Shown in pieces: positions 1 through 64,000 of a stretch of DNA of 64,000 nt. The stretch comes from an uncultured delta proteobacterium (lineage in GTDB: Bacteria; Desulfobacterota; Desulfomonilia; UBA1062): NCBI GenBank assembly GCA_963798485.1, contig CAWCTR010000017.1, forward strand, positions 32,001 to 96,000, read 5' to 3'. Within the stretch, counting starts at the first letter, position 1, and every line of letters begins with the position of its first letter. Under the pieces are notes generated by a model. That model was given only the letters and a program-made list of their open reading frames with translations, was not told where the DNA came from and made no database searches. A program made the translations under genes and the position numbers.

Positions 1-1840
1 GGACAGAATAGGTGTTCCTGCGGGCCATCCGGCTCTGACGGCTTTTCTTGGGGTTCCTTTAATCTACGGTGGCAAAACAATCGGCATGATCGCTGTTGCC
101 AACCGTGATGGCGGATACCGCACTGAAGATCAGGAGGATCTGGAGAGCCTAGCACCAGTGGTAATGGAGGCCTTCCTTCGTAAGCGCGCAGAAGAAGCGT
201 TGCACAAGCATCGTGAGCATCTGGAAGAGCTGGTGAAGGAACGGACGATTAAACTGGAAGTAATGAACACACAATTAAAGGAAGAGGTAAACGAACGCAA
301 GCGAGCTGAGGTTGCATTACGTAATAGTGAGGAGAGGTTCCGCACTTCTGTGGGAAACATGCTCGACGGCTTTGCCATTTTCTCCACCATCAGGGATGAT
401 ACAGGGCATATAACAGACTTCCGCTATATGTACGTCAATGATGCTCTTTGCCAAATAAATAAAGAGACTCGTGAGGAACAGATAGGACATACTCTTTTGG
501 AACTTCGTCCGGATTATAAGGAAATGGGCCTGTTCCATGAATACGTAAAGCTCGTAGAGACCGGGCAGCCGGTTATCAAGGAATCATGGACACGTGAGCA
601 TGTAGATGGAGGGGGAAAAAAGCTGAGACAGATAGTTGGCTTTCGGGCTGTCAAGCTGGGCGATGGTATAGCCGTTGCTGTCAGGGATGTTACCGAACGT
701 AAGATCGCGGAGGAGGAGCGAATTAAGAGCGAAGAACAATATCACCGCCTGGTAGAGAATGCGCCGGGTATAGTTTACTCATTTTCGAACAAGAGGGGCG
801 GGATCTATTATTCATCTCGCGTAGAAGAGATCCTGGGATATTCGCCCCAATACCTTTACCAAAATTCGTTTCTCTGGAATACCTTAATTCATCCGGACGA
901 TCAGATCCAAGTTGCCCGGGCTATTGAAGATCTGAAAGCAGGAGCGGCATATATTATAGAATATCGTATCAAGGACAGGGATGGAATCTGGCACATATTT
1001 GTTGACCGGTCCATTGACATACATGAAGAAGACGATGAGACGATTATTGACGGGCTGGCAACAGAAATCACTGAACGTATACACGCTGAAGAAGAAAAAA
1101 AGAAGCTTGAAGTTCAACTCCTACAAGCCCAGAGAATGGAAGCCTTGGGAAAGTTGGCAGGGGGGATAGCGCATGATCTCAATAACATACTCCAGCCAAT
1201 CCTCCTCAACTCAGAGATGATATCAGATAAGCTCACACAAGGGACACAAGAGAGGGAGTATCTTGATCAAATAATCGATGTAGCATATCTTGGAAAAAAC
1301 CTGATCAAGCAGATCAAGATGTTCGGCTCTAGCCAAAAACCGATACTCAAACCTATTCCTATTGGCCAGGTTATACATAAAGCCTTGACCATCGTTAAGC
1401 GAACGATCTCTTCTGATATCAATTTAAATCAACATGTACCCATGAATGAACATCTGGTAAATGCTGATTCAACCCAGATCAATCAACTGGTTCTCAACCT
1501 CTGCACAAATGCAGTTCAGGCCATGAGTCCCAAGGGGGGTACTCTGGATGTATCACTTGATGAAACAGTAGTCACACAATCAACTCCGGCCATTGGCAAT
1601 GATCTCAATCCTGGGAAGTATATGGTACTCACGGTTAGTGATACAGGGTCCGGGATAAATCCTGAGATTATAAAGAACATATTCGACCCATTCTTTACGA
1701 CCAGGAAATCAGACAAAGGCACCGGGCTGGGTCTCTCAGTCGTTTATGAAGTAGTCAAGAATTCCCAAGGTTCTATACTCGTATATAGTGAGGTAGGAAA
1801 GGGAACCCGTTTCGAGATATTTTTTCCCAATACACCTTGA
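1..1840 (+). CDS. GAF/PAS sensor histidine kinase (5' end probably upstream of window)
   Basis: PAS repeats, H-box [12 protein letters not shown]-box [11 protein letters not shown]1 DTGSG, F-box FDPFFTT, G2 GTGLGL. The N-terminus looks like the end of a GAF domain. Confidence 0.92.
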
Positions 1841-1876
1841 TTCTCTGGATTAGTTTCTTAACATGATATTACTCAA

Positions 1877-2254
1877 ATGAACAAACAGGCGACGAAACAT
1901 ATTTTACTCGTAGATGACAACATGACGGACCTGTGGAGTTTCCATCAACTGCTTGTCCATTTTGGTTACAATGTGACCTCTACAAACGATCCCCACAAAG
2001 CACTTAACTTCTTCCGTGAAGAACCGGAAAAATATCATATGATCATCACCGATCAATTCATGCCAGACTTGAAAGGTCATGAGCTTGTGGCTTATGTACG
2101 CCAGATACGAGAAGATATACCCGTTATTCTCTGTTCTGGATCAGAAGAGGCCCTGCAGGAACTTCAAGAAGAAAGGAACGACATTCAGAGATTCTTGCCT
2201 AAGCCCTTTTCAAGATCCGAATTAGAGGAAGCTATTCAGGACCTATTAACCTGA
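1877..2254 (+). CDS. Single-domain response regulator (receiver)
   Basis: ILLVDD, TDQFMP (phospho-Asp), CSG and KPF motifs. Homologous to the C-terminal REC domain of 17990..20902. Confidence 0.88.
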   Translation: MNKQATKHILLVDDNMTDLWSFHQLLVHFGYNVTSTNDPHKALNFFREEPEKYHMIITDQFMPDLKGHELVAYVRQIREDIPVILCSGSEEALQELQEERNDIQRFLPKPFSRSELEEAIQDLLT

Positions 2255-2345
2255 CAACCATTTTTTCTGATATTTCACAATAAAGAGCTACACTGAAAAT
2301 AAACAACTTTTATCTGAGTTTTATAGAATCCTGTTATGAAGGATA

Positions 2346-2465
2346 TGTCCTATCCCATAGGACAATCAGCAACCAGACCCAAATCATTACCTGCATTGAG
2401 ATTACATATACTAGGCTGTTATCACTCAACTTATCATAACCAACATCAGTGGCACACCATTTGTA
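2346..2465 (+). promoter_or_regulatory. Palindromic enhancer-like site (TGTCCTAT-N3-ATAGGACA, 2346-2364) and sigma-54-type promoter (TGGCACACCATTTGTA, 2450-2465)
   Basis: TGGCAC -24 box with a TTGT variant -12 box. Both elements recur with identical spacing upstream of the paralogous sigma gene (21962-22081, minus strand). Confidence 0.65.
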
Positions 2466-2547
2466 TAGGTATTCATTCATTAGCTTATAAAATCTGCCCG
2501 GAAATGAAAACCCGGATGGATCAGATTATTAACGAGGGAGGTTAGTT

Positions 2548-2853
2548 ATGAACGTATCAAGTGAATCGACTACCCATAAACCCGGATCAAGTTCCACAAG
2601 AACGACCACACTGTATGATCTCATGGCAGATATCAACGCATCGTCCTGGAGTTCGGAGTTGGGGAACAGCACATGCGATCTTCAGGAGTTTGTGGGAGAT
2701 AATCGAAACAGCCAGGTGGCGGAGGAAGTAGCACGGATGTTCGAAACTGGACAGATCAGGTTCTTGAATATCCAAGATGTTAAAAGAAAATATGCTGCCC
2801 GGTTAAGATGGGTTCAACATCAAATTGAACACCTGATAGCAGGGTGTTTTTGA
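2548..2853 (+). CDS. Hypothetical protein upstream of the sigma factor
   Basis: Strong RBS GGAGG before ATG. The ORF ends 18 bp before the sigma gene. Confidence 0.6.
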   Translation: MNVSSESTTHKPGSSSTRTTTLYDLMADINASSWSSELGNSTCDLQEFVGDNRNSQVAEEVARMFETGQIRFLNIQDVKRKYAARLRWVQHQIEHLIAGCF

Positions 2854-2871
2854 AAGGGGAAGGAACTATAT

Positions 2872-3657
2872 ATGGATGCCAATTATGATTATAATGAGTA
2901 CCAACAATATTATAAAGGGATTCAGAACTACCCTCTTCTTAGCCATGAGAAAGTATGTGAACTTGCAAAACAATACCAGGAAGGCAACGAAGCTGCCGGA
3001 CAGCAAATAATACAAGCAAACCTCAAGTTTGTGGTGAGAGTCAGCAGGAAGTATTTTTATTGCGGTCACAATTGTCTTGATATTATTCAGGAAGGGAATC
3101 TTGGGCTGATACAAGCACTGAATCGCTTTGATCCTGAACGTGGGATACCTTTCATCTACTATGCAGTCTGGTGGATAAAGGCCTTCATCATGGCCTTCAT
3201 GAGCAAGAGTGGAAAGGCACATACGGGAAGCTTGAGTCATGCAAAGAAATTGCTCTCATTGGATGAACATCTAGGGAATGATGATCCTGACAAGGACAGG
3301 TGGGTTGATTTCCTCACCGATGGTAACGATCCGGAAAAAATGTTCCATGGCAAGGAGACATCATCAAATGTTTCATCTCTGCTCGATCACTGCTTCACAT
3401 ACCTCTCCGAAAGAGAGGTATCTGTTTTAAAACAGCGTTATTACTCAGATCCGCCTGTGAAACTTAAAGAGATTGGCTCCCAACTTGGCGTGAGCAGAGA
3501 ACGTGTCAGGCAAATCCAGGTGAGATCTATAGAAAAATTGAAGCAGATCCTGGAAGATCAAGTAAGTAGTTTCTCTGTGTCTAACACCACTGAGCCTTAT
3601 CCATCCTCAGGAAACAGCCTGTTATTATTCATACATAAAGGAGGCTATCAAAACTGA
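2872..3657 (+). CDS. Alternative sigma-70 family factor (RpoH-like size), paralog A
   Basis: Region 1.2 (YQQYYKGIQNYPLLS), region 2 (IIQEGNLGLIQALNRFDPERG, YAVWWI) and region 4 HTH (LKEIGSQLGVSRERVRQIQ). Confidence 0.92.
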   Translation: MDANYDYNEYQQYYKGIQNYPLLSHEKVCELAKQYQEGNEAAGQQIIQANLKFVVRVSRKYFYCGHNCLDIIQEGNLGLIQALNRFDPERGIPFIYYAVWWIKAFIMAFMSKSGKAHTGSLSHAKKLLSLDEHLGNDDPDKDRWVDFLTDGNDPEKMFHGKETSSNVSSLLDHCFTYLSEREVSVLKQRYYSDPPVKLKEIGSQLGVSRERVRQIQVRSIEKLKQILEDQVSSFSVSNTTEPYPSSGNSLLLFIHKGGYQN

Positions 3658-3874
3658 TAGATTTTCATATGGCCAGCTTTATAACAAATTACACAGCACA
3701 TAAAACACATAGCTATGGAACATAGTAAGTTCAGAGAATTGCAATGGGTATAAAGTATGAGGACAAGGCCTACAGAAGGCTGAATGGAGTAAAGGAGAGC
3801 ATCTTCTAGATTATTGACTGATCACGGAACGGTAAACACGGTGTCCCTTCTATTGAAGATGAAAGGAAATTAGT

Positions 3875-4195
3875 ATGAATAGTACTGGAAACAATCGCAA
3901 TTATCATGTCTTCAAATGTCGTTTTCCCGGATGTAACGAGATCATTCCTGTCGAATCATTCAGTTCCTCCACTATCCCATCTATGGGTATCTCTTATCTG
4001 CAGAAGGAAGGGGTGGGATTAAGCCATGATCTTATTGCAGTCGATGCTACCTGTCCATACTGCTCTCGTACAAACCATTTCCAGATAAAAGATAGGATCA
4101 GGCCCATAAGCAGGCAGGAATACGAGGTTCTCAGTCATGTTGTAGAATCAAAATTGTCGCTGATACGGGTAACCTACAAGATTCTGCAAGGTTAA
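3875..4195 (+). CDS. Hypothetical Cys-rich, putative Zn-binding protein
   Basis: CRFPGC and CPYC motifs. RBS AAGGA. Confidence 0.55.
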   Translation: MNSTGNNRNYHVFKCRFPGCNEIIPVESFSSSTIPSMGISYLQKEGVGLSHDLIAVDATCPYCSRTNHFQIKDRIRPISRQEYEVLSHVVESKLSLIRVTYKILQG

Positions 4196-4293
4196 TGATT
4201 AGATGGGTGGAACTGATAGGTTTCTTTCTGTGGAAATCAGCGTGCAGGAGCTGGAAACTGAATTGATAAAGAGCTGTACCCCCCATACCTATC

Positions 4294-4328
4294 GAGGGAG
4301 GGGACTGATAAACCCTCCCTCATTTTTT
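4294..4328 (+). terminator. Intrinsic terminator hairpin
   Basis: GAGGGAGGG...CCCTCCCTC followed by a T-run. Confidence 0.6.
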
Positions 4329-4388
4329 GTACAAGTGAAGCACGAAAACCGTGACTTCTTGTGATCTTAGTCTCCAGGTCTTCTTCGT

Positions 4389-4500
4389 TTAGGGTTTTAT
4401 ATAGGCGTTCAGCCCGATAGTAACAGGTTTACCATCTACTTGAGCAGTGATAACCACGTTCCCTCGCGTGCTTGCAACTACCAGAGTTTTACCGGACGAT
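4389..4500 (-). pseudogene. 5'-truncated remnant of a small conserved hypothetical gene (SSGKTLVVASTRGN...VDGKPVTIGLNAYIKP*)
   Basis: Open frame overlapping the end of the cNMP gene. A second remnant of the same 3' end lies at about 5297-5338. Confidence 0.55.
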
Positions 4501-4986
4501 GTTGGTGATTTCAATCTTCTGCTTCAGATGGGACAGCTCTTCACTGGTTGTACGAAGGCGGTTGGCAAGAATCACGGAGAGAAGCCGATAGTAAACAGCC
4601 TCAAATTCAATCTTTTCCTGTTTTTCCAGTCTGTCCATAAATGATCCGTCTATAGCAAGACAGGCTGTATCTGTTACAGCATACACCGAAGCTGATCTTG
4701 CTTCTCCGTCGATTACCGCCAATTCGCCAAAGGTTCCTCCTTGAGCGTCGAGCCTGGCTATTTCCTTTTCATTCCTGACTATTCTGACCTCACCTTTCAG
4801 GATCACATATAGCCAACAGTCATAATCACCCTGATGAGTAATTACCTCATTAGGAGTGTATCGACGTATTTTGCTTAGTTGTAAAATATTCTTAAGGAGA
4901 TTATCTTCATAAGATTCCAGAAAAGGAATCTTTTTCAAACTATCAATCAGATCGTCTCGTCCTTTAAGATAGGGTGTTTCCTGCAT
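4489..4986 (-). CDS. Cyclic-nucleotide-binding domain protein
   Basis: YVILKGEV and FGELAVIDGEARSASV cNMP-binding signature. Confidence 0.9.
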   Translation of the reverse strand: MQETPYLKGRDDLIDSLKKIPFLESYEDNLLKNILQLSKIRRYTPNEVITHQGDYDCWLYVILKGEVRIVRNEKEIARLDAQGGTFGELAVIDGEARSASVYAVTDTACLAIDGSFMDRLEKQEKIEFEAVYYRLLSVILANRLRTTSEELSHLKQKIEITNIVR

Positions 4987-5520
4987 AATATCTCTCGATA
5001 TCTTACCATCGGTATTGTGAAGACATAAGTTTACAGGACGGAGACTAATGCTCTAGCGATAATATCTACGCATAGAACCCTGTATCACCATAAATAAAGC
5101 CGAATCCGATGAGTGAATACAAACAGAATAAGCTGAAATCGGCTCTGTTGAAATACTGTGACTGGATACCTTTGCCATGGTGATGGTCTATGAATCTTGG
5201 AGGGAGATGCTTGTATAGAAGGATTAAGGGCGAAGTGAGTTATATCAACCCCGGCTTGAAATGAACTCTACCAAGTGCCATTGGGTATTTTTGTTTAGGG
5301 TTTGATATAGGCCTTCAGACCAAAAGTAACAGGTTTCCAGACGTGTACAAAGGGACTTGATAGAATTAATTTTCCATACCTATGGAATCTATTTTCTCTG
5401 AAAATTACTTTCCATATTTCCAACAAATCATATTTACCTAGAATTATTGGTAATTTAAAAGGGATCGCCTAGCATAATTTTTGCTTAAATATTGTACATG
5501 TGTGAAAGGGGGGAAGAACC

Positions 5521-5709
5521 ATGGAACACATTTTTGAGCAAGAAACTCATGTCAAGCATGTCAGGAAAAGGATTTTCTCATTATTTACTGTTTGTATTAT
5601 GGACTATGAGAAAATAGTTACAACACCTGAAATGAGACCGACACTGCAATCCCACATGAAGAAAGTCCAGAATGGCTGTGGCCCGTACCTCATAGACCTG
5701 CAGGTATGA
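5521..5709 (+). CDS. Small hypothetical protein
   Basis: G-rich RBS before ATG. A weak sigma-54-like TAGCAT-N5-TTGCT lies at 5470-5485. Confidence 0.4.
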   Translation: MEHIFEQETHVKHVRKRIFSLFTVCIMDYEKIVTTPEMRPTLQSHMKKVQNGCGPYLIDLQV

Positions 5710-5910
5710 TTGCAACCAACGAACTCTTCTCCTTACTTAAGGGGTGTTTAAGATTTAATCTCTGACTATGGTGTTAAATGATCTCTATTGCTGTCCTGCT
5801 CTGGAAACTTTGCCTGCTTTTCTTATACCAGGAGTATTTTTTCCCTGGATCGATTAAAAGAAGAAGTTTTCAATAAGTTACTTGCCACTCTCGTGACACA
5901 GGCTTTGTAC

Positions 5911-6300
5911 TTAAAAAAGTATAGCCCCCGATCTCTTTCTATGAAACAGCCAGATATAAACTAGGACGTTAACCACAAAGGCCAGAAGGCCCATTAGGAT
6001 CTGGAACTCTCTGGTAAGGCCTTCCGGGTATATGACAGGCTCAATGTAGTGCATGATAAAATCACCCGAATACGGCATTTGTCCTGCCTGTTGTCGTAGA
6101 TAATTCTCCATGGGGGTGAGGGGACAGATGAATCCTGTCAGCTCAATGAAGATACCCCATATAACACACGTGATCTGTATCAATAAAACCTTAGGCCAAA
6201 AAACAGCTATGATCCCGCCGAAAATAACAAAAAGGATAAAACCGAGGTGGATTATAACCACACCATCAGCGAGCACCTGAAACAGGAATACTTCAGTCAT
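5911..6300 (-). CDS. DUF2784-type membrane protein
   Basis: ADGVVIIHLGFILFV, CPLTPMENYLR and FIMHYIEPVIYP motifs. ATG at 6300 chosen as start. Confidence 0.85.
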   Translation of the reverse strand: MTEVFLFQVLADGVVIIHLGFILFVIFGGIIAVFWPKVLLIQITCVIWGIFIELTGFICPLTPMENYLRQQAGQMPYSGDFIMHYIEPVIYPEGLTREFQILMGLLAFVVNVLVYIWLFHRKRSGAILF

Positions 6301-6437
6301 AAAATGGAGAATAGCCGGGACTTTAAGGAATATCAATGGGCGATGATGATCTTGGTTTGAAATCTCCGTCACCAATCACACAATTTCAGAGCGTGTCCTC
6401 TGGCACGAACAACCAGCTTAAACAAAACTATAAATCC

Positions 6438-7805
6438 TTATTCAAAGTTTTCCAGATCGCGGATGATCTCAGAAAGCCGTCTCTTGGTATCGGCCTCGAT
6501 CTCTTCAAGGGCATTCTTTTCACGCGCCTCAAACCGCAGTACGATTACCGGTTGTGTGTTTGACGGTCTCACCAGCCCCCACGTGTCGCCCCTTGTAAAC
6601 CGTACACCGTCGATATCCACACATTCGTCATATTGATCCTTTGCATAGGTCTTGAACCTCTCTACCGCCTCAAACTTTATCTTATCAGGGCATTCAATGC
6701 GGATTTCCGGGGTGTTCTCAAACGTGGGCAGGCTGTCGAAAATCGCCTGGGGGTCTGCCTGACTGGAGAGGATCTCGAGGAGCCTGGCAGATGCATAAAT
6801 TGCATCATCGAACCCGTACCACCGGTCGAGAAAGAATATGTGTCCGCTCATCTCACCGGCCAAGGCTGCCTGTTCATGTACAAGACGTGCCTTCATGAGC
6901 GAGTGGCCTACCTTACCCATAATGGCAATGCCGCCCGCCTTGCCGACCACATCGAAAAATGCCTTGGAGCACTTCACCTCGCCGATGATCTTTGCTCCCC
7001 TCTTTTCCCTTAATATGTCACAGGCAAGGATGGCGGTGATCATATCGCCGTAAACAGTCTTCCCCCTTGCATCAATAACACCGATACGGTCGGCATCCCC
7101 ATCATACCCGATCCCTATGTCGGCACCCCTGCTCAATACTTCCGACTTCAGCATGGCAAGTCCTTCCAACGTGGTAGGGTCCGGGTGGTGATTGGGAAAA
7201 TTACCATCGGGCTCCAGACAAATACCGCTCACCTCCATACCGAGCGCATTGCATACCGCTATAGCAGGGGCGCCTCCGACGCCGTTTCCCGGGTCAATTA
7301 CCACCTTTAAGCGTCTTTTACCGGGTTTGACTCGGGATACTATATCGTCGATATACTCGGGCATGATATCGTAAGAAGTGCACTGCGCCTGTGCATTGAT
7401 GACGCTGCCCTCTTCCATGAGGCACCTGATCTTCTGGATCTCCTGGCCGTAGATAGTCATCTTGCCAAGGGCTATCTTAAACCCATTGTTGTCGGCAGGG
7501 TTATGCGAGCCGGTCACCTCAATTCCCCCATCAACCTTCAGTCTGAAGAGCGAGAAGTACATCACTGGCGTAGGGACCATGCCAAGGTCGACCACCTCGA
7601 TCCCGCTAGCAGTGAGTCCCTTTTTCAGGATCTCTTTGAACCCGGGCGAACTCAGGCGGGCATCCATGCCCAGGCTTATGCGAACAGCGCCTCGTCCATG
7701 GAAATATACACCAAGGGCGCGGGAAAGCCTTTGAACAAACTCTTCATCCAGATCTGTGCCCACAACCCCGCGTATATCGTATTCCCTGAAGACTTCAGGA
7801 TTCAT
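6438..7805 (-). CDS. Phosphomannomutase/phosphoglucomutase (AlgC-like)
   Basis: FREYDIRG, TGSHNP catalytic Ser loop, DGDADR metal loop and GEMSGH. Confidence 0.96.
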   Translation of the reverse strand: MNPEVFREYDIRGVVGTDLDEEFVQRLSRALGVYFHGRGAVRISLGMDARLSSPGFKEILKKGLTASGIEVVDLGMVPTPVMYFSLFRLKVDGGIEVTGSHNPADNNGFKIALGKMTIYGQEIQKIRCLMEEGSVINAQAQCTSYDIMPEYIDDIVSRVKPGKRRLKVVIDPGNGVGGAPAIAVCNALGMEVSGICLEPDGNFPNHHPDPTTLEGLAMLKSEVLSRGADIGIGYDGDADRIGVIDARGKTVYGDMITAILACDILREKRGAKIIGEVKCSKAFFDVVGKAGGIAIMGKVGHSLMKARLVHEQAALAGEMSGHIFFLDRWYGFDDAIYASARLLEILSSQADPQAIFDSLPTFENTPEIRIECPDKIKFEAVERFKTYAKDQYDECVDIDGVRFTRGDTWGLVRPSNTQPVIVLRFEAREKNALEEIEADTKRRLSEIIRDLENFE

Positions 7806-8314
7806 TATCCCTCCTCATACAATCCTTCTATGCTGACCTTTTTGACGCTTATCCATAAAATCTGTCAGAAACATACTAGTTCACCCATAAAAGGCTCGTC
7901 AAGGAACAACACCCCCTCTTTGGGATATTCTTATTGAGTTTATCTTTTTTAAAACAGGCTTTCCCCTATTTGATTTTTATCATCTTCATTCTTGTTTAAT
8001 GGCTTTATTTTGTAAATTTATGAAGGGATCAACTTGAAAATATCTATATCTACGCTGTCACCAGCTTGGTTTTGTATTAATTCTGCAACGGAAAAAAAAT
8101 TCCTGTGTTGTACATTTTCAACACCAATTGGAGAACCACCAAGTATTCCTTTGATTATACTTATATTTATCATTGGCATACAAGTTGTATAAGAAAGTAT
8201 GGAAAAAATTGGGTTATGAATGTTTTGAGGGAGAAAGGTCTTGCGAAGACAATAGATTAAAGTCAAGCAGGGCAAAAATCGAAAAGAGGGAAAACCACTA
8301 AGGAGGAGGATAGG

Positions 8315-9850
8315 ATGAAAAAGGTTTTATTAGCAGTACTGATCGTCTTCTTTGCCTCGGCGCTCTATGCCGGGACATATGTAGACCCGCTCGCAGTAAG
8401 CACACAGGCGGCACGCGACCATGTGTATCCGGCCTTCGGCACGCCCCAGGTCCAGTTCGACATCAGCGGTGAGTTCGACACCAGGGGATTAAGCTGGCAG
8501 AACTTCAATGTGACAAAAGATAGGAACAGTCGATACCAATTATATGAGGAGCTGGCTGGATCTGTGGCCCAAGCTCAAGATCGGCGACACTGCGCTTATT
8601 ACAAAACTCGAGATGGTCGACCAGAACCCATGGGCTGCATATCCCGAGGCGGGCTACTCCGATGACCCTGCGGCCAGCGGGCGCCCTACCAGCAAGAAGA
8701 ACAACATATCCGTGGAACGTTGCTATATCCACCACAACTTTACCCCTGATATCACCATGGAAGCGGGCCTCATGGACGGTGCATGGTGGGGGACCTCCTT
8801 CATGGACACCATGGCTCCAAGATACCGGGTTAAATTCATTGACACCAAGACCCCGGTCGGTCTTGTCGGTGCATTGTTTGAAAAAGATACTGAGACGGGT
8901 GGCCCCATACCTGGCACCACAACAATCACTGCGGGTGCCGATAGAGATGATGGTGATGCCTATGCAATCTTTGGCGTAACAAAGGTAGGTGACATCTATT
9001 TTAAGCCCCTCATCTTCTATGTACCCAACAGTAATTTATCAAGTCTAGTCGCTTCTAAGTATAATACTCCTGATCCACTCGTGCAAGCTGGCCTCCCTGC
9101 AACAACCGATGTGTATCTAACTAGCCTTGACAAGGGCGTTAAAGGTTTAACTGTCGTTTACTATGCCCTTGAATCTGATGGAAAGCTCGGCCCTCTGAGC
9201 TTTGAGTCCGAGATGGGTTTAAAAACATACCGGTCCAGTCTGAACGAAAATTTATATGCAGTTGGTACTTAACCCCAACCAAATGCCAATCCCCTTTATA
9301 CTGCCGGCCAGGTTAATAACAGCTGGAATGAATTTGGCATCTACCTGAATCTCTGGAATGACCTGGACTTCGGCAGGGTAGGCGCCCTGGTGGCCTATGG
9401 CAACTATAATGCCAAGGGCGGACCTGGCAAAACGGGTTGGGGCAACGAATTTCGGCGATGACTTCAAATCCAACCTCATCCTTGGCGATGAAAAAGGCTT
9501 TGGCAGCAAAACTGCCCTAGATCTCTACGGCATGACCCTGATCAAGCCATATCTTAAGTATGTAAAACTCGGTATGGACAATCTCACCGGCAGCGCATCC
9601 CTTGGCTACATTATATCTAACCAGAACGGCATAAACGAGAATGGCGACTTACAGCATTTATAAGGGTGTCAAGGCCTATGAGTTGGACCTCGGCGTACAG
9701 TACAAGCTCTCTCAAAACCTGATGTATAAGGTTGACGGCGGATATGCAAAGGTGTCCGTCGATAAAGATTATTGGGTAGATGCCAATGGCAGCGACAAAT
9801 CACCCGCAGCAATCATGCTGCTCAGGCATGAGATCGTGCTGACTTTCTAA
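8315..9850 (+). pseudogene. Outer-membrane beta-barrel/porin-like gene disrupted by about 3 frameshifts and 1 in-frame stop
   Basis: Signal peptide after GGAGGAGG RBS, then consecutive ORF pieces 8315, 8544, 9273+, 9397 and 9641. C-terminal beta-signal HEIVLTF ends in Phe, with a terminator directly after. Confidence 0.8.
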
Positions 9851-9871
9851 GAGCTCATATCACGACAATAT

Positions 9872-9905
9872 AAAAAGCCCGCCTTTTTCAGGCGGGCTTT
9901 TTTTA
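9872..9905. terminator. Bidirectional intrinsic terminator
   Basis: AAAAAGCCCGCCT-TTTTC-AGGCGGGCTTTTTTT. Confidence 0.9.
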
Positions 9906-9917
9906 TCCGTCGTTTGT

Positions 9918-9990
9918 TGTAGGAGCGCCTTCAGGCGCGATATTGACAGATGCGAGAGTCGGAAAAATCGCGGCTAAAGCCGCTCCTACA
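9918..9990. repeat. Inverted pair of GTAG-family REP sequences (REPIN-like)
   Basis: GTAGGAGCGCCTTCAGGCGCGAT ... ATCGCGGCTAAAGCCGCTCCTAC. Confidence 0.8.
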
Positions 9991-10021
9991 AAAGCCCTTA
10001 CAGACGTTCCTCCACCGACAC

Positions 10022-11736
<1,715 letters not shown>

Positions 11737-11740
<4 letters not shown>

Positions 11741-13473
11741 CTCTTCTCAAAGACCTCCATCACATGCGAGCGCAGGTTCTTTTTCTTGAGTTGCATCTCT
11801 TGTTTATGCCTCTGTAGCTCGTTGCGTTTGTTTCTGTCTTGCGTCTTCTCGGCATCATTCAGCTCACCCTGAATCATTCTGAGCTCTTCGTCGAACGCTA
11901 GACTCATAAACCGGCATACCGTATCAATCAAGGCCTTTTTTACATCTCCGGGAAATTCTCCCTGTGCCATCAGCCGCGAGGCCGTCATCCTTACGTCATC
12001 GGGGCAGCCGGAATCGTTCAATACACTACCATCGTTCTCCAGGATATAGTTAAAAAGTTCTGCAAGCACCTTGTTCTGGAATTCAAAGGCCATATGAGAG
12101 GCCCTCATGATGTCCACTGCCCTTGCATCCAAGAGCATGATTCTCGTTAGAGTCGCCTCAAGGTTATCCCGCTCACCTCCTGAACGCGAAGTGCTTTGCT
12201 GTTCTGCCGGGTTCCCTTCGGGTCTGATCCTTTTCGATACGACTTCCGTAGATATTCCAAGCTTCACTGCAAGCCTTTGGGCTAGGAGATCGCGCATTAC
12301 ATTATCGTGCAGGCGTGCAAACATAGGCGCAAGTTCCTTTAGTATGGCATTCTGACCTCGGAGTTTTGATGGATCATGCCGGGAAAACGATTCAAAAAAC
12401 ATCAGATCCCAGATATCCTGGGCCGACGACAGGAGCCCGTTCCAGATGCTGATTCCCTCGCGCGCGATGTCGTCAGGGTCTTTACCCTGGGGCAGGATAA
12501 CGATTCGAGGTATTACATCGCTTGCCAGAAACGGCTCCATGGCCCTCACCATGGCATTCCTGCCCGCAGAATCACCATCGAAGACAAGGGTGATATCATC
12601 GGTGAAACGGCGCAAGAGCCGGACATGGTCCTCTCCAAGGGCGGTCCCCAGCGTTGCAACCGCTGCAGTAAAGCCTGCATTTGCCAGTGACACGACATCC
12701 ATATACCCCTCCACCACCACTGCACCATTTTGCCGTATCTGGTTCCGTGCAGAATGGAGGTTGTACAGGACCCTCTTCTTTTCAAAGATCGGGCTTTCAG
12801 GCGTATTGAGATATTTCGGCTCGCCTTCACCCATAACCCGGCCGCCAAACCCGATAACCTCTCCTGATAAATCGATGATGGGGAAGATTATGCGTCCACG
12901 GAACCGGTCGTAGAAACCGCTGCCCTTCCTCGGCGCTATGAGACCCGCCTTTTCCGCCGCAGCCTGGGGGATGCCTCTGCTCCTGAGAAAAGCGGTCAGG
13001 CTATCCCATGAATCAGGCGCAAAGCCGATATGAAAGGACTTGATGGTGTTCTCGGTAATGCCCCTTCCTGATAAATACCTCCGTGCATCCTCGCCCTTTG
13101 CCGCGATGAGCTGCTGCTCGAAAAATGCCATGGCGGCCTTGTTGGCGTCGTAATAGATCTTTTTCTCGGATGAGGGTTGCCTTTTGTCCGTGTCGAGGGT
13201 GATGCCGGCCTTCAGGGCAAGCTCGGTAATAGCCTCGGCAAAGCTGAACCCTTTTTTGTCCATAACAAAGGTAATAACGTCCCCACCCCGGTCGCACCCG
13301 AAGCACTTATAAATCTGCCTGTCCGGATCAACGGAAAATGACGGTGTCTTCTCCGAGTGAAAGGGGCAGAGCCCCCAGAAAGACTTCCCCTTCTTCTTGA
13401 GCTGTACATACTCCGATATGACTGCAACAATGTCACTGGCTGTCTTGATCTGCTCGACCGAGGATTTATCCAT
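11737..13473 (-). CDS. dnaG: DNA primase
   Basis: [11 protein letters not shown]...CFGC zinc finger, KYLNTPE, TOPRIM VEGYMDV and FDGD. Confidence 0.98.
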
Positions 13474-15741
13474 CTATTTCCCCCCGAGCAGCACGATGGT
13501 CTTGTTGCCCCCGCCCTCGACCATGGGTGCGTCATGCATGGTCCTCACACAGGGCAACTCCTTGAGATACTCGCGGATGGCCTTTTTAAGCCTGCCGGTG
13601 CCGGCGCCATGGATGATCTCGAGAGAATCCTGGCCCGTGAGCATTGCCCGGTCGATGGCCCGCTCCACAAGGGGGATGGCCTCATCGACCCTCATGCCTA
13701 CCACCTTGATGGGTAAGACCGGAGGCGGGGCCTTAAGGCGTAAAACGGTTTCCTTTCCGGCACGGCTCTCCTCAGGCTGCCAGACGACATCGAGCTGGTC
13801 CAGGCCGACCTGCAGACGTTTTGTGCCAAAGGCAACCTCCGCTGCATGCCGGCCGAGCTCCATTACCTCGCCTTCCTGCTCGGTCCCTTTCAGCCTCACG
13901 GTGCACCCCTTGCGGATGTTCAGTGTTTGGGCAGGCGCGATCTCGGTAAGCACCTGTTCGAGCTCTACGGCCTCAGGCATCTGTTTTACCACTTGTATCG
14001 CCTCGCGGGTCACCGGTCTCCTTGAGAGCTGTTCGATCTGTTCCAGCAACCTCTTATACCTGAGCGCACTTTCTATCTTTTCTTTTTGCGTGGTGCGCAG
14101 TTCCTGCTCGGCCCTGGCCTTCATCACGCTGGCCTCTTTGAGGGCCTGCTCAGCCTCCTGCTTCAACATGGACGCCTTTGAGATGTCCTGGATGGCCTTG
14201 GCAAGCGGTGAATTTCCGGTACGGCCGGCAATGCCCCTGGCCTCCACGATCAGGTCATGGGGAAACTCGATGGCCTCCAGAATCTCAAAGGCCCTGCTTT
14301 GCCCGACCACCCCATACTGGAGGGCATATAACGGCTTGAGACCGGTGTCGTCAAAGGCCGTGGCTGCATGCTCCACCCTGTCAGAGGTGATGCCGTAAAG
14401 CTTGACGAGGTCGGAATGCGAGGTCACCACCACGGTTGCGCCCTTTATGCGCAACGCATCGATACAGGCAACAGCCAGCGCGCCGCCCTGGTCGTGGTCC
14501 GTCCCCGAGCCGGGCTCGTCGAGCAGAACAAGGTCTCCGGGACAGGTCTGCTCATATATGTTTTTCAAAGAAAGGGCATGGGCGGTGAATGACGACAGGT
14601 CATGGGTGATGTCCTGGTTCGTGTCCATCTCGATGCGTATATCGCCCATGGGCGTGATGACGGAATCCGCACCTGCGGGTATTGCCAGCCCGCTCTTTGC
14701 CATGAGGATGAGGAGACCCAGGGTCTTCAAGGCCACGGTCTTGCCGCCTGCATTGGGCCCGGTGATGATGAGGCAGTCCTTCCCCTTGGGGATGCGGATA
14801 TCCAGTGCCACAGTAGAAGCCCTTCCCAGCCTTTCAAGAAGGATGGGGTGACGGGCCCCGTGAAGGCGGATCTCTTCCCCTTCTATCCTGGGGATGGAAC
14901 CCCCTATGGCAATGGCCCACCGTGCATTGGCGGATACAAGGTCAAGCCCGCCATAGACAGAGAGATTTTCACGGATTGTAGACGCGTTATCATGGACCAG
15001 CGAGGTGAGTTCTTTGAGGACCTTGAGCTCTTCTTCTATTATCTGCGCCTTGATCTGGTTTAACGTATTGTTATCGTTCACTAAGGACAGGGGCTCCACA
15101 TAGACTGTCCGGTTCGTCCTGGAGTAGTCGTGGATGATGCCTTTCATGTGTACATGGTAGTCGTGCCGCACAGGGATCACATAGCGGTCGTTTCTCTTGG
15201 TTATGAGCTCCTCCATAAGCACGGACTTGGTTTTAAGCCTCTCCAGGATCTGCTCGAGCTTCTCCAGGATGGAAGACCTTATGGCGCGGTATCGGGAGCG
15301 AAGGTCTCGGAGGTACGGATATGCCTCATCCGAGATCTCACCTGTGGGAAGGAGCATGGCATCAATCCGGCCGGATACGTGATCAAGGGGCTCCATGGTT
15401 GCTACCGCCTGTGAGAGCAACCCTCCAGAGTCTGTCAGCACCTTTTTCAGCCTTGCCATGTCTATCAGGGCCGCTGAGATCTTGATAAGATCTTGCCCTT
15501 CAAGCGCTGCGCCTTCCCTGATGGTAAGCAGCGGCCTGATATCGGCTATGGCGGCTATTGCGGGTGAGTTACCTGAATTCATGAGTGCAATCATCTCTTG
15601 GAGCAGGGCGAGCCGGTAGCGGGCATCCCCCCAGGAATCGCTTGGGCTCAAACCCTTTAGGGCGCTCAGGCCGATTTCGGAGGAAACAAAAGGTTTTATG
15701 TACTCCTTCAGAGCGGAGAACTCTAACAGATCATTTCTCAT
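13474..15741 (-). CDS. mutS2: MutS2 family protein with Smr domain
   Basis: ITGPNAGGKT Walker A, LSSFTAH, LLDEPGSGTD and Smr motif IIHGAGTGRLK. Confidence 0.95.
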   Translation of the reverse strand: MRNDLLEFSALKEYIKPFVSSEIGLSALKGLSPSDSWGDARYRLALLQEMIALMNSGNSPAIAAIADIRPLLTIREGAALEGQDLIKISAALIDMARLKKVLTDSGGLLSQAVATMEPLDHVSGRIDAMLLPTGEISDEAYPYLRDLRSRYRAIRSSILEKLEQILERLKTKSVLMEELITKRNDRYVIPVRHDYHVHMKGIIHDYSRTNRTVYVEPLSLVNDNNTLNQIKAQIIEEELKVLKELTSLVHDNASTIRENLSVYGGLDLVSANARWAIAIGGSIPRIEGEEIRLHGARHPILLERLGRASTVALDIRIPKGKDCLIITGPNAGGKTVALKTLGLLILMAKSGLAIPAGADSVITPMGDIRIEMDTNQDITHDLSSFTAHALSLKNIYEQTCPGDLVLLDEPGSGTDHDQGGALAVACIDALRIKGATVVVTSHSDLVKLYGITSDRVEHAATAFDDTGLKPLYALQYGVVGQSRAFEILEAIEFPHDLIVEARGIAGRTGNSPLAKAIQDISKASMLKQEAEQALKEASVMKARAEQELRTTQKEKIESALRYKRLLEQIEQLSRRPVTREAIQVVKQMPEAVELEQVLTEIAPAQTLNIRKGCTVRLKGTEQEGEVMELGRHAAEVAFGTKRLQVGLDQLDVVWQPEESRAGKETVLRLKAPPPVLPIKVVGMRVDEAIPLVERAIDRAMLTGQDSLEIIHGAGTGRLKKAIREYLKELPCVRTMHDAPMVEGGGNKTIVLLGGK

Positions 15742-15794
15742 GGAGGTGCGAATCAGCAGGCAACGTCTGTGTTGCCGCTATAGAGTCTGTGAAG

Positions 15795-16232
15795 TCACTG
15801 CAGTAAAGAATTTACTATGCCGCTGATGACCTTGCCGTCCGCCTGGCCTGCCACCTTGGCCATGACGAGTTTCATGACCTTGCCGAATTCCTTCTTGGTG
15901 GCGCCGGTCTCCGCAATGATCTCTTTGACGATTGTCCTTATAACCTCTTCATCCATCTCCTTGGGCAAATAGGACTTTAAGATCTCGAGGTTCTTCTCTT
16001 CCTGCGCGGCAAGATCCATCCTGCCCCCTTTGGTAAACTGCTCCAGGGATTCGGTGACCTGCTTTATCTGGGTACGCAGGACCTTGGCGACCTCCTGGTC
16101 ATCAAGGTCCTGATTGAGTGCAACCTGCCTGTACTTGATTGCTGAGATGGCCATGCGCAGACAAGATAACCTGTCCTTGTCCTGCGCCTTCATGGCGAGA
16201 GCTAAATCGGCTTTGATCTTTTCTATCAGCAT
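15795..16232 (-). CDS. GatB/YqeY domain protein
   Basis: AMKAQDKDRL, YLPKEM and GKVMK...GQADGK. Located between rpsU and mutS2. Confidence 0.93.
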   Translation of the reverse strand: MLIEKIKADLALAMKAQDKDRLSCLRMAISAIKYRQVALNQDLDDQEVAKVLRTQIKQVTESLEQFTKGGRMDLAAQEEKNLEILKSYLPKEMDEEVIRTIVKEIIAETGATKKEFGKVMKLVMAKVAGQADGKVISGIVNSLLQ

Positions 16233-16435
16233 CAGTAGTAGGATCTTACCTTGCTCATTTTCTTTACTGCTCTCTTCCGGGCTGCAATGGCCTTGCGTTT
16301 CTTCTTTACGCTGGGCTTTTCGTAGAATTCCCTCTTGCGTACCTCGGAGAGAACACCCGCCTTTTCCACCTGCTTTTTGAAGCGCTTAAGTGCTCCCTCA
16401 AAAGGCTCGGTCTCTCTTACTTTAATTCCGGGCAT
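16232..16435 (-). CDS. rpsU: 30S ribosomal protein S21
   Basis: [45 protein letters not shown] at 16435. Confidence 0.97.
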
Positions 16436-16544
16436 GCGTTGATCAAACACCCCCTCTCTGTGTGGCTGCTCTGTACAAGAAGCAGATTGTATATAGAAAC
16501 CCCCTGGTACTGTCAAGCCATTATGTTTTATTATTCGATAGTGA

Positions 16545-17987
16545 TCAGGTGATATTATATTTCTTCAACAAGGCGTAGAGACGCGAACGTGATAACCCTG
16601 ATATCCTGCAAGCTGATTCGACATGCGCCTTTGTCTGCCTCATCAATTCCTGGAGATACTGCTTCTCTATCTCTGCAATAGAATCATCCCGCACTTCCTT
16701 TAGACTGGGAAGTGAGGTGTTGGTGAGATCTCGGGTCGGTTTTTTCTTTTTGCCTGCAACAGCATTTTGTTTTACCTGCACATGAATATGATGGGGAAGG
16801 TGCTTGGGGACAAGGATTGAGCTTTCATGTGCAACCGTAATCGCACTTTCGATTGCATGAATCAACTCTCTAACATTACCAGGCCAGGTATACTGTACGA
16901 TAGCATCACGGAATGCAGTACTGAGACGTTTCGGTTTCATGCCGGATTTTCTGGTGAGTCTGTGCAGGTACAGATCCGCCAGCTCGAGGACATCCTCAGG
17001 ACGCTCTCTAAGTGGGGGAATATGGATGATTATGGATTGAAGTCTGAAAAGGAAATCCTTCCTGAATCCGTCCATCTCCACCATCTTGTCAAGGTCCCGG
17101 TTGGTCGCGGATATGACCCTGAAATCACTTTCCACCTCACTCGATTTCCCGACAGGGCGGAAGCGGCCTTCCTGGAGGATTCGAAGGAAATTCTTCTGTG
17201 TGGCCGGGGGAAGCTCGCCGACTTCGTCCAAAAAGAGGGTCCCTTTGTGAGCCTGGGCAACCAGGCCGTGCCGTGATCTATCCGCACCCGTATATGAGCC
17301 CTTCTCATGGCCGAACAGGATGCTTTCCACCAGGTTCGGGGGCAGGGCGGCACAGTCAACAACAACAAAGTCATTCCCGGAGCGTGCGGAGTTATTGTGA
17401 ATCGAGCGTGCAAAGAGCTCCTTACCAGTGCCCGTCTCGCCGGTAAGCAGCACATTGGCATCGCTCTTAAAGGTCTTGCTCAATAAAGCCAGGCATTCTT
17501 TCATCCTGGGGCTCTTGGCGAATATCCCTTCTTTCTCAAAATCAATTGCCTCGACAGGTTGTTTATTGCTCTTATGGTAGAGAACAACATCTTTAATCAG
17601 CGCAGAGAGTTCGTTTTTCGAAAAGGGCTTCTCCAGGTAATCCCATGCCCCTTTGGAAAGGGCAGTCTCAACCGAATCCGGATCACCGTAGCCGGTTATG
17701 ACGATCACTTCCGGCCTGCCGATATTTTGAGAGATTTCCGGGAGTTTCTCTATCCCGTTTCCATCAGGCATATACACATCGAGAAACACAACATCATATG
17801 CGTCTGAGCGTACTACTTCGAGACCGTCCTTCAAGGTCAAGGCTGTTGCAGTAGTATAGCCCAAGGCCTTAGCCACATTGGCTATGGAGTTACAGACAAG
17901 GTCGTCATCATCGATAATAAGAATTTTTTCCTGATTATCTATAGACACTTGAGGATAATATAGCCTTTCCATTGAGATGTAAAGCAC
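16545..17987 (-). CDS. Sigma-54-dependent response regulator (NtrC-type enhancer-binding protein)
   Basis: REC domain, GETGTGKE, variant GAFTGA loop [20 protein letters not shown] and Fis-type HTH. Confidence 0.95.
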
Positions 17988-17989
17988 TC

Positions 17990-20902
17990 TTAAGTCAGGA
18001 CACGGCCTATAGCCTCTTGCAACTGGGACCGGGAAAAGGGTTTGAGAATAAATTCATTGATGCCTGTTTTCTTTTCCTGCAGTTCCTGCATGATTTCTTC
18101 TGAGCCGGAGCAGAGAATAACAGGGATGTCCTGACGGATCTTACGGATATGCCCTGCCAGCTCATGGCCTCTCATCCGCGGCATGACCTGGTCTGTGATA
18201 ACCAGGGAGAACATCTTCGGTTCGTCCTTAAAGATATTAAGCGCCTCTTGAGGATCAGACGTTGATGTCACTTGATATCCAAGATGGATCAGCAGTTGAT
18301 GGAGGCTGCGTAAGTCAGCCTCATTGTCGTCTGCAAGGAGGATATGTTTTTCTCCATGACCTGCGGATTGTCTTATTTGTTTGGAAGCATGATACCGGAT
18401 ATCAGTGTGCTGTGGAAAATACACTTCGAATTTTGCCCCTTTCCCGACATCGCTAGAGAGGAGTATTGATCCATTCGCATTCTTGACCAATTCATGCACG
18501 ACGGCAAGCCCCAGCCCGGTGCCCTTGCTTGACTTCTTGGTAGTAAAGAATGGATCGAATATCTTATCCCTGATATCCCGGCTTATTCCGCTTCCGGTAT
18601 CTCGAACTGTCAGTTTCAGATATCTTCCCGGCTTGAGGTCGGATATCATGGCCGGAGTATATGAAGTTATTTCTGTCTCTTTGATGGAAACTCCAAGAAA
18701 TCCTTTACCCGATTTCATGGCCTGGATAGCATTATTGCAGAGGTTGAGAATGAGTTGATGGATCTGGGTCGGGTCTACCCGGACAAGGCCCTCCCTTGAC
18801 GTTATCCATTGCCGGAAGTTTATTCGTGAAGGGATCGATCTTTTCAGGAGGTTGAGCGCATCCTGAACAACCGGCCCTATGGTGATAGGCTTGCAGAAAG
18901 ATCCCTTTCTGGAGCCGAACAGCTTGATCTGTCTGATAAGATTCTTCCCAAGATGCGCCGCATCAATGATCTGATCTATGTATTCCCGCTCCTGCGTTCC
19001 GTGAGGGAGGATATCCGAGATGAGTTCCGAATTGATGAGGATCGGCTGGAGCACGTTATTAAAATCGTGCGCAATACCTCCTGCAAGTTTGCCCAGGGCC
19101 TCTATTTTTTGGGCTTGTATGAGCCGGCTTTCGAGCCTCTTCTTCTCTTCTTCGGCACGTTTGCGTTCGGTTATGTCTTTCACCGTGTGAATGACACGTA
19201 TGATTTCACCTTTGTCATTAACAACCGGGTCCACTGAGGCAAGGAACCACATGTCTCTCCTATCATCATAATGTTCAACCTCCTCATGTTTTTTTGTCTT
19301 CAGCATTGTTGTCAGAGGGCATCCGTCAATAGGTTTATCTGAGCAATGCATCAGGGAAAAGCAGTTGTTCTGCACAACATGATCATGGGGTAGGTTGAAG
19401 AAAGAGGCTGCAGCTGCATTGACCCGGTCAATCTTGAAATTATTGTCCAGGATCATCACATGATCTTTAATGGAGTCAAACGTGATCTGCCAGTCATGGG
19501 CTGCTTTCCTTATCTTCTCCTCCATCTGCTTGCGTTCGGTGATATTGCGGGCTGCTGCAAAAACCCCAAGAACGTTCCCTGTCTGGTCATGGTATACAGC
19601 AGCATTATAGAGGACCGGGGTGATATGACCGTCGCTATGGAGAATATCAAGGGGATAGTCCTGTACCATGCCTTCACTGAATACTTGTTTATATCCGCTA
19701 CGTGCCTTTTCTGGTTCGGTGAAGTAATCGGAGAAATCAGTGTTGATAAGCCCTCTTCGGCTCCGGCCTGTCACCTTTTCCGTAGCCTTGTTCACGTCGG
19801 TAATCCTGCCTTTGACATCAATGGTCACCAATGGGTCAAGACTTGCCTCAATCAGGCTCCTGTTATAGGCGCCAGCCAATCTCAAGGCATTCTCCGCCTT
19901 TTTGCGCTGGGCTATTTCGGCTATGAGTTGTTTGTTTCTCGCTTCCAATTCGGTTGTGCGTTCCTTTACAAGCCCTTCCAGGTTGTCACTATGCCTGCAT
20001 AACTCCTCTTCCAAAAGCTTTCGCTGGGTAATGTCCATGAATATGACGGCAAACTGGTTGGGAGCAGGTCGATAGGAGAATGCCCCATAGTGCCGATTGA
20101 GAACCGGAGAATAATTTTCAAAGTGCACAGGTTCACCGGTGAGTGCGACAGAACCATAGGTTTCTATCCATTTTGGGTCTTCATCAGGCAGTACCTGCAA
20201 CACAGTCTTGCCTACCACATCCTCCCTTTTGAGGCCGGTGAGCTGTTCAAAGGCAGGGTTCACATCGATGAATCGATAATCACAGGGTTTGCCTTTCTCA
20301 TCGCATATGATCTCATGCAGGGCAAACCCCTCGGACATGGAACTGAACAGGTCGTGGAAGCGCTGCTCGCTCTTCCTGAGAGATCCCTCAGCTCGGCTCC
20401 GCTCGGTAATATCGTGCCAGACCGTTACCGAGCCTGTGATGAGGTCCCCCAAGCGCATTGGCCCCGAAGAGGTCTCGACCACCATGTCGGTGCCGTCTGA
20501 GCGTTTGACCATATAACATGCACCGGTTACCTTTTCTCCCCGCAATGCCAGGGGTGTCGGCTGCTCCCCCAATATGAGCGTCCGTCCGTCCAGCCATCGG
20601 CACGAAACCCGCTTTATAATGTCTTTGACATTGAGGCCGACAGGATCAAGACCATAGGTCTCAAGGAACGGATGATTCGCCCGGAGAACATTCATGTTCG
20701 TGTCGAAGATGAGCACAGCGTCGTTTTGTGCCACAAAGATTGCTTCCAACTCAGCAGCACGTTTTGAAAGCTCCTCTTCGAAATGGGCACACTCAGCATT
20801 TATCCTTTCCAATTCAGCAATTCTCTGTCGGGCGCCTGCCAGCTCCTTCAGGAGTTGTCCCTTTGTTTTTTCGTCTTCAAATATGTCCATGCTAACCACC
20901 AC
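17990..20902 (-). CDS. Multi-PAS hybrid histidine kinase with C-terminal receiver (likely ATG at 20890)
   Basis: Four PAS repeats, GGIAHDFNN H-box, HATPase boxes and REC (TDQVMP, KPF). Confidence 0.95.
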   Translation of the reverse strand: MVVSMDIFEDEKTKGQLLKELAGARQRIAELERINAECAHFEEELSKRAAELEAIFVAQNDAVLIFDTNMNVLRANHPFLETYGLDPVGLNVKDIIKRVSCRWLDGRTLILGEQPTPLALRGEKVTGACYMVKRSDGTDMVVETSSGPMRLGDLITGSVTVWHDITERSRAEGSLRKSEQRFHDLFSSMSEGFALHEIICDEKGKPCDYRFIDVNPAFEQLTGLKREDVVGKTVLQVLPDEDPKWIETYGSVALTGEPVHFENYSPVLNRHYGAFSYRPAPNQFAVIFMDITQRKLLEEELCRHSDNLEGLVKERTTELEARNKQLIAEIAQRKKAENALRLAGAYNRSLIEASLDPLVTIDVKGRITDVNKATEKVTGRSRRGLINTDFSDYFTEPEKARSGYKQVFSEGMVQDYPLDILHSDGHITPVLYNAAVYHDQTGNVLGVFAAARNITERKQMEEKIRKAAHDWQITFDSIKDHVMILDNNFKIDRVNAAAASFFNLPHDHVVQNNCFSLMHCSDKPIDGCPLTTMLKTKKHEEVEHYDDRRDMWFLASVDPVVNDKGEIIRVIHTVKDITERKRAEEEKKRLESRLIQAQKIEALGKLAGGIAHDFNNVLQPILINSELISDILPHGTQEREYIDQIIDAAHLGKNLIRQIKLFGSRKGSFCKPITIGPVVQDALNLLKRSIPSRINFRQWITSREGLVRVDPTQIHQLILNLCNNAIQAMKSGKGFLGVSIKETEITSYTPAMISDLKPGRYLKLTVRDTGSGISRDIRDKIFDPFFTTKKSSKGTGLGLAVVHELVKNANGSILLSSDVGKGAKFEVYFPQHTDIRYHASKQIRQSAGHGEKHILLADDNEADLRSLHQLLIHLGYQVTSTSDPQEALNIFKDEPKMFSLVITDQVMPRMRGHELAGHIRKIRQDIPVILCSGSEEIMQELQEKKTGINEFILKPFSRSQLQEAIGRVLT

Positions 20903-21091
20903 CTGATGTAATTATTATGCTTAAAATAATGAGATAGTATAGTGCAGTTTAAAGGCAATGGAATACTTACATAGGGTTTTGATATTGAATGTTACCCCAT
21001 ATCCTAAGATTACATCATTATTGAAGCCCCAGTCCATATCCTCATTACCATTGAAGCAGGCAGATCACCTGTATTGGTCAGCAAGCAGACT

Positions 21092-21877
21092 TCAGTTTTG
21101 ATGTTCTCCTTTATACATATACCTTATCTGGCAGGTTCTTTGGACTTGAAAGGAATCAAGGGCATTAGACTCAAAGAAACTACTTGCTTGATCAACAAAA
21201 ACCTGTTTCAGCTTTTCCATGGATCTCGTTTGGATTTGCCTCACGCGTTCCCTGCTCACGCCGAGTTGCATCCCAATTTCTTTGAGCTTCACAGGAGGGT
21301 CGGAAAAATATCGCTGTTTGAGGACAGAGGCTTCTCTTTGTGAAAGGAAGGTGAAACAGTGATGGAGCAAGGTTGAAATGTTATATGATGCCTCCTTGCC
21401 ATTATAGAGTTTCTCAGGGTCTGTACCATCAGTGAGAAAATCGATCCATCGATCCTTGTCATTATCATCACTTCCAAGATATTCATCCAAGGAGAACAGA
21501 TTCTTGGCATGGCTCAGGCTTCCGGCGTTCACCTTTGTGCTCTTGTTTAAGAATGCCTTGATGAAGGCCTCTATCCACCAGACTGCATAGTAGATAAATG
21601 GTATTCCGCGTTCAGGATCAAAGCGGTTCAGCGCTCTTATCAATCCAAGATTCCCTTCCTGAATAATTTCGAGGCAATTATGCCCGCAATAAAAATATTT
21701 CCTGCTCACTTTTACTACAAACTTCAAGTTCGATTGAAGTATTTGTTGTCCGGCAGCTTCATCTCCCTTCTGATACTGTTTTACCAGTTCATACTCCTTC
21801 TCATGGGTAAGGTGTGGGTATTGCCGTATCTCCCGGTAGTACTGCTGAAAATCTGCATAATCAAACAAACTTTCCAT
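21092..21877 (-). CDS. Alternative sigma-70 family factor, paralog B
   Basis: Same length (261 aa) and colinear with 2872..3657. Confidence 0.92.
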   Translation of the reverse strand: MESLFDYADFQQYYREIRQYPHLTHEKEYELVKQYQKGDEAAGQQILQSNLKFVVKVSRKYFYCGHNCLEIIQEGNLGLIRALNRFDPERGIPFIYYAVWWIEAFIKAFLNKSTKVNAGSLSHAKNLFSLDEYLGSDDNDKDRWIDFLTDGTDPEKLYNGKEASYNISTLLHHCFTFLSQREASVLKQRYFSDPPVKLKEIGMQLGVSRERVRQIQTRSMEKLKQVFVDQASSFFESNALDSFQVQRTCQIRYMYKGEHQN

Positions 21878-21961
21878 AAGGAATCCTTTCTTTATTGTGA
21901 GGTAAGATTATTGTTTTCAATGAGTTCACATAAGCATTTCTGTCTCACGAATAAGGACATA

Positions 21962-22081
21962 TACAATTGGTGTGCCATTGTTTGTGATTATTATATATTA
22001 AATGATAACAATATGTTATAGGTATTTATGCTGTGGTTGATCTTATCTGTGCCGGTATTGTCTGTCTTGCGCGATAGGACT
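21962..22081 (-). promoter_or_regulatory. Sigma-54-type promoter (TGGCACACCAATTGTA) and upstream GTCCTAT...GACA site
   Basis: Conserved with 2346-2465. The GTCC-to-TGGCAC distance is 103 nt in both. Confidence 0.65.
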
Positions 22082-22099
22082 AATCCATCTTTACAGGAA

Positions 22100-22228
22100 T
22101 AAAAAAATCAGGCCATTGCGGACCTGATAAAGAGGAGGTTCTATGGGGAATGAATCTTGAAGAACCTACTATTTTAATCGGCGTGAATCGGATTTGTATG
22201 AGTATGGCCATGATCATCCAGGTTCTAT
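22100..22228. repeat. About 130-bp dispersed structured element, copy 1 (sRNA or small-peptide candidate)
   Basis: Highly similar to 51661-51791. Contains a minus-strand terminator and an AGGTTCT/AGAACCT stem. Confidence 0.7.
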
Positions 22229-22383
22229 TGATCCCACTACCTCTGTGATCCCGGATTTCAAACATGATGGTATGGGGAGTATCCACTCGCGGAACTAGGC
22301 ATTTTGTAGTAAGCTAAGGGTAATTAGCCCCAAACGAGATGAAAGAGAACAATATTTTGTTATCAATTGAAGGGAGAAACTAT

Positions 22384-23874
22384 ATGGGAAAATTTCCGGA
22401 TTATGACCGGTATGATGCGCTCGGCCTGAACGAACTCATCAGGAAAAAGGAAGTAACCCCCGAGGAACTCTGTGAGGAGGCCATCGGACGCATCGAGCGG
22501 ACCAACCCGAAGATCAATGCCGTAATCTACAAGATGTTCGATATTGCACGGAATACCGCCAAGGGCAAGCTCCCGGAAGGGCCGTTTGCAGGCGTGCCCT
22601 TCCTCCTCAAGGACCTGCTCACATCCTATGCAGGGGTCCCTCTTACCATGGGGAGCAAAGCATGCAGGAATTACATACCCGATAAGGACAGTGAGCTTAT
22701 GAAGCGCTACAAGGCCACGGGTGTCGTTGTTTTGGGGAAGACGAACTGCCCGGAATTCGGGCTTATGGGTGTTACCGAACCCGAGTTGCACGGGCCTACC
22801 CGTAACCCCTGGAACTTGGACGTTACGCCGGGCGGCTCCAGCGGCGGATCGGGTGCGGCTGTTGCAAGCGGCATGGTTCCTTTTGCCTCCGGCGGTGACG
22901 GCGGCGGTTCCATCCGCATCCCCGCATCATACTGCGGACTTTTCGGGATGAAACCTTCCCGTGGTCGTAATCCTACCGGCCCCGAGTACGGCCAGATATG
23001 GCAGGGTGCCGCTGTCGAGCATGTACTCACCCGCTCGGTGCGGGACAGTGCCGCGATGATGGATGCCGTAAACGGGCCCGATGCCGGGGCTCCGTATATC
23101 ATCCCGAAGCCGGAGCGGCCATATCTCGAAGAGACGGCCCGTGAACCGGGCCCCTTGAAGATTGCCTTCACAAAGAAATCCCCCCTGAATACCGGGGTGC
23201 ACCCTGACTGTCAAAAGGCGGTAGAGAAGGCCGCAGCCCTCCTAACAGGCCTGGGGCACCATGTTGACGAGGCAGAGCCGGCCATAGACGGCATTGCACT
23301 GGCCAAGAGCTATTTCACCATGTACTTCGGTGAGATTGCAGCCGATATGGAAGACCTCACAAAGGTGCTGGGGAGAAAGGCGAAACCCTCGGATGTGGAA
23401 GGCCCCACCTGGGCGCTCAAGCTGCTCGGCGATGCATTCACTGCAGGGGAATATGTGCATGCAATACGGCAGTGGAACACCTTTGCCAGGCAGATGGGTC
23501 TCTTTTTTCAGGAATATGATCTCTACCTTACCCCCACCACCGCCTTCCCCCCGGTGAAGATCGGGGAGTTGAAACCAAAACCCATAGAAGAACGGCTCAT
23601 GAAAATTACCAATACCCTGAACCTGGGCAAACTCATAAGGCTTTCAGGAATTGCCGACAAGCTCGCCATTGAGAGCCTGGCCAAGACGCCTTATACGCAG
23701 CTTGCCAATGTCACCGGCCTGCCCGCCATGTCGGTGCCGCTTCACTGGACTGCGGACGGCCTGCCTTGCGGGGTGCAGTTCATTGCACCCTTCGGCGATG
23801 AGGCAACGCTCTTCAGGCTTGCAGGCCAGCTCGAAAAGGCCCAGCCGTGGTTCGACAAGAGGCCAAAATTATAG
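22384..23874 (+). CDS. Amidase signature family enzyme
   Basis: GVPFLLKD, GKTNCPEFG, PGGSSGGS and GDGGGSIRIPASYCGLFGMKP. Confidence 0.95.
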   Translation: MGKFPDYDRYDALGLNELIRKKEVTPEELCEEAIGRIERTNPKINAVIYKMFDIARNTAKGKLPEGPFAGVPFLLKDLLTSYAGVPLTMGSKACRNYIPDKDSELMKRYKATGVVVLGKTNCPEFGLMGVTEPELHGPTRNPWNLDVTPGGSSGGSGAAVASGMVPFASGGDGGGSIRIPASYCGLFGMKPSRGRNPTGPEYGQIWQGAAVEHVLTRSVRDSAAMMDAVNGPDAGAPYIIPKPERPYLEETAREPGPLKIAFTKKSPLNTGVHPDCQKAVEKAAALLTGLGHHVDEAEPAIDGIALAKSYFTMYFGEIAADMEDLTKVLGRKAKPSDVEGPTWALKLLGDAFTAGEYVHAIRQWNTFARQMGLFFQEYDLYLTPTTAFPPVKIGELKPKPIEERLMKITNTLNLGKLIRLSGIADKLAIESLAKTPYTQLANVTGLPAMSVPLHWTADGLPCGVQFIAPFGDEATLFRLAGQLEKAQPWFDKRPKL

Positions 23875-24039
23875 AATTGTGCTGTACATAAACAGGGATT
23901 GAGCATCTGGAAATGCACCTTATAACCTGGGGTGGCATGAATCACCAGGACTGTATTGCCTTGGGGTTACCCTAAACTCACAATACTTCTGATTATCATT
24001 CTCATCGGATAATATTTTATGATACAATTATATCTATCT

Positions 24040-24555
24040 CTATCCGCGCTCACCTGGGAGGGCATCCGGCCATAGTTTTCGTTATGCCGATCGAGCATCT
24101 GCCTATAGCGATCACTGTCGGCAGGATTGCCACGTACTATCAGGCAGTCAAGGATCATAGTCGAGGCACCACCGCTCAGAAAGACCTTGTGCCCATATTC
24201 GGTATCCCGGCCGCCTTTCACGATAATGTCCGTATGCTCCTCAAAGAAAGAAACGATCTTCTCCGAGGCAGGTACATTCTCCCCCTTGAAGACACGCCGA
24301 TCAGCCTGGTCCATGACCTTCCCGAGTATCCCTACGGCCCGCTCAAGCTTGTCCGCCAGAACACGAGCCCCCAAGGTGTCACTGATATCCTTCCCTTCGA
24401 AAGACCACAGCTCGGCTATCGCATCCACAGCATACCCGGCTACCCGTTCAGCATACATGTGCAGGTCCCGGTAGGCGGCCTTCCTGACCTTGTCCTTCTT
24501 GGCATTGAGAATGGTCAGAACACGCTTCTTGATCACCCTCGTATTAACTAGTAAT
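24040..24555 (-). pseudogene. Internal transposase fragment (IS5/ISNCY-like)
   Basis: RRVFKGENVPASEKIVSFFEEHTDIIVKGGRDTEYGHKV...GNPADS...VSAD. Both ends are missing. Confidence 0.8.
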
Positions 24556-24590
24556 GTATTGAAATAAACAAACAGGAGGAGATTTCTTCT

Positions 24591-26261
24591 ATGGAAAAGC
24601 CCTGGCACAAACACTATGACTACAACGTACCCACCAGCATCCGCTACCCGAGGATCCCTGCCCAGAGCCTCTTTCAGATCCCAGTAGGCGGATTCCCGGA
24701 CAAACCGTGTGTGAACTTCTATGGGACCGAGTACACATTTTGGCAGATCAGGGAGCAGATGCTCCGCATGGCGAATGCGCTGGGTAAGCTCGGGGTGAAA
24801 AAGGGCGACAGGGTCGGCATCCACCTTCCCAACTGCCCCCAATTCCCCATTGCCTATCTTGCCACCCTTTCACTAGGGGCGATCTTAGTGAATATGAACC
24901 CGCTCTATACCGCTAGTGAGCTCAAGCACATCATAGAGATCACGGGGATGGAGACGGTGATCACCTTTGACATGGTGCTGCACACCATCCGTCCGCTGGC
25001 AAAGGACCTGGGCCTCAAACGGATCGTTGTGACCAGGGTGACGGACTACATCACCGGTTTCGGCGTGAGCACGGCCAAGGATCTGGACCTGAACAAGGAA
25101 GAGGGATGGCACCACTTCTCCGAGCTCATCGAAGGCACAACGGAAACGCGGCTGCCCCGCATCCCGTTCAGCCCCGATGACCCGGCCATGATCCAGTTTA
25201 CCGGCGGCACCACGGGTGTGCCCAAGGGTGCTCTGCTTACGCACGCAAATATCATCGCCGCCACCTTCCAGGCATCCATGTGGGGCAACCCTACCATCAG
25301 CATTATACCTCTTGAGAAGCGCAACGTCCTGAGTGTGCTGCCCTACTTCCATGTCTACGGCAACATTGTGGCCATGAACTGGTCGTTCTTCAGTTGCGCC
25401 ACCCAGATCCTGGTACCGCGTTTCGATATCGATGAGATCCTCGGTATCATCGGCAAATTCGATAAGATCACCTTCTTCCCTGCTGTGCCGACCATGATCA
25501 CAGCAGTCATCAACCATCCCAAGGCCGCAGAACTGAATCTTGCCAAGCGCCTCGGCCTTCTCAATTCAGGCGCCGCCCCCATGCCGGTGGAGCTCATCGA
25601 GAAGGTGCAGGACATGGGCATCTACTTCAGCGAGGGCTTCGGTATGAGTGAATCCACCTCGCTGGGCATCAGCAATCCCATTTTGGGCATGAAGAAGGTC
25701 GGCAGCATAGGCATCCCCTTCCCGGACAACGATGTGAGGCTCGTGGACGTGGAAAACGGGACCGAGGACGTGAAACCAGGCGAACCGGGCGAGATCATCA
25801 TGAAGGGCCCGCTCATCATGAAGGGATACTGGAATAACCCCGAAGAGACCGCCGGCCAGCTCATAGACGGCTGGCTGCATACCGGCGACATCGCCCAGGC
25901 GGATGAGGACGGCTACCTCTTCATCGTCGACCGCAAGAAGGACATGATTATCGCCGGCGGCTTCAATATCTACCCCCGCGAGATCGACGAGGTCCTCTAT
26001 CAGCACCCCAAGGTCGCCGAGGCGGTTTCCGTCGGTGTGCCCGATGAGTACCGGGGCGAGACGGTGAAGGCCTTCGTGGTCCTCAAACCGGGTGTAACCG
26101 CAACCGATAAGGAAATAGTCGACTTCTGCAAGACCAAGCTCACGGCCTATAAGGTGCCCAAGCAGGTCGAGTTCAGGGAGTCTCTCCCGAAATCCGCTGT
26201 GGGAAAAATCCTGCGCAAGGTCCTTAAGCAGGAAGAGGCGGATAAGCACAAGAAATCTTAG
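24591..26261 (+). CDS. Long-chain fatty acid-CoA ligase
   Basis: QFTGGTTGVPKG AMP-binding motif, WLHTGD, IVDRKKDMI and LPKSAVGKILR. Confidence 0.96.
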   Translation: MEKPWHKHYDYNVPTSIRYPRIPAQSLFQIPVGGFPDKPCVNFYGTEYTFWQIREQMLRMANALGKLGVKKGDRVGIHLPNCPQFPIAYLATLSLGAILVNMNPLYTASELKHIIEITGMETVITFDMVLHTIRPLAKDLGLKRIVVTRVTDYITGFGVSTAKDLDLNKEEGWHHFSELIEGTTETRLPRIPFSPDDPAMIQFTGGTTGVPKGALLTHANIIAATFQASMWGNPTISIIPLEKRNVLSVLPYFHVYGNIVAMNWSFFSCATQILVPRFDIDEILGIIGKFDKITFFPAVPTMITAVINHPKAAELNLAKRLGLLNSGAAPMPVELIEKVQDMGIYFSEGFGMSESTSLGISNPILGMKKVGSIGIPFPDNDVRLVDVENGTEDVKPGEPGEIIMKGPLIMKGYWNNPEETAGQLIDGWLHTGDIAQADEDGYLFIVDRKKDMIIAGGFNIYPREIDEVLYQHPKVAEAVSVGVPDEYRGETVKAFVVLKPGVTATDKEIVDFCKTKLTAYKVPKQVEFRESLPKSAVGKILRKVLKQEEADKHKKS

Positions 26262-26278
26262 TACCAACATGTACCAAT

Positions 26279-26320
26279 AAAAAAAGGAGCCGGGCAGCCC
26301 CAAAGGACGCCCGGCTCCTC
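26279..26320. terminator. Terminator hairpin between convergent genes
   Basis: A-run then GGAGCCGGGC...GCCCGGCTCC. Confidence 0.8.
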
Positions 26321-26340
26321 GATTGTTCATTATACTTGTG

Positions 26341-28422
26341 CTATTTCTCGATTACCAAAAACCCGTTCGGGTGGAAATCCTTTCCCGTAACCTTTTTTGA
26401 AATACCTTTCTGATCCAGGTACGGGGTGATGCCTCCCATGAAGAACGGCCAGCCCGCGCCCATGATCACACCGGTATCCACATCCTTGGGGCTCGCAACG
26501 ACACCCTCTTTGAGGATATGGTCGATCTCTACCGCTACACGGGACATAACCCGCTGTCTGATCTCCTCGTCGGTGAACTTCTTTTTTCCCTGCGGCCAGC
26601 CTGCTGCGATCTCGGGGTCGACATCGATGCCCTTGTCGGTGAAGGTAAGTATGCCCTTCTTGCCCTTTGCAACGAGGTTCTTAAGCCCTGCGCTCACCGG
26701 GAACCTGTCAGGCCATTGTTTGTTGAGGGTTTCCTGCACGTGAAGAGAGATGGCAGGACCCACCAGTGCGGCAAGGGTGAACGGCGACATGGGGAAGCCC
26801 ATCTCGACAACTGCGTTATCCACCTGCATGAAACCGGCCCCTTCGTCGATGCACGCGAAGATGCCGTCCATCCATGCCAGCAGAATCCTGTTCACGAGGA
26901 ATCCGGGTGCATTCTTCACGAGGACAGGTGTCTTCTTTATTTTCTTTGCGATATCGAAGGCTGTTGCAAGTACCACATCGCTGGTCTTTTCCGCCTTGAT
27001 GATCTCAACGAGCGGGAGCACGGCAATGGGGTTGAAGAAATGGAATCCCACCACGCGGGACGGATCCTTGAGGAATTTGCCCATCTCGCCGACATCGAGA
27101 GATGAGGTGTTGGTGAGGAACAGGCACTCGGGCTTGCATACGGCTTCCAGCTCGCCGAATACCTTCTGCTTGATGGACATCTCTTCGAAAACGGCCTCTA
27201 TCACGAAGTCGCAGTCCTTGAACTCATCATATGTTACGGTGCCGGTGATGAGCTCCTCGCCCATCCACTTGGCCTCGGCTGCAGACAGTTTGCCCTTTTT
27301 GGCCGTTTTGCCGAGTTGCTCCCTGACGTATGCCAGACCCTTGTCCACGAATTCCTGTTTGATATCCTTCATAACAACCGGGCACTGGTAACGCTGTGCG
27401 AAAAGAAGAGCCATCTGGGATGCCATGAGGCCGGCGCCGATGACGCCGATCTTGGCGATCTTGTTGCCTTTGACTTCCTTCGGCGGCCTGCCGGGGAGCT
27501 TCTTGGCCCTGCGCTGGGTAAGATCGAAAGAGTAAACGCCGCACTGGAACTGCTCGGAGATGATCATGTCGGCCAGTGCTTCGGTCTCCTTCTGGAACCC
27601 TTCATCAAAAGACCACCCTGCTGCGCCCTTGATGAGATCGAGCGCCCGGTATGGCCCCAATGCGCCTGAATGGACCCTGCCGGCAATGGTGGCCTTGGTC
27701 TGGTTGTACAGATCATCGCTCACCGTTGGATCCACCTTTTTGCGCTCTATCTTCTCTTCGCCGGTGATGATGCGCTCAAGTAAAGCTAAGGATTCATCCA
27801 TGAACTCTGCAGGGGCGATGAGCTTGTCCGCAAGGCCCATCTCGAAGGCCTTTTTGGAATTGATCATGCGGTTCTGGTTGAGTGGGTTCATGATGATGAG
27901 CTCGATAGCCGCCTCAGGCCCGCACAGCTTGGTCGCCAACTGGGTTCCGCCCCAACCCGGCACGAGGCCGAGGAAGCACTCGGGCAGCGCATAATGATCA
28001 CACCCTCCAGGGCTCTTGGATATGGTGCGGTATTTGTGGTAGAGCCCTACCTCGACACCGCCGCCCATGACTGCGCCGTTGATGGCGGCAAGTGTCGGAA
28101 CCTTGAGATCCATAATACGCTTGAAGATCTTGTGTCCCATTACACCGATTTCAAGGGCCTGCGCCTTGGCTACAGTCGGGTCAACGCTCATGATGTCGGC
28201 GCCCACATTGAAGATGTACGGCTTTCCGGTGAGGAGCCAGCCCTTTACATCAGCATCCTTCTCCACGATGTCGATGACCTTGTTGAGTGATTCCAGGGCC
28301 TCGGTGCTCCAGGTGTTGGGGACGTTGTAGAGCTGCCCGTTGTCCATCGTGACAATCGCTATCTTGCCTGCCTTCTTTGACTGATAATAGTTGAGTTTGC
28401 ATTCTGTTATATATTTAGCCAT
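26341..28422 (-). CDS. Enoyl-CoA hydratase/3-hydroxyacyl-CoA dehydrogenase (FadB/FadJ-type)
   Basis: AAINGAVMGGG, PECFLGLVPGWGG, GAGLMAS, IEAVFEE, TNTSSL and GFHFFNP. Confidence 0.95.
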   Translation of the reverse strand: MAKYITECKLNYYQSKKAGKIAIVTMDNGQLYNVPNTWSTEALESLNKVIDIVEKDADVKGWLLTGKPYIFNVGADIMSVDPTVAKAQALEIGVMGHKIFKRIMDLKVPTLAAINGAVMGGGVEVGLYHKYRTISKSPGGCDHYALPECFLGLVPGWGGTQLATKLCGPEAAIELIIMNPLNQNRMINSKKAFEMGLADKLIAPAEFMDESLALLERIITGEEKIERKKVDPTVSDDLYNQTKATIAGRVHSGALGPYRALDLIKGAAGWSFDEGFQKETEALADMIISEQFQCGVYSFDLTQRRAKKLPGRPPKEVKGNKIAKIGVIGAGLMASQMALLFAQRYQCPVVMKDIKQEFVDKGLAYVREQLGKTAKKGKLSAAEAKWMGEELITGTVTYDEFKDCDFVIEAVFEEMSIKQKVFGELEAVCKPECLFLTNTSSLDVGEMGKFLKDPSRVVGFHFFNPIAVLPLVEIIKAEKTSDVVLATAFDIAKKIKKTPVLVKNAPGFLVNRILLAWMDGIFACIDEGAGFMQVDNAVVEMGFPMSPFTLAALVGPAISLHVQETLNKQWPDRFPVSAGLKNLVAKGKKGILTFTDKGIDVDPEIAAGWPQGKKKFTDEEIRQRVMSRVAVEIDHILKEGVVASPKDVDTGVIMGAGWPFFMGGITPYLDQKGISKKVTGKDFHPNGFLVIEK

Positions 28423-28434
28423 GGCATGAACCTC

Positions 28435-29646
28435 CTAGAGCTTTTTCCCTACGACGTTTTCCCAAATGATAGAACCGCCCATGCCGAGACCGACGCACAT
28501 GGTGGTGAGCCCGTACTTGGCCTTCGGATTCATCTCGAAGTCCTGCGCGAGTTGCATGCTCAGGCGCACGCCGGAGCTGGCCAGTGGATGCCCGACAGCA
28601 ATGGTCCCGCCGTAAGGGTTGAGCCTTGGGTCCACAGGGGTCTTCATGCCGAAGTGCTTCATGAAGGCAACAGCCTGGACCGCAAAGGCCTCATTCAGCT
28701 CTATGTAGTCGAGGTCTTCGAACTTCATGCCGTAATTCTTCAGAACTTTCTCGGTGGCCGGCACTGGGCCGTATCCCATGATGGACGGATCGACGCCCAT
28801 GAAGGCAGCGCCGACGAACTTCATCTTGGGCTTAATCCCCAGCTCTTTGCATCTCTTGCCGGACATGAGGAGTGATACGCATGCACCGTCGTTCAATCCT
28901 GAGGCATTCGCCGCAGTGACCTTGCCTTCGGCCTTGAACGGGAACTTCCTGAGGGCCTTGATGCTCTCCAGGGTGGTGCCGCGTTTGGCCTGCTCGTCAC
29001 GGTCGGCAATCTTCCACCCGGTGGGGGAGAATACCGTCATGTCAACGACATGTTTGCTGTAGTAACCCTCGTCAAGCGCCTTGAAGTACTTCTGAAGGAC
29101 ATGGAAGGCATACTCATCCGCCTCATCCTTTGTGACAGCTTGCTCGCCGTTTTCCACGAGCCAGTCGTGAAGCTTCTCTGCGGTATTACCCATGTTGAAG
29201 TATTTCGGCTCCACCATCTTCTCGGTGACGATCCTGGGATTCGGGTCGGCATTCTGTCCCATGGGGTGGTGCCCCATATGCTCGACGCCGCCTGCGATGA
29301 TGATGTCGGCAACGCCTGCCTTGATGAATGACGAGCCGATGGTCTGGCATGTCATACCGCCTGCGCACATCCTGTCTACGGAAAACCCGGGGACAGTCTC
29401 GGGGAGACCTGCGGTAAACACGACCGTCCTGCCCATGGTAGTCCCCTGGTCGCCCTGTTGGGTCGTTGCGCCCCAGATGCTGTCATCAACCTCGCCCCAC
29501 GGAACAGTTGGGTTTCTTCTCACGAGCTCTTTCATGACCTTGGTAACCATGTCATCTGCCCGTGTGTTCCAGTAGAAGCCATCCTGCCTTGCTTTTCCGA
29601 ACCATGTACGTACGCCGTCTACAAAATACGCATCTCTTAAATCCAT
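28435..29646 (-). CDS. Acetyl-CoA acyltransferase (thiolase)
   Basis: DRMCAGG catalytic Cys, NEAFA, GHPLASSG and TMCVGLGMG. Confidence 0.96.
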   Translation of the reverse strand: MDLRDAYFVDGVRTWFGKARQDGFYWNTRADDMVTKVMKELVRRNPTVPWGEVDDSIWGATTQQGDQGTTMGRTVVFTAGLPETVPGFSVDRMCAGGMTCQTIGSSFIKAGVADIIIAGGVEHMGHHPMGQNADPNPRIVTEKMVEPKYFNMGNTAEKLHDWLVENGEQAVTKDEADEYAFHVLQKYFKALDEGYYSKHVVDMTVFSPTGWKIADRDEQAKRGTTLESIKALRKFPFKAEGKVTAANASGLNDGACVSLLMSGKRCKELGIKPKMKFVGAAFMGVDPSIMGYGPVPATEKVLKNYGMKFEDLDYIELNEAFAVQAVAFMKHFGMKTPVDPRLNPYGGTIAVGHPLASSGVRLSMQLAQDFEMNPKAKYGLTTMCVGLGMGGSIIWENVVGKKL

Positions 29647-29984
29647 ACAGCCTCCTTAGTATGCGTGTCCTTTTCTCTTTATGGATAGATGATCATCAAG
29701 CACGGTGAGACCTTTTGCATCCTTATTCATTCTAAAATACCCCCATGGGGGAGGTCTTGTCAACGAACTTCTGAATGATGGTTCATTTTTCATAACTGTA
29801 GATCCAGGCTTGCTCTTTATCTTGCGGATAGGTTTTCGTAATGTACCCTTCATTAAATCCAGCAGATAAAAGATCCCTTTTCTTCTCATTTGTCCGTATT
29901 GCCGGGCTTTAAAAACGATAGTATGGTGTCTCTAAGATTTGAAGAAACTTTTCAGAAAAAAGATGAACAGGGAGCAACCCTTCC

Positions 29985-30179
29985 GTGACAGGACAGAAGC
30001 CGCAGCCAAAAGATATTAACTGTTTTTCCTGTCACCATTTCTACATCACCTATGATCGCGGTTTTCCTTATGGATGCAGAGCGGCTGGTTTCAAATCACG
30101 TCTCATGCCTTCACGGGAGATGTATGTTAATTCCGGATTGGAGTGCCTGCTCTTTAAGGAAAAAGAAAGAAAAAGATAA
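29985..30179 (+). CDS. Small Cys-rich conserved hypothetical protein
   Basis: CFSCHHFYITYD..FPYGC...GFKS...PS..V..SG.EC pattern. GTG start with GGAG RBS. Confidence 0.7.
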   Translation: MTGQKPQPKDINCFSCHHFYITYDRGFPYGCRAAGFKSRLMPSREMYVNSGLECLLFKEKERKR

Positions 30180-30195
30180 ACTCAGAAGAAAGTAC

Positions 30196-30222
30196 AAGGG
30201 CGGGCACAAGGCCCGCCCCTAC
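30196..30222 (-). repeat. Single GTAG-type REP
   Basis: Minus strand reads GTAGGGGCGGGCCTTGTGCCCGCCC. Confidence 0.6.
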
Positions 30223-30290
30223 ATTGAGAATTGATTTCCCGCTTCTCTGTTACTATACAGATACTAATCGTCTTTTGAGGAGGAGGTTGC

Positions 30291-30758
30291 ATGGAACAGA
30301 AACGGCTTGGATATTATATCGATATCGCGATCCAGCGGGAGGAAGAGGCCTATGAATTCTACACAGGACTCCTTTCGAATGTGCAAGATGAAATCGCAAA
30401 GGATGCGTTGAAGCTCCTTGCCGGCGAGGAGAAGAAGCACAAGGCGTTCCTCGTGAGTTATCGTGACGGCAGCGCCGGGGCGGATGCACTTCGCATGAAC
30501 CACCCGGTTGATTATAAGGTTGCCGAGCACATGGATAAACCGGATATAAACAAGGATATGAAATCCAAGGATGTCTTCCTGGTAGCCGCTTTCAGGGAGC
30601 TCAATTCATACAACTTCTACAAGGGGCTTGCCGACATGCACCCTGAAGGCGAGCTGAAACAGGTCTTTCTTAAGATGGCCAGTGAAGAGATGAACCACAA
30701 GGAAAAGGTAGAGTACCTCTATTCCAACGCATCCTTTGCCCAGACAGATGGCGGATAA
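30291..30758 (+). CDS. Rubrerythrin/ferritin-like protein
   Basis: AIQREEEAYEFY, EEKKH and EEMNH diiron motifs. Confidence 0.9.
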   Translation: MEQKRLGYYIDIAIQREEEAYEFYTGLLSNVQDEIAKDALKLLAGEEKKHKAFLVSYRDGSAGADALRMNHPVDYKVAEHMDKPDINKDMKSKDVFLVAAFRELNSYNFYKGLADMHPEGELKQVFLKMASEEMNHKEKVEYLYSNASFAQTDGG

Positions 30759-30803
30759 GCGGGACAAAGAATTAAATAAAGGCGCGAGGTATACAACACG
30801 ACC

Positions 30804-32060
30804 ATGATTCACTGGAATACATTACTCATAGTCTTCCTTTCCCTGTTCGTCTTAAGCCTTATGATGCGGTTCGGCCTTAAGTGGCTCAACAGAAAGCATC
30901 TCAAGGAATACGGCCATGTGGTGCCCGGGGTATTCAAAGACGAGATCGATCCGGCCACATTGACACGTATGCGTGATTACACGGTTGCCATGAGCAACCT
31001 CGGCTCCATGGAGATGTTTGTAGATGACCTCGCAGGCCTTGCAATGATCTTAAGCGGTTTTCTGCCTTATCTTGCAGGTACTCACCTTCTCTCGGGCCTC
31101 CATCCGGTGCTTGCGGGGATCCTGTTCATGTTCGCCTGCTCGATTCTGCTTGGGGTTCTGGACATACCCTTTGATCTGTACAGCACCTTTGTAATCGAGC
31201 GCAACTTCGGGTTCAGCACCATCACCTTGCCGCTCTGGATCAAAGACCAGATTAAATCATTGATGGTATCAGGCCTTCTTCTGGGGATCATCCTTGCCGT
31301 GTTCCTTGAGCTGCTGTATACCCTTCCGGGCCTGTGGTGGCTTCCTGCCTGGGTGTGCTTCGTGCTGTTCCAACTCCTTCTAGCCTGGCTCTATCCAAAG
31401 GTGATCGCCCCAATGTTCAATAAGTTCGAACCCATCGAGGATGAGACCCTGAAAAAGGGCATCGACGCGCTTCTCGAACATGCAGGATTTCACCTGAAAG
31501 GCCTGTTCAAGATGGATGCAAGCACACGCAGCAGGCATTCGAACGCCTATTTCACCGGTATCGGCAAGTTCAAGAGGATCGTGCTTTTCGATACCCTCAT
31601 CAACACCCACACTATAGAAGAGATCACGGCCGTCTTAGCCCATGAGCTCGGCCACCTCAAAAAGGGCCACATAAAAAAACAGCTGGGCGCATCGATCGTT
31701 GTCTCGCTTATCGTACTCTATGCGATTGCAAAGCTCCTTGCCTGGCAGGGCCTGTATATGACTTTCGGGTTTCACGGCATCATCCCCTATGCAGGCCTTT
31801 TTCTGCTTACCATCATGGGAAAGACCGTTACCTTCTTCCTGACCCCCATCGGGTCCCTTATCTCCAGGCGCTATGAGAGACAGGCGGATGCCTATGCACG
31901 CACCCTGACCGGATCGAGCGTTCCGCTGGCACAGGCGTTGAAACGTATCGCCAAAGACAACCTCGCAAATCTCCATCCCCACCCGCTCTATGCGTGGTTC
32001 TATTACTCCCACCCTCCCCTTGCCCAGCGTATCGAGGCCCTGGAGCGCGCACAAAGTTGA
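30804..32060 (+). CDS. M48 family metallopeptidase (Ste24-like)
   Basis: SNAYFTG, RIVLFDTL, HELGH, SRRYERQAD and YSHPP, with multiple TM helices. Confidence 0.95.
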   Translation: MIHWNTLLIVFLSLFVLSLMMRFGLKWLNRKHLKEYGHVVPGVFKDEIDPATLTRMRDYTVAMSNLGSMEMFVDDLAGLAMILSGFLPYLAGTHLLSGLHPVLAGILFMFACSILLGVLDIPFDLYSTFVIERNFGFSTITLPLWIKDQIKSLMVSGLLLGIILAVFLELLYTLPGLWWLPAWVCFVLFQLLLAWLYPKVIAPMFNKFEPIEDETLKKGIDALLEHAGFHLKGLFKMDASTRSRHSNAYFTGIGKFKRIVLFDTLINTHTIEEITAVLAHELGHLKKGHIKKQLGASIVVSLIVLYAIAKLLAWQGLYMTFGFHGIIPYAGLFLLTIMGKTVTFFLTPIGSLISRRYERQADAYARTLTGSSVPLAQALKRIAKDNLANLHPHPLYAWFYYSHPPLAQRIEALERAQS

Positions 32061-32242
32061 CACGATAAAAACGATGCAATTCAAGAAACATACTTACAAT
32101 TCCGACAAGCAACCTTGACTGCTATGGTGGTGGTATTTATTTTAGCAACAAGGGTGCCTAAACGTGCATGATAGTGTGCTCCAAAGAATCCAGGCTTTCT
32201 ACTGTTGTCTCATAGCAAAGGAACTATCCAAAAAGGGGGGTA

Positions 32243-32812
32243 ATGGATGTGAAAGACAAGGAAAAGAACTACTTCACCGCGTTGTACGATGTCGTAAGGA
32301 TGGTCCACGCATCTCTTGACGTAAGCACGGTCCTCCAGGAGATCGTCAAGGCCGTGGTGGATACCATGTGTGTAAAGGCATCATCCATCAGACTTCTCGA
32401 TGCACGGAAGCGGGCCCTGGTCATGGGGGCTTCCTGCGGACTTTCCAAGGGCTATATCAGGAAGGGCCCGGTGCTCATCAAGGAGAGCGGGCTTGACCAG
32501 AAGGTGCTCACCGGCAAGCTCATCTACATCAAGAACGTCCAGACCGACCCTGACTTCCAGTACGGTGCAGGGGCCAAGGCCGAGGGCATCAAATCGGTCA
32601 TCGTGGCCCCCCTGATTACGGGCAAAAAGGTTATCGGCGTGCTGCGCATCTATTCGGATAAGGTTAGAGAGTTCAATGCCCAGGAGGTCCAGTTCCTCGA
32701 GGCCATCGCGAGCCTCTCCGCACTGGCACTGGAGAACGCCCGGTTCCACCAGGTACTGCAGACCAACTTCGACCTGCTCGTCGCCAACAAATACCGGCTC
32801 GACGACAATTGA
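32243..32812 (+). CDS. Stand-alone GAF domain protein
   Basis: [14 protein letters not shown]...IGVLRIY...LALENAR GAF pattern. Confidence 0.88.
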
Positions 32813-32831
32813 TCACATAAGGAGGCATGTC

Positions 32832-33848
32832 ATGATCCGTGTTGGAATAAACGGTTTCGGCCGCATCGGGCGGCAGGTTTTAAAGGCAATCATGGAGCGC
32901 TCCGGCGACTCGCTGCAGGTCGTTGCCATCAATGACCTCTTCGATGTCAATACCAACGCCCACCTCTTCATGTTCGATACGAACTATGGCCACTTCCGGG
33001 GCAACCTCCAGGTTAAGAAAGACACCTTCATCATCGACGGCAACAAGATCAAGAGCTATGCCGAGCGGGACCCTGCCAACATCCCCTGGGAGGAGGAGGG
33101 CGTGGATATCGTGATCGAGTCGACGGGTCTGTTCACCTCCAAGGAAAAAGCCGAGGCCCACATCTACGGCGGCGCCAAGAAGGTCATCATCACGGCGCCT
33201 GCCAAGCAGGAGGACATCACCATCGTCATGGGCGTAAACCACACTAAGTATAACCCGGGCAAGCACCACATCATATCGAACGCATCCTGTACCACCAACT
33301 GTCTTGCGCCGCCCGCCCTCGTCATCAACAAGGCCTTCGGCATCGAAAAAGGCTGGATGACGACCGTACACGCCTACACCAATGACCAGCGCATCCTGGA
33401 CATGCCTCACAAGGACCTGAGGCGCGCACGGGCCGCTGCCATGAGCATCATCCCCACCTCAACCGGTGCGGCCAAGGCGCTCTCGCTCGTCATCCCCGAC
33501 CTTAAAGGCAAGGTGGACGGCTATGCACTGCGTGTGCCCACCTCAACGGTCTCGGTTGTGGACCTCACGGTACAGCTCAAGAAGAAGACCACCACCGAAG
33601 ATCTCAGGGCGGCACTCAAACGCGCGGCCAAAGGGCCCCTGAAGGGCATCATGGGCTGCGAGGAGCGGCCGCTCGTGTCCATCGACTTCAAGGGCAACGA
33701 GCTGTCATCCATTGTCGACATCGAGTACGTCAAGGTGATCCAGGACAACCTGGCCAAGGTGGTCACCTGGTACGATAATGAGTGGGGGTATTCCTGCAGG
33801 GTTGCAGACCTGGCAAGCTTCATCGCAAAAAAGGGCATCCCGGACTAA
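32832..33848 (+). CDS. gap: Type I glyceraldehyde-3-phosphate dehydrogenase
   Basis: [22 protein letters not shown] and [17 protein letters not shown] before ATG at 32832. Confidence 0.97.
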
Positions 33849-33878
33849 AAAAGCTCACCACAACAGAAAACCACTCTA

Positions 33879-33915
33879 TCCGGGTGCGGGGGCATCATAC
33901 CCCCCTCACCCGGAT
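33879..33915 (+). terminator. Hairpin after gap
   Basis: TCCGGGTGCGGGGG...CCCCCTCACCCGGA. Confidence 0.55.
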
Positions 33916-34017
33916 GTTCATTGCGGACTCAGTCTTAAAAAAACCCATTTTGTCTTGACTGACATCTCAGGCATTCCCTATAGTTCCAGCTTATCTTTCA
34001 GGGAGGTAACTTTCTCA

Positions 34018-37000
34018 ATGCCAAAGAGAACCGACATACACAAGGTCATGATCATCGGGAGCGGGCCAATCGTCATAGGCCAAGCATGTGAATTCGACTA
34101 TTCCGGAACCCAGGCCTGCAAGGCCTTGCGGGAACTCGGTTATAAAATCGTTCTTGTCAATTCGAACCCGGCCACCATTATGACCGACCCGGGCATGGCC
34201 GATGCCACCTATATCGAACCGCTGAATGCGGCAGCCCTGGAGCCTATCATTGCCAAGGAGAGGCCCGATGCGATCCTGCCGAACATGGGCGGCCAGTCGG
34301 GCCTGAATCTCACCTCAGAGTTGCATCGCAAGGGAATCCTTGAAAAGTACGGCGTCAAGGTGATCGGTGTGAACGTGGACGCCATCGAGCGTGGGGAAGA
34401 CCGACGCGCCTTCAAGGAGACCATGACCCGCCTGGGCATCGAGACGCCCAAAAGCGAGCTCGCCTACTCCGTTGAAGAGGCCGAGAAAATCGCCTCTGAG
34501 CTGGGCTACCCCGTTGTCATCAAGCCTTCCTACACCATGGGCGGCACCGGTGGCGGGCTCGTCTACAACGTGGAGGAACTGGGGGCCGTTGCAAGCCGCG
34601 GCCTTAGAGTGAGCCTCATCGGACAGGTCCTTTTGGAAGAATCCGTATTTGGCTGGGAGGAGCTGGAGCTCGAGGTAGTGCGCGACGCCAAGAACAACAT
34701 GATCACGGTATGCTTTATTGAGAACGTGGATGCCATGGGCGTGCACACGGGCGACTCCTTGTGCACCGTACCCATGCTCACCATCGACAAGGAGCTCCAG
34801 AAGAGACTCCAGAAGCACGCTTACGACATCGTGGCGGCCCTCGAGGTGATTGGCTGCACCAATGTCCAATTCGCCCATGACCCCAAAACCGGCCGCGTCG
34901 TGGTCATCGAGATAAACCCCCGAACCTCCCGTTCATCCGCCCTGGCCTCCAAGGCCACGGGCTTCCCCATCGCACTCGTGTCGAGCAAGCTCGCTGCCGG
35001 GCTTACCCTCGACGAAATCCCCTACTGGCGAAGCGGCACCCTGGACAAGTACGAACCCTGGGGCGACAATGTGGTGGTGAAATTCCCTTGCTGGGCCTTT
35101 GAGAAGTTCAAGGGCTCCAAGGACCGGCTCGGCACCCAGATGAAGTCCGTGGGCGAGGTCATGAGCATTGCAAAAACATTCAAGGAGGCTCTCCAGAAGT
35201 CTATCCGCTCGCTGGAAACCGGCCGGTATGGACTGGGCTTTGCCGGGGATTACCATGAGAAGGATCTCGATACCCTGCTGGACATGCTCTGTGAGCCGTC
35301 CAGCGAACGGCAGTTCATCATGTACGAGGCCCTGCGCAAAGGCGCAAGCATCTCGGAGCTTTACCAGAAGACCTTCCTGAAGGCATGGTTCATCGAGCAG
35401 ATGAAGGAACTCGTGGACCTGGAGGAAAAGATCCTCGCCTATAAGGGTAAGGAGCTGCCTGATGGGCTGCTTATCCAGGCCAAAAAAGATGGTTTTGCCG
35501 ACCGCTACCTTGCCAGGCTGCTGGGCCGCTCCGAGGATGATGTCAGAAACCGCCGGGTTAAGCTGGGCCTGGTGCACGGGTATGACAAGGTGTCGGTGAG
35601 CGGTGTGAAGAACGCCGGGTATTACTATTCCACATACAATGCCCCGGACAAGATAGAGGTGAGCGACAAGCAAAAGATCATGGTCTTAGGCGGCGGCCCC
35701 AACCGTATCGGCCAGGGCATCGAGTTCGATTACTGCTGCGTCCATGCGGCCTTAGCCATCAAGGGCATGGGCTATGAGTCCATCATGGTGAACTGCAACC
35801 CCGAGACGGTCTCTACCGACTATGACACTTCCGACAAGCTCTACTTCGAGCCGGTCAGTGTTGAGGAGGTCCTGAGCGTATACAACAAGGAAAAGCCCTT
35901 GGGTGTGATCTGCCAGTTCGGCGGCCGGACCCCGCTGAATATTGCAAATGAACTTGCAAAGGCCGGGGTGAAAATCCTGGGTACCACCCCTGTCACCATT
36001 GACCTTGCCGAGGACCGTGACCGCTTCGGCCAGATGATGGCAAAGCTGGGCATCCCCATGCCCGATTCCGGCATGGCAAGCACCCTGGATGAGGCCCTGG
36101 CCATTGCAAACCGCATCGGATATCCGCTCATGGTTCGACCATCATATGTCTTAAGCGGCTGCGGCATGGAGATGGTTCACGACGAGGACATGCTGCGGGA
36201 ATATGTCCGCGCGGCTATTGCCATGACACCCGCGCGGCCTATCCTCATCGACAAGTTCCTGGACAACGCCATCCAGGCCGGGGCCGATGCCATCTCGGAC
36301 GGCTTCGATGCCTATGTGCCCGCAGTCATGGAGCACATCGAGCAGGCAGGTGTCCACTCGGGCGACTCGGCATGCGTAATTCCACCCATCAGCATACCGG
36401 CCAGGCATCTAGACACCATCATCGAGTATACCAAGCGCATCGCCATCGAGCTCGACGTGGTGGGCCTCATGAACATGCAGTATGCCATCCACAAGGACAC
36501 GGTCTATGTCCTGGAGGCAAACCCAAACGCCTCACGGACCGTTCCCTTGGTCTCCAAGGTATGCAATATCCCCATGGCCGACATCGCTACGCGGATCATC
36601 CTGGGCAAGAAGCTTTGTGATTTCGACATCACCCCCAAAAACATACGGCACTTCGGGGTAAAAGAGGCGGTATTCCCTTTCAACATATTCCCCGAGGTGG
36701 ACCCGCTGCTGGGTCCCGAGATGCGCTCCACCGGCGAGGTGCTCGGCATGGCCGACACTTTCGGTCTGGCCTTCTACAAGGCATCGGAGGCGGCATCCCA
36801 ATATCTGCCCAAGGAAGGTACCGTGCTCCTCACCGTGTCCCGCAGGGAACGCCCGGCAGTGCTCGAGGTGGCACGGCTCTTTACCGAGCTGGGCTTCAAG
36901 ATCAAGTCAACGCTGCATACCCATGCATTTCTTAGGGAGAACGGCATCACCGCCGAACTGGTGCTCAAACTCCACGAGGGCAGGCCCAATATCATCGACG

Positions 37001-37218
37001 GCGTCAAGAACAAGGAATACGCACTGATCATCAACACGCCCAGCGGAAAACTATCCAAGCATGATGACTCCTACATCCGCAAGGCAGCCATCAGCTACAA
37101 GGTCCCCTACATCACCACACTGTCCGCAGCTATAGCCGCAGCCAAGGGTATTGCCGCCTGCAGGCAGGGCAAGGGTATCATCAAGTCATTGCAGGAGTAT
37201 CACCGCGACATCGGTTAA
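34018..37218 (+). CDS. carB: Carbamoyl-phosphate synthase large subunit (divergent copy, no adjacent carA)
   Basis: MPKRTDI, IGSGPIVIGQACEFDYSG, GGPNRIGQGIEFDYCC and LGPEMRSTGE. ATG at 34018. Confidence 0.93.
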   Translation: MPKRTDIHKVMIIGSGPIVIGQACEFDYSGTQACKALRELGYKIVLVNSNPATIMTDPGMADATYIEPLNAAALEPIIAKERPDAILPNMGGQSGLNLTSELHRKGILEKYGVKVIGVNVDAIERGEDRRAFKETMTRLGIETPKSELAYSVEEAEKIASELGYPVVIKPSYTMGGTGGGLVYNVEELGAVASRGLRVSLIGQVLLEESVFGWEELELEVVRDAKNNMITVCFIENVDAMGVHTGDSLCTVPMLTIDKELQKRLQKHAYDIVAALEVIGCTNVQFAHDPKTGRVVVIEINPRTSRSSALASKATGFPIALVSSKLAAGLTLDEIPYWRSGTLDKYEPWGDNVVVKFPCWAFEKFKGSKDRLGTQMKSVGEVMSIAKTFKEALQKSIRSLETGRYGLGFAGDYHEKDLDTLLDMLCEPSSERQFIMYEALRKGASISELYQKTFLKAWFIEQMKELVDLEEKILAYKGKELPDGLLIQAKKDGFADRYLARLLGRSEDDVRNRRVKLGLVHGYDKVSVSGVKNAGYYYSTYNAPDKIEVSDKQKIMVLGGGPNRIGQGIEFDYCCVHAALAIKGMGYESIMVNCNPETVSTDYDTSDKLYFEPVSVEEVLSVYNKEKPLGVICQFGGRTPLNIANELAKAGVKILGTTPVTIDLAEDRDRFGQMMAKLGIPMPDSGMASTLDEALAIANRIGYPLMVRPSYVLSGCGMEMVHDEDMLREYVRAAIAMTPARPILIDKFLDNAIQAGADAISDGFDAYVPAVMEHIEQAGVHSGDSACVIPPISIPARHLDTIIEYTKRIAIELDVVGLMNMQYAIHKDTVYVLEANPNASRTVPLVSKVCNIPMADIATRIILGKKLCDFDITPKNIRHFGVKEAVFPFNIFPEVDPLLGPEMRSTGEVLGMADTFGLAFYKASEAASQYLPKEGTVLLTVSRRERPAVLEVARLFTELGFKIKSTLHTHAFLRENGITAELVLKLHEGRPNIIDGVKNKEYALIINTPSGKLSKHDDSYIRKAAISYKVPYITTLSAAIAAAKGIAACRQGKGIIKSLQEYHRDIG

Positions 37219-37500
37219 CAGAACATGGCCAGTGGCGAGTGAAAGGATATGTATCCTTGAATCCGCCACTCTCGGCTGGGTACTAAGGTTTACAGGTAAA
37301 AAACATTTCCACGTTGATTTTTTCCGTACCTGGGAGTATCTATGCCGTGTCTCCTGTGCAGGGTAAAACGGATTGAAGGGGGCTAAGGGCTTAAAAAATC
37401 CGGTGCAATGTGCCTGCATAATTGATTGTTCTGACATAAGGCATGAGCATTTATAAAAAATAGTGGAATTATGCACAGGAGACCATCCTTTCAAACCCCA

Positions 37501-38787
37501 TCATGTGACTGACAAAGAAGAAAATCCGTTTATAGTATCATAAAGAAACACCTCGGCGCCGCAGAATTTATTGTTGTTCATGAGCCAGCCTCCGGTGTTA
37601 TGTAATGTCAACTGCTTGGGCGAGGCTGAAGATACTGAACCGAATACCAGCGGAATCCCGTATTTCCAGGGTATGGGCTGGTGGGTGTGGCCGAAGATGA
37701 TACGCGAGGGCGCCGGTATGTTGCAATTCCGGCGTGTATTTATTTCGCCTATCTCGATGAGGCTTGCATTATAGAATCTCTCAAACCTTTCCTTCGTCTC
37801 GGATTTTTTCATGAACTCTTCACTATAGCGCGTAGTGCCGATCTCGCTTATTCCATTCAGAATTTTATTCTTCCCCCAGGTCCTCCAGAGTAATTTCATC
37901 AACCCTTTCTTCGCATAGGTCTGAACATTGTGTATCACCTTGGAGAACCACTCTGTCTGGCCGATGTCGTTATCTGATAATTCTTCAATGACCTTCTCAA
38001 AACGGCTCATATATCTCTCAATACGTTCATACCTGCCATTGTTCATATCGGTCTGAACCAGCCGTATAACCTTGGTCAGGACCCCGGCCTGACCGATCCC
38101 GGTACAGGCAAGCTGGTTCAAGGGATAATTCATCTCAATGGTTTCTTCGATATCCACATCCCCCACCTTCAGATCATCATATGCTACGTCCAAGGCGACC
38201 TCGCCCAACATAGCCCAGTAGGACTCAAGATACTGGCCATGGGTAACAAGGACTGTATCGTTAGCAGTTACGATATACAGATTGGGGTAAACAAAATAAA
38301 ACACGGTCTCCGGTTTGGTGATCCTATCGAGGAACATCCCTCCGTATTCCTCCCGGCCTTCGGTTCTGTGTGATGTTTTATCAAGAACAACGCCTCTGGT
38401 CGGGCTGTTTATCCTGTCATCAATAATGCCGGCCACAGAATGATCGTACTTTTCAGGGAGATCACCATTCTCCAATTTGTTTATGACACTCTTCTGGTGC
38501 TGCACAATATGCCATATATCCGCATCATGGTTCCCGGGGATATAGATGATCTTATCTGCAATGCCGTCTGCCTTGATCTGCTGTAAAAAGGCCTGCCCAC
38601 AGTTATATGCCACATCATATGATTTTATGGAAAAGTCAAAGATGTCCCCGGCAAGCACGAGGAAATCATTGTGCTGCCCCACCAGTTCCTTAAACTTCTC
38701 ATACTTTGTTCCAATGGTTTTTTCGGGTGTAACCAGTGTGCAGTTATCATCTCCGAAATGGGTGTCAGAAATGATGGCAAGCTTCAT
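37501..38787 (-). CDS. Calcineurin-like metallophosphoesterase
   Basis: SDTH, GDIFD, GNHD, THG and GHTH motifs. Confidence 0.85.
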   Translation of the reverse strand: MKLAIISDTHFGDDNCTLVTPEKTIGTKYEKFKELVGQHNDFLVLAGDIFDFSIKSYDVAYNCGQAFLQQIKADGIADKIIYIPGNHDADIWHIVQHQKSVINKLENGDLPEKYDHSVAGIIDDRINSPTRGVVLDKTSHRTEGREEYGGMFLDRITKPETVFYFVYPNLYIVTANDTVLVTHGQYLESYWAMLGEVALDVAYDDLKVGDVDIEETIEMNYPLNQLACTGIGQAGVLTKVIRLVQTDMNNGRYERIERYMSRFEKVIEELSDNDIGQTEWFSKVIHNVQTYAKKGLMKLLWRTWGKNKILNGISEIGTTRYSEEFMKKSETKERFERFYNASLIEIGEINTRRNCNIPAPSRIIFGHTHQPIPWKYGIPLVFGSVSSASPKQLTLHNTGGWLMNNNKFCGAEVFLYDTINGFSSLSVT

Positions 38788-38918
38788 ACTTTTCCCCCTT
38801 AATTTTATGATCTTGATGTGAAATACCTGCTTTTGAATAGCGGGAAACAACTCATAGAGGATAAATCCGGATGTGTTACCCAGCAAGTCTCAAAAGAAGA
38901 ATCCAATAGCAAAGATGT

Positions 38919-40382
38919 CTGGAGTTTCCTGAGTTTTATCACTGAACAGTAGATAACCTATTGAAATAAAGTAAGAAGCTTATTTTATCAAGATAACAAC
39001 GTCTAAGCGTAAAAGATTCCTGAGATTCACCGGCTGATATGGTAGAAAGTAGCTCACATACAGGAGATGGAGACGATATGGCCGGGAACTCCAGGATAGC
39101 AGCGGATATAAAAGGGCAGATAACGAGATTCTCAGGAATCATTTCCAAGGGATTACCCAAGTCGAAGCAGAAGCTCATTCGAGAGATGGTGTATGGGATA
39201 CAGGCCGGGAAGGACATCAAGTTGTCCAGTGTGAGTCGTAGCCTGAATGAGGCCATACCCCTGATCAAGACGGAGGACCGGTTATCGAGGAATCTGGATG
39301 ATCGGGATTTTACGGATGCGATCAACCATGAGATATGCCGCCTTGGGAGCACGAAGGTGCTTGATGATATGGTGATAGCCATAGATCCTGGAGATATCCG
39401 TAAGAAGTATGCCTCGAAGATGGAGTGTCTGTGCAAGGTACATGATGGAAGTGAACATGAGATTGGTGAGGGGTACTGGCTCTGCAAAGGGGTGGCCGCG
39501 GACATTGAGCATAAGAAGGTGATACCGTTGTACCTGGAGGCATATTCGCAGGAAGCCGAGGATTTCAAGAGCGAGAACGATCAGCTCTTCAAAGTGATCG
39601 ACACCGTGAGCGCCCATGTGGGGAGCAAAGGTATCTATGCCATCGACCGCGGAGGGGACAGGGGTAAGCTCTATGACAAATTTCTTGAAAAGGGGAAGGC
39701 GAAGCGGTTTGTGATCCGTCTTAAGAAGAACAGAGATCTCATCCATAAAGGCGTCAAAAAGAATTGTCACTTTCTTGCCACGGCCTTGCCCTGTCCGCAT
39801 GAAGCGGTCATGATCAAGTATGAGGAAGGGAAAGAACGCCAGGCAAGCGTTTTCTACAATGCCGTGGCGGTGAAACTACCCGGCCATGATGCTCCGTTGT
39901 TTCTCGTGGTGGCGAAAGGGTTCGGCAAGGAGCCGATGATGCTTTTGACAAGCTGCCCGGTTCACCTGAAGGACCGCGAGACCATCTGGAGAATCATTGA
40001 GATATACCTCACCCGCTGGAAATGCGATGAATCCTTCAGGTACATCAAGCAGTGCTACAATCTTGAAGATATCCGGGTGCGCCATTACACCAGTATCCGG
40101 AACATGGTGGTCCTTGTCCTTGCCGTCAGCTATTTCGCGGCAGTATATTTAGGGGATAACCTGAGACTCAAAATGCTGGTTGAGAGAGTGTATATCGTAT
40201 CCAAGAGGTTCTTCGGCATCCCCACCTTTTTCAATTATGCCATCGCTGATGGGCTCTATAAGCTCCTCTTCTCCGATAAAACCGGATTCAACAAGACGGC
40301 AAAACCAAAATATCCCGAGTTCCAACTGTGCTTCAGCTTCCTGGAGTGAGTGGGGTTAATTTGAAAACTCAGGAAACTCCAG
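38919..40382 (+). mobile_element. Complete IS (IS4-superfamily DDE) with 19-bp TIRs and 9-bp target duplication
   Basis: TIR CTGGAGTTTCCTGAGTTTT / AAAACTCAGGAAACTCCAG. TSD CAAAGATGT at 38910-38918 and 40383-40391. Confidence 0.95.
39078..40349 (+). CDS. IS4-type DDE transposase
   Basis: IAIDPGD, AIDRGGD and YLTRWKCDESFRYIK (YREK motif). Confidence 0.93.
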   Translation: MAGNSRIAADIKGQITRFSGIISKGLPKSKQKLIREMVYGIQAGKDIKLSSVSRSLNEAIPLIKTEDRLSRNLDDRDFTDAINHEICRLGSTKVLDDMVIAIDPGDIRKKYASKMECLCKVHDGSEHEIGEGYWLCKGVAADIEHKKVIPLYLEAYSQEAEDFKSENDQLFKVIDTVSAHVGSKGIYAIDRGGDRGKLYDKFLEKGKAKRFVIRLKKNRDLIHKGVKKNCHFLATALPCPHEAVMIKYEEGKERQASVFYNAVAVKLPGHDAPLFLVVAKGFGKEPMMLLTSCPVHLKDRETIWRIIEIYLTRWKCDESFRYIKQCYNLEDIRVRHYTSIRNMVVLVLAVSYFAAVYLGDNLRLKMLVERVYIVSKRFFGIPTFFNYAIADGLYKLLFSDKTGFNKTAKPKYPEFQLCFSFLE

Positions 40383-41092
40383 CAAAGATGTCCATTGATC
40401 TTTCTCAAATTTATAGTCATTTCACCAATATGTCAAGGATGCTCATCATATCAGTTTTTGGGCCTTTGGAAAGTGCCAATTTAGCGCAGATATCTTCAAT
40501 ATGGGCGAACCGTTGATAATGGCACCCCACAGTTTGGCACATAATATATGGTCTATAAGAGTAAAAACTTTTCTGGTTGCGCTCAGATCAATGGAGAAAG
40601 GTCACTAGAACCATAAATCATCACCTGATCCACTTCTATAAATCGTAGAATTATATTAGTAATATTAAATAACTATAAAATAATATATTTTCACTATTGC
40701 TTTTCCTATATATGAACTTACTTTATAAAATTATCATTATGTAATGTGTTGATTAATTCTGATTTATTTAGAACTGACATTATTTCCCATAGGTTAACCT
40801 GCAGAGAGAATGCCATCATATGGGTGTTGGGGCATTGAATATGCAGTAATAATTCAAGCCCTTTCTCATCTCCATGAATATATGATCCGGGGAGGTTTTC
40901 ATGGATAAGAAAACCCCATTTATCAGGGACTGGTTACACCTTAGATCACCCCCTGAAGCTATGTCATGCTACAATTTTCTTAGTTTTCTCCATGTCGAAC
41001 TTTATTCAACCTGACGAGAAAACACCTTACATTCAGTTTTATAACATCCAAGCTTATTTGGTGAGAACAGAACCAGAATAAAGGAGGTGCCT

Positions 41093-42097
41093 ATGAAAAG
41101 ATTATCAGTATTGTTTACCCTTTTCATTTTCCTATTCACTCCATTGGCTGCAGGGGCTTACCCTTACAGCAGCATCTTGTCTTTCGGAGACAGTTTATCC
41201 GACAATGGAAATGCAGATAGTTTTGGTATTCAACGCTATACTAATGGCCCTGTATGGGTTGAGTATATGGCCAGCTCTTGGAGCGTTCCACTTTTCGATA
41301 TGGCCTTTGGCGGTGCGACTACAGGTTGGGATGACCCAGCAGTTGCTGCAGCCACTGGTGGCGCCGAAGGTGTCAATAACTTGGGCTTGCAATGGCAGGT
41401 ATACGTTTATCTTCATAATATTAGTAGCACCGTACCTGCCAACACCTTGGTTACCGTCTGGGCCGGTGCCAATGATTTTTTTAACAGTAGAGCACCCGAC
41501 ACAGCTGCTTCCAATGTTGCGCTCGCCATAAGCAACCTTGCCGCAGCAGGCGCCCAGAATATCCTCATCTGTAACCTTCCAAATATCGGTCTTACTCCCG
41601 AATTCAGCTCCCCACCACCAGTACAAGCAGCTGCAACGGCATTTAGCCAAACTTTTAACGCTGACCTCGCTCTTGACCTGCAAAGTGTAGAAAGAGTGTA
41701 TCCAGCAGTCAATTTCTATATCCTTGATGTTTATGATCTGCTGGATGCTCTCATAGCAAATCCCGCTGCCAATGGATTTACCGATGTTACTGATAGTGGG
41801 AACGATAACCCTCCTGCTGGCTACCTGTTCTGGGATGGTGTCCACCCGACAACCCAAGCCCACAAGATATTAGCACAAGATGCTATAGCTGAATTAGTCT
41901 GCCCATGTGACGTAAACCATGATGGGAAGTGTAACGTTAAGGATGATATACTCTTCGCTGAAGCTTTGTTAAAATGCTTACTGTCAAAAGGGACAAATTG
42001 TAGTGCTTGCGATCTGAATGGTGATGGCAAATGTGATCAAATAGATATAAATCTTTACCTCAAGTCCATGAAGAGTGGAAATTGCCCCTGTAAGTAA
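41093..42097 (+). CDS. Secreted SGNH/GDSL hydrolase with a C-terminal Cys-rich dockerin-like (double EF-hand) module
   Basis: Signal peptide, FGDSLSD, GANDF and WDGVHPT, then DVNHDGKCNVKD and DLNGDGKCDQID. Confidence 0.9.
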   Translation: MKRLSVLFTLFIFLFTPLAAGAYPYSSILSFGDSLSDNGNADSFGIQRYTNGPVWVEYMASSWSVPLFDMAFGGATTGWDDPAVAAATGGAEGVNNLGLQWQVYVYLHNISSTVPANTLVTVWAGANDFFNSRAPDTAASNVALAISNLAAAGAQNILICNLPNIGLTPEFSSPPPVQAAATAFSQTFNADLALDLQSVERVYPAVNFYILDVYDLLDALIANPAANGFTDVTDSGNDNPPAGYLFWDGVHPTTQAHKILAQDAIAELVCPCDVNHDGKCNVKDDILFAEALLKCLLSKGTNCSACDLNGDGKCDQIDINLYLKSMKSGNCPCK

Positions 42098-42122
42098 ATT
42101 ATTATTATTGAGATCATCAAAT

Positions 42123-42153
42123 TAGGCAGAGATTATTTATATGTCTCTGCCTT
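42123..42153. terminator. Hairpin downstream of the GDSL gene
   Basis: AGGCAGAGA...TCTCTGCCT. Confidence 0.6.
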
Positions 42154-42189
42154 ACTTATATTGACAAAGGGTAAGTAGAGATAACTGCG

Positions 42190-44097
42190 GTGCGCCGGGA
42201 GACCGGCAAGGAGTAAAGGGTGAAAGTCCCTCACAGTAAAGGAATAGCAAATCATACTGTCCCCGAGTCATGCGCGGTGTGTCGTGAGGCACAACGTGAA
42301 GCGTTGACAGGGGTGCGAGTAGGCCAGCCATTGAGCCGCGAAAGATCTAGAGTCCAGGGCGCCGACGCTGTCGCAGTAGCGGAAGGCAACACGAACAGGT
42401 GCGAAAATGCGAGTACCTGGACGGCCCTGCGTGGTCTGAGAACCTGGCATGCACGTACGCTCCTTGATCGGGAACCGGGAGATCTCCAGCTTGACCACAG
42501 ATTTAAAGTGGCCCGCATTGGGAAGGTGAAGAGCCGAAGCCAATGATGAACGAGCAGGAGAAGTCAGACCCCTCCATATTAGCTGAGAAGCCGACGAACA
42601 AACAAGGGCAACCGAGTGCGGAGTCGGTGGAGCAAAGGGAGGGGGCCAAGGGGAACTCGGAAGAAACCTACATGCGCCGGACACAGCGCCGGGGAAGCGT
42701 GTCCCAGGGTCTCGACCGGGTACGGCAGGCAGCGAGGAAAGGGAAGAAGGAGCGGTTCACCGCGTTACTCCACCATGTGGACGTCGAACTACTCAAGGCA
42801 GCCTACTACGATCTAAAGCGAAAAGCTGCACCGGGAATAGACGGCGTTACGTGGATGGACTACGAAAAGGACCTTGAAGCCAGTCTTGTGGATTTGCATG
42901 CCCGCGTGCACCATGGAACCTACCGTGCACGGCCATCGCGGAGGAAGTACATACCGAAGCCGAACGGGCGACAACGTCCACTCGGAATAGCAGCGTTGGA
43001 AGACAAGATTGTTCAGCGTGCGGTGGTGGAGGTACTCAATGCGATCTACGAGGAAGACTTTCTGGGGTTCTCATACGGTTTCCGGCCTCGGCGCGGACAG
43101 CATGATGCGTTAGACGCGCTAGCGGTCGGGATCACCCGTACGAAGGTGAGCTGGATACAGGATGCCGATATTGCAGGATTCTTCGACTCGGTGAGCCATG
43201 AATGGCTGATCCGTTTCCTAGAACACCGAATCGGCGATCCACGAATGATTCGCCTGATAAGCAAATGGCTGAAAGCCGGGGTGATGGAAGATGGCGTGGT
43301 AACTCCCACGGAGGCAGGTACGCCTCAAGGTGCAGTAATATCGCCCTTGCTGGCAAACATCTACCTCCACTATGTCTTCGATCTCTGGGCAGAACGGTGG
43401 CGACATCACCATGCCCAAGGGAACGTCATTTTCGTGCGCTATGCCGACGATATTGTCGCCGGATTTGAGCACGAGGCAGATGCCAGGCGCTTTCTTGCGG
43501 ATCTGAAGCAACGGATGGAGCAATTTGCATTATCTCTGCATCCGGATAAGACCCGCCTGATTGAGTTCGGCTGTTTTGCGGCGAACAACCGTGAAAAGCG
43601 AGGACTTGGTAAGCCGGAGACATTCAACTTTCTTGGATTCACTCACATCTGTGGACGTGCCTATCGAAACGGAAAATTTCTCCTTATCCGCATGACCCGT
43701 CGAGATCGGATGCGTTCAAAGCTGAGAGAGATCAAAGAGGAGTTGCGGAGACGCATGCACCTTTCCATTCCAGAGCAGGGGAAGTGGCTATGCCAAGTGG
43801 TAAGGGGTTATTTCGCTTACCATGCAATACCAACCAACTCGAAGAGGATAGTATCCTTCTGGCACCATGTAATAGAACTGTGGCGGCGCACGCTAAGTTA
43901 CCGCAGTCAACGTGCTTACCTTACATGGGATAAAATCTCTCGTTTGGTTTCTTATTGGTTGCCACCCCCGCGCATTCTTCATCCCTGGCCGAATGTTCGT
44001 TTTGCCGTCAAACACCCAAGGTGGGAGCCCGGTGCGTAAATTGCGCACGCCGGGATCTGTGCGGGGGGTGCGCCGTAAGGAGCATCCCTACCGCGAT
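42190..44097 (+). mobile_element. Group II intron, RT-encoding (no endonuclease domain; resembles bacterial class E)
   Basis: 5' GTGCG. DV GAGCCCGGTGCG...GCACGCCGGG, DVI and a 3' end CCCTACCGCGAT. EBS1 CGCAGT (42372-42377) pairs with exon end ACTGCG (42184-42189). Confidence 0.95.
42543..44039 (+). CDS. ltrA: Group II intron reverse transcriptase/maturase
   Basis: APGIDG, RPLGI..LEDKIVQ, SYGFRP, GTPQGAVISPLLANIYL, RYADD, FNFLGF and domain X VVRGYFAY. Confidence 0.97.
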   Translation: MMNEQEKSDPSILAEKPTNKQGQPSAESVEQREGAKGNSEETYMRRTQRRGSVSQGLDRVRQAARKGKKERFTALLHHVDVELLKAAYYDLKRKAAPGIDGVTWMDYEKDLEASLVDLHARVHHGTYRARPSRRKYIPKPNGRQRPLGIAALEDKIVQRAVVEVLNAIYEEDFLGFSYGFRPRRGQHDALDALAVGITRTKVSWIQDADIAGFFDSVSHEWLIRFLEHRIGDPRMIRLISKWLKAGVMEDGVVTPTEAGTPQGAVISPLLANIYLHYVFDLWAERWRHHHAQGNVIFVRYADDIVAGFEHEADARRFLADLKQRMEQFALSLHPDKTRLIEFGCFAANNREKRGLGKPETFNFLGFTHICGRAYRNGKFLLIRMTRRDRMRSKLREIKEELRRRMHLSIPEQGKWLCQVVRGYFAYHAIPTNSKRIVSFWHHVIELWRRTLSYRSQRAYLTWDKISRLVSYWLPPPRILHPWPNVRFAVKHPRWEPGA

Positions 44098-44724
44098 GTG
44101 CGCCGGGAGACCGGCAAGGAGTAAAGGGTGAAAGTCCCACACAGTAAAGGAATAGCAAACCATACTGGCCCCGAGACATGCGCGGTGTGTCGTGAGGCAC
44201 CACGTGATGCGTTGACAGGGGTGCGCATAGGCCAGCCATCGAGCCGCGAAAGATCTAGAGTCCAGGGTGCCGACGCTGGCGCAGTAGCGGAAGGCAACAC
44301 GGACAGGTGCGATAGTGCGAGTACCTGGACGGCCCTGCGTGGTCTGAGAACCTGGCATGCACGTACGCTCCTTGATCGGGAACCGGGAGATCTCCGCTTG
44401 ACCACAGATTTAAAGTGGCCCGCATTGGGAAGGTGAAGAGCCGAAGCCAATGATGAACGAGCAGGAGAAGTCAGCCCCCTCCATATTAGCTGAGAAGCCG
44501 ACGAACAAACAAGGGCAACCGAGTGCGGAGCCGGTGGAGCGAAGGAAGGGGGGCCAAGGGGAACTCGGGAGAGACCCGCATGCGCCGGGGAAGTGTGCCC
44601 CAGGGACTTGATCGAGTACGGCAGATAACGTTTCTTCGACTTGCCGTCAATCACCCAAGGTGGGAGCCCGGTGCGTGAATTGCGCCCGCCGGGATCAGTG
44701 CGGGGGGAGCATCCCTACCGCGAT
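44098..44724 (+). mobile_element. ORF-less sibling group II intron fused head-to-tail to the first
   Basis: Starts GTGCGCCGGGAGACCGGC immediately after the first intron. 5' ribozyme part is near-identical and most of the ORF is deleted. DV bulge is AC to CC and DVI has a 12-nt deletion. Confidence 0.92.
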
Positions 44725-44972
44725 ATAAATTGGTGCTTTCGAAAAACCCTAAAACAGATGATCTCGAAATAAAATCTATGGAAAAATCAGGCTGGCTCTA
44801 GGTATAACACCTATCACGAAATCTACAATTTGCTTGACATGAATCACTACTCCATTTTATGTAATAAATATAGAGAATAAATATTTTCATGTATTGACTT
44901 CAAAGCTTTGACTCTTATTATTTTGTATTATTTATATTGTTTTATTTGATATCTTTAGTTCACATAGATTTA

Positions 44973-45023
44973 ATGAACTACCCCGCATCAAGCTAAGGGG
45001 AATTAATCCCAAGCGAGATTAAA
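44973..45023 (+). repeat. IS200/IS605-derived miniature palindromic element
   Basis: ATGAACTACCCCGC...AAGCTAAGGGGAATTAATCCCAAGCGAGATTAAA. Related copies at 50038-50129 (minus) and about 22311-22344. Confidence 0.55.
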
Positions 45024-45037
45024 TAGGGGGAAAGGTT

Positions 45038-45412
45038 ATGACGAAGGTCTTAACGTTTCTGGCAGTACTAATATTACCCCTCTTTCTATGTGCAATGACC
45101 CCACTCACAGAATCTGATATGTCCAATGCTAGCACTCCTTTCAGCTTAAACATCATTATTGATAATATGATGGGTATCAATAATGGCTCCAAAACTTGGT
45201 ATGATTCTGGTGTTTTTAGCAAATTTAATCTAAGTTGGAATGTTGACCTCTATCTAGATAAAAGCAATGGCGAGACCATAGAAACTCAAGAAACTAGTAA
45301 AGACATCTCCGACCCACTTTTGTGCTGGGGTCAAGGGTGGTTTGACAATCTTCAGTCCTTTCTACAGGACTTTTTCAATAATCCATTTAATTTGAACAAT
45401 TACTTTCATTGA
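45038..45412 (+). pseudogene. DUF6160-like secreted protein, truncated by IS insertion
   Basis: Signal peptide and AMTPLTESDMSN motif similar to 58995 and 62284. The stop codon lies inside the IS end. Confidence 0.65.
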
Positions 45413-46752
45413 TGTCCGGTTAAGGATTTGCATGTGATTGATCCTTGTTTGACGGTTGATAGTACCAGGCGCCGGTTTGATTTACAATATCCTCGATACT
45501 CATTTCGTTGTGGATATTGATGGATATTTCCCGAAGACGTTTGACGGAAACCTTTTCTCGATGGTGGTCATGGCAGTAGATGGCCAGGAGGATATAGGTG
45601 ATCAGTCCGGCCAGCATCTGGACCATCAATCCGTATTTGCTCCTTGAAATAAGGTGGTAAACCTTCAGATGTCGTTTCCACCAGCCGAAGAAGATCTCGA
45701 TGTTCCACCTGAGCTTATAAGCGGAGGCAATCTGTTCGGCTGTGAGATCGTGGCGATCGGTGGCTATCCAGTAATTGACGTTCGTTACCCGATAGCCGAC
45801 CAGCCGGAGTTCCCTTTCTGTCCGATTGATACCGGGAGTCCCAAGAAGAACTACGGCGTCGTAAAAGATTATACTGTCGAGTTGAACGTCATTCGTTCTT
45901 ACGACAATTTTATCCGTGGAGGCTTTGATCCGGCAGATAAAATGCTTGCCGTCAGCTTGCCAGGTGTCAAAGAGCTTATGGCTCTGGTAGCCTCGATCCA
46001 TGACGCCTGTTTCCCCCGAAGCCAGAATCCTCTCGACAAAAGGCCGTTCCGCCTCTTTGCCGTCGGTGAGGAATATTTTTTTGGGAATGCCGCAATTGAG
46101 ATCGAAACCGATATGAACCTTGGCCTTTTTCGAGCCATTGCGGTAGTCGGCCCAGTACATGGACAACACAGCATCAATCAGGGAACCATCGATAAGGACC
46201 AGATCTCCTAACTCAGCATGTCCCTTGGGTAAATGTTTAGCAGCCTTTGCATAGAGCTTCCCGAACATTTCCATCATCTGCTCCAACCCACGTGAGCTGA
46301 TGTCCTCGAAGAAGCTGCTCTTTTCAATACCGCCCACGGGTGCGATGTGCTGCCGGGCAAAATGTTCTTCCTTCAGAACCTGTAGGAGGTGACGTCCTGA
46401 ATGGTGTTCTTCCAGATGGAAATACACCAAGATGTTCAGCTGATCTTCAAAAGACATTTTCAAGGGTCGGTTGCATCCCGAGAGCAGGGGGGTGATTTCG
46501 GGCAATATGTCGTTGACAGGTGTCATAAGGGTGTCGTGGGTTTTGTGTTTTTCCTTGGGTTTTCCTGGCATCCACGTGTAGGGCATGAGCAATTCCTCCG
46601 TAATAATAGATAGTTACAGAAAAATCGCCTCCCTATGTGCCCGATATGTCAAGAGATATCTGCACACGGATGCATTTTTTTCACCAAAACAAAACGAATA
46701 CGATGAACCAAAATATTAAGGGTTTATGCAAAATCCTAACCGGACATTACTG
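45407..46752 (-). mobile_element. IS4 family element, no target duplication visible
   Basis: Imperfect TIRs CATTGATGTCCGGTTAAGGATTTGCA / TGCAAAATCCTAACCGGACATTACTG. Confidence 0.9.
45420..46586 (-). CDS. IS4 family transposase
   Basis: LIDGSLI, VMDRGY and YKLRWNIEIFFGWWK (YREK motif). Confidence 0.94.
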   Translation of the reverse strand: MPYTWMPGKPKEKHKTHDTLMTPVNDILPEITPLLSGCNRPLKMSFEDQLNILVYFHLEEHHSGRHLLQVLKEEHFARQHIAPVGGIEKSSFFEDISSRGLEQMMEMFGKLYAKAAKHLPKGHAELGDLVLIDGSLIDAVLSMYWADYRNGSKKAKVHIGFDLNCGIPKKIFLTDGKEAERPFVERILASGETGVMDRGYQSHKLFDTWQADGKHFICRIKASTDKIVVRTNDVQLDSIIFYDAVVLLGTPGINRTERELRLVGYRVTNVNYWIATDRHDLTAEQIASAYKLRWNIEIFFGWWKRHLKVYHLISRSKYGLMVQMLAGLITYILLAIYCHDHHREKVSVKRLREISINIHNEMSIEDIVNQTGAWYYQPSNKDQSHANP

Positions 46753-47232
46753 AAAGAAAATAAGATATGATATTCTCATTAATTTATTAATTTTTACTGT
46801 AAGATTATATTTTCATTCTATTTCTTAGATTAATTCGGTTCATATTTTTTAATCTAAATTTAATCTCAAGGTTCTTACTGAGCTTTCTACTTGAGATGTT
46901 AGCACAGGTCTAAGTTATCATTAACAATGAATAAATTAAAATCTTTTGGGGGGAGAGGAAGATACTATTAGATATATGATTACTTAGGTTTAGATGGCTC
47001 TTTTACCTATCGAGGGGTCTAACTTTTAAACTTTTTATGAGATAGGGCTTAAGATTAGGAATAAGGGATAAGTATAAAAGTTAGGAAGATGGTCAGATAC
47101 AGAGAATTGGCTGCTTCTATGTTCAGGATCAATCATGGTTATACAACCCAGATAACGCTCAGTTGGCCTTTCCTGAAACAATAGATTATATTTCGCTATC
47201 TCTAGTAGAGGGTAAGGAGATGGGGCCATTGA

Positions 47233-47907
47233 GTCGAGTAGCCCGGGGGAATCTCACCCCCAGGCCCTCACAGAACCGGACGTGAGACTCTCACCTCATC
47301 CGGCTCCTGCCGTCCAGTCGTCTGTAAAGAACATAACGACTTTACCTTATCCATAAGCTCCTCCCATTGCTGGTTGACTCACGAACAAGGTCGGACAGCT
47401 CAGCCCCTTCGCTCCATCCGCATTACCGGACTTCATCACTACTACGGACTGATCCGCCCCTGCGCTCTGCATCGGTACTCTCGTCTTCATGGGTCCTCCA
47501 CTTCGACTTGTCCCTTAGCATCAGAGCGCCAGGTTCCCACGTTCCGCATGAAAGCCCAAACCAGGCTCGCGCCACCTTTCTGCCGGCCACCATCTGGGCA
47601 GTAAACAGGTTTCCCCCAGACTTTGTCCCGGACCCGATAAAGGAGCCCGGTTTCGATGACGTCTGTATCTTTTCGACAGCTTATCAGTGGTTCACTCACG
47701 TTCGCCTTCCTGGTTCTCACCTGACGAAGTCTTGCCTCGCCTTTTCCTGGACCGCTCACCACCTGGGATCTTATCCCCACGCAGCGCCAGGCGGTTTGGG
47801 ATCTGATCCTGTAACCCGATCCCGAGGGGCCTCCCCTCATCTTCCATGCAGCATGGCTGCTCCAATGTAGCCCTTTCAGGCTACCTCTTCGCGCCTTCGT
47901 GGCGCAC
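47233..47907 (-). mobile_element. ORF-less group II intron with apparently intact ribozyme (resembles class D)
   Basis: Minus-strand 5' GTGCGCC. DV GAGCCGGATGAGGTGAGAGTCTCACGTCCGGTTC and DVI ending TACTCGAC. Residual RBS plus ATGGATAAG. EBS1 TTTATC pairs with exon end GATAAA. Boundaries are supported by the empty homologous site at 57342/57343. Confidence 0.9.
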
Positions 47908-48220
47908 TTTATCGAAGTTATCAATGCTCTGGGGAGAGCGAAGATCATAGTCAGAAACATTCAGTTATCAATAACTGTGTCCTATAGAGTATGTACTTAT
48001 TTTCACTTTTATTCCTGAAAAATTCCTCATATTTTTTATATCATTGTTTGCCCTCATCTAACTATCAAATTTGATTAATATATTGCTCACAACAATTATG
48101 GTATAAAATGTGCATATTTTTTTAGTAGTTTATTCTATTATATGCTAGAATAGGTTTATTAATAAGCATTAATAAGCTAAGTAGCATAATGAAAATGGAT
48201 TTGTATGCAGAGGGTATCGA

Positions 48221-48724
48221 ATGAATAGAAAGAACCTCTTTATTGCAACTATGCTATTGACCGCAATACTTATCCTCCCTCAGACGGGATCAACTAACAA
48301 AGGCCCTTTGAACGATACTGAGTTATGTGATGTCATCGGCCAGGAAGGGTCTATTGTAGAAACAACTATCCCCATTAACATTCATTTTGACAATTTGAGT
48401 GAGTTAAATGGTGTATTGAATTTCCATGATCTAAATTTCCAAGGTTCCATAACCACTAGGGATTCCTCTACGAGCATAACTAATGCCTATGAAATAGCTG
48501 ATCTTATCTTTCCTTACACCGGAATGTTTAGTTTTGGACTGGTACCTCTTGAGTCTATAGGAAAAAACCCTCAGCAATTTGATATGACCATCAAAATCGA
48601 TGACTTTTCAATTGGCGCCATTCAACCAGGAAATGCCGTCAAAGGCCCCGGCTTTGGTAGTGTTCAGATGAGTGGAGGAGTTATAAATTTCAAAGGAACA
48701 CTAATACCGGCTACTTCTCATTAA
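48221..48724 (+). CDS. Short DUF6160-like secreted protein
   Basis: Signal peptide followed by PLNDTELCDVIGQEG (cf. D..LS.VTGQAG). Confidence 0.6.
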   Translation: MNRKNLFIATMLLTAILILPQTGSTNKGPLNDTELCDVIGQEGSIVETTIPINIHFDNLSELNGVLNFHDLNFQGSITTRDSSTSITNAYEIADLIFPYTGMFSFGLVPLESIGKNPQQFDMTIKIDDFSIGAIQPGNAVKGPGFGSVQMSGGVINFKGTLIPATSH

Positions 48725-48766
48725 GAATAATTGATTCCAAGCAACCCAGATAAAGTAGAGGTCATG

Positions 48767-48834
48767 TGCCAAACTGCGGTGTTTGAAATATGATGCTACA
48801 TGTGTAGATTTCGTGCCATCAGCAATGCTTTGGC
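48767..48834. repeat. About 70-bp imperfect palindromic element, copy 1
   Basis: TGCCAAACTGYGGTGTTTGAAAT...ATGTGTAGATTTYGTGCCA shared with 51255-51323. Confidence 0.55.
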
Positions 48835-48850
48835 CAATCCGAATATTTGT

Positions 48851-49317
48851 CATTGATGTCCGGTTAAGGATTTGCATGTGATTGATCCTTGTTTGACGGT
48901 TGATAGTACCAGGCGCCGGTTTGATTTACAATATCCTCGATACTCATTTCGTTGTGGATATTGATGGATATTTCCCGAAGACGTTTGACGGAAACCTTTT
49001 CCCGATGGTGGTCATGGCAGTAGATGGCCAGGAGGATATAGGTGATAAGTCCGGTAAGCGGAGGCAATCTGTTCGGCTGTGAGATCGTGGCGATCGGTGG
49101 CTATCCAGTAATTGACGTTCGCCACCCGATAGCCGACCAAGCGGAGTTCCCTTTCCGTCCAATTGATACCGGGTGTCCCAAGAAGAACTACGGCGTCGTA
49201 AAAGATTATACTGTCGAGTTGAACGTCATTCGTTCTTACGACAATTTTATCCGTGGAGGCTTTGATCCGGCAGATAAAATGCTTGCCGTCAGCTTGCCAG
49301 GTGTCAAAGAGCTTATC
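48851..49317 (-). pseudogene. Partial second copy of the 45407-46752 IS4 element (3' end, internal deletion)
   Basis: Near-identical to about 45407-45979, with a deletion after GGTGATAAGTCCGG. Confidence 0.92.
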
Positions 49318-49713
49318 GAGACAACTCTTCTGGAAAATCTTTTCCTAGGGGAATAGGAAATAATTTCCACTTTCCTTAACCCTGGGCAGTTCATATATTA
49401 TAACTTGATAGAATTATATATGTTATTAATTGGCATGCTCGTTGCATATTAAATGTATAAATATATTAAACATGATGAAAGGATGAATTATGGCAATTCG
49501 AGGAAGAAAACCACTAGATCTGAGAAACAACGGTACGGATACAAAGCTTATAAAAAGGAATTATTATTTAGAAGAGCGACTTACAAAGGCTCTTACCGTT
49601 CTTTCCGCATTGACCGGAAAAGAGCTTTCTCTTCTCGTGAATGAGGCCATCGTTGAACTGGTTCATAAATATCAGCCGAAGACAGGTATCGACTTGCTCA
49701 ACTTGGAAACAAT
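49318..49713 (+). repeat. About 400-bp near-identical duplication (promoter plus RHH gene), partner 57389-57784
   Basis: Direct sequence comparison. Confidence 0.92.
49431..49446 (+). promoter_or_regulatory. Sigma-54 promoter of RHH copy 1
   Basis: TGGCATGCTCGTTGCA (GG-N10-GC). Confidence 0.75.
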
Positions 49714-49729
49714 AAATAAAGAAGAATAA
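49490..49729 (+). CDS. Small ribbon-helix-helix-like protein, copy 1
   Basis: Strand KRNYYL, helix EERLTKALTVLSALTG, helix LSLLVNEAIVELV. AAGGA RBS. Confidence 0.75.
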   Translation: MAIRGRKPLDLRNNGTDTKLIKRNYYLEERLTKALTVLSALTGKELSLLVNEAIVELVHKYQPKTGIDLLNLETINKEE

Positions 49730-49791
49730 AAATTATTAGTTCCTCGCCGCTTGATGCGAGGGGGTTCAATCTTTCTCGACCTTTTTCAAGT

Positions 49792-49998
49792 TTATTTACA
49801 GTGAACACTAGTTTTGTACTTTTGAATAAGAAGGATGATCGCCTCATTCACGAGGAGAGATGGCTCTTTCTCTGTTAAATTAGATAATTCCCCAATAATA
49901 TCATCATAACGTTCTTCAATATAAATGGGCGTTTTAATCAATTTATTGCCCCGATCATAATCTTTCAGATAAATCAGCTTTTCTGCTTTTTCTCTCAT
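49792..49998 (-). CDS. Diverged RHH-like paralog convergent on copy 1
   Basis: KLIKTPIYIEER...LSNLTEKEPSLLVNEAIILLIQKY aligns to copy 1. GGAGG RBS. Confidence 0.7.
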   Translation of the reverse strand: MREKAEKLIYLKDYDRGNKLIKTPIYIEERYDDIIGELSNLTEKEPSLLVNEAIILLIQKYKTSVHCK

Positions 49999-50037
49999 TG
50001 CAACCTCCCTACATAATTTTCTTCTCTTGACCTGACG

Positions 50038-50129
50038 TTTAATCTCTTTCGGGTCAATCTCTCGAAGCTTGCTTCGTATCTCAGATGATGAAGTACTAAT
50101 ACCTCGCAGCTTGCTGCGTGGTAGTTCAT
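50038..50129 (-). repeat. IS200/IS605-derived miniature palindromic element
   Basis: Hairpins CGCAGCAAGCTGCG and CGAAGCAAGCTTCG, ending GAGATTAAA. Confidence 0.6.
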
Positions 50130-51025
50130 GAACCTGATGCTTAATAGAGTATTGTTAGTGTTCTCTGAATCGAGCAGGAACGGGAGAGATTAATTAGGGA
50201 TTTCCTTATATTCTATAAAGATACACCACTTCTAAATAAGGAATTTCGCCCAATGCATCAAAGAAAGGTAATATAATCATATGCAAATATTGTGCTAAGT
50301 ATGGATTAAAATTAAACATAATATAATAACAATAAGTTAATTTGATATTGTTATCAATTGGCACCCAACACACTGATCTTTATTCCATTATAGTGGTAAT
50401 TGTTTTCTATTATTATCCAAATAAATTCCATGTCTATATATTTTGAGAGTTATACACTATGTGCAATTTTTTTTGCCGGTAAGCTCAAAACCCATCAAAT
50501 TTGGACCATCCAAACACAAGCCCAGCCTAGATAAAAAATCTCACATTGTAGGGCATTTTACGAGGCCGTTTTTTATCATTTTTTTTATCATTTGAGTTTT
50601 ACGACAGCCTCTTTGGAGATCATCGGTTTTGAGGCATTCTAAAACCGAGAAGATATCGAAGAGATCTCCACTATCGAATAATAAAAGGAATTCATTTTGT
50701 GTTCGATGCCCACCCATGACATGTAGGGGATACTACTGTGGTCAAGTTCCCTTATAATATTAATGATTTAATAACTAATACTTAAACGATTTCAATATTC
50801 ACTTTGTCCTTAAGTGTATTTAAATATATTATATATTCAATGGTTGATTATTATTTATCATTATTGAGGTTGCTCATAGTATATCTATTTTGAGGTTGCT
50901 TTTAATTTATCAATTATGATATAATAGCAATAAAGATGATCTATGGAGGGATATACATGATTCTGCCGAGATGATTTTCGAGGTAAGAATCACAGATTGA
51001 GATACCTTAGGATTGGGGGTACATT

Positions 51026-51229
51026 ATGAATATTGCATGTCCTTTTCTCAGGAGAACTATCGATACTAAGGACTTCGTTGCCACTGATTGTGTATTAGAG
51101 CAGTGTAAGCTCTGGAATACAAAATATAGAGAATGCTGGATGATAACCAGTGGGAGATCAATTTCAGAAGAAACCACATTGTCACAATTCAAACATAGAC
51201 CTTCTATGAATACTGGCTCGGTTCTGTAA
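51026..51229 (+). CDS. Small Cys-rich hypothetical protein
   Basis: CPF...DCVLEQCKLW.....C pattern. Confidence 0.5.
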   Translation: MNIACPFLRRTIDTKDFVATDCVLEQCKLWNTKYRECWMITSGRSISEETTLSQFKHRPSMNTGSVL

Positions 51230-51254
51230 AGTCAGACAATTAAATTAGAGATCT

Positions 51255-51323
51255 TGCCAAACTGTGGTGTTTGAAATTAGATCCCCTATGTGTAGATTTT
51301 GTGCCAATCGCCACGGTCTGACA
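51255..51323. repeat. About 70-bp imperfect palindromic element, copy 2
   Basis: Arms TGCCAAACTGTGGTG / CGCCACGGTCTGACA. Confidence 0.55.
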
Positions 51324-51438
51324 TAAAGTGTATTCCTGCATAGGTTTCGAACCAAGATCATCAGCACGAATACATCATAAAACCGAAATCAAGTTTATAT
51401 CCGCCTGACCCGGTTTACATATGAATCACATAGTCCTT

Positions 51439-51631
51439 AATCCTTCATCCAGGTCCTATTTATTCAATGGGGAAAAACGCCGAATCGGCGTTTTTTGTAT
51501 AAGTGCAAGAATGCGGGTCATACCTAACATCTCAAATAACCGACCTATATTCGTCCTGAGCAAGAGTTCAATCATGACCTCACCCACAAGGATAGAAGGG
51601 GCAATCAAAACCGCTCCTGCTCGAATAAGGC
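51439..51631. repeat. About 190-bp dispersed repeat with terminator-like hairpin, copy 1
   Basis: Similar to 55634-55825. AAAAACGCCG-AAT-CGGCGTTTTTT. Confidence 0.85.
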
Positions 51632-51660
51632 AATCTTAATCAGTTCCCGCCCTCCACACA

Positions 51661-51791
51661 TAAAAAAATCAGGCCCTATGCAGGCCTGAAAAATGAGGAG
51701 GTTCTATGGGGAATGAATCTTGAAGAACCTACTATTTTCATCGGCGTGAATCGGATTTGCATGAGTATGGTTATGATCAACCGGGTTCTAT
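51661..51791. repeat. About 130-bp structured element, copy 2
   Basis: Homologous to 22100-22228. Confidence 0.7.
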
Positions 51792-51936
51792 AATGAAAAA
51801 GATGACATTGTCTTATTGTTATTCTATAAAGACAATAATGCTCAAACCACAGCAAGAGCAATTCTTCATGAACTCAGCTCATTAATACGGGACTGAGCAT
51901 GATAGTCGGTGGTTTGGTAAATACGAGGAGGGAATC

Positions 51937-52212
51937 ATGACAAAATCGGATCTGGTTGATGTAGTTGCTAATAAGGCAGGACTACCAAAGGCAAAGGTCT
52001 CAGACGCAATCGATGCAATTACAGATGCGATCCAGGGCGCTCTCAAAAAAGGCGATAAGGTTACCCTGGTTGGTTTCGGGACCTTTGAAGTCGCTAAAAG
52101 GGCTGCCCGTACAGGTGTGAATCCTCGCACAAGAGAGAAAATAAAGATCAAAGCAAACAAAGTACCTCGGTTCAAAGCAGGAAAAGCATTGAAGGATGCT
52201 GTAAAGAAATAG
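51937..52212 (+). CDS. hup: DNA-binding protein HU
   Basis: MTKSDLVD, VTLVGFGTF, RTGVNPRT and VPRFKAGKALKDAV. Confidence 0.96.
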   Translation: MTKSDLVDVVANKAGLPKAKVSDAIDAITDAIQGALKKGDKVTLVGFGTFEVAKRAARTGVNPRTREKIKIKANKVPRFKAGKALKDAVKK

Positions 52213-52477
52213 TCATATATAAGTTCTGCCCCCCTTGCCACATCTGGCCTTCCTCCCAGGTATGTCAGGTGTGGCGATTTTATCTCTTTGGTTCATCCCA
52301 CAAGTCATTTCCAAAATAACGCACCGCTGTTCGTTTTTTTAGTCATCATTCCACCTATCATTCAAGCTGAGAAACAGATAAAGAATAGTATAGTGATGGA
52401 TATCGATCCTGAGATGATCGGTCTCCACACAGATTAACTGACCATTCAGGCATGGGTAATGTCGATTGGTGGATATT

Positions 52478-52630
52478 ATGTCAACAAAAGAAGGTGTAGC
52501 TAACCATAAAATCCAGATGGAATGCTTTTGGTGTATGTATAAGTGGACTCATGTATATATCAAGAAAACGCCGCCACGGAGAATTAAATGTCCCAAGTGT
52601 GGCAATATTATTAAGGTAATTAAACGCTAA
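52478..52630 (+). CDS. 50-aa zinc-ribbon protein (below ORF-track cutoff)
   Basis: MSTKEGVANHKIQMECFWCMYKW...IKCPKCGNIIKVIKR, with two CxxC pairs. Confidence 0.6.
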   Translation: MSTKEGVANHKIQMECFWCMYKWTHVYIKKTPPRRIKCPKCGNIIKVIKR

Positions 52631-52691
52631 CTAAAAAATTATTAGGAAAATATATTAATATCTTCCATGATCAATAATCGAGGGAACCAAA

Positions 52692-55616
52692 ATGAGATAC
52701 ACAAAACGAACTAAAGATCATCTCATGATCGAATTGGCTGAAGCACGACAACTGATTTATGAATTAAAAAAATCAGCATCAGATCATAAAAGAATTGAAG
52801 AGGCAATCAAGGGGAGCGAAGAGCACTTTCGCAATCTTGTAGAGAATGCACACGATGTAATCTGGGTCTTTGATCTCACCCTAGGCTACACCTATGTTAG
52901 CCCATCAGTCACACGCCTAAGGGGATATAGTGTGGAAGAGGCTATGCAACAAAGGCTTGACCAAGTCCTGACGCCCGAGTCCTATAAGAAGGCCACGGAA
53001 ATGTTCGAGAGAGAGCGGGACCTGGAGATGAGCGAGCAGCGGCATGGCGCTGATTGGTCACTCACCTCTGAATTTGAAATGATCCACAAGGACGGTTCTA
53101 TTTTCTGGGTAGAAATCACCATGAATCCTCTCTTTGATGAGGCAGGTATGATCAAGGGTATTATGGGGATCACCCGTGACATTTCCGAGCGTAAGAGAGC
53201 TGAGGAAGCGCTGCGCAAGAGCGAGGCCAAGTACCGGTTTCTTACAGAAAACATGAACGACATCGTCTGGACGGCGGATCTGGATTTCAATGTCACCTAT
53301 GACAGTCCTGCAGTAGAAAGAGTCCTGGGGTTCACCGTGAACGAGCGCATGACACAGGAAGCCCAGAAGATGCTAACCCCTGATTCTTTTGCACAAGCGC
53401 TAGAAGTCCTGAGTGCAGAACTCAAGCGCGAGCAGGAAGAGGGTGTTGATCCAGATAGAACTATCAAACTGGAGCTGGAATATTATCACAAGAATGGTTC
53501 CACCATATGGATGGAATGTGTTGTGTCTGCAATACGGGACGATTCAGGCAAAATCATTGGGATACATGGGGTATCACGCGATATCACCGACCGTAGGCGT
53601 GCCGAATCTGCCATCAAGGAGAGCGAGAAACGCTTTCGTTCCCTCATTCAGAAATCTTTGGATATGATCATAATGCTGAACGCGGACGGGGTTATTACCT
53701 ATGAAACCCTATCCTTGGAGAGCATCCTCGGTTACCAACCTGGTTATCTTATTGGCAAGTCGCCATTTGAATTGATCCATCCCGATGATTTCGAAAGGGT
53801 TACAAACGATCTAAACGAAGTCTACCTGAAGACCAATCCCGGTATACCTACTGAATTCCGTTGTCGCAAGGCTGACGGCACCTGGGTTTACCTGGAGGCC
53901 CTTGGGCAGAACCTCCTGGATGAGCCTGCTGTCAATGGTATTGTAATAACTGCCCGTGACATCTCTGAGCGCAAACAGACCGAGGAGAAACTGCGGAGTT
54001 CGGAAGAATTATTTTCAAAGGCTTTTCATTTAAGCCCCAACCCCATGACAATTCTTTCCATGAAAGATATGAAATACCTGGATGTTAACGAGAGCTCCTT
54101 GAAATATAGTGGATACTCACGTGAAGAGCACATTGGACGTACTCCCCTGGATCAAGAAATATTTAATAAAGAGTTTATATTTAAGGGGATGCAGTTATTA
54201 CGTGAAAAGGGTGGATATCGTGACATGGAATTCTCATTCCATTCAAAAACAGGAGAGCTTCATGTAGGGCTCCTATCGGCAACCACCATAAATATCAATA
54301 ACGAACCCTGTATTTTGACCGTTACCCAAATCATCACTGACCGTAAGCAAATGGAAGAGGAGCTGAAGAGTCGCCGTGAGCAACTGGAAACCCTTGTTAA
54401 AGAACGTACTGCCGCGCTTTTGAAGGCCATTGAACAGATGGAAAAACAGATCGAAGAGCGCAAGCGGGCGGAGGAAGCATTGCGCACGAATGAAGAAATA
54501 TTCCGCATCCATTTCTCCCTCAGCAACGATGTCATGTACACAAGTGATGAAGAGTTGAGGGTCCTCAGTGTCACACCGAACGTGGAAAGGATCCTCGGAT
54601 ACAAGCCACAGGAACTGGTTGGGGAAACCTATCAGGAGACAAATGTACTCCATTCGGAAGACCTGGGAAGGGCCTTCGACGATGCTATGAACAAGCTATC
54701 CGGGGGAGCGAGCCGCAATCAGATTTACCGGTTCATCACGAAAGACGGGAAAACGAAATATGGTGAGGTGAGCAATGTGCCCCTCATAAAGAAAGGTCGT
54801 GGAACCACGTTGATCTCCGTGGCCAGGGATGTCACCGAGCGTGTTGAAAAAGAACAGGCCCTTCTCGAAACCCTGGATAGGTACCGTACCCATTTCTCAC
54901 TCACTGATGATGTCATGTTCTCCTTTGATCACAAGTTAAGGATCAAAAGTGTCTCACCGAACGTAGAGAAAGTCCTTGGGTACAAACCTGAGGAACTTAT
55001 TGGAAAACCCGTTCATAAACTTGGTGTGTTATCTCCTGAATACATGGATGAGGCACTTGATGAAGCTATGCATCTACTCTCAGGACAGACAAACAGTTCT
55101 TCCATCTACGAGTTCATAACTAAAGACGGAAATCGGAAATTTGGAGAGATAAGCAGCAGCCCCCTAAAACGGGATGGACGTGTGGTGGAAGTAATAACTG
55201 TTGCCAGGGAAATCACAGAAAGCATCAAGAAGGGGAAGTTGCTGCGAGAAACTGAAGATACAGCCCAGGCGCTGGTGAATGCATGCACAGATTTCATGGC
55301 ATTAATCGACATCACAGGAACCATAATTTATATAAACAAAGCGGCTTCAGAAAGATTGGGTAAAAGCATTAAGGAATTATTGGGGACCTGTATTTTCGAT
55401 AATCTGCCACAGGAGGTGGCGGATAGGAGAAAGATTTACTTTGAACAAGTCATTAGCTCGGGTAATCCGATACGCTTTGAAGATGAGAATCGAGGAAGAT
55501 TGATCCACAGTAGCTGGTTTCCAGTCTATAATGAACTGGGTAAGGTTACCAGAATTGCTATTCACACCGAGGACATCACAGAGCTCAAACAGGCCTTTTT
55601 CAAAGGCAAGATGTGA
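52692..55616 (+). CDS. Seven-PAS-domain protein without output domain
   Basis: Seven PAS/PAC repeats, most ending in (R/E)DIT/DIS-type motifs. No H-box, GGDEF or HTH. Confidence 0.88.
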   Translation: MRYTKRTKDHLMIELAEARQLIYELKKSASDHKRIEEAIKGSEEHFRNLVENAHDVIWVFDLTLGYTYVSPSVTRLRGYSVEEAMQQRLDQVLTPESYKKATEMFERERDLEMSEQRHGADWSLTSEFEMIHKDGSIFWVEITMNPLFDEAGMIKGIMGITRDISERKRAEEALRKSEAKYRFLTENMNDIVWTADLDFNVTYDSPAVERVLGFTVNERMTQEAQKMLTPDSFAQALEVLSAELKREQEEGVDPDRTIKLELEYYHKNGSTIWMECVVSAIRDDSGKIIGIHGVSRDITDRRRAESAIKESEKRFRSLIQKSLDMIIMLNADGVITYETLSLESILGYQPGYLIGKSPFELIHPDDFERVTNDLNEVYLKTNPGIPTEFRCRKADGTWVYLEALGQNLLDEPAVNGIVITARDISERKQTEEKLRSSEELFSKAFHLSPNPMTILSMKDMKYLDVNESSLKYSGYSREEHIGRTPLDQEIFNKEFIFKGMQLLREKGGYRDMEFSFHSKTGELHVGLLSATTININNEPCILTVTQIITDRKQMEEELKSRREQLETLVKERTAALLKAIEQMEKQIEERKRAEEALRTNEEIFRIHFSLSNDVMYTSDEELRVLSVTPNVERILGYKPQELVGETYQETNVLHSEDLGRAFDDAMNKLSGGASRNQIYRFITKDGKTKYGEVSNVPLIKKGRGTTLISVARDVTERVEKEQALLETLDRYRTHFSLTDDVMFSFDHKLRIKSVSPNVEKVLGYKPEELIGKPVHKLGVLSPEYMDEALDEAMHLLSGQTNSSSIYEFITKDGNRKFGEISSSPLKRDGRVVEVITVAREITESIKKGKLLRETEDTAQALVNACTDFMALIDITGTIIYINKAASERLGKSIKELLGTCIFDNLPQEVADRRKIYFEQVISSGNPIRFEDENRGRLIHSSWFPVYNELGKVTRIAIHTEDITELKQAFFKGKM

Positions 55617-55633
55617 TAATAAGTTATATCTGC

Positions 55634-55825
55634 AATCCTTCATCCAGGTCCTATTTATTCAATGGGGAAAAACGCCGATTCGGCGTTTTTTGTAGAGACG
55701 CAAAGTTGTGGGTCATGCCTAACATCTCAAATAACCGGTCTATATACGTCCTAAGCAAGAGTTCGATCGTAACCTCACCCTTTGGATAGTGGAGCAAATC
55801 AAAACCAGTCCTGCGCGAATAAGGC
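55634..55825. repeat. About 190-bp dispersed repeat, copy 2
   Basis: Homologous to 51439-51631. Confidence 0.85.
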
Positions 55826-56037
55826 GAAGTTATGTTGATGAGTACATGGGCACAACCTTCATCAATTGCCGGGTATACAAAAAGAATGATCAAGGGCAAT
55901 TGTTACCTACGGATAAAGGAATTGCCCTTAATGATTGGTGCATCGACAAAGTCATCGATGCCCTCATGAAGGCAAGGAAAGTATTGAGGAATAGCGATAG
56001 CCTTCAGAAGTTGGTTCCTGGATCAAAGGCGGATTAG
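55789..56037 (+). pseudogene. PC4/YdbC-like ssDNA-binding domain, probably 5'-truncated
   Basis: VDEYMGTTFINCRVY.......LPTDKGIAL PC4 pattern. The N-terminal codons lie within the 190-bp repeat. Confidence 0.6.
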
Positions 56038-56058
56038 GACCTACTAGCAGATGATTTG

Positions 56059-56424
56059 TTATTGGTCGGTATCTGAAGCCAATCTGCTTAGGGCAAGAAG
56101 TGATGCCTGGTCAAGATTCCTCATAGTGTTGATGAGCTTTTTAATCTCGCGGTTGTCCTGATCCATGAACTCGATGCCCATCCCTTTCCTGGGCGCACAG
56201 TGGACGACCTTACCTTCCACATAAATGACTTTTCCCTCGTCAACCACATCCAGGGTCATGCGTATGATCTCGCCGCATTCTAAAGTGTGAGAAGATTCAA
56301 TGTGTAGACCGCTGATGCCAATGTTTGTCACCGTGCCCTTCAGAATTTTTCTTTTGTAGTCCTGATATCTGGCCTCGATCTTTATTGGGTTCCTGGTATA
56401 ACGCCTTTTGTCTTTTACTTTCAT
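56059..56424 (-). CDS. PilZ domain protein
   Basis: DKRRYTR (RxxxR), NIGISG and GMGIEF. Confidence 0.88.
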   Translation of the reverse strand: MKVKDKRRYTRNPIKIEARYQDYKRKILKGTVTNIGISGLHIESSHTLECGEIIRMTLDVVDEGKVIYVEGKVVHCAPRKGMGIEFMDQDNREIKKLINTMRNLDQASLLALSRLASDTDQ

Positions 56425-56729
56425 GCGTACACTTTTACCTGAATTCTATTATCACTTATGATTTTCGTCAGAACCCTTCCCATTCTTTAACAACATTTAT
56501 TTATAAGAGACTACAGAGTGACTTATGCAGTTTTTCTCATTTCTAACTTCTGTTGGATACAAATTCCTGATGATCCTACAGCCCTTGAATAAGATTCTCA
56601 CACTATGTTGGACAAGTGTAATAAAATGTCACAATTGGATGAAGCAGTGGCTACAAGGGTTTTGCAGGTTAAGTTATCGATCATATAATGCCGATAGGGC
56701 GATAATATACACTAAAGGAGATATAATTT

Positions 56730-57131
56730 ATGGCATTTGTGAGATACACTAAATCAATTAAAAGCTATTTACCAAAAATTTCTATATGGAAAAGAGGACA
56801 GATAGGCTTCAACCAAGGGGCAATTGCAAAATGCAATCTAATTGATTATAAATACGCAATACTTTTCTATGATGAGGATGAAAAGAAGATTGGTATACAA
56901 TTTACAAACGACCCATCTGAAAAAGGTGTCATTAAAATCGTAAAGGCTAAAACAGGGGTCTCTATATCGGCTAAAAGTTTTCTAGGTATATACGGATTAC
57001 TGCATGATAAAACTATTAACTACAATGTTTATTATGATGAAAATAACAAGTTATACATAATTGACCTCAAGGAAAAGGATCACGTACTATCCAATCTTTT
57101 AGATGTTCCACAAGAAGCTTTTCCCTCTTAA
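56730..57131 (+). CDS. Hypothetical protein (AT-rich)
   Basis: AAGGAG RBS and a 133-aa ORF. No motif recognised. Confidence 0.7.
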   Translation: MAFVRYTKSIKSYLPKISIWKRGQIGFNQGAIAKCNLIDYKYAILFYDEDEKKIGIQFTNDPSEKGVIKIVKAKTGVSISAKSFLGIYGLLHDKTINYNVYYDENNKLYIIDLKEKDHVLSNLLDVPQEAFPS

Positions 57132-57500
57132 AATGATTAAAGGTTGATGTAAACTTGATTGATACATGGACTGAGAAGTAGCGGGGTGTCAGATAGTAAC
57201 AGGAAGAGATATTTTAGGGCTGCTTCTTTCTCTGGGGCATTAATACTTGTTCTTCTTAGGTAAGGTTTATTTGGAATGAGAGCAATAGCCATAGATTATA
57301 TTACGATATCTCTGGTAGAGGGCAAGGAGATGGGACCATTGAGTTATCGCAGGTATATTCAAGAGCGAGGCTACAGATCTAGGAACTGAGACAACTCTTC
57401 TGGAAAATCTTTTCCTAGGGGAATAGGAAATAATTTCCACTTTCCTCAACCCTGGGCAGTTCATATATTATAACTTGATAGAATTATATATGTTATTAAT

Positions 57501-57516
57501 TGGCACGCTCATTGCA
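57501..57516 (+). promoter_or_regulatory. Sigma-54 promoter of RHH copy 2
   Basis: TGGCACGCTCATTGCA matches TGGCAC-N5-TTGCA exactly. Confidence 0.8.
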
Positions 57517-57559
57517 TATTAAATATATAAATATATTAAACATGATGAAAGGATGAATT

Positions 57560-57799
57560 ATGGCAATTCGAGGAAGAAAACCACTAGATCTGAGAAACAA
57601 CGGTACGGATACAAAGCTTATAAAAAGGAATTATTATTTAGAAGAGCGACTTACAAAGGCTCTTACCGTTCTTTCCGCATTGACCGGAAAAGAGCTTTCT
57701 CTTCTCGTGAATGAGGCCATCGTTGAACTGGTTCATAAATATCAGCCGAAGACAGGTATCGACTTGCTCAACTTGGAAACAATAGAAAGAGAAAATTAA
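57560..57799 (+). CDS. Small RHH-like protein, copy 2
   Basis: Identical to copy 1 except for the last residues. Confidence 0.75.
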   Translation: MAIRGRKPLDLRNNGTDTKLIKRNYYLEERLTKALTVLSALTGKELSLLVNEAIVELVHKYQPKTGIDLLNLETIEREN

Positions 57800-57961
57800 C
57801 CTGTACGCTTTGCCAATATTGAATATTTGTAACCGAAATCTTCGCTCTGCTATGATCCAGATGAGATATTGATATTTAAAAAGTGATCAAATAATCACTC
57901 CTCATCAAACACAGAGAACCAGCCTACACCATCCAGATGCAAGCTGGCTCTCTGCCTATTC

Positions 57962-58075
57962 CTACTTAACCATACCCAGTATCGTCCCACCGACCTTTTT
58001 AAGCTTGTAGCTGCTGTCCGCAGGCAGCCCGTTGAACTGGACAGCCTTTGTATAAGTGTTTATGACTTTGAACAT
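57962..58075 (-). pseudogene. 37-aa ORF resembling the C-terminal end of DUF932-type proteins
   Basis: MFKVINTYTKAVQFNGLPADSSYKLKKVGGTILGMVK. AAGGAG upstream and a hairpin downstream. Family recalled from memory. Confidence 0.4.
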
Positions 58076-58357
58076 ATTATTCTCCTTCCGAATCTCTCGA
58101 TAGGATGAACGCTGACCTTATGGTTAATCCTTCAAGTCCAGGATTCCTGAAAAATTTGAAAATATCCTCAACCATGTTATCTCAATGGTTAATATATATG
58201 GATGTATGGTTTTATCTGAATGAATAGATGGAATGACCTGAGATGATTAGAAGATAGATATTTGCGTAGGGAGCTTCCATCCGGCTACTGGAAAGTTCAT
58301 GATTATCCCAAAACATCAGCTAGTTACGTTATCAAGATAAATTAATATAAAATATAC

Positions 58358-58472
58358 TTGACATTATTATATTATCAAGTTATATTAATATAAAACATAG
58401 TCGGCATCGATTTGTTATTGTGAAATAATAATATAAAATATAGTTTACATCGACTTGTTATTGTGATATAAA
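58358..58472 (+). promoter_or_regulatory. Two sigma-70-like promoters overlapping a 43-bp direct repeat
   Basis: TTGACA-17-TATATT (58358-58386) and TTTACA-17-TATAAA (58444-58472). CATCGAYTTGTTATTGTGAWATA occurs twice. Confidence 0.6.
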
Positions 58473-58544
58473 GATTGATAGATGATATCAATGCTTATAG
58501 CATCTGAGATATATAACTATTATAATGAAAATAAATTATTAGTA

Positions 58545-58904
58545 TGAGGATTCTGGCCATGTCACTGAGATCAAAAGTACCATTTCATTGGTGGGTTTCT
58601 AGACAACCTTCAAAGAATGAGTCCTACTTTGCGGGGGACTCATTCTTCGAAGGTTTTATCGAAAAGAGGTGGTGCTTGTGTCTTTAGTTCAACAATTCAG
58701 CAAAAACTACAATGGTTATATATTTTTATATTGGTGTGAGGATTCTGGCGCCATGGCACTTGTTCAAGAGTACCATTTCATTGGTGGGTTTCTAGGCAAC
58801 CTTCAAGGAATGAGTCCTACTTTGCGGGGGACTCATTCTTTGAAGGTTTTGTAGAAAGGAGGTGGTGCTGGGGCCTTTAGTCCATTAATTCAGCAAAAAA
58901 TACA
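58545..58904 (+). ncRNA. Tandem duplicated structured leader element (2 copies of about 165 nt), candidate cis-regulatory RNA
   Basis: Copies at 58545-58711 and 58737-58904, each with an about 21-bp stem (58605-58655 and 58798-58848). Confidence 0.55.
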
Positions 58905-58948
58905 CATGATTCTTGACGGCAAAAGGGAAACTAGGACTGTAACGTAAC

Positions 58949-58980
58949 AATTACTGATAGGTAAAATTACTGATAGGTAA
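58949..58980 (+). repeat. Perfect 16-bp tandem repeat before the RBS
   Basis: AATTACTGATAGGTAA twice. Confidence 0.9.
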
Positions 58981-58994
58981 AAGGAGCAAATGTC

Positions 58995-60269
58995 ATGAAG
59001 AGAGTATTTGTATTTCTGGCAATAATGATACTGCCCATGTCAATATGGGCAATGACCCCGGTTACAGATTATGATCTATCTAATGTAACCGGTCAGGCTG
59101 GCGTGAACATCAACCCTAACATCTCAATGAACATCTACATCGGAACTATGGCCTGGGGCGACTCAGATGGTATCACAGGTATTTACAACCCCTGGATAGT
59201 CCCTGCCAACTCTAGCGGTGGTTATATCGGGATAGCAAACTTCAACCTCAGCAACCTCACCATAGAAGAACGAATGGAGTCTACTGACAACTACGGCGGC
59301 TATAATACCATGATGGTGAAGCCGATCACCATCGACGTGGCGACCGTCAATGCCCCGTTGTCAGTAACCACCATTCCTTCTTGGGGTGGGGCTGTTACAA
59401 CTGAGAACTTGGCCTCTGGCACGACATTTGTCCGTTTCGGCCTTGGCGCTCTTGAGATATCAGTGGGATCGATGTCGTTTGATATCAATCTGTACAAACG
59501 CACCGGTCCAGTGGCAGCGACGGATGATATAAATACAGCGAGTGCACAGAACCTGGGCGATGTCGAGATTGGTTTGTTCTCTATGTACATCAATCCCTGG
59601 AGCTATGTAGACATTTACTCTGCCTCAGGTAATGTTGCAGGCAACACCTCAGGCGTACAGTTCGCTGTGAATGTAACCATTGACAAGCTCGACTTGACCT
59701 ATATTGGATGGAGTGACGAAGATGGTTTAACTAGCGGAGTAAACGCCACATCAGGACAAACTATTGGTAAGGTTACTGCCACAGACTGGATGAATGATAA
59801 AGCAGCTGGTTATATCGGACTCACCTCACTCAATGTTGGGTCCATCGCCATCAACGGGACAGTAGGCATTGATATTAACACCACCACGAAGGGTATCTAT
59901 GCCCAGCTCCCGATGATTCTAAGCGTAATTGGAACCCCGATTTCTCAATCAGCGTTCGAGAGTGCGCTCGCAACAGATGGGTTCTTCCAATACAATACTG
60001 CTGGGACAATAGTGAATGGTACGGCCCTGGGCACTTTAATGGGTCAACTTGGAATGGCTACTACAGCTAATCCTGTCACTGTGGTCCACATCTCCTTCCC
60101 GACCGAGTTCATGATTGATGTCGGCGGACCTGTCACAGCAGCAGTTCAGCTGTCTAATGCTTCTAACTTTGCAGCCGGTGCTGGAACGACAACCCTTGGT
60201 GACATCTATCTGTCACACTTCGGGTTTGATATTCATGCTGGTAGCTGGGTAGACATTTGGGCCCACTAA
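58995..60269 (+). CDS. DUF6160/FilA-like secreted protein
   Basis: Signal peptide, AMTPVTDYDLSNVTGQAGV, AWGDSDG, beta-rich G/T/N composition and C-terminal SWVDIWAH. Confidence 0.8.
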   Translation: MKRVFVFLAIMILPMSIWAMTPVTDYDLSNVTGQAGVNINPNISMNIYIGTMAWGDSDGITGIYNPWIVPANSSGGYIGIANFNLSNLTIEERMESTDNYGGYNTMMVKPITIDVATVNAPLSVTTIPSWGGAVTTENLASGTTFVRFGLGALEISVGSMSFDINLYKRTGPVAATDDINTASAQNLGDVEIGLFSMYINPWSYVDIYSASGNVAGNTSGVQFAVNVTIDKLDLTYIGWSDEDGLTSGVNATSGQTIGKVTATDWMNDKAAGYIGLTSLNVGSIAINGTVGIDINTTTKGIYAQLPMILSVIGTPISQSAFESALATDGFFQYNTAGTIVNGTALGTLMGQLGMATTANPVTVVHISFPTEFMIDVGGPVTAAVQLSNASNFAAGAGTTTLGDIYLSHFGFDIHAGSWVDIWAH

Positions 60270-60281
60270 TTTAGTCACTCT

Positions 60282-60322
60282 TGAGAAAGGAGGCCGGGTA
60301 AACCCCGGTTCTCCTTTCTTTC
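60282..60322 (+). terminator. Intrinsic terminator
   Basis: AGAAAGGAGGCCGGG...CCCGGTTCTCCTTTCTTT. Confidence 0.8.
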
Positions 60323-60922
60323 GAATGAATTGATATATGATATTTAAATCTGGCCTATAATTTAAACGATAATGTGATGCAAACCATATATGAAAGGTAT
60401 AAGATAGGTAGCCAGAATTGTAATGCTCAATTCATGGAGCTCGAGCCTCCAGAAAAGAGATGGGAGAGGGAAATGTCCCTCTTCTTTTTTTTATAAATAT
60501 GTATAAGAATATGAAGCATCAGCCTGACTGAATATCAGGTGAGTAGACGGGGTTCTCCTATGGCTGCGGGTTGAGATTTGTCTTCTCAGTTTCCGCCTGG
60601 ATTCCCGGCGGTGCCACAATCATCGGAGCAAACAAGAAGGTTATAATAGAAGCGTCGATAGATTCGTTCCCTCAATCTGTAGCGGCTATTAAAATGTACT
60701 TACCCTCTCTTAAGACAGATGTCTGGTTTTGTGCAAATGACCAAGCAAAGGTCAAGTTGAGCACAAAGAGCTTGGCATGCTTTCTATATGAGATCTTGTC
60801 TATACCCACCAAGGCAAACTGGCAATGAAAGACTCTCAAGGCTATTTGAAGTCTATGCAATACGACACCACACAAATCAGCACGTAATCAGTTCATTCTA
60901 TGGGAAGATCACTTCGCCACAA

Positions 60923-61130
60923 TAAGTTATTGTACTTGACATTAATATTGATTGCGTTATAATGATATATAATATACTGTGCTAAAAATACTATTCTGAT
61001 ATTATTATAAGGATATGTTCATGAGGTAAGTTATTGTACTTGACATTAATATTGATTGCGTTATAATAATATATTATACACTATGCTAAAAATTCTATTC
61101 TGATATTATTATAAGGATATATTCATGAGG
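60923..61130 (+). repeat. 104-bp tandem duplication of promoter, RBS and start codon
   Basis: Units 60923-61026 and 61027-61130, each with TTGACA-16-TATAAT. Confidence 0.92.
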
Positions 61131-61979
61131 ACGGATAAGAGCACAAGAGATCAGCTTTTAGTCGAGCTTGAACGAGCCAACAGAAGAATAACAGAGCTGG
61201 AAAATTCAGCTCAGAAAACTTTGCAAAAATATGATGATCTCCTCCGTATCCACTTCTCACTATCTAACGATGTCATGTACTCTTATGATCACAGATATAC
61301 ATTGACGTATGTATCACCGAATGTTGAGCGAAGACTCGGCTATAAACCCGAAGATCTGATCGGTAGAAAAATTTATGATCTGCTGGAGATTCTAGACCCA
61401 TTAGATCATGATGATGTTATTGAAGATGCATCCCACGCACTTTCAGGACATACCATCCTGTCTTCCATCTACAGATTTATAGCTAAAGACGGATCAATGA
61501 AGTTTGGTGAGGTTAGTAGTGTTCCCCTTATTCGAGAAGGCAAGGTTGTTGCTGTCATTTCTGTAGCCAAAGAAGTAACAGGGCGGGCAGCAAATGAGAA
61601 GTCTCAGGATAAAAATATAAGGGATAAGATAAGCCACTTAAGTTATAGAGTGAGTCCACAGGTTTTTCTGGATACTGCTGGTATTGTATTAGACCTGAAT
61701 GAAGGAGCTGCCGAGATTTTTGGTAAGAGCATAAATGAATTGGTGGGCTCGTCAATATTTCATCACACATCGGAAAACTTGGCAAAAAAGAGAAAGCTCA
61801 ACTTTGATAGAATCAAATCATCAGGCCAATCAGACAGTTTCTTAGAAGAGTATGGGGGGAGAATGTTTTATAACACACTATCCCCTGTTTGTGATGAGAA
61901 GGGTAATGTTTCAAGGATTGAGTTCAATATTCAGGAGCTGAGCGGGAAAAGATTTACTCAAACAGACGCTACTCATTAA
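61125..61979 (+). CDS. Two-PAS-domain protein without output domain
   Basis: RIHFSLSNDVMY..., paralogous to the N-terminal leader and last PAS domains of 52692..55616. Confidence 0.85.
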   Translation: MRTDKSTRDQLLVELERANRRITELENSAQKTLQKYDDLLRIHFSLSNDVMYSYDHRYTLTYVSPNVERRLGYKPEDLIGRKIYDLLEILDPLDHDDVIEDASHALSGHTILSSIYRFIAKDGSMKFGEVSSVPLIREGKVVAVISVAKEVTGRAANEKSQDKNIRDKISHLSYRVSPQVFLDTAGIVLDLNEGAAEIFGKSINELVGSSIFHHTSENLAKKRKLNFDRIKSSGQSDSFLEEYGGRMFYNTLSPVCDEKGNVSRIEFNIQELSGKRFTQTDATH

Positions 61980-62035
61980 TAATAGCGTCTTTGGTGCAGT
62001 GGATAAAATGTGCACCTAGCTATACAAGTTCCATT

Positions 62036-62237
62036 AAGTAGCAATTAATTTTTGTTCAATTTGAAACTTTCTGGCTAACCTTAAGTAAAGTAGCAATTAA
62101 TTTTTGTTCAATTTGAAACTTTCTGGCTAACCTTAAGTAAAGTAGCAATTAATTTTTGTTCAATTTGAAACTTTCTGGCTAACCTACTGAAGCATTTCAG
62201 TATTTTGATGTTCTGAAACTTTCTGGCTAACCTACTG
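62036..62237 (+). repeat. 52-bp tandem repeat (about 2.9 copies plus a partial fourth)
   Basis: AAGTAGCAATTAATTTTTGTTCAATTTGAAACTTTCTGGCTAACCTTAAGTA at 62036, 62088 and 62140. TGAAACTTTCTGGCTAACCTACT recurs at about 62215. Confidence 0.93.
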
Positions 62238-62283
62238 GAGTATTATAGTAGCTAAAAAGAATTTAAAAAGGAGAACATCACAA

Positions 62284-63672
62284 ATGCTTAAGATTATATG
62301 GAGAACACTTACAAAGAGATCATTGACGATTCTGACTATTCTTCTCCTTCCCCTTCCAGTATGGGCAATGACCGCGGTTAAAGATATAGATCTATCTAAT
62401 GTAACCGGTCAGGCTGGCTTGAACATCACCGTCGACGTGTTAATGAATGCCTCTATCAAAATCATGGCCTGGGGCGACTCAGATGGTATCAATAATACCA
62501 CTAGTTACAACCCTTGGACCGTACCTGCCGCCTCTAGTGGTGGCTATATCGGGATAGCAAACTTTAACCTCACCAACCTCACCGTAGAAGAACGCACGGA
62601 TTCTAGTGACAACTACAACGGGTATAACACCACGATGCTGAAGCCGATCACTATCGATGTGGCAACCGTGAATACCGCGTGGACAATAACCACTACTCCT
62701 TCTTGGGGTGTACCTGGTGTAACACAGAATATTCCCGCTGACACGACAATTGTCCAAGTTGGCCTTGGCGCTCTTGAGATATCAGCGGCATCGATGAAAA
62801 TGGATGTCAATCTGTACCAACGCGCGAATGGTGTAGCGACGAATAATATCGCTCTAGATACTGCTCAGAACCTGGGTGATGTCGAGTTGGGTGGTTTATC
62901 TATGTACTTCAACCCCAGGAGCTATGTTGACATTTACTCTCCTGCTTCGGCTGGGGGAGCCAACCCTTCAGGCATACAGTTTGCTGTGAATGTAACCATT
63001 GACAAGTTCGACTTGACCTATTTGGGGTGGAGTGACGAAGATGGTATTAAAAACCCAATAGTAGCAGGAACACGATCAGGAAAGGGGATTAATAAGGTTG
63101 CTGCCAACGACTGGATGAATGATAACGCACCTGGTTATATCGGTATCACCTCACTAAATGTTGGGACCATCGCCATCAACGGGACAGCAGGCATTGGTGT
63201 TAACACGTCCGCGAAGGGTCTCTATGCACAACTCCCGGCGTTGTTAAACTTAATGAGTGGAGCTACGGTTAATGGTTATGCTGTTCCTAGTCAATTCTAT
63301 ACGAGTGAATCAACGTTCGAATTAGCGCTCAAAGGGGTAGGTTTTAGTCAATACAACGGTTCAATCTCTGGTAACACTATCATCACTAGTGGAACTATTG
63401 CAAATGGCCAGCCCCTGAACGCCTTATCTCGTGATTTATTATATAGTGATTTAGGTCTGTCTACTACAATCAATCCTGTCAGCGTGGCCGAAATCTCATT
63501 CCCGACAGAGTTTTTGATTGATGTTGAAGGAACTGTCACAGCAGCTGTTCAGCTGTCTAATGTTTCTAACTTTGCAGCCGGTCCTGGAACTACAACTCTG
63601 GGTGACATTTATCTCTCACACCTTGGTATTGATATCCATGCTGGCTCCTGGGTAGATATATGGGCGCACTAA
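62284..63672 (+). CDS. DUF6160/FilA-like secreted protein, paralog of 58995..60269
   Basis: AMTAVKDIDLSNVTGQAG, AWGDSDG and SWVDIWAH. Confidence 0.8.
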   Translation: MLKIIWRTLTKRSLTILTILLLPLPVWAMTAVKDIDLSNVTGQAGLNITVDVLMNASIKIMAWGDSDGINNTTSYNPWTVPAASSGGYIGIANFNLTNLTVEERTDSSDNYNGYNTTMLKPITIDVATVNTAWTITTTPSWGVPGVTQNIPADTTIVQVGLGALEISAASMKMDVNLYQRANGVATNNIALDTAQNLGDVELGGLSMYFNPRSYVDIYSPASAGGANPSGIQFAVNVTIDKFDLTYLGWSDEDGIKNPIVAGTRSGKGINKVAANDWMNDNAPGYIGITSLNVGTIAINGTAGIGVNTSAKGLYAQLPALLNLMSGATVNGYAVPSQFYTSESTFELALKGVGFSQYNGSISGNTIITSGTIANGQPLNALSRDLLYSDLGLSTTINPVSVAEISFPTEFLIDVEGTVTAAVQLSNVSNFAAGPGTTTLGDIYLSHLGIDIHAGSWVDIWAH

Positions 63673-63715
63673 CCCTTAAATATATTAATATATTAAACAT
63701 GAAAGGATGAAAATT

Positions 63716-63955
63716 ATGGCAAATCGAGGAAGAAAACCAATGACTCTGAGAAACAACGGTACGGATGCAAGGTTTATAAAAAGGAATTATTATTTAGAAG
63801 AGCGACTTACAAAGGCTCTTACCGTTCTTTCCGCATTGACGGGAAAAGAGCTTTCTCATCTCGTGAATGAGGCCATCGTTGAACTGGTTCATAAATATCA
63901 GCCGAAGACAGGTATCGACTTGCTCAACTTGGAAACAATAAATAAAGAAGAATAA
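63716..63955 (+). CDS. Small RHH-like protein, copy 3
   Basis: Near-identical to copy 1 including the downstream hairpin. Starts 43 bp after the DUF6160-like gene and lacks the sigma-54 promoter. Confidence 0.75.
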   Translation: MANRGRKPMTLRNNGTDARFIKRNYYLEERLTKALTVLSALTGKELSHLVNEAIVELVHKYQPKTGIDLLNLETINKEE

Positions 63956-64000
63956 AAATTATTAGTTCCTCGCCGCTTGATGCGAGGGGGTTCAATCTTT

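Follow-up and report, generated by a model that had tools for sequence, protein, structure and literature searches.

DUF6160-type genes in an IS-rich region of a deltaproteobacterial genome: probable orphan paralogues of Fil-type surface-fibre subunits

Do the DUF6160-type genes of this locus constitute, together with the regulatory genes lying between them, a surface-filament system of their own, or are they outlying members of a system encoded elsewhere in the genome? The question arises from a first-pass annotation of the window (the whole stretch of 64,000 nt from an uncultured deltaproteobacterium that was analysed), which proposed an expanding family of exported polymer subunits under the control of sigma-54, RHH regulators and perhaps c-di-GMP. 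The open reading frames that it had placed were checked, and all are present on the + strand (Table 1).

Table 1. Features of the region, in order of position
Feature	Position	Strand	Basis
Truncated remnant, 124 aa, of a 224-241-aa DUF6160-motif subfamily	45038-45412	+	Paralogue match, N-terminal ~65 aa
IS4-type DDE transposase	45420-46592	-	PF01609, 77 bits; repeats D4, D5
Group II intron pieces without ORF	47233-47838	-	RF00029, RF01999
Short DUF6160-motif protein, 167 aa, separate subfamily	48221-48724	+	DUF6160 22.1 bits, E 1.9e-4, below cut-off
Partial second copy of IS4-type element	48850-49316		Repeats D4, D5
Sigma-54-like promoter, one mismatch, ahead of RHH copy 1	49431-49446	+	Consensus scan
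RHH-like gene, copy 1	49490-49729	+	Paralogue comparison; Pfam RHH_3 below cut-off
Divergent RHH-like gene, fourth copy	49792-49998	-	45% identity to + strand copies
HU-type DNA-binding protein	51937-52212	+	PF00216, 118.5 bits
PAS-only protein, 974 aa	52692-55616	+	Domain search
PC4-like gene, convergent with PilZ gene	55789-56037	+	Domain search
PilZ gene, convergent with PC4-like gene	56059-56424	-	Domain search
Exact sigma-54 consensus TGGCAC-N5-TTGCA ahead of RHH copy 2	57501-57516	+	Consensus scan
RHH-like gene, copy 2	57560-57799	+	Paralogue comparison
Upstream region of 424-aa gene, both repeat sets	58324-58994	+	Repeats, promoter scan, folding
3 x 43-nt tandem repeat ahead of 424-aa gene	58324-58452	+	Repeat search
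Sigma-70-like site within 43-nt repeats	58358-58386	+	Promoter scan
Two copies of long-hairpin unit, 193 nt apart	58571-58711 and 58764-58904	+	141 nt aligned at 90%
Long-form DUF6160 subunit paralogue, intact, 424 aa	58995-60269	+	Pfam DUF6160 38.4 bits
2 x 104-nt duplication ahead of 284-aa PAS gene	60923-61130	+	Perfect TTGACA-16-TATAAT in each copy
Two-PAS protein, 284 aa	61125-61979	+	Domain search; ORF after 2 x 104-nt duplication
3 x 52-nt tandem repeat ahead of 462-aa gene	62036-62191	+	Palindrome TTCAAnTTGAA in each unit
Long-form DUF6160 subunit paralogue, intact, 462 aa	62284-63672	+	Pfam DUF6160 34.0 bits
RHH-like gene, copy 3	63707-63955	+	Begins 35 nt past 462-aa gene

Subunit genes of the window

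Four genes had been assigned to the DUF6160 type. The two long ones exceed the Pfam cut-off of 27 bits, whereas the 167-aa protein stays below it and the 124-aa ORF found no match in the Pfam search; the latter belongs to a subfamily with a signal peptide (called by eye, as in all DUF6160-type proteins here) and the motif MTPLTESD.SN.., without GQ.G. This remnant resembles its paralogues over the first ~65 residues only (40-65% identity), its ORF stops at an IS4 repeat whose start lies at 45406, and its full-length relatives measure 224 and 241 aa (L043:453-1127 and L044:7855-8580). The 167-aa protein is apparently full length and shares 41% identity over 162 aa with a 190-aa paralogue on contig C7.

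The two long proteins are 66% identical, their reading frames are unbroken (424 and 462 codons), and both retain the invariant N-terminal box and the C-terminal strand. The box, MTPV.D.DLS.VTGQAG, follows the signal peptide of the long-form subunits; M20, D25, L28, G33, Q34, A35 and G36 do not vary among the 59 sequences compared, 56 of which have a C-terminal His, and the C-terminal strand of the long form, SWVDIWAH, is strictly conserved. G, T, S, N and A are abundant in the mature long-form protein and charged residues few. The 424-aa protein has 295 homologues at E <= 1e-3, and the clusters of the protein atlas nearest to the long-form proteins are DUF6160/FilA. The genome holds four intact long copies with dS of 0.30-0.41 and dN/dS of 0.47-0.82, a dN/dS range also expected under relaxed selection on redundant copies. 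These long paralogues are recent; internal patches diverge fast and both ends are fixed. The DUF6160 family is expanding in the source genome, and the proposed expansion of exported DUF6160/FilA-type proteins is borne out by Pfam, NCBIfam, the paralogue comparison and the four intact long copies.

Tandem-duplicated leaders had been reported for both full-length genes and are indeed present, as 43-nt and 193-nt-spaced repeats in one case and 52-nt repeats in the other. The hairpin unit ahead of the 424-aa gene folds with -58.6 kcal/mol (z = -4.0) and matched no Rfam family, and a comparison of the upstream region of this gene with the upstream DNA of its paralogues revealed nothing in common. 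The phased palindrome in the 52-nt repeats could be an operator. Promoter scans of the long genes yielded sigma-70-like sites and a terminator-like hairpin (3' of the 424-aa gene, at 60292-60310), and by our own reading of the sequence purine runs like ribosome-binding sites precede both genes.

A complete operon on another contig and its known relatives

Genes for an export machinery are absent from the window, as the first-pass annotation had stated, and its suggestion to look elsewhere for C39 peptidase or outer-membrane transporter genes led to a complete Fil/Fap-like operon of the source genome itself, on contig C14 at about 335-350 kb. This operon encodes a PAS-LuxR regulator, a small outer-membrane barrel, a lipoprotein, a 250-aa motif-bearing protein, two DUF6160 subunits, a periplasmic C39 peptidase (FilB/FapD-like), a FapF-like barrel (FilC), a FadL-like barrel (FilD) and a PD40 propeller; the D.ELS.V box recurs in two of these products, the second subunit and the 250-aa protein encoded upstream. 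The peptidase reaches 205.6 bits with FilB (NCBIfam cut-off 475) and 120.4 bits with FapD, the FilC-like barrel 152.6 bits with FilC (cut-off 630) and 52.6 bits with FapF, and the FilD-like barrel 261.9 bits with FilD (cut-off 970). Pfam recognised Peptidase_C39 (69.7 bits) and Toluene_X (113.8 bits) in this locus, and FilE was not matched in the operon. Cys66, His151 and Asp167 of the C39 peptidase are invariant in 12 of 12 sequences.

The operon is conserved in other Deltaproteobacteria/Desulfomonilia MAGs, where it comprises a PAS-LuxR regulator, an outer-membrane barrel, a lipoprotein, two to three DUF6160 subunits, the periplasmic C39 peptidase (FilB/FapD-like), the FapF-like (FilC) and FadL-like (FilD) barrels and the PD40 propeller. 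Of the foreign loci, 26 have a called subunit ORF, and C39, FilC-like or FilD-like genes accompany it at 15 of these. Eleven loci have at least 4 kb on both sides; six were classed as core operons, five of them with C39, FilC-like and FilD-like genes together (L014 is without a called FilC ORF), and the other five are orphan loci, so that orphan copies are normal in this lineage. Since the complete operon lies on another contig, the window genes are to be seen as orphan subunit paralogues, and we regard it as probable that they derive from Fil-type surface-fibre subunits, with their machinery on C14 and with neighbours that are mere passengers of an island.

The putative fibre system is distantly related to the Acinetobacter Fil pilus, and for its outer-membrane machinery the relative is the Pseudomonas Fap amyloid exporter. 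NCBIfam lists NF050077-NF050080 as 'putative pilus system FilA-FilD', and the Acinetobacter operon is filA-F. Two reports identify the curved thin filaments of Acinetobacter genomosp. 16 as FilA by mass spectrometry (PMC10980823; PMC11539960), and in Acinetobacter Tol 5 Fil fimbriae were deduced (PMC3498257). As in Fil, the subunit begins with a signal peptide, after which comes the DUF6160 box, and the C14 operon includes a C39 peptidase that stands alone, besides a FilC-like and a FadL-like (FilD) barrel. However, the proposed link to FilA stands for the N-terminal ~85 residues only (33-40 bits for the window subunits with pilus_FilA, cut-off 220) and not for the rest of the protein: the long form (330-460 aa) has a body of its own, ending in the SWVDIWAH strand. 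Moreover, FilB, FilC and FilD reach from about a quarter to less than half of their cut-offs, the deltaproteobacterial operon adds the PD40 propeller, lipoprotein and PAS-LuxR regulator, and the window has subunit genes only.

With Pseudomonas Fap (FapA-F) the system shares the FapF-type barrel and the periplasmic C39 peptidase, which in Fap is needed for secretion: FapC secretion requires FapD (PMC5557850). The window subunits matched no Fap family in Pfam or NCBIfam, and they differ from Fap in a predicted 40-kDa beta-rich domain instead of Q/N-rich amyloid repeats and in the extra FadL-like barrel of their operon. A third likeness concerns the box itself. Double-glycine leaders, which are cut by the C39 domains of bacteriocin exporters, classically end in GG, GA or GS. 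If Q34 is taken as position -1, the box agrees with their consensus at -4, -7, -12 and -15, which are hydrophobic, at -8, which is acidic, and at -2, which is Gly. Further points of likeness are the modelling of the box as a short helix and the conservation of a C39 peptidase gene next to those of the subunits. Unlike such leaders, the box follows a Sec signal peptide, which would place the putative cut in the periplasm, and in place of Gly, Ala or Ser it has Gln at position -1, unless the cut falls after A-G. The subunit would be exported by Sec; its box may act as a leader of the double-glycine type that the periplasmic C39 peptidase recognises and probably cuts, after which the protein could pass the outer membrane via the FilC/FilD barrels and assemble into a thin surface fibre.

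The neighbouring genes

The region contains IS elements and three copies of group II introns, its GC is lower, and a tRNA-Asn gene lies at its far end. The duplicated upstream DNA, like the IS elements and group II introns, belongs to a variable, IS-rich region that extends to this tRNA gene. Three interspersed RHH copies, two PAS-only proteins, PilZ and HU had been noted, the latter four being confirmed by domain search. The three + strand RHH copies are 91-97% identical and lie within 289-300-nt DNA repeats, yet their assignment is weak (Pfam RHH_3 13.8-16.5 bits, cut-off 21.6). Upstream of the divergent fourth copy, 50196-50612 is an inverted copy of the DNA directly upstream of the DUF6160 gene on contig C22. 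The 974-aa PAS-only protein is closely matched by a paralogue on contig C9 that is also PAS-only and shares its C-terminus; the convergent PC4/PilZ pair is likewise duplicated on that contig. The RHH, PAS-only, PilZ, PC4 and HU genes are island passengers, lineage-specific multicopy modules without a conserved link to DUF6160.

Fibre subunits and the alternatives

That the window encodes a complete filament system of its own, with DUF6160 genes under the joint control of RHH repressors, PAS-only sensors, PilZ (c-di-GMP) and sigma-54, appears very unlikely to us, even though the genes are interleaved, an RHH copy closely follows the 462-aa gene, the exact sigma-54 consensus lies ~1.5 kb upstream of the 424-aa gene, and the palindrome of the 52-nt repeats could offer an operator. 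None of the 27 foreign DUF6160 loci carries a relative of the RHH, PilZ, PC4, HU, orf133 or Zn-ribbon genes; two congeneric genomes have eight DUF6160 places and ten RHH places, never on a common contig; and the source genome's other DUF6160 paralogue contigs (C7, C22 and C14) were searched and hold no RHH copy. Thus the DUF6160 match of the first-pass annotation holds, but the conserved linkage with RHH or PAS genes does not, and the notion of one system is not supported. Nor does sigma-54 control of the DUF6160 genes find support: the sites precede two RHH copies instead and are part of the RHH repeat unit, and the scan found none upstream of the DUF6160 genes or of the eight other RHH copies; none lies ahead of RHH copy 3. 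As for PAS, the true core operon does have a conserved PAS-rich regulator next to it, but this belongs to the PAS-LuxR type, to which the 974-aa protein is only ~25% identical, and the window lacks the machinery.

Alternatively, the long DUF6160 proteins might be outer-membrane beta-barrels or surface-coat proteins, inserted or displayed with the help of neighbouring barrels, which we consider unlikely. The AF2 model of the 424-aa protein (pLDDT 83.5) is mostly beta, with the box as a short helix (residues 25-32), and among the matches listed nearly all are outer-membrane or organelle beta-barrels (NalP Z 9.2, AIDA-I 8.5, CymA 8.5, FapF 7.6-7.8); the charge-poor composition and conserved C-terminal strand would also suit such proteins. 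However, these Z values are within the tool's range for models without a true match, the best one has an rmsd of 6.7 A over 172 residues, rmsd is mostly 4-16 A and below 5 A only in a few partial BamA/TamA/SAM matches of 129-144 residues, and Foldseek returned nothing at E <= 0.001. The last residue of the long form is His, but W, F or FVM in the true barrels of the core operon. Both the operon and the FilA-type N-terminus belong to a system whose subunit was recovered from Acinetobacter surface filaments (PMC10980823; PMC11539960), and two to three tandem copies with scattered paralogues suit subunits better than a channel. Least credible of all is the view that the copies of the window make no contribution, being decaying remains of duplication within a junk-rich island. 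The 45038 gene truncated at an IS, the high dN/dS and the mosaic of IS elements, pieces of intron and recombined repeats around the window copies agree with decay, but the two long genes keep intact frames, box and C-terminal strand together with their putative expression signals, and dN/dS is below 1 in all six pairs of intact long copies. Furthermore, the core-locus copy of the long-form subunit appears to be frameshifted, and intact copies such as those of the window would therefore matter.

DUF6160 genes of the window and their relatives

The DUF6160 genes of the window are genuine members of a little-known, probably fibre-forming family and in all likelihood stand there as orphan subunit paralogues within island clutter. 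All ORFs named in the first-pass annotation are present, without exception on the + strand. Its assignment of four of them to DUF6160 holds by HMM for the two long genes, whose products are 66% identical and pass the Pfam gathering cut-off of 27 bits (PF19657, whole-protein score), but not for the 167-aa and 124-aa genes. For the latter no Pfam match was found at E <= 0.1, and both short genes have only the N-terminal box in common with the long ones, whole or in part, i.e. the motif MTPV.D.DLS.VTGQAG that follows the signal peptide (signal peptides, lipoboxes and ribosome-binding sites were assigned by eye).

Features of the low-GC part of the window (window positions)
Feature	Position	Strand	Remark
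GDSL lipase with C-terminal dockerin type I domain	41087-42097		island start
Group II intron with reverse transcriptase	42223-44039
Group II intron, truncated second copy	44131-44650
124-aa gene	45038-45412	+	lacks GQ.G half of motif; stops where IS4-type repeat starts
Group II intron, ORF-less pieces	47233-47838	-
Short gene, 167 aa	48221-48724	+	DUF6160 22.1 bits, under cut-off
Sigma-54-like site, one mismatch	49431-49446		starts 59 nt before RHH start codon
Exact sigma-54 consensus TGGCAC-N5-TTGCA	57501-57516		starts 59 nt before RHH start codon
Long DUF6160 gene, 424 aa	58995-60269	+	Pfam DUF6160 (PF19657) 38.4 bits
Long DUF6160 gene, 462 aa	62284-63672	+	Pfam DUF6160 (PF19657) 34.0 bits

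The resemblance to Acinetobacter FilA is limited to the first ~85 residues of the long proteins: the NCBIfam model pilus_FilA (NF050077) gives the long proteins 33.4 and 39.9 bits over model positions 6-87 of 279 only, and its cut-off of 220 bits for a full-length match is not reached. From the Fap functional amyloid the window subunits differ in that no window protein matches any Fap family in Pfam or NCBIfam, FapB/FapC/FapE repeats included; only a peptidase and a barrel on contig C14 of the same genome resemble FapD and FapF.

A word-indexed search returned 295 homologues of the long form at E <= 1e-3, many of them full-length at ~40% identity. When 1.84 billion representatives were searched with a profile, 531 clusters matched at E <= 1e-3; 258 of these still matched at 1e-10, and 141 at 1e-30. 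These relatives are labelled 'hypothetical' or 'DUF6160 family protein' at source, and their hosts are Deltaproteobacteria or Desulfomonilia MAGs. In an even phylum sample of 301 genomes a long-form match occurs in five, including all three other members of the family to which our genome belongs. Across 59 aligned long-form members M20, D25, L28 and G33-Q34-A35-G36 are invariant, and a C-terminal strand, S-W-V-D-I-W-A-H, is nearly so (the His is found in 56 of the 59). The mature 424-aa protein contains no Cys. Some members of 500-770 aa (P0252, P0259, P0261 and others) match the middle of the profile (~100-270) in three to five stretches and are thus internally repeated forms.

Within the genome itself (4.3 Mb in 32 contigs) there are 11 DUF6160 HMM matches, ten of them over the cut-off. 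Four long-form copies are intact, two on C17 (the contig whose positions 32001-96000 make up the window) and one each on C7 and C22; the others are shorter or broken on C22, split in the core locus on C14, or short pieces on C14 and C30. In addition there are two box-only subfamilies, one of 224-241 aa, of which the gene at 45038 is a truncated member, and one of 167-190 aa that includes the gene at 48221. The four intact paralogues show dS of 0.30-0.41 and dN/dS of 0.47-0.82, and their identity peaks at residues 21-40 and 401-424 and is lowest at 121-140, 161-180, 241-260 and 301-360. This pattern is consistent with diversifying exposed loops or, alternatively, with relaxed constraint.

The core operon on contig C14 and in foreign genomes

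The statement that no export machinery is visible in the window is upheld: it contains no stand-alone C39 peptidase, no FilC-like barrel and no FadL-like FilD barrel. The suggestion to look for C39 peptidase and outer-membrane transporter genes elsewhere in the genome proved fruitful, since all of them were found on C14. Annotators should bear in mind that a DUF6160 gene may be an orphan, and the machinery must therefore be sought genome-wide.

The core operon lies at C14:335312-350179. Its order, as seen in the comparison of loci, begins with LolA-like and DUF1302 genes, followed by a divergent 937-aa regulator of six PAS domains and a LuxR output with a small outer-membrane barrel, a ~300-aa and a ~220-250-aa protein, two to three DUF6160 genes, a Peptidase_C39 gene, a barrel matching Phenol_MetA_deg/FapF, a 560-aa FadL/TodX-type barrel and a PD40 propeller. 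The C14 peptidase scores 205.6 bits against FilB (cut-off 475), 120.4 against FapD and 69.7 against Peptidase_C39; the FilC-like barrel reaches 152.6 bits for FilC (cut-off 630) and 52.6 for FapF, and the FilD-like barrel 261.9 bits for FilD (cut-off 970) and 113.8 for Toluene_X. All NCBIfam scores on C14 are far under their equivalog cut-offs, and the operon is therefore a distant relative of the Acinetobacter Fil system. All 12 homologues of the peptidase that were compared retain Cys66, His151 and Asp167, and an N-terminal hydrophobic segment is discernible by eye in the peptidase.

The core locus also encodes two box-bearing proteins, a ~320-aa second subunit and a ~250-aa upstream protein, which have only the box in common with the long form. 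Its first subunit gene (C14:341819-343127, which is L039:8816-10181 on the - strand of the fetched C14 piece) has, on balance, one base more than the 424-aa gene of the window and is thereby split into ORFs of 242 and 201 aa; either the reading frame is truly shifted or the assembly is at fault here.

For comparison 27 foreign loci were fetched, their ORFs called and the neighbours clustered; a subunit ORF was called in 26 (in the foreign locus L025 there was none). The tblastn places of the clusters c11, c12 and c19 on our own genome reveal them as mere shadows on the strand opposite real genes. C39, FilC-like or FilD-like genes occur in 15 of these 26 loci. Eleven foreign loci extend 4 kb or more to either side, and of these six were classed as core operons and five as orphans; C39, FilC-like and FilD-like genes are all present in five of the six core operons, the sixth (the foreign locus L014) being without a called FilC ORF.

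Island setting, neighbours and upstream DNA

The region around the window's DUF6160 genes is mostly island clutter. The first 39 kb carry housekeeping genes such as rpoD, dnaG, mutS2 and rpsU; at ~39 kb the GC content drops from ~0.53-0.58 to 0.37-0.48, except where group II intron DNA occupies 42-44 kb (0.53), and IS elements, a dockerin-bearing GDSL lipase and group II introns appear. This character extends ~11 kb past the window, with IS110, IS200 and DDE transposases, two more RHH (ribbon-helix-helix-like) copies and a further 224-aa gene with the DUF6160 motif. On its far side the IS-rich region ends at a tRNA-Asn gene (L043:11899-11972 on the C17 piece beyond the window, i.e. C17:107899-107972); none of the eight ORFs scanned beside this gene encodes an integrase. 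Positions 50196-50612 repeat, in inverted orientation, the sequence that precedes the DUF6160 paralogue on C22 (83% over 424 nt) but here face the divergent RHH gene, which is a sign of recombination among repeats.

Two smaller repeats were noted in the same part of the window. A 147-nt repeat, 88% identical between 51439-51585 and 55634-55780, precedes the HU and PC4-like genes and has related copies on C9, C30, C13 and elsewhere on C17. An ORF of 37 codons (57962-58075, - strand), whose ATG, as judged by eye, follows a purine-rich sequence, belongs to a segment that recurs with 74-77% conservation at C13:12521-12687 and at C17:103933-104088.

The first-pass annotation had combined the DUF6160 genes with their neighbours into one filament 'system'. 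The neighbours as such are real: the PAS-only proteins of 974 and 284 aa, the PilZ gene (PF07238, 46.5 bits against a cut-off of 22.5) and HU are confirmed. The three interspersed RHH copies exist likewise, on the + strand, 91-97% identical and within DNA repeats of 289-300 nt, together with a fourth, divergent gene on the - strand, but the RHH-like genes score only 13.8-16.5 bits against Pfam RHH_3, below its cut-off of 21.6. An AF2 monomer of the RHH-like protein is of low confidence (pLDDT 63) and has two helices only; some homologues carry the RHH name at NCBI.

The linkage of these neighbours with DUF6160 genes did not survive comparison. No tblastn match to the window's RHH (three forms), PilZ, PC4-like, HU, orf133 or Zn-ribbon genes was found in the 27 foreign loci, where the 974-aa PAS protein reaches only ~25% identity to the foreign PAS-LuxR regulators. 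In two congeneric genomes, ten RHH places and eight DUF6160 places have not one contig in common, and a third genome, of the same family as ours, has no RHH match. Our genome contains ten RHH copies, six on C17 (81-105 kb) and one each on C9, C25, C4 and C13, and none on C7, C22 or C14, the contigs of the remaining DUF6160 paralogues. Relatives of the RHH family (157 matches, 60-75% identical) come from the same lineage only and are multicopy inside single MAGs. The convergent PC4-PilZ pair has a second copy on C9, as has the 974-aa protein a close PAS-only paralogue; its other PAS-module paralogues bear kinase or LuxR outputs. The absence of linkage in other loci and genomes shows that the interleaving is peculiar to this region, and the reading of the window as one system is very probably wrong.

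Sigma-54 control, likewise proposed in the first-pass annotation, finds matching sites ahead of two RHH genes but none upstream of the DUF6160 genes. Both sites belong to the RHH repeat and are missing at the eight other RHH copies, and window-wide the matches with up to two mismatches (37 observed, 30 expected) are not enriched. The tandem-repeat leaders of both long genes are confirmed. Upstream of the 424-aa gene are three 43-nt repeats (58324-58452) bearing TTGACA-17-TATATT and, 3' of them, two copies, 193 nt apart, of a unit predicted to fold into a long hairpin (-58.6 kcal/mol, z = -4.0); upstream of the 462-aa gene are three 52-nt repeats (62036-62191), each with a TTCAAnTTGAA palindrome. 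The paralogues do not share this upstream DNA, and an Rfam search of 39000-64000 at E <= 1 returned group II intron families only; neither a riboswitch nor any other RNA family precedes the DUF6160 genes. The small PAS gene likewise has an upstream tandem repeat: this gene, of 284 aa, is preceded by a 104-nt duplication (60923-61130) that supplies two perfect copies of TTGACA-16-TATAAT and whose second unit extends into the start codon.

Putative leader box, putative export route and possible subunit repertoire

The object of interest is the C14 operon with its pair of box and peptidase, rather than the window region. Three things are firm: the genes belong to the family; the operon is conserved, with two barrels that are kin of FilC/FapF and FilD/FadL and a C39 peptidase of periplasmic type whose catalytic residues are complete; and the box is invariant. 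C39 double-glycine leaders have GG, GA or GS at -2/-1 with hydrophobic and acidic spacing. If Q34 is taken as position -1, this position is Gln, Gly stands before it at -2, Asp occupies -8, and positions -4, -7, -12 and -15 are hydrophobic, a spacing that we take to be that of double-glycine leaders. The invariant box after the signal peptide and the adjacent periplasmic C39 peptidase are a concrete and testable pair of putative substrate and enzyme. The subunit would be exported by Sec, the C39 enzyme would recognise and probably cut the box, and the subunit would then pass through the barrels and polymerise outside the cell.

The AF2 monomer of the 424-aa protein (pLDDT 83.5, pTM 0.74) is mainly beta and has long hairpins; residues 301-351 are a helical insert, and residues 25-32 in the box are modelled as a helix. 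Its only structural matches are outer-membrane barrels with Z of at most 9.2, and such a middling Z is, according to the search tool's own warning, usual for models without a true match. Foldseek found nothing in the PDB at E <= 0.001, and PDB sequence searches with a family profile, the 167-aa protein and the 250-aa protein from C14 revealed no relative. One candidate, 9xfv_A ('Pilus-like-alpha', Foldseek probability 0.30), was weak and was set aside; the available part of PMC12956863 gives no link to Fil or C39.

Such fibres are little studied. Fil fimbriae and FilA were deduced in Acinetobacter Tol 5 (PMC3498257), and thin curved filaments of Acinetobacter genomosp. 16 were assigned to FilA by mass spectrometry, FilA being described as 'a pilus of unknown functions' (PMC10980823; PMC11539960). 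In the literature searched there was no account of how Fil pili assemble or of the structure of their fibre, the name DUF6160 led to no related paper, and the searched passages of a paper on a Shewanella filament (PMC13334000) do not contain the terms C39, FadL or FapF. FapD is a periplasmic C39 peptidase needed for FapC secretion, with an unknown target (PMC5557850); the pair of box and C39 peptidase bears on the question of what FapD-type peptidases cut.

A further reading, which we consider improbable, would regard the scattered paralogues as the subunit repertoire of one export machine. With the core major subunit gene broken, if the split is real, island copies such as the two in the window would then set the composition of the fibre, and the separate promoter and copy-number-variable upstream repeats of each copy would allow an uncultured anaerobe to vary its surface fibre in a phase- or antigen-like manner. 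On this improbable reading each subunit type might also be paired with one of the ~16 glycosyltransferase-like TPR-PMT_2 paralogues of our genome.

Four of the five foreign orphan DUF6160 loci adjoin a TPR-PMT_2 membrane protein. Such proteins are possibly glycosyltransferases acting on DUF6160 subunits. Among the ~16 TPR and PMT_2-like paralogues in our genome 11 are located around the core locus (C14:298-366 kb), and more copies are found at C17:4772-7057 and C17:15625-17448 and on C22, C25 and C4.
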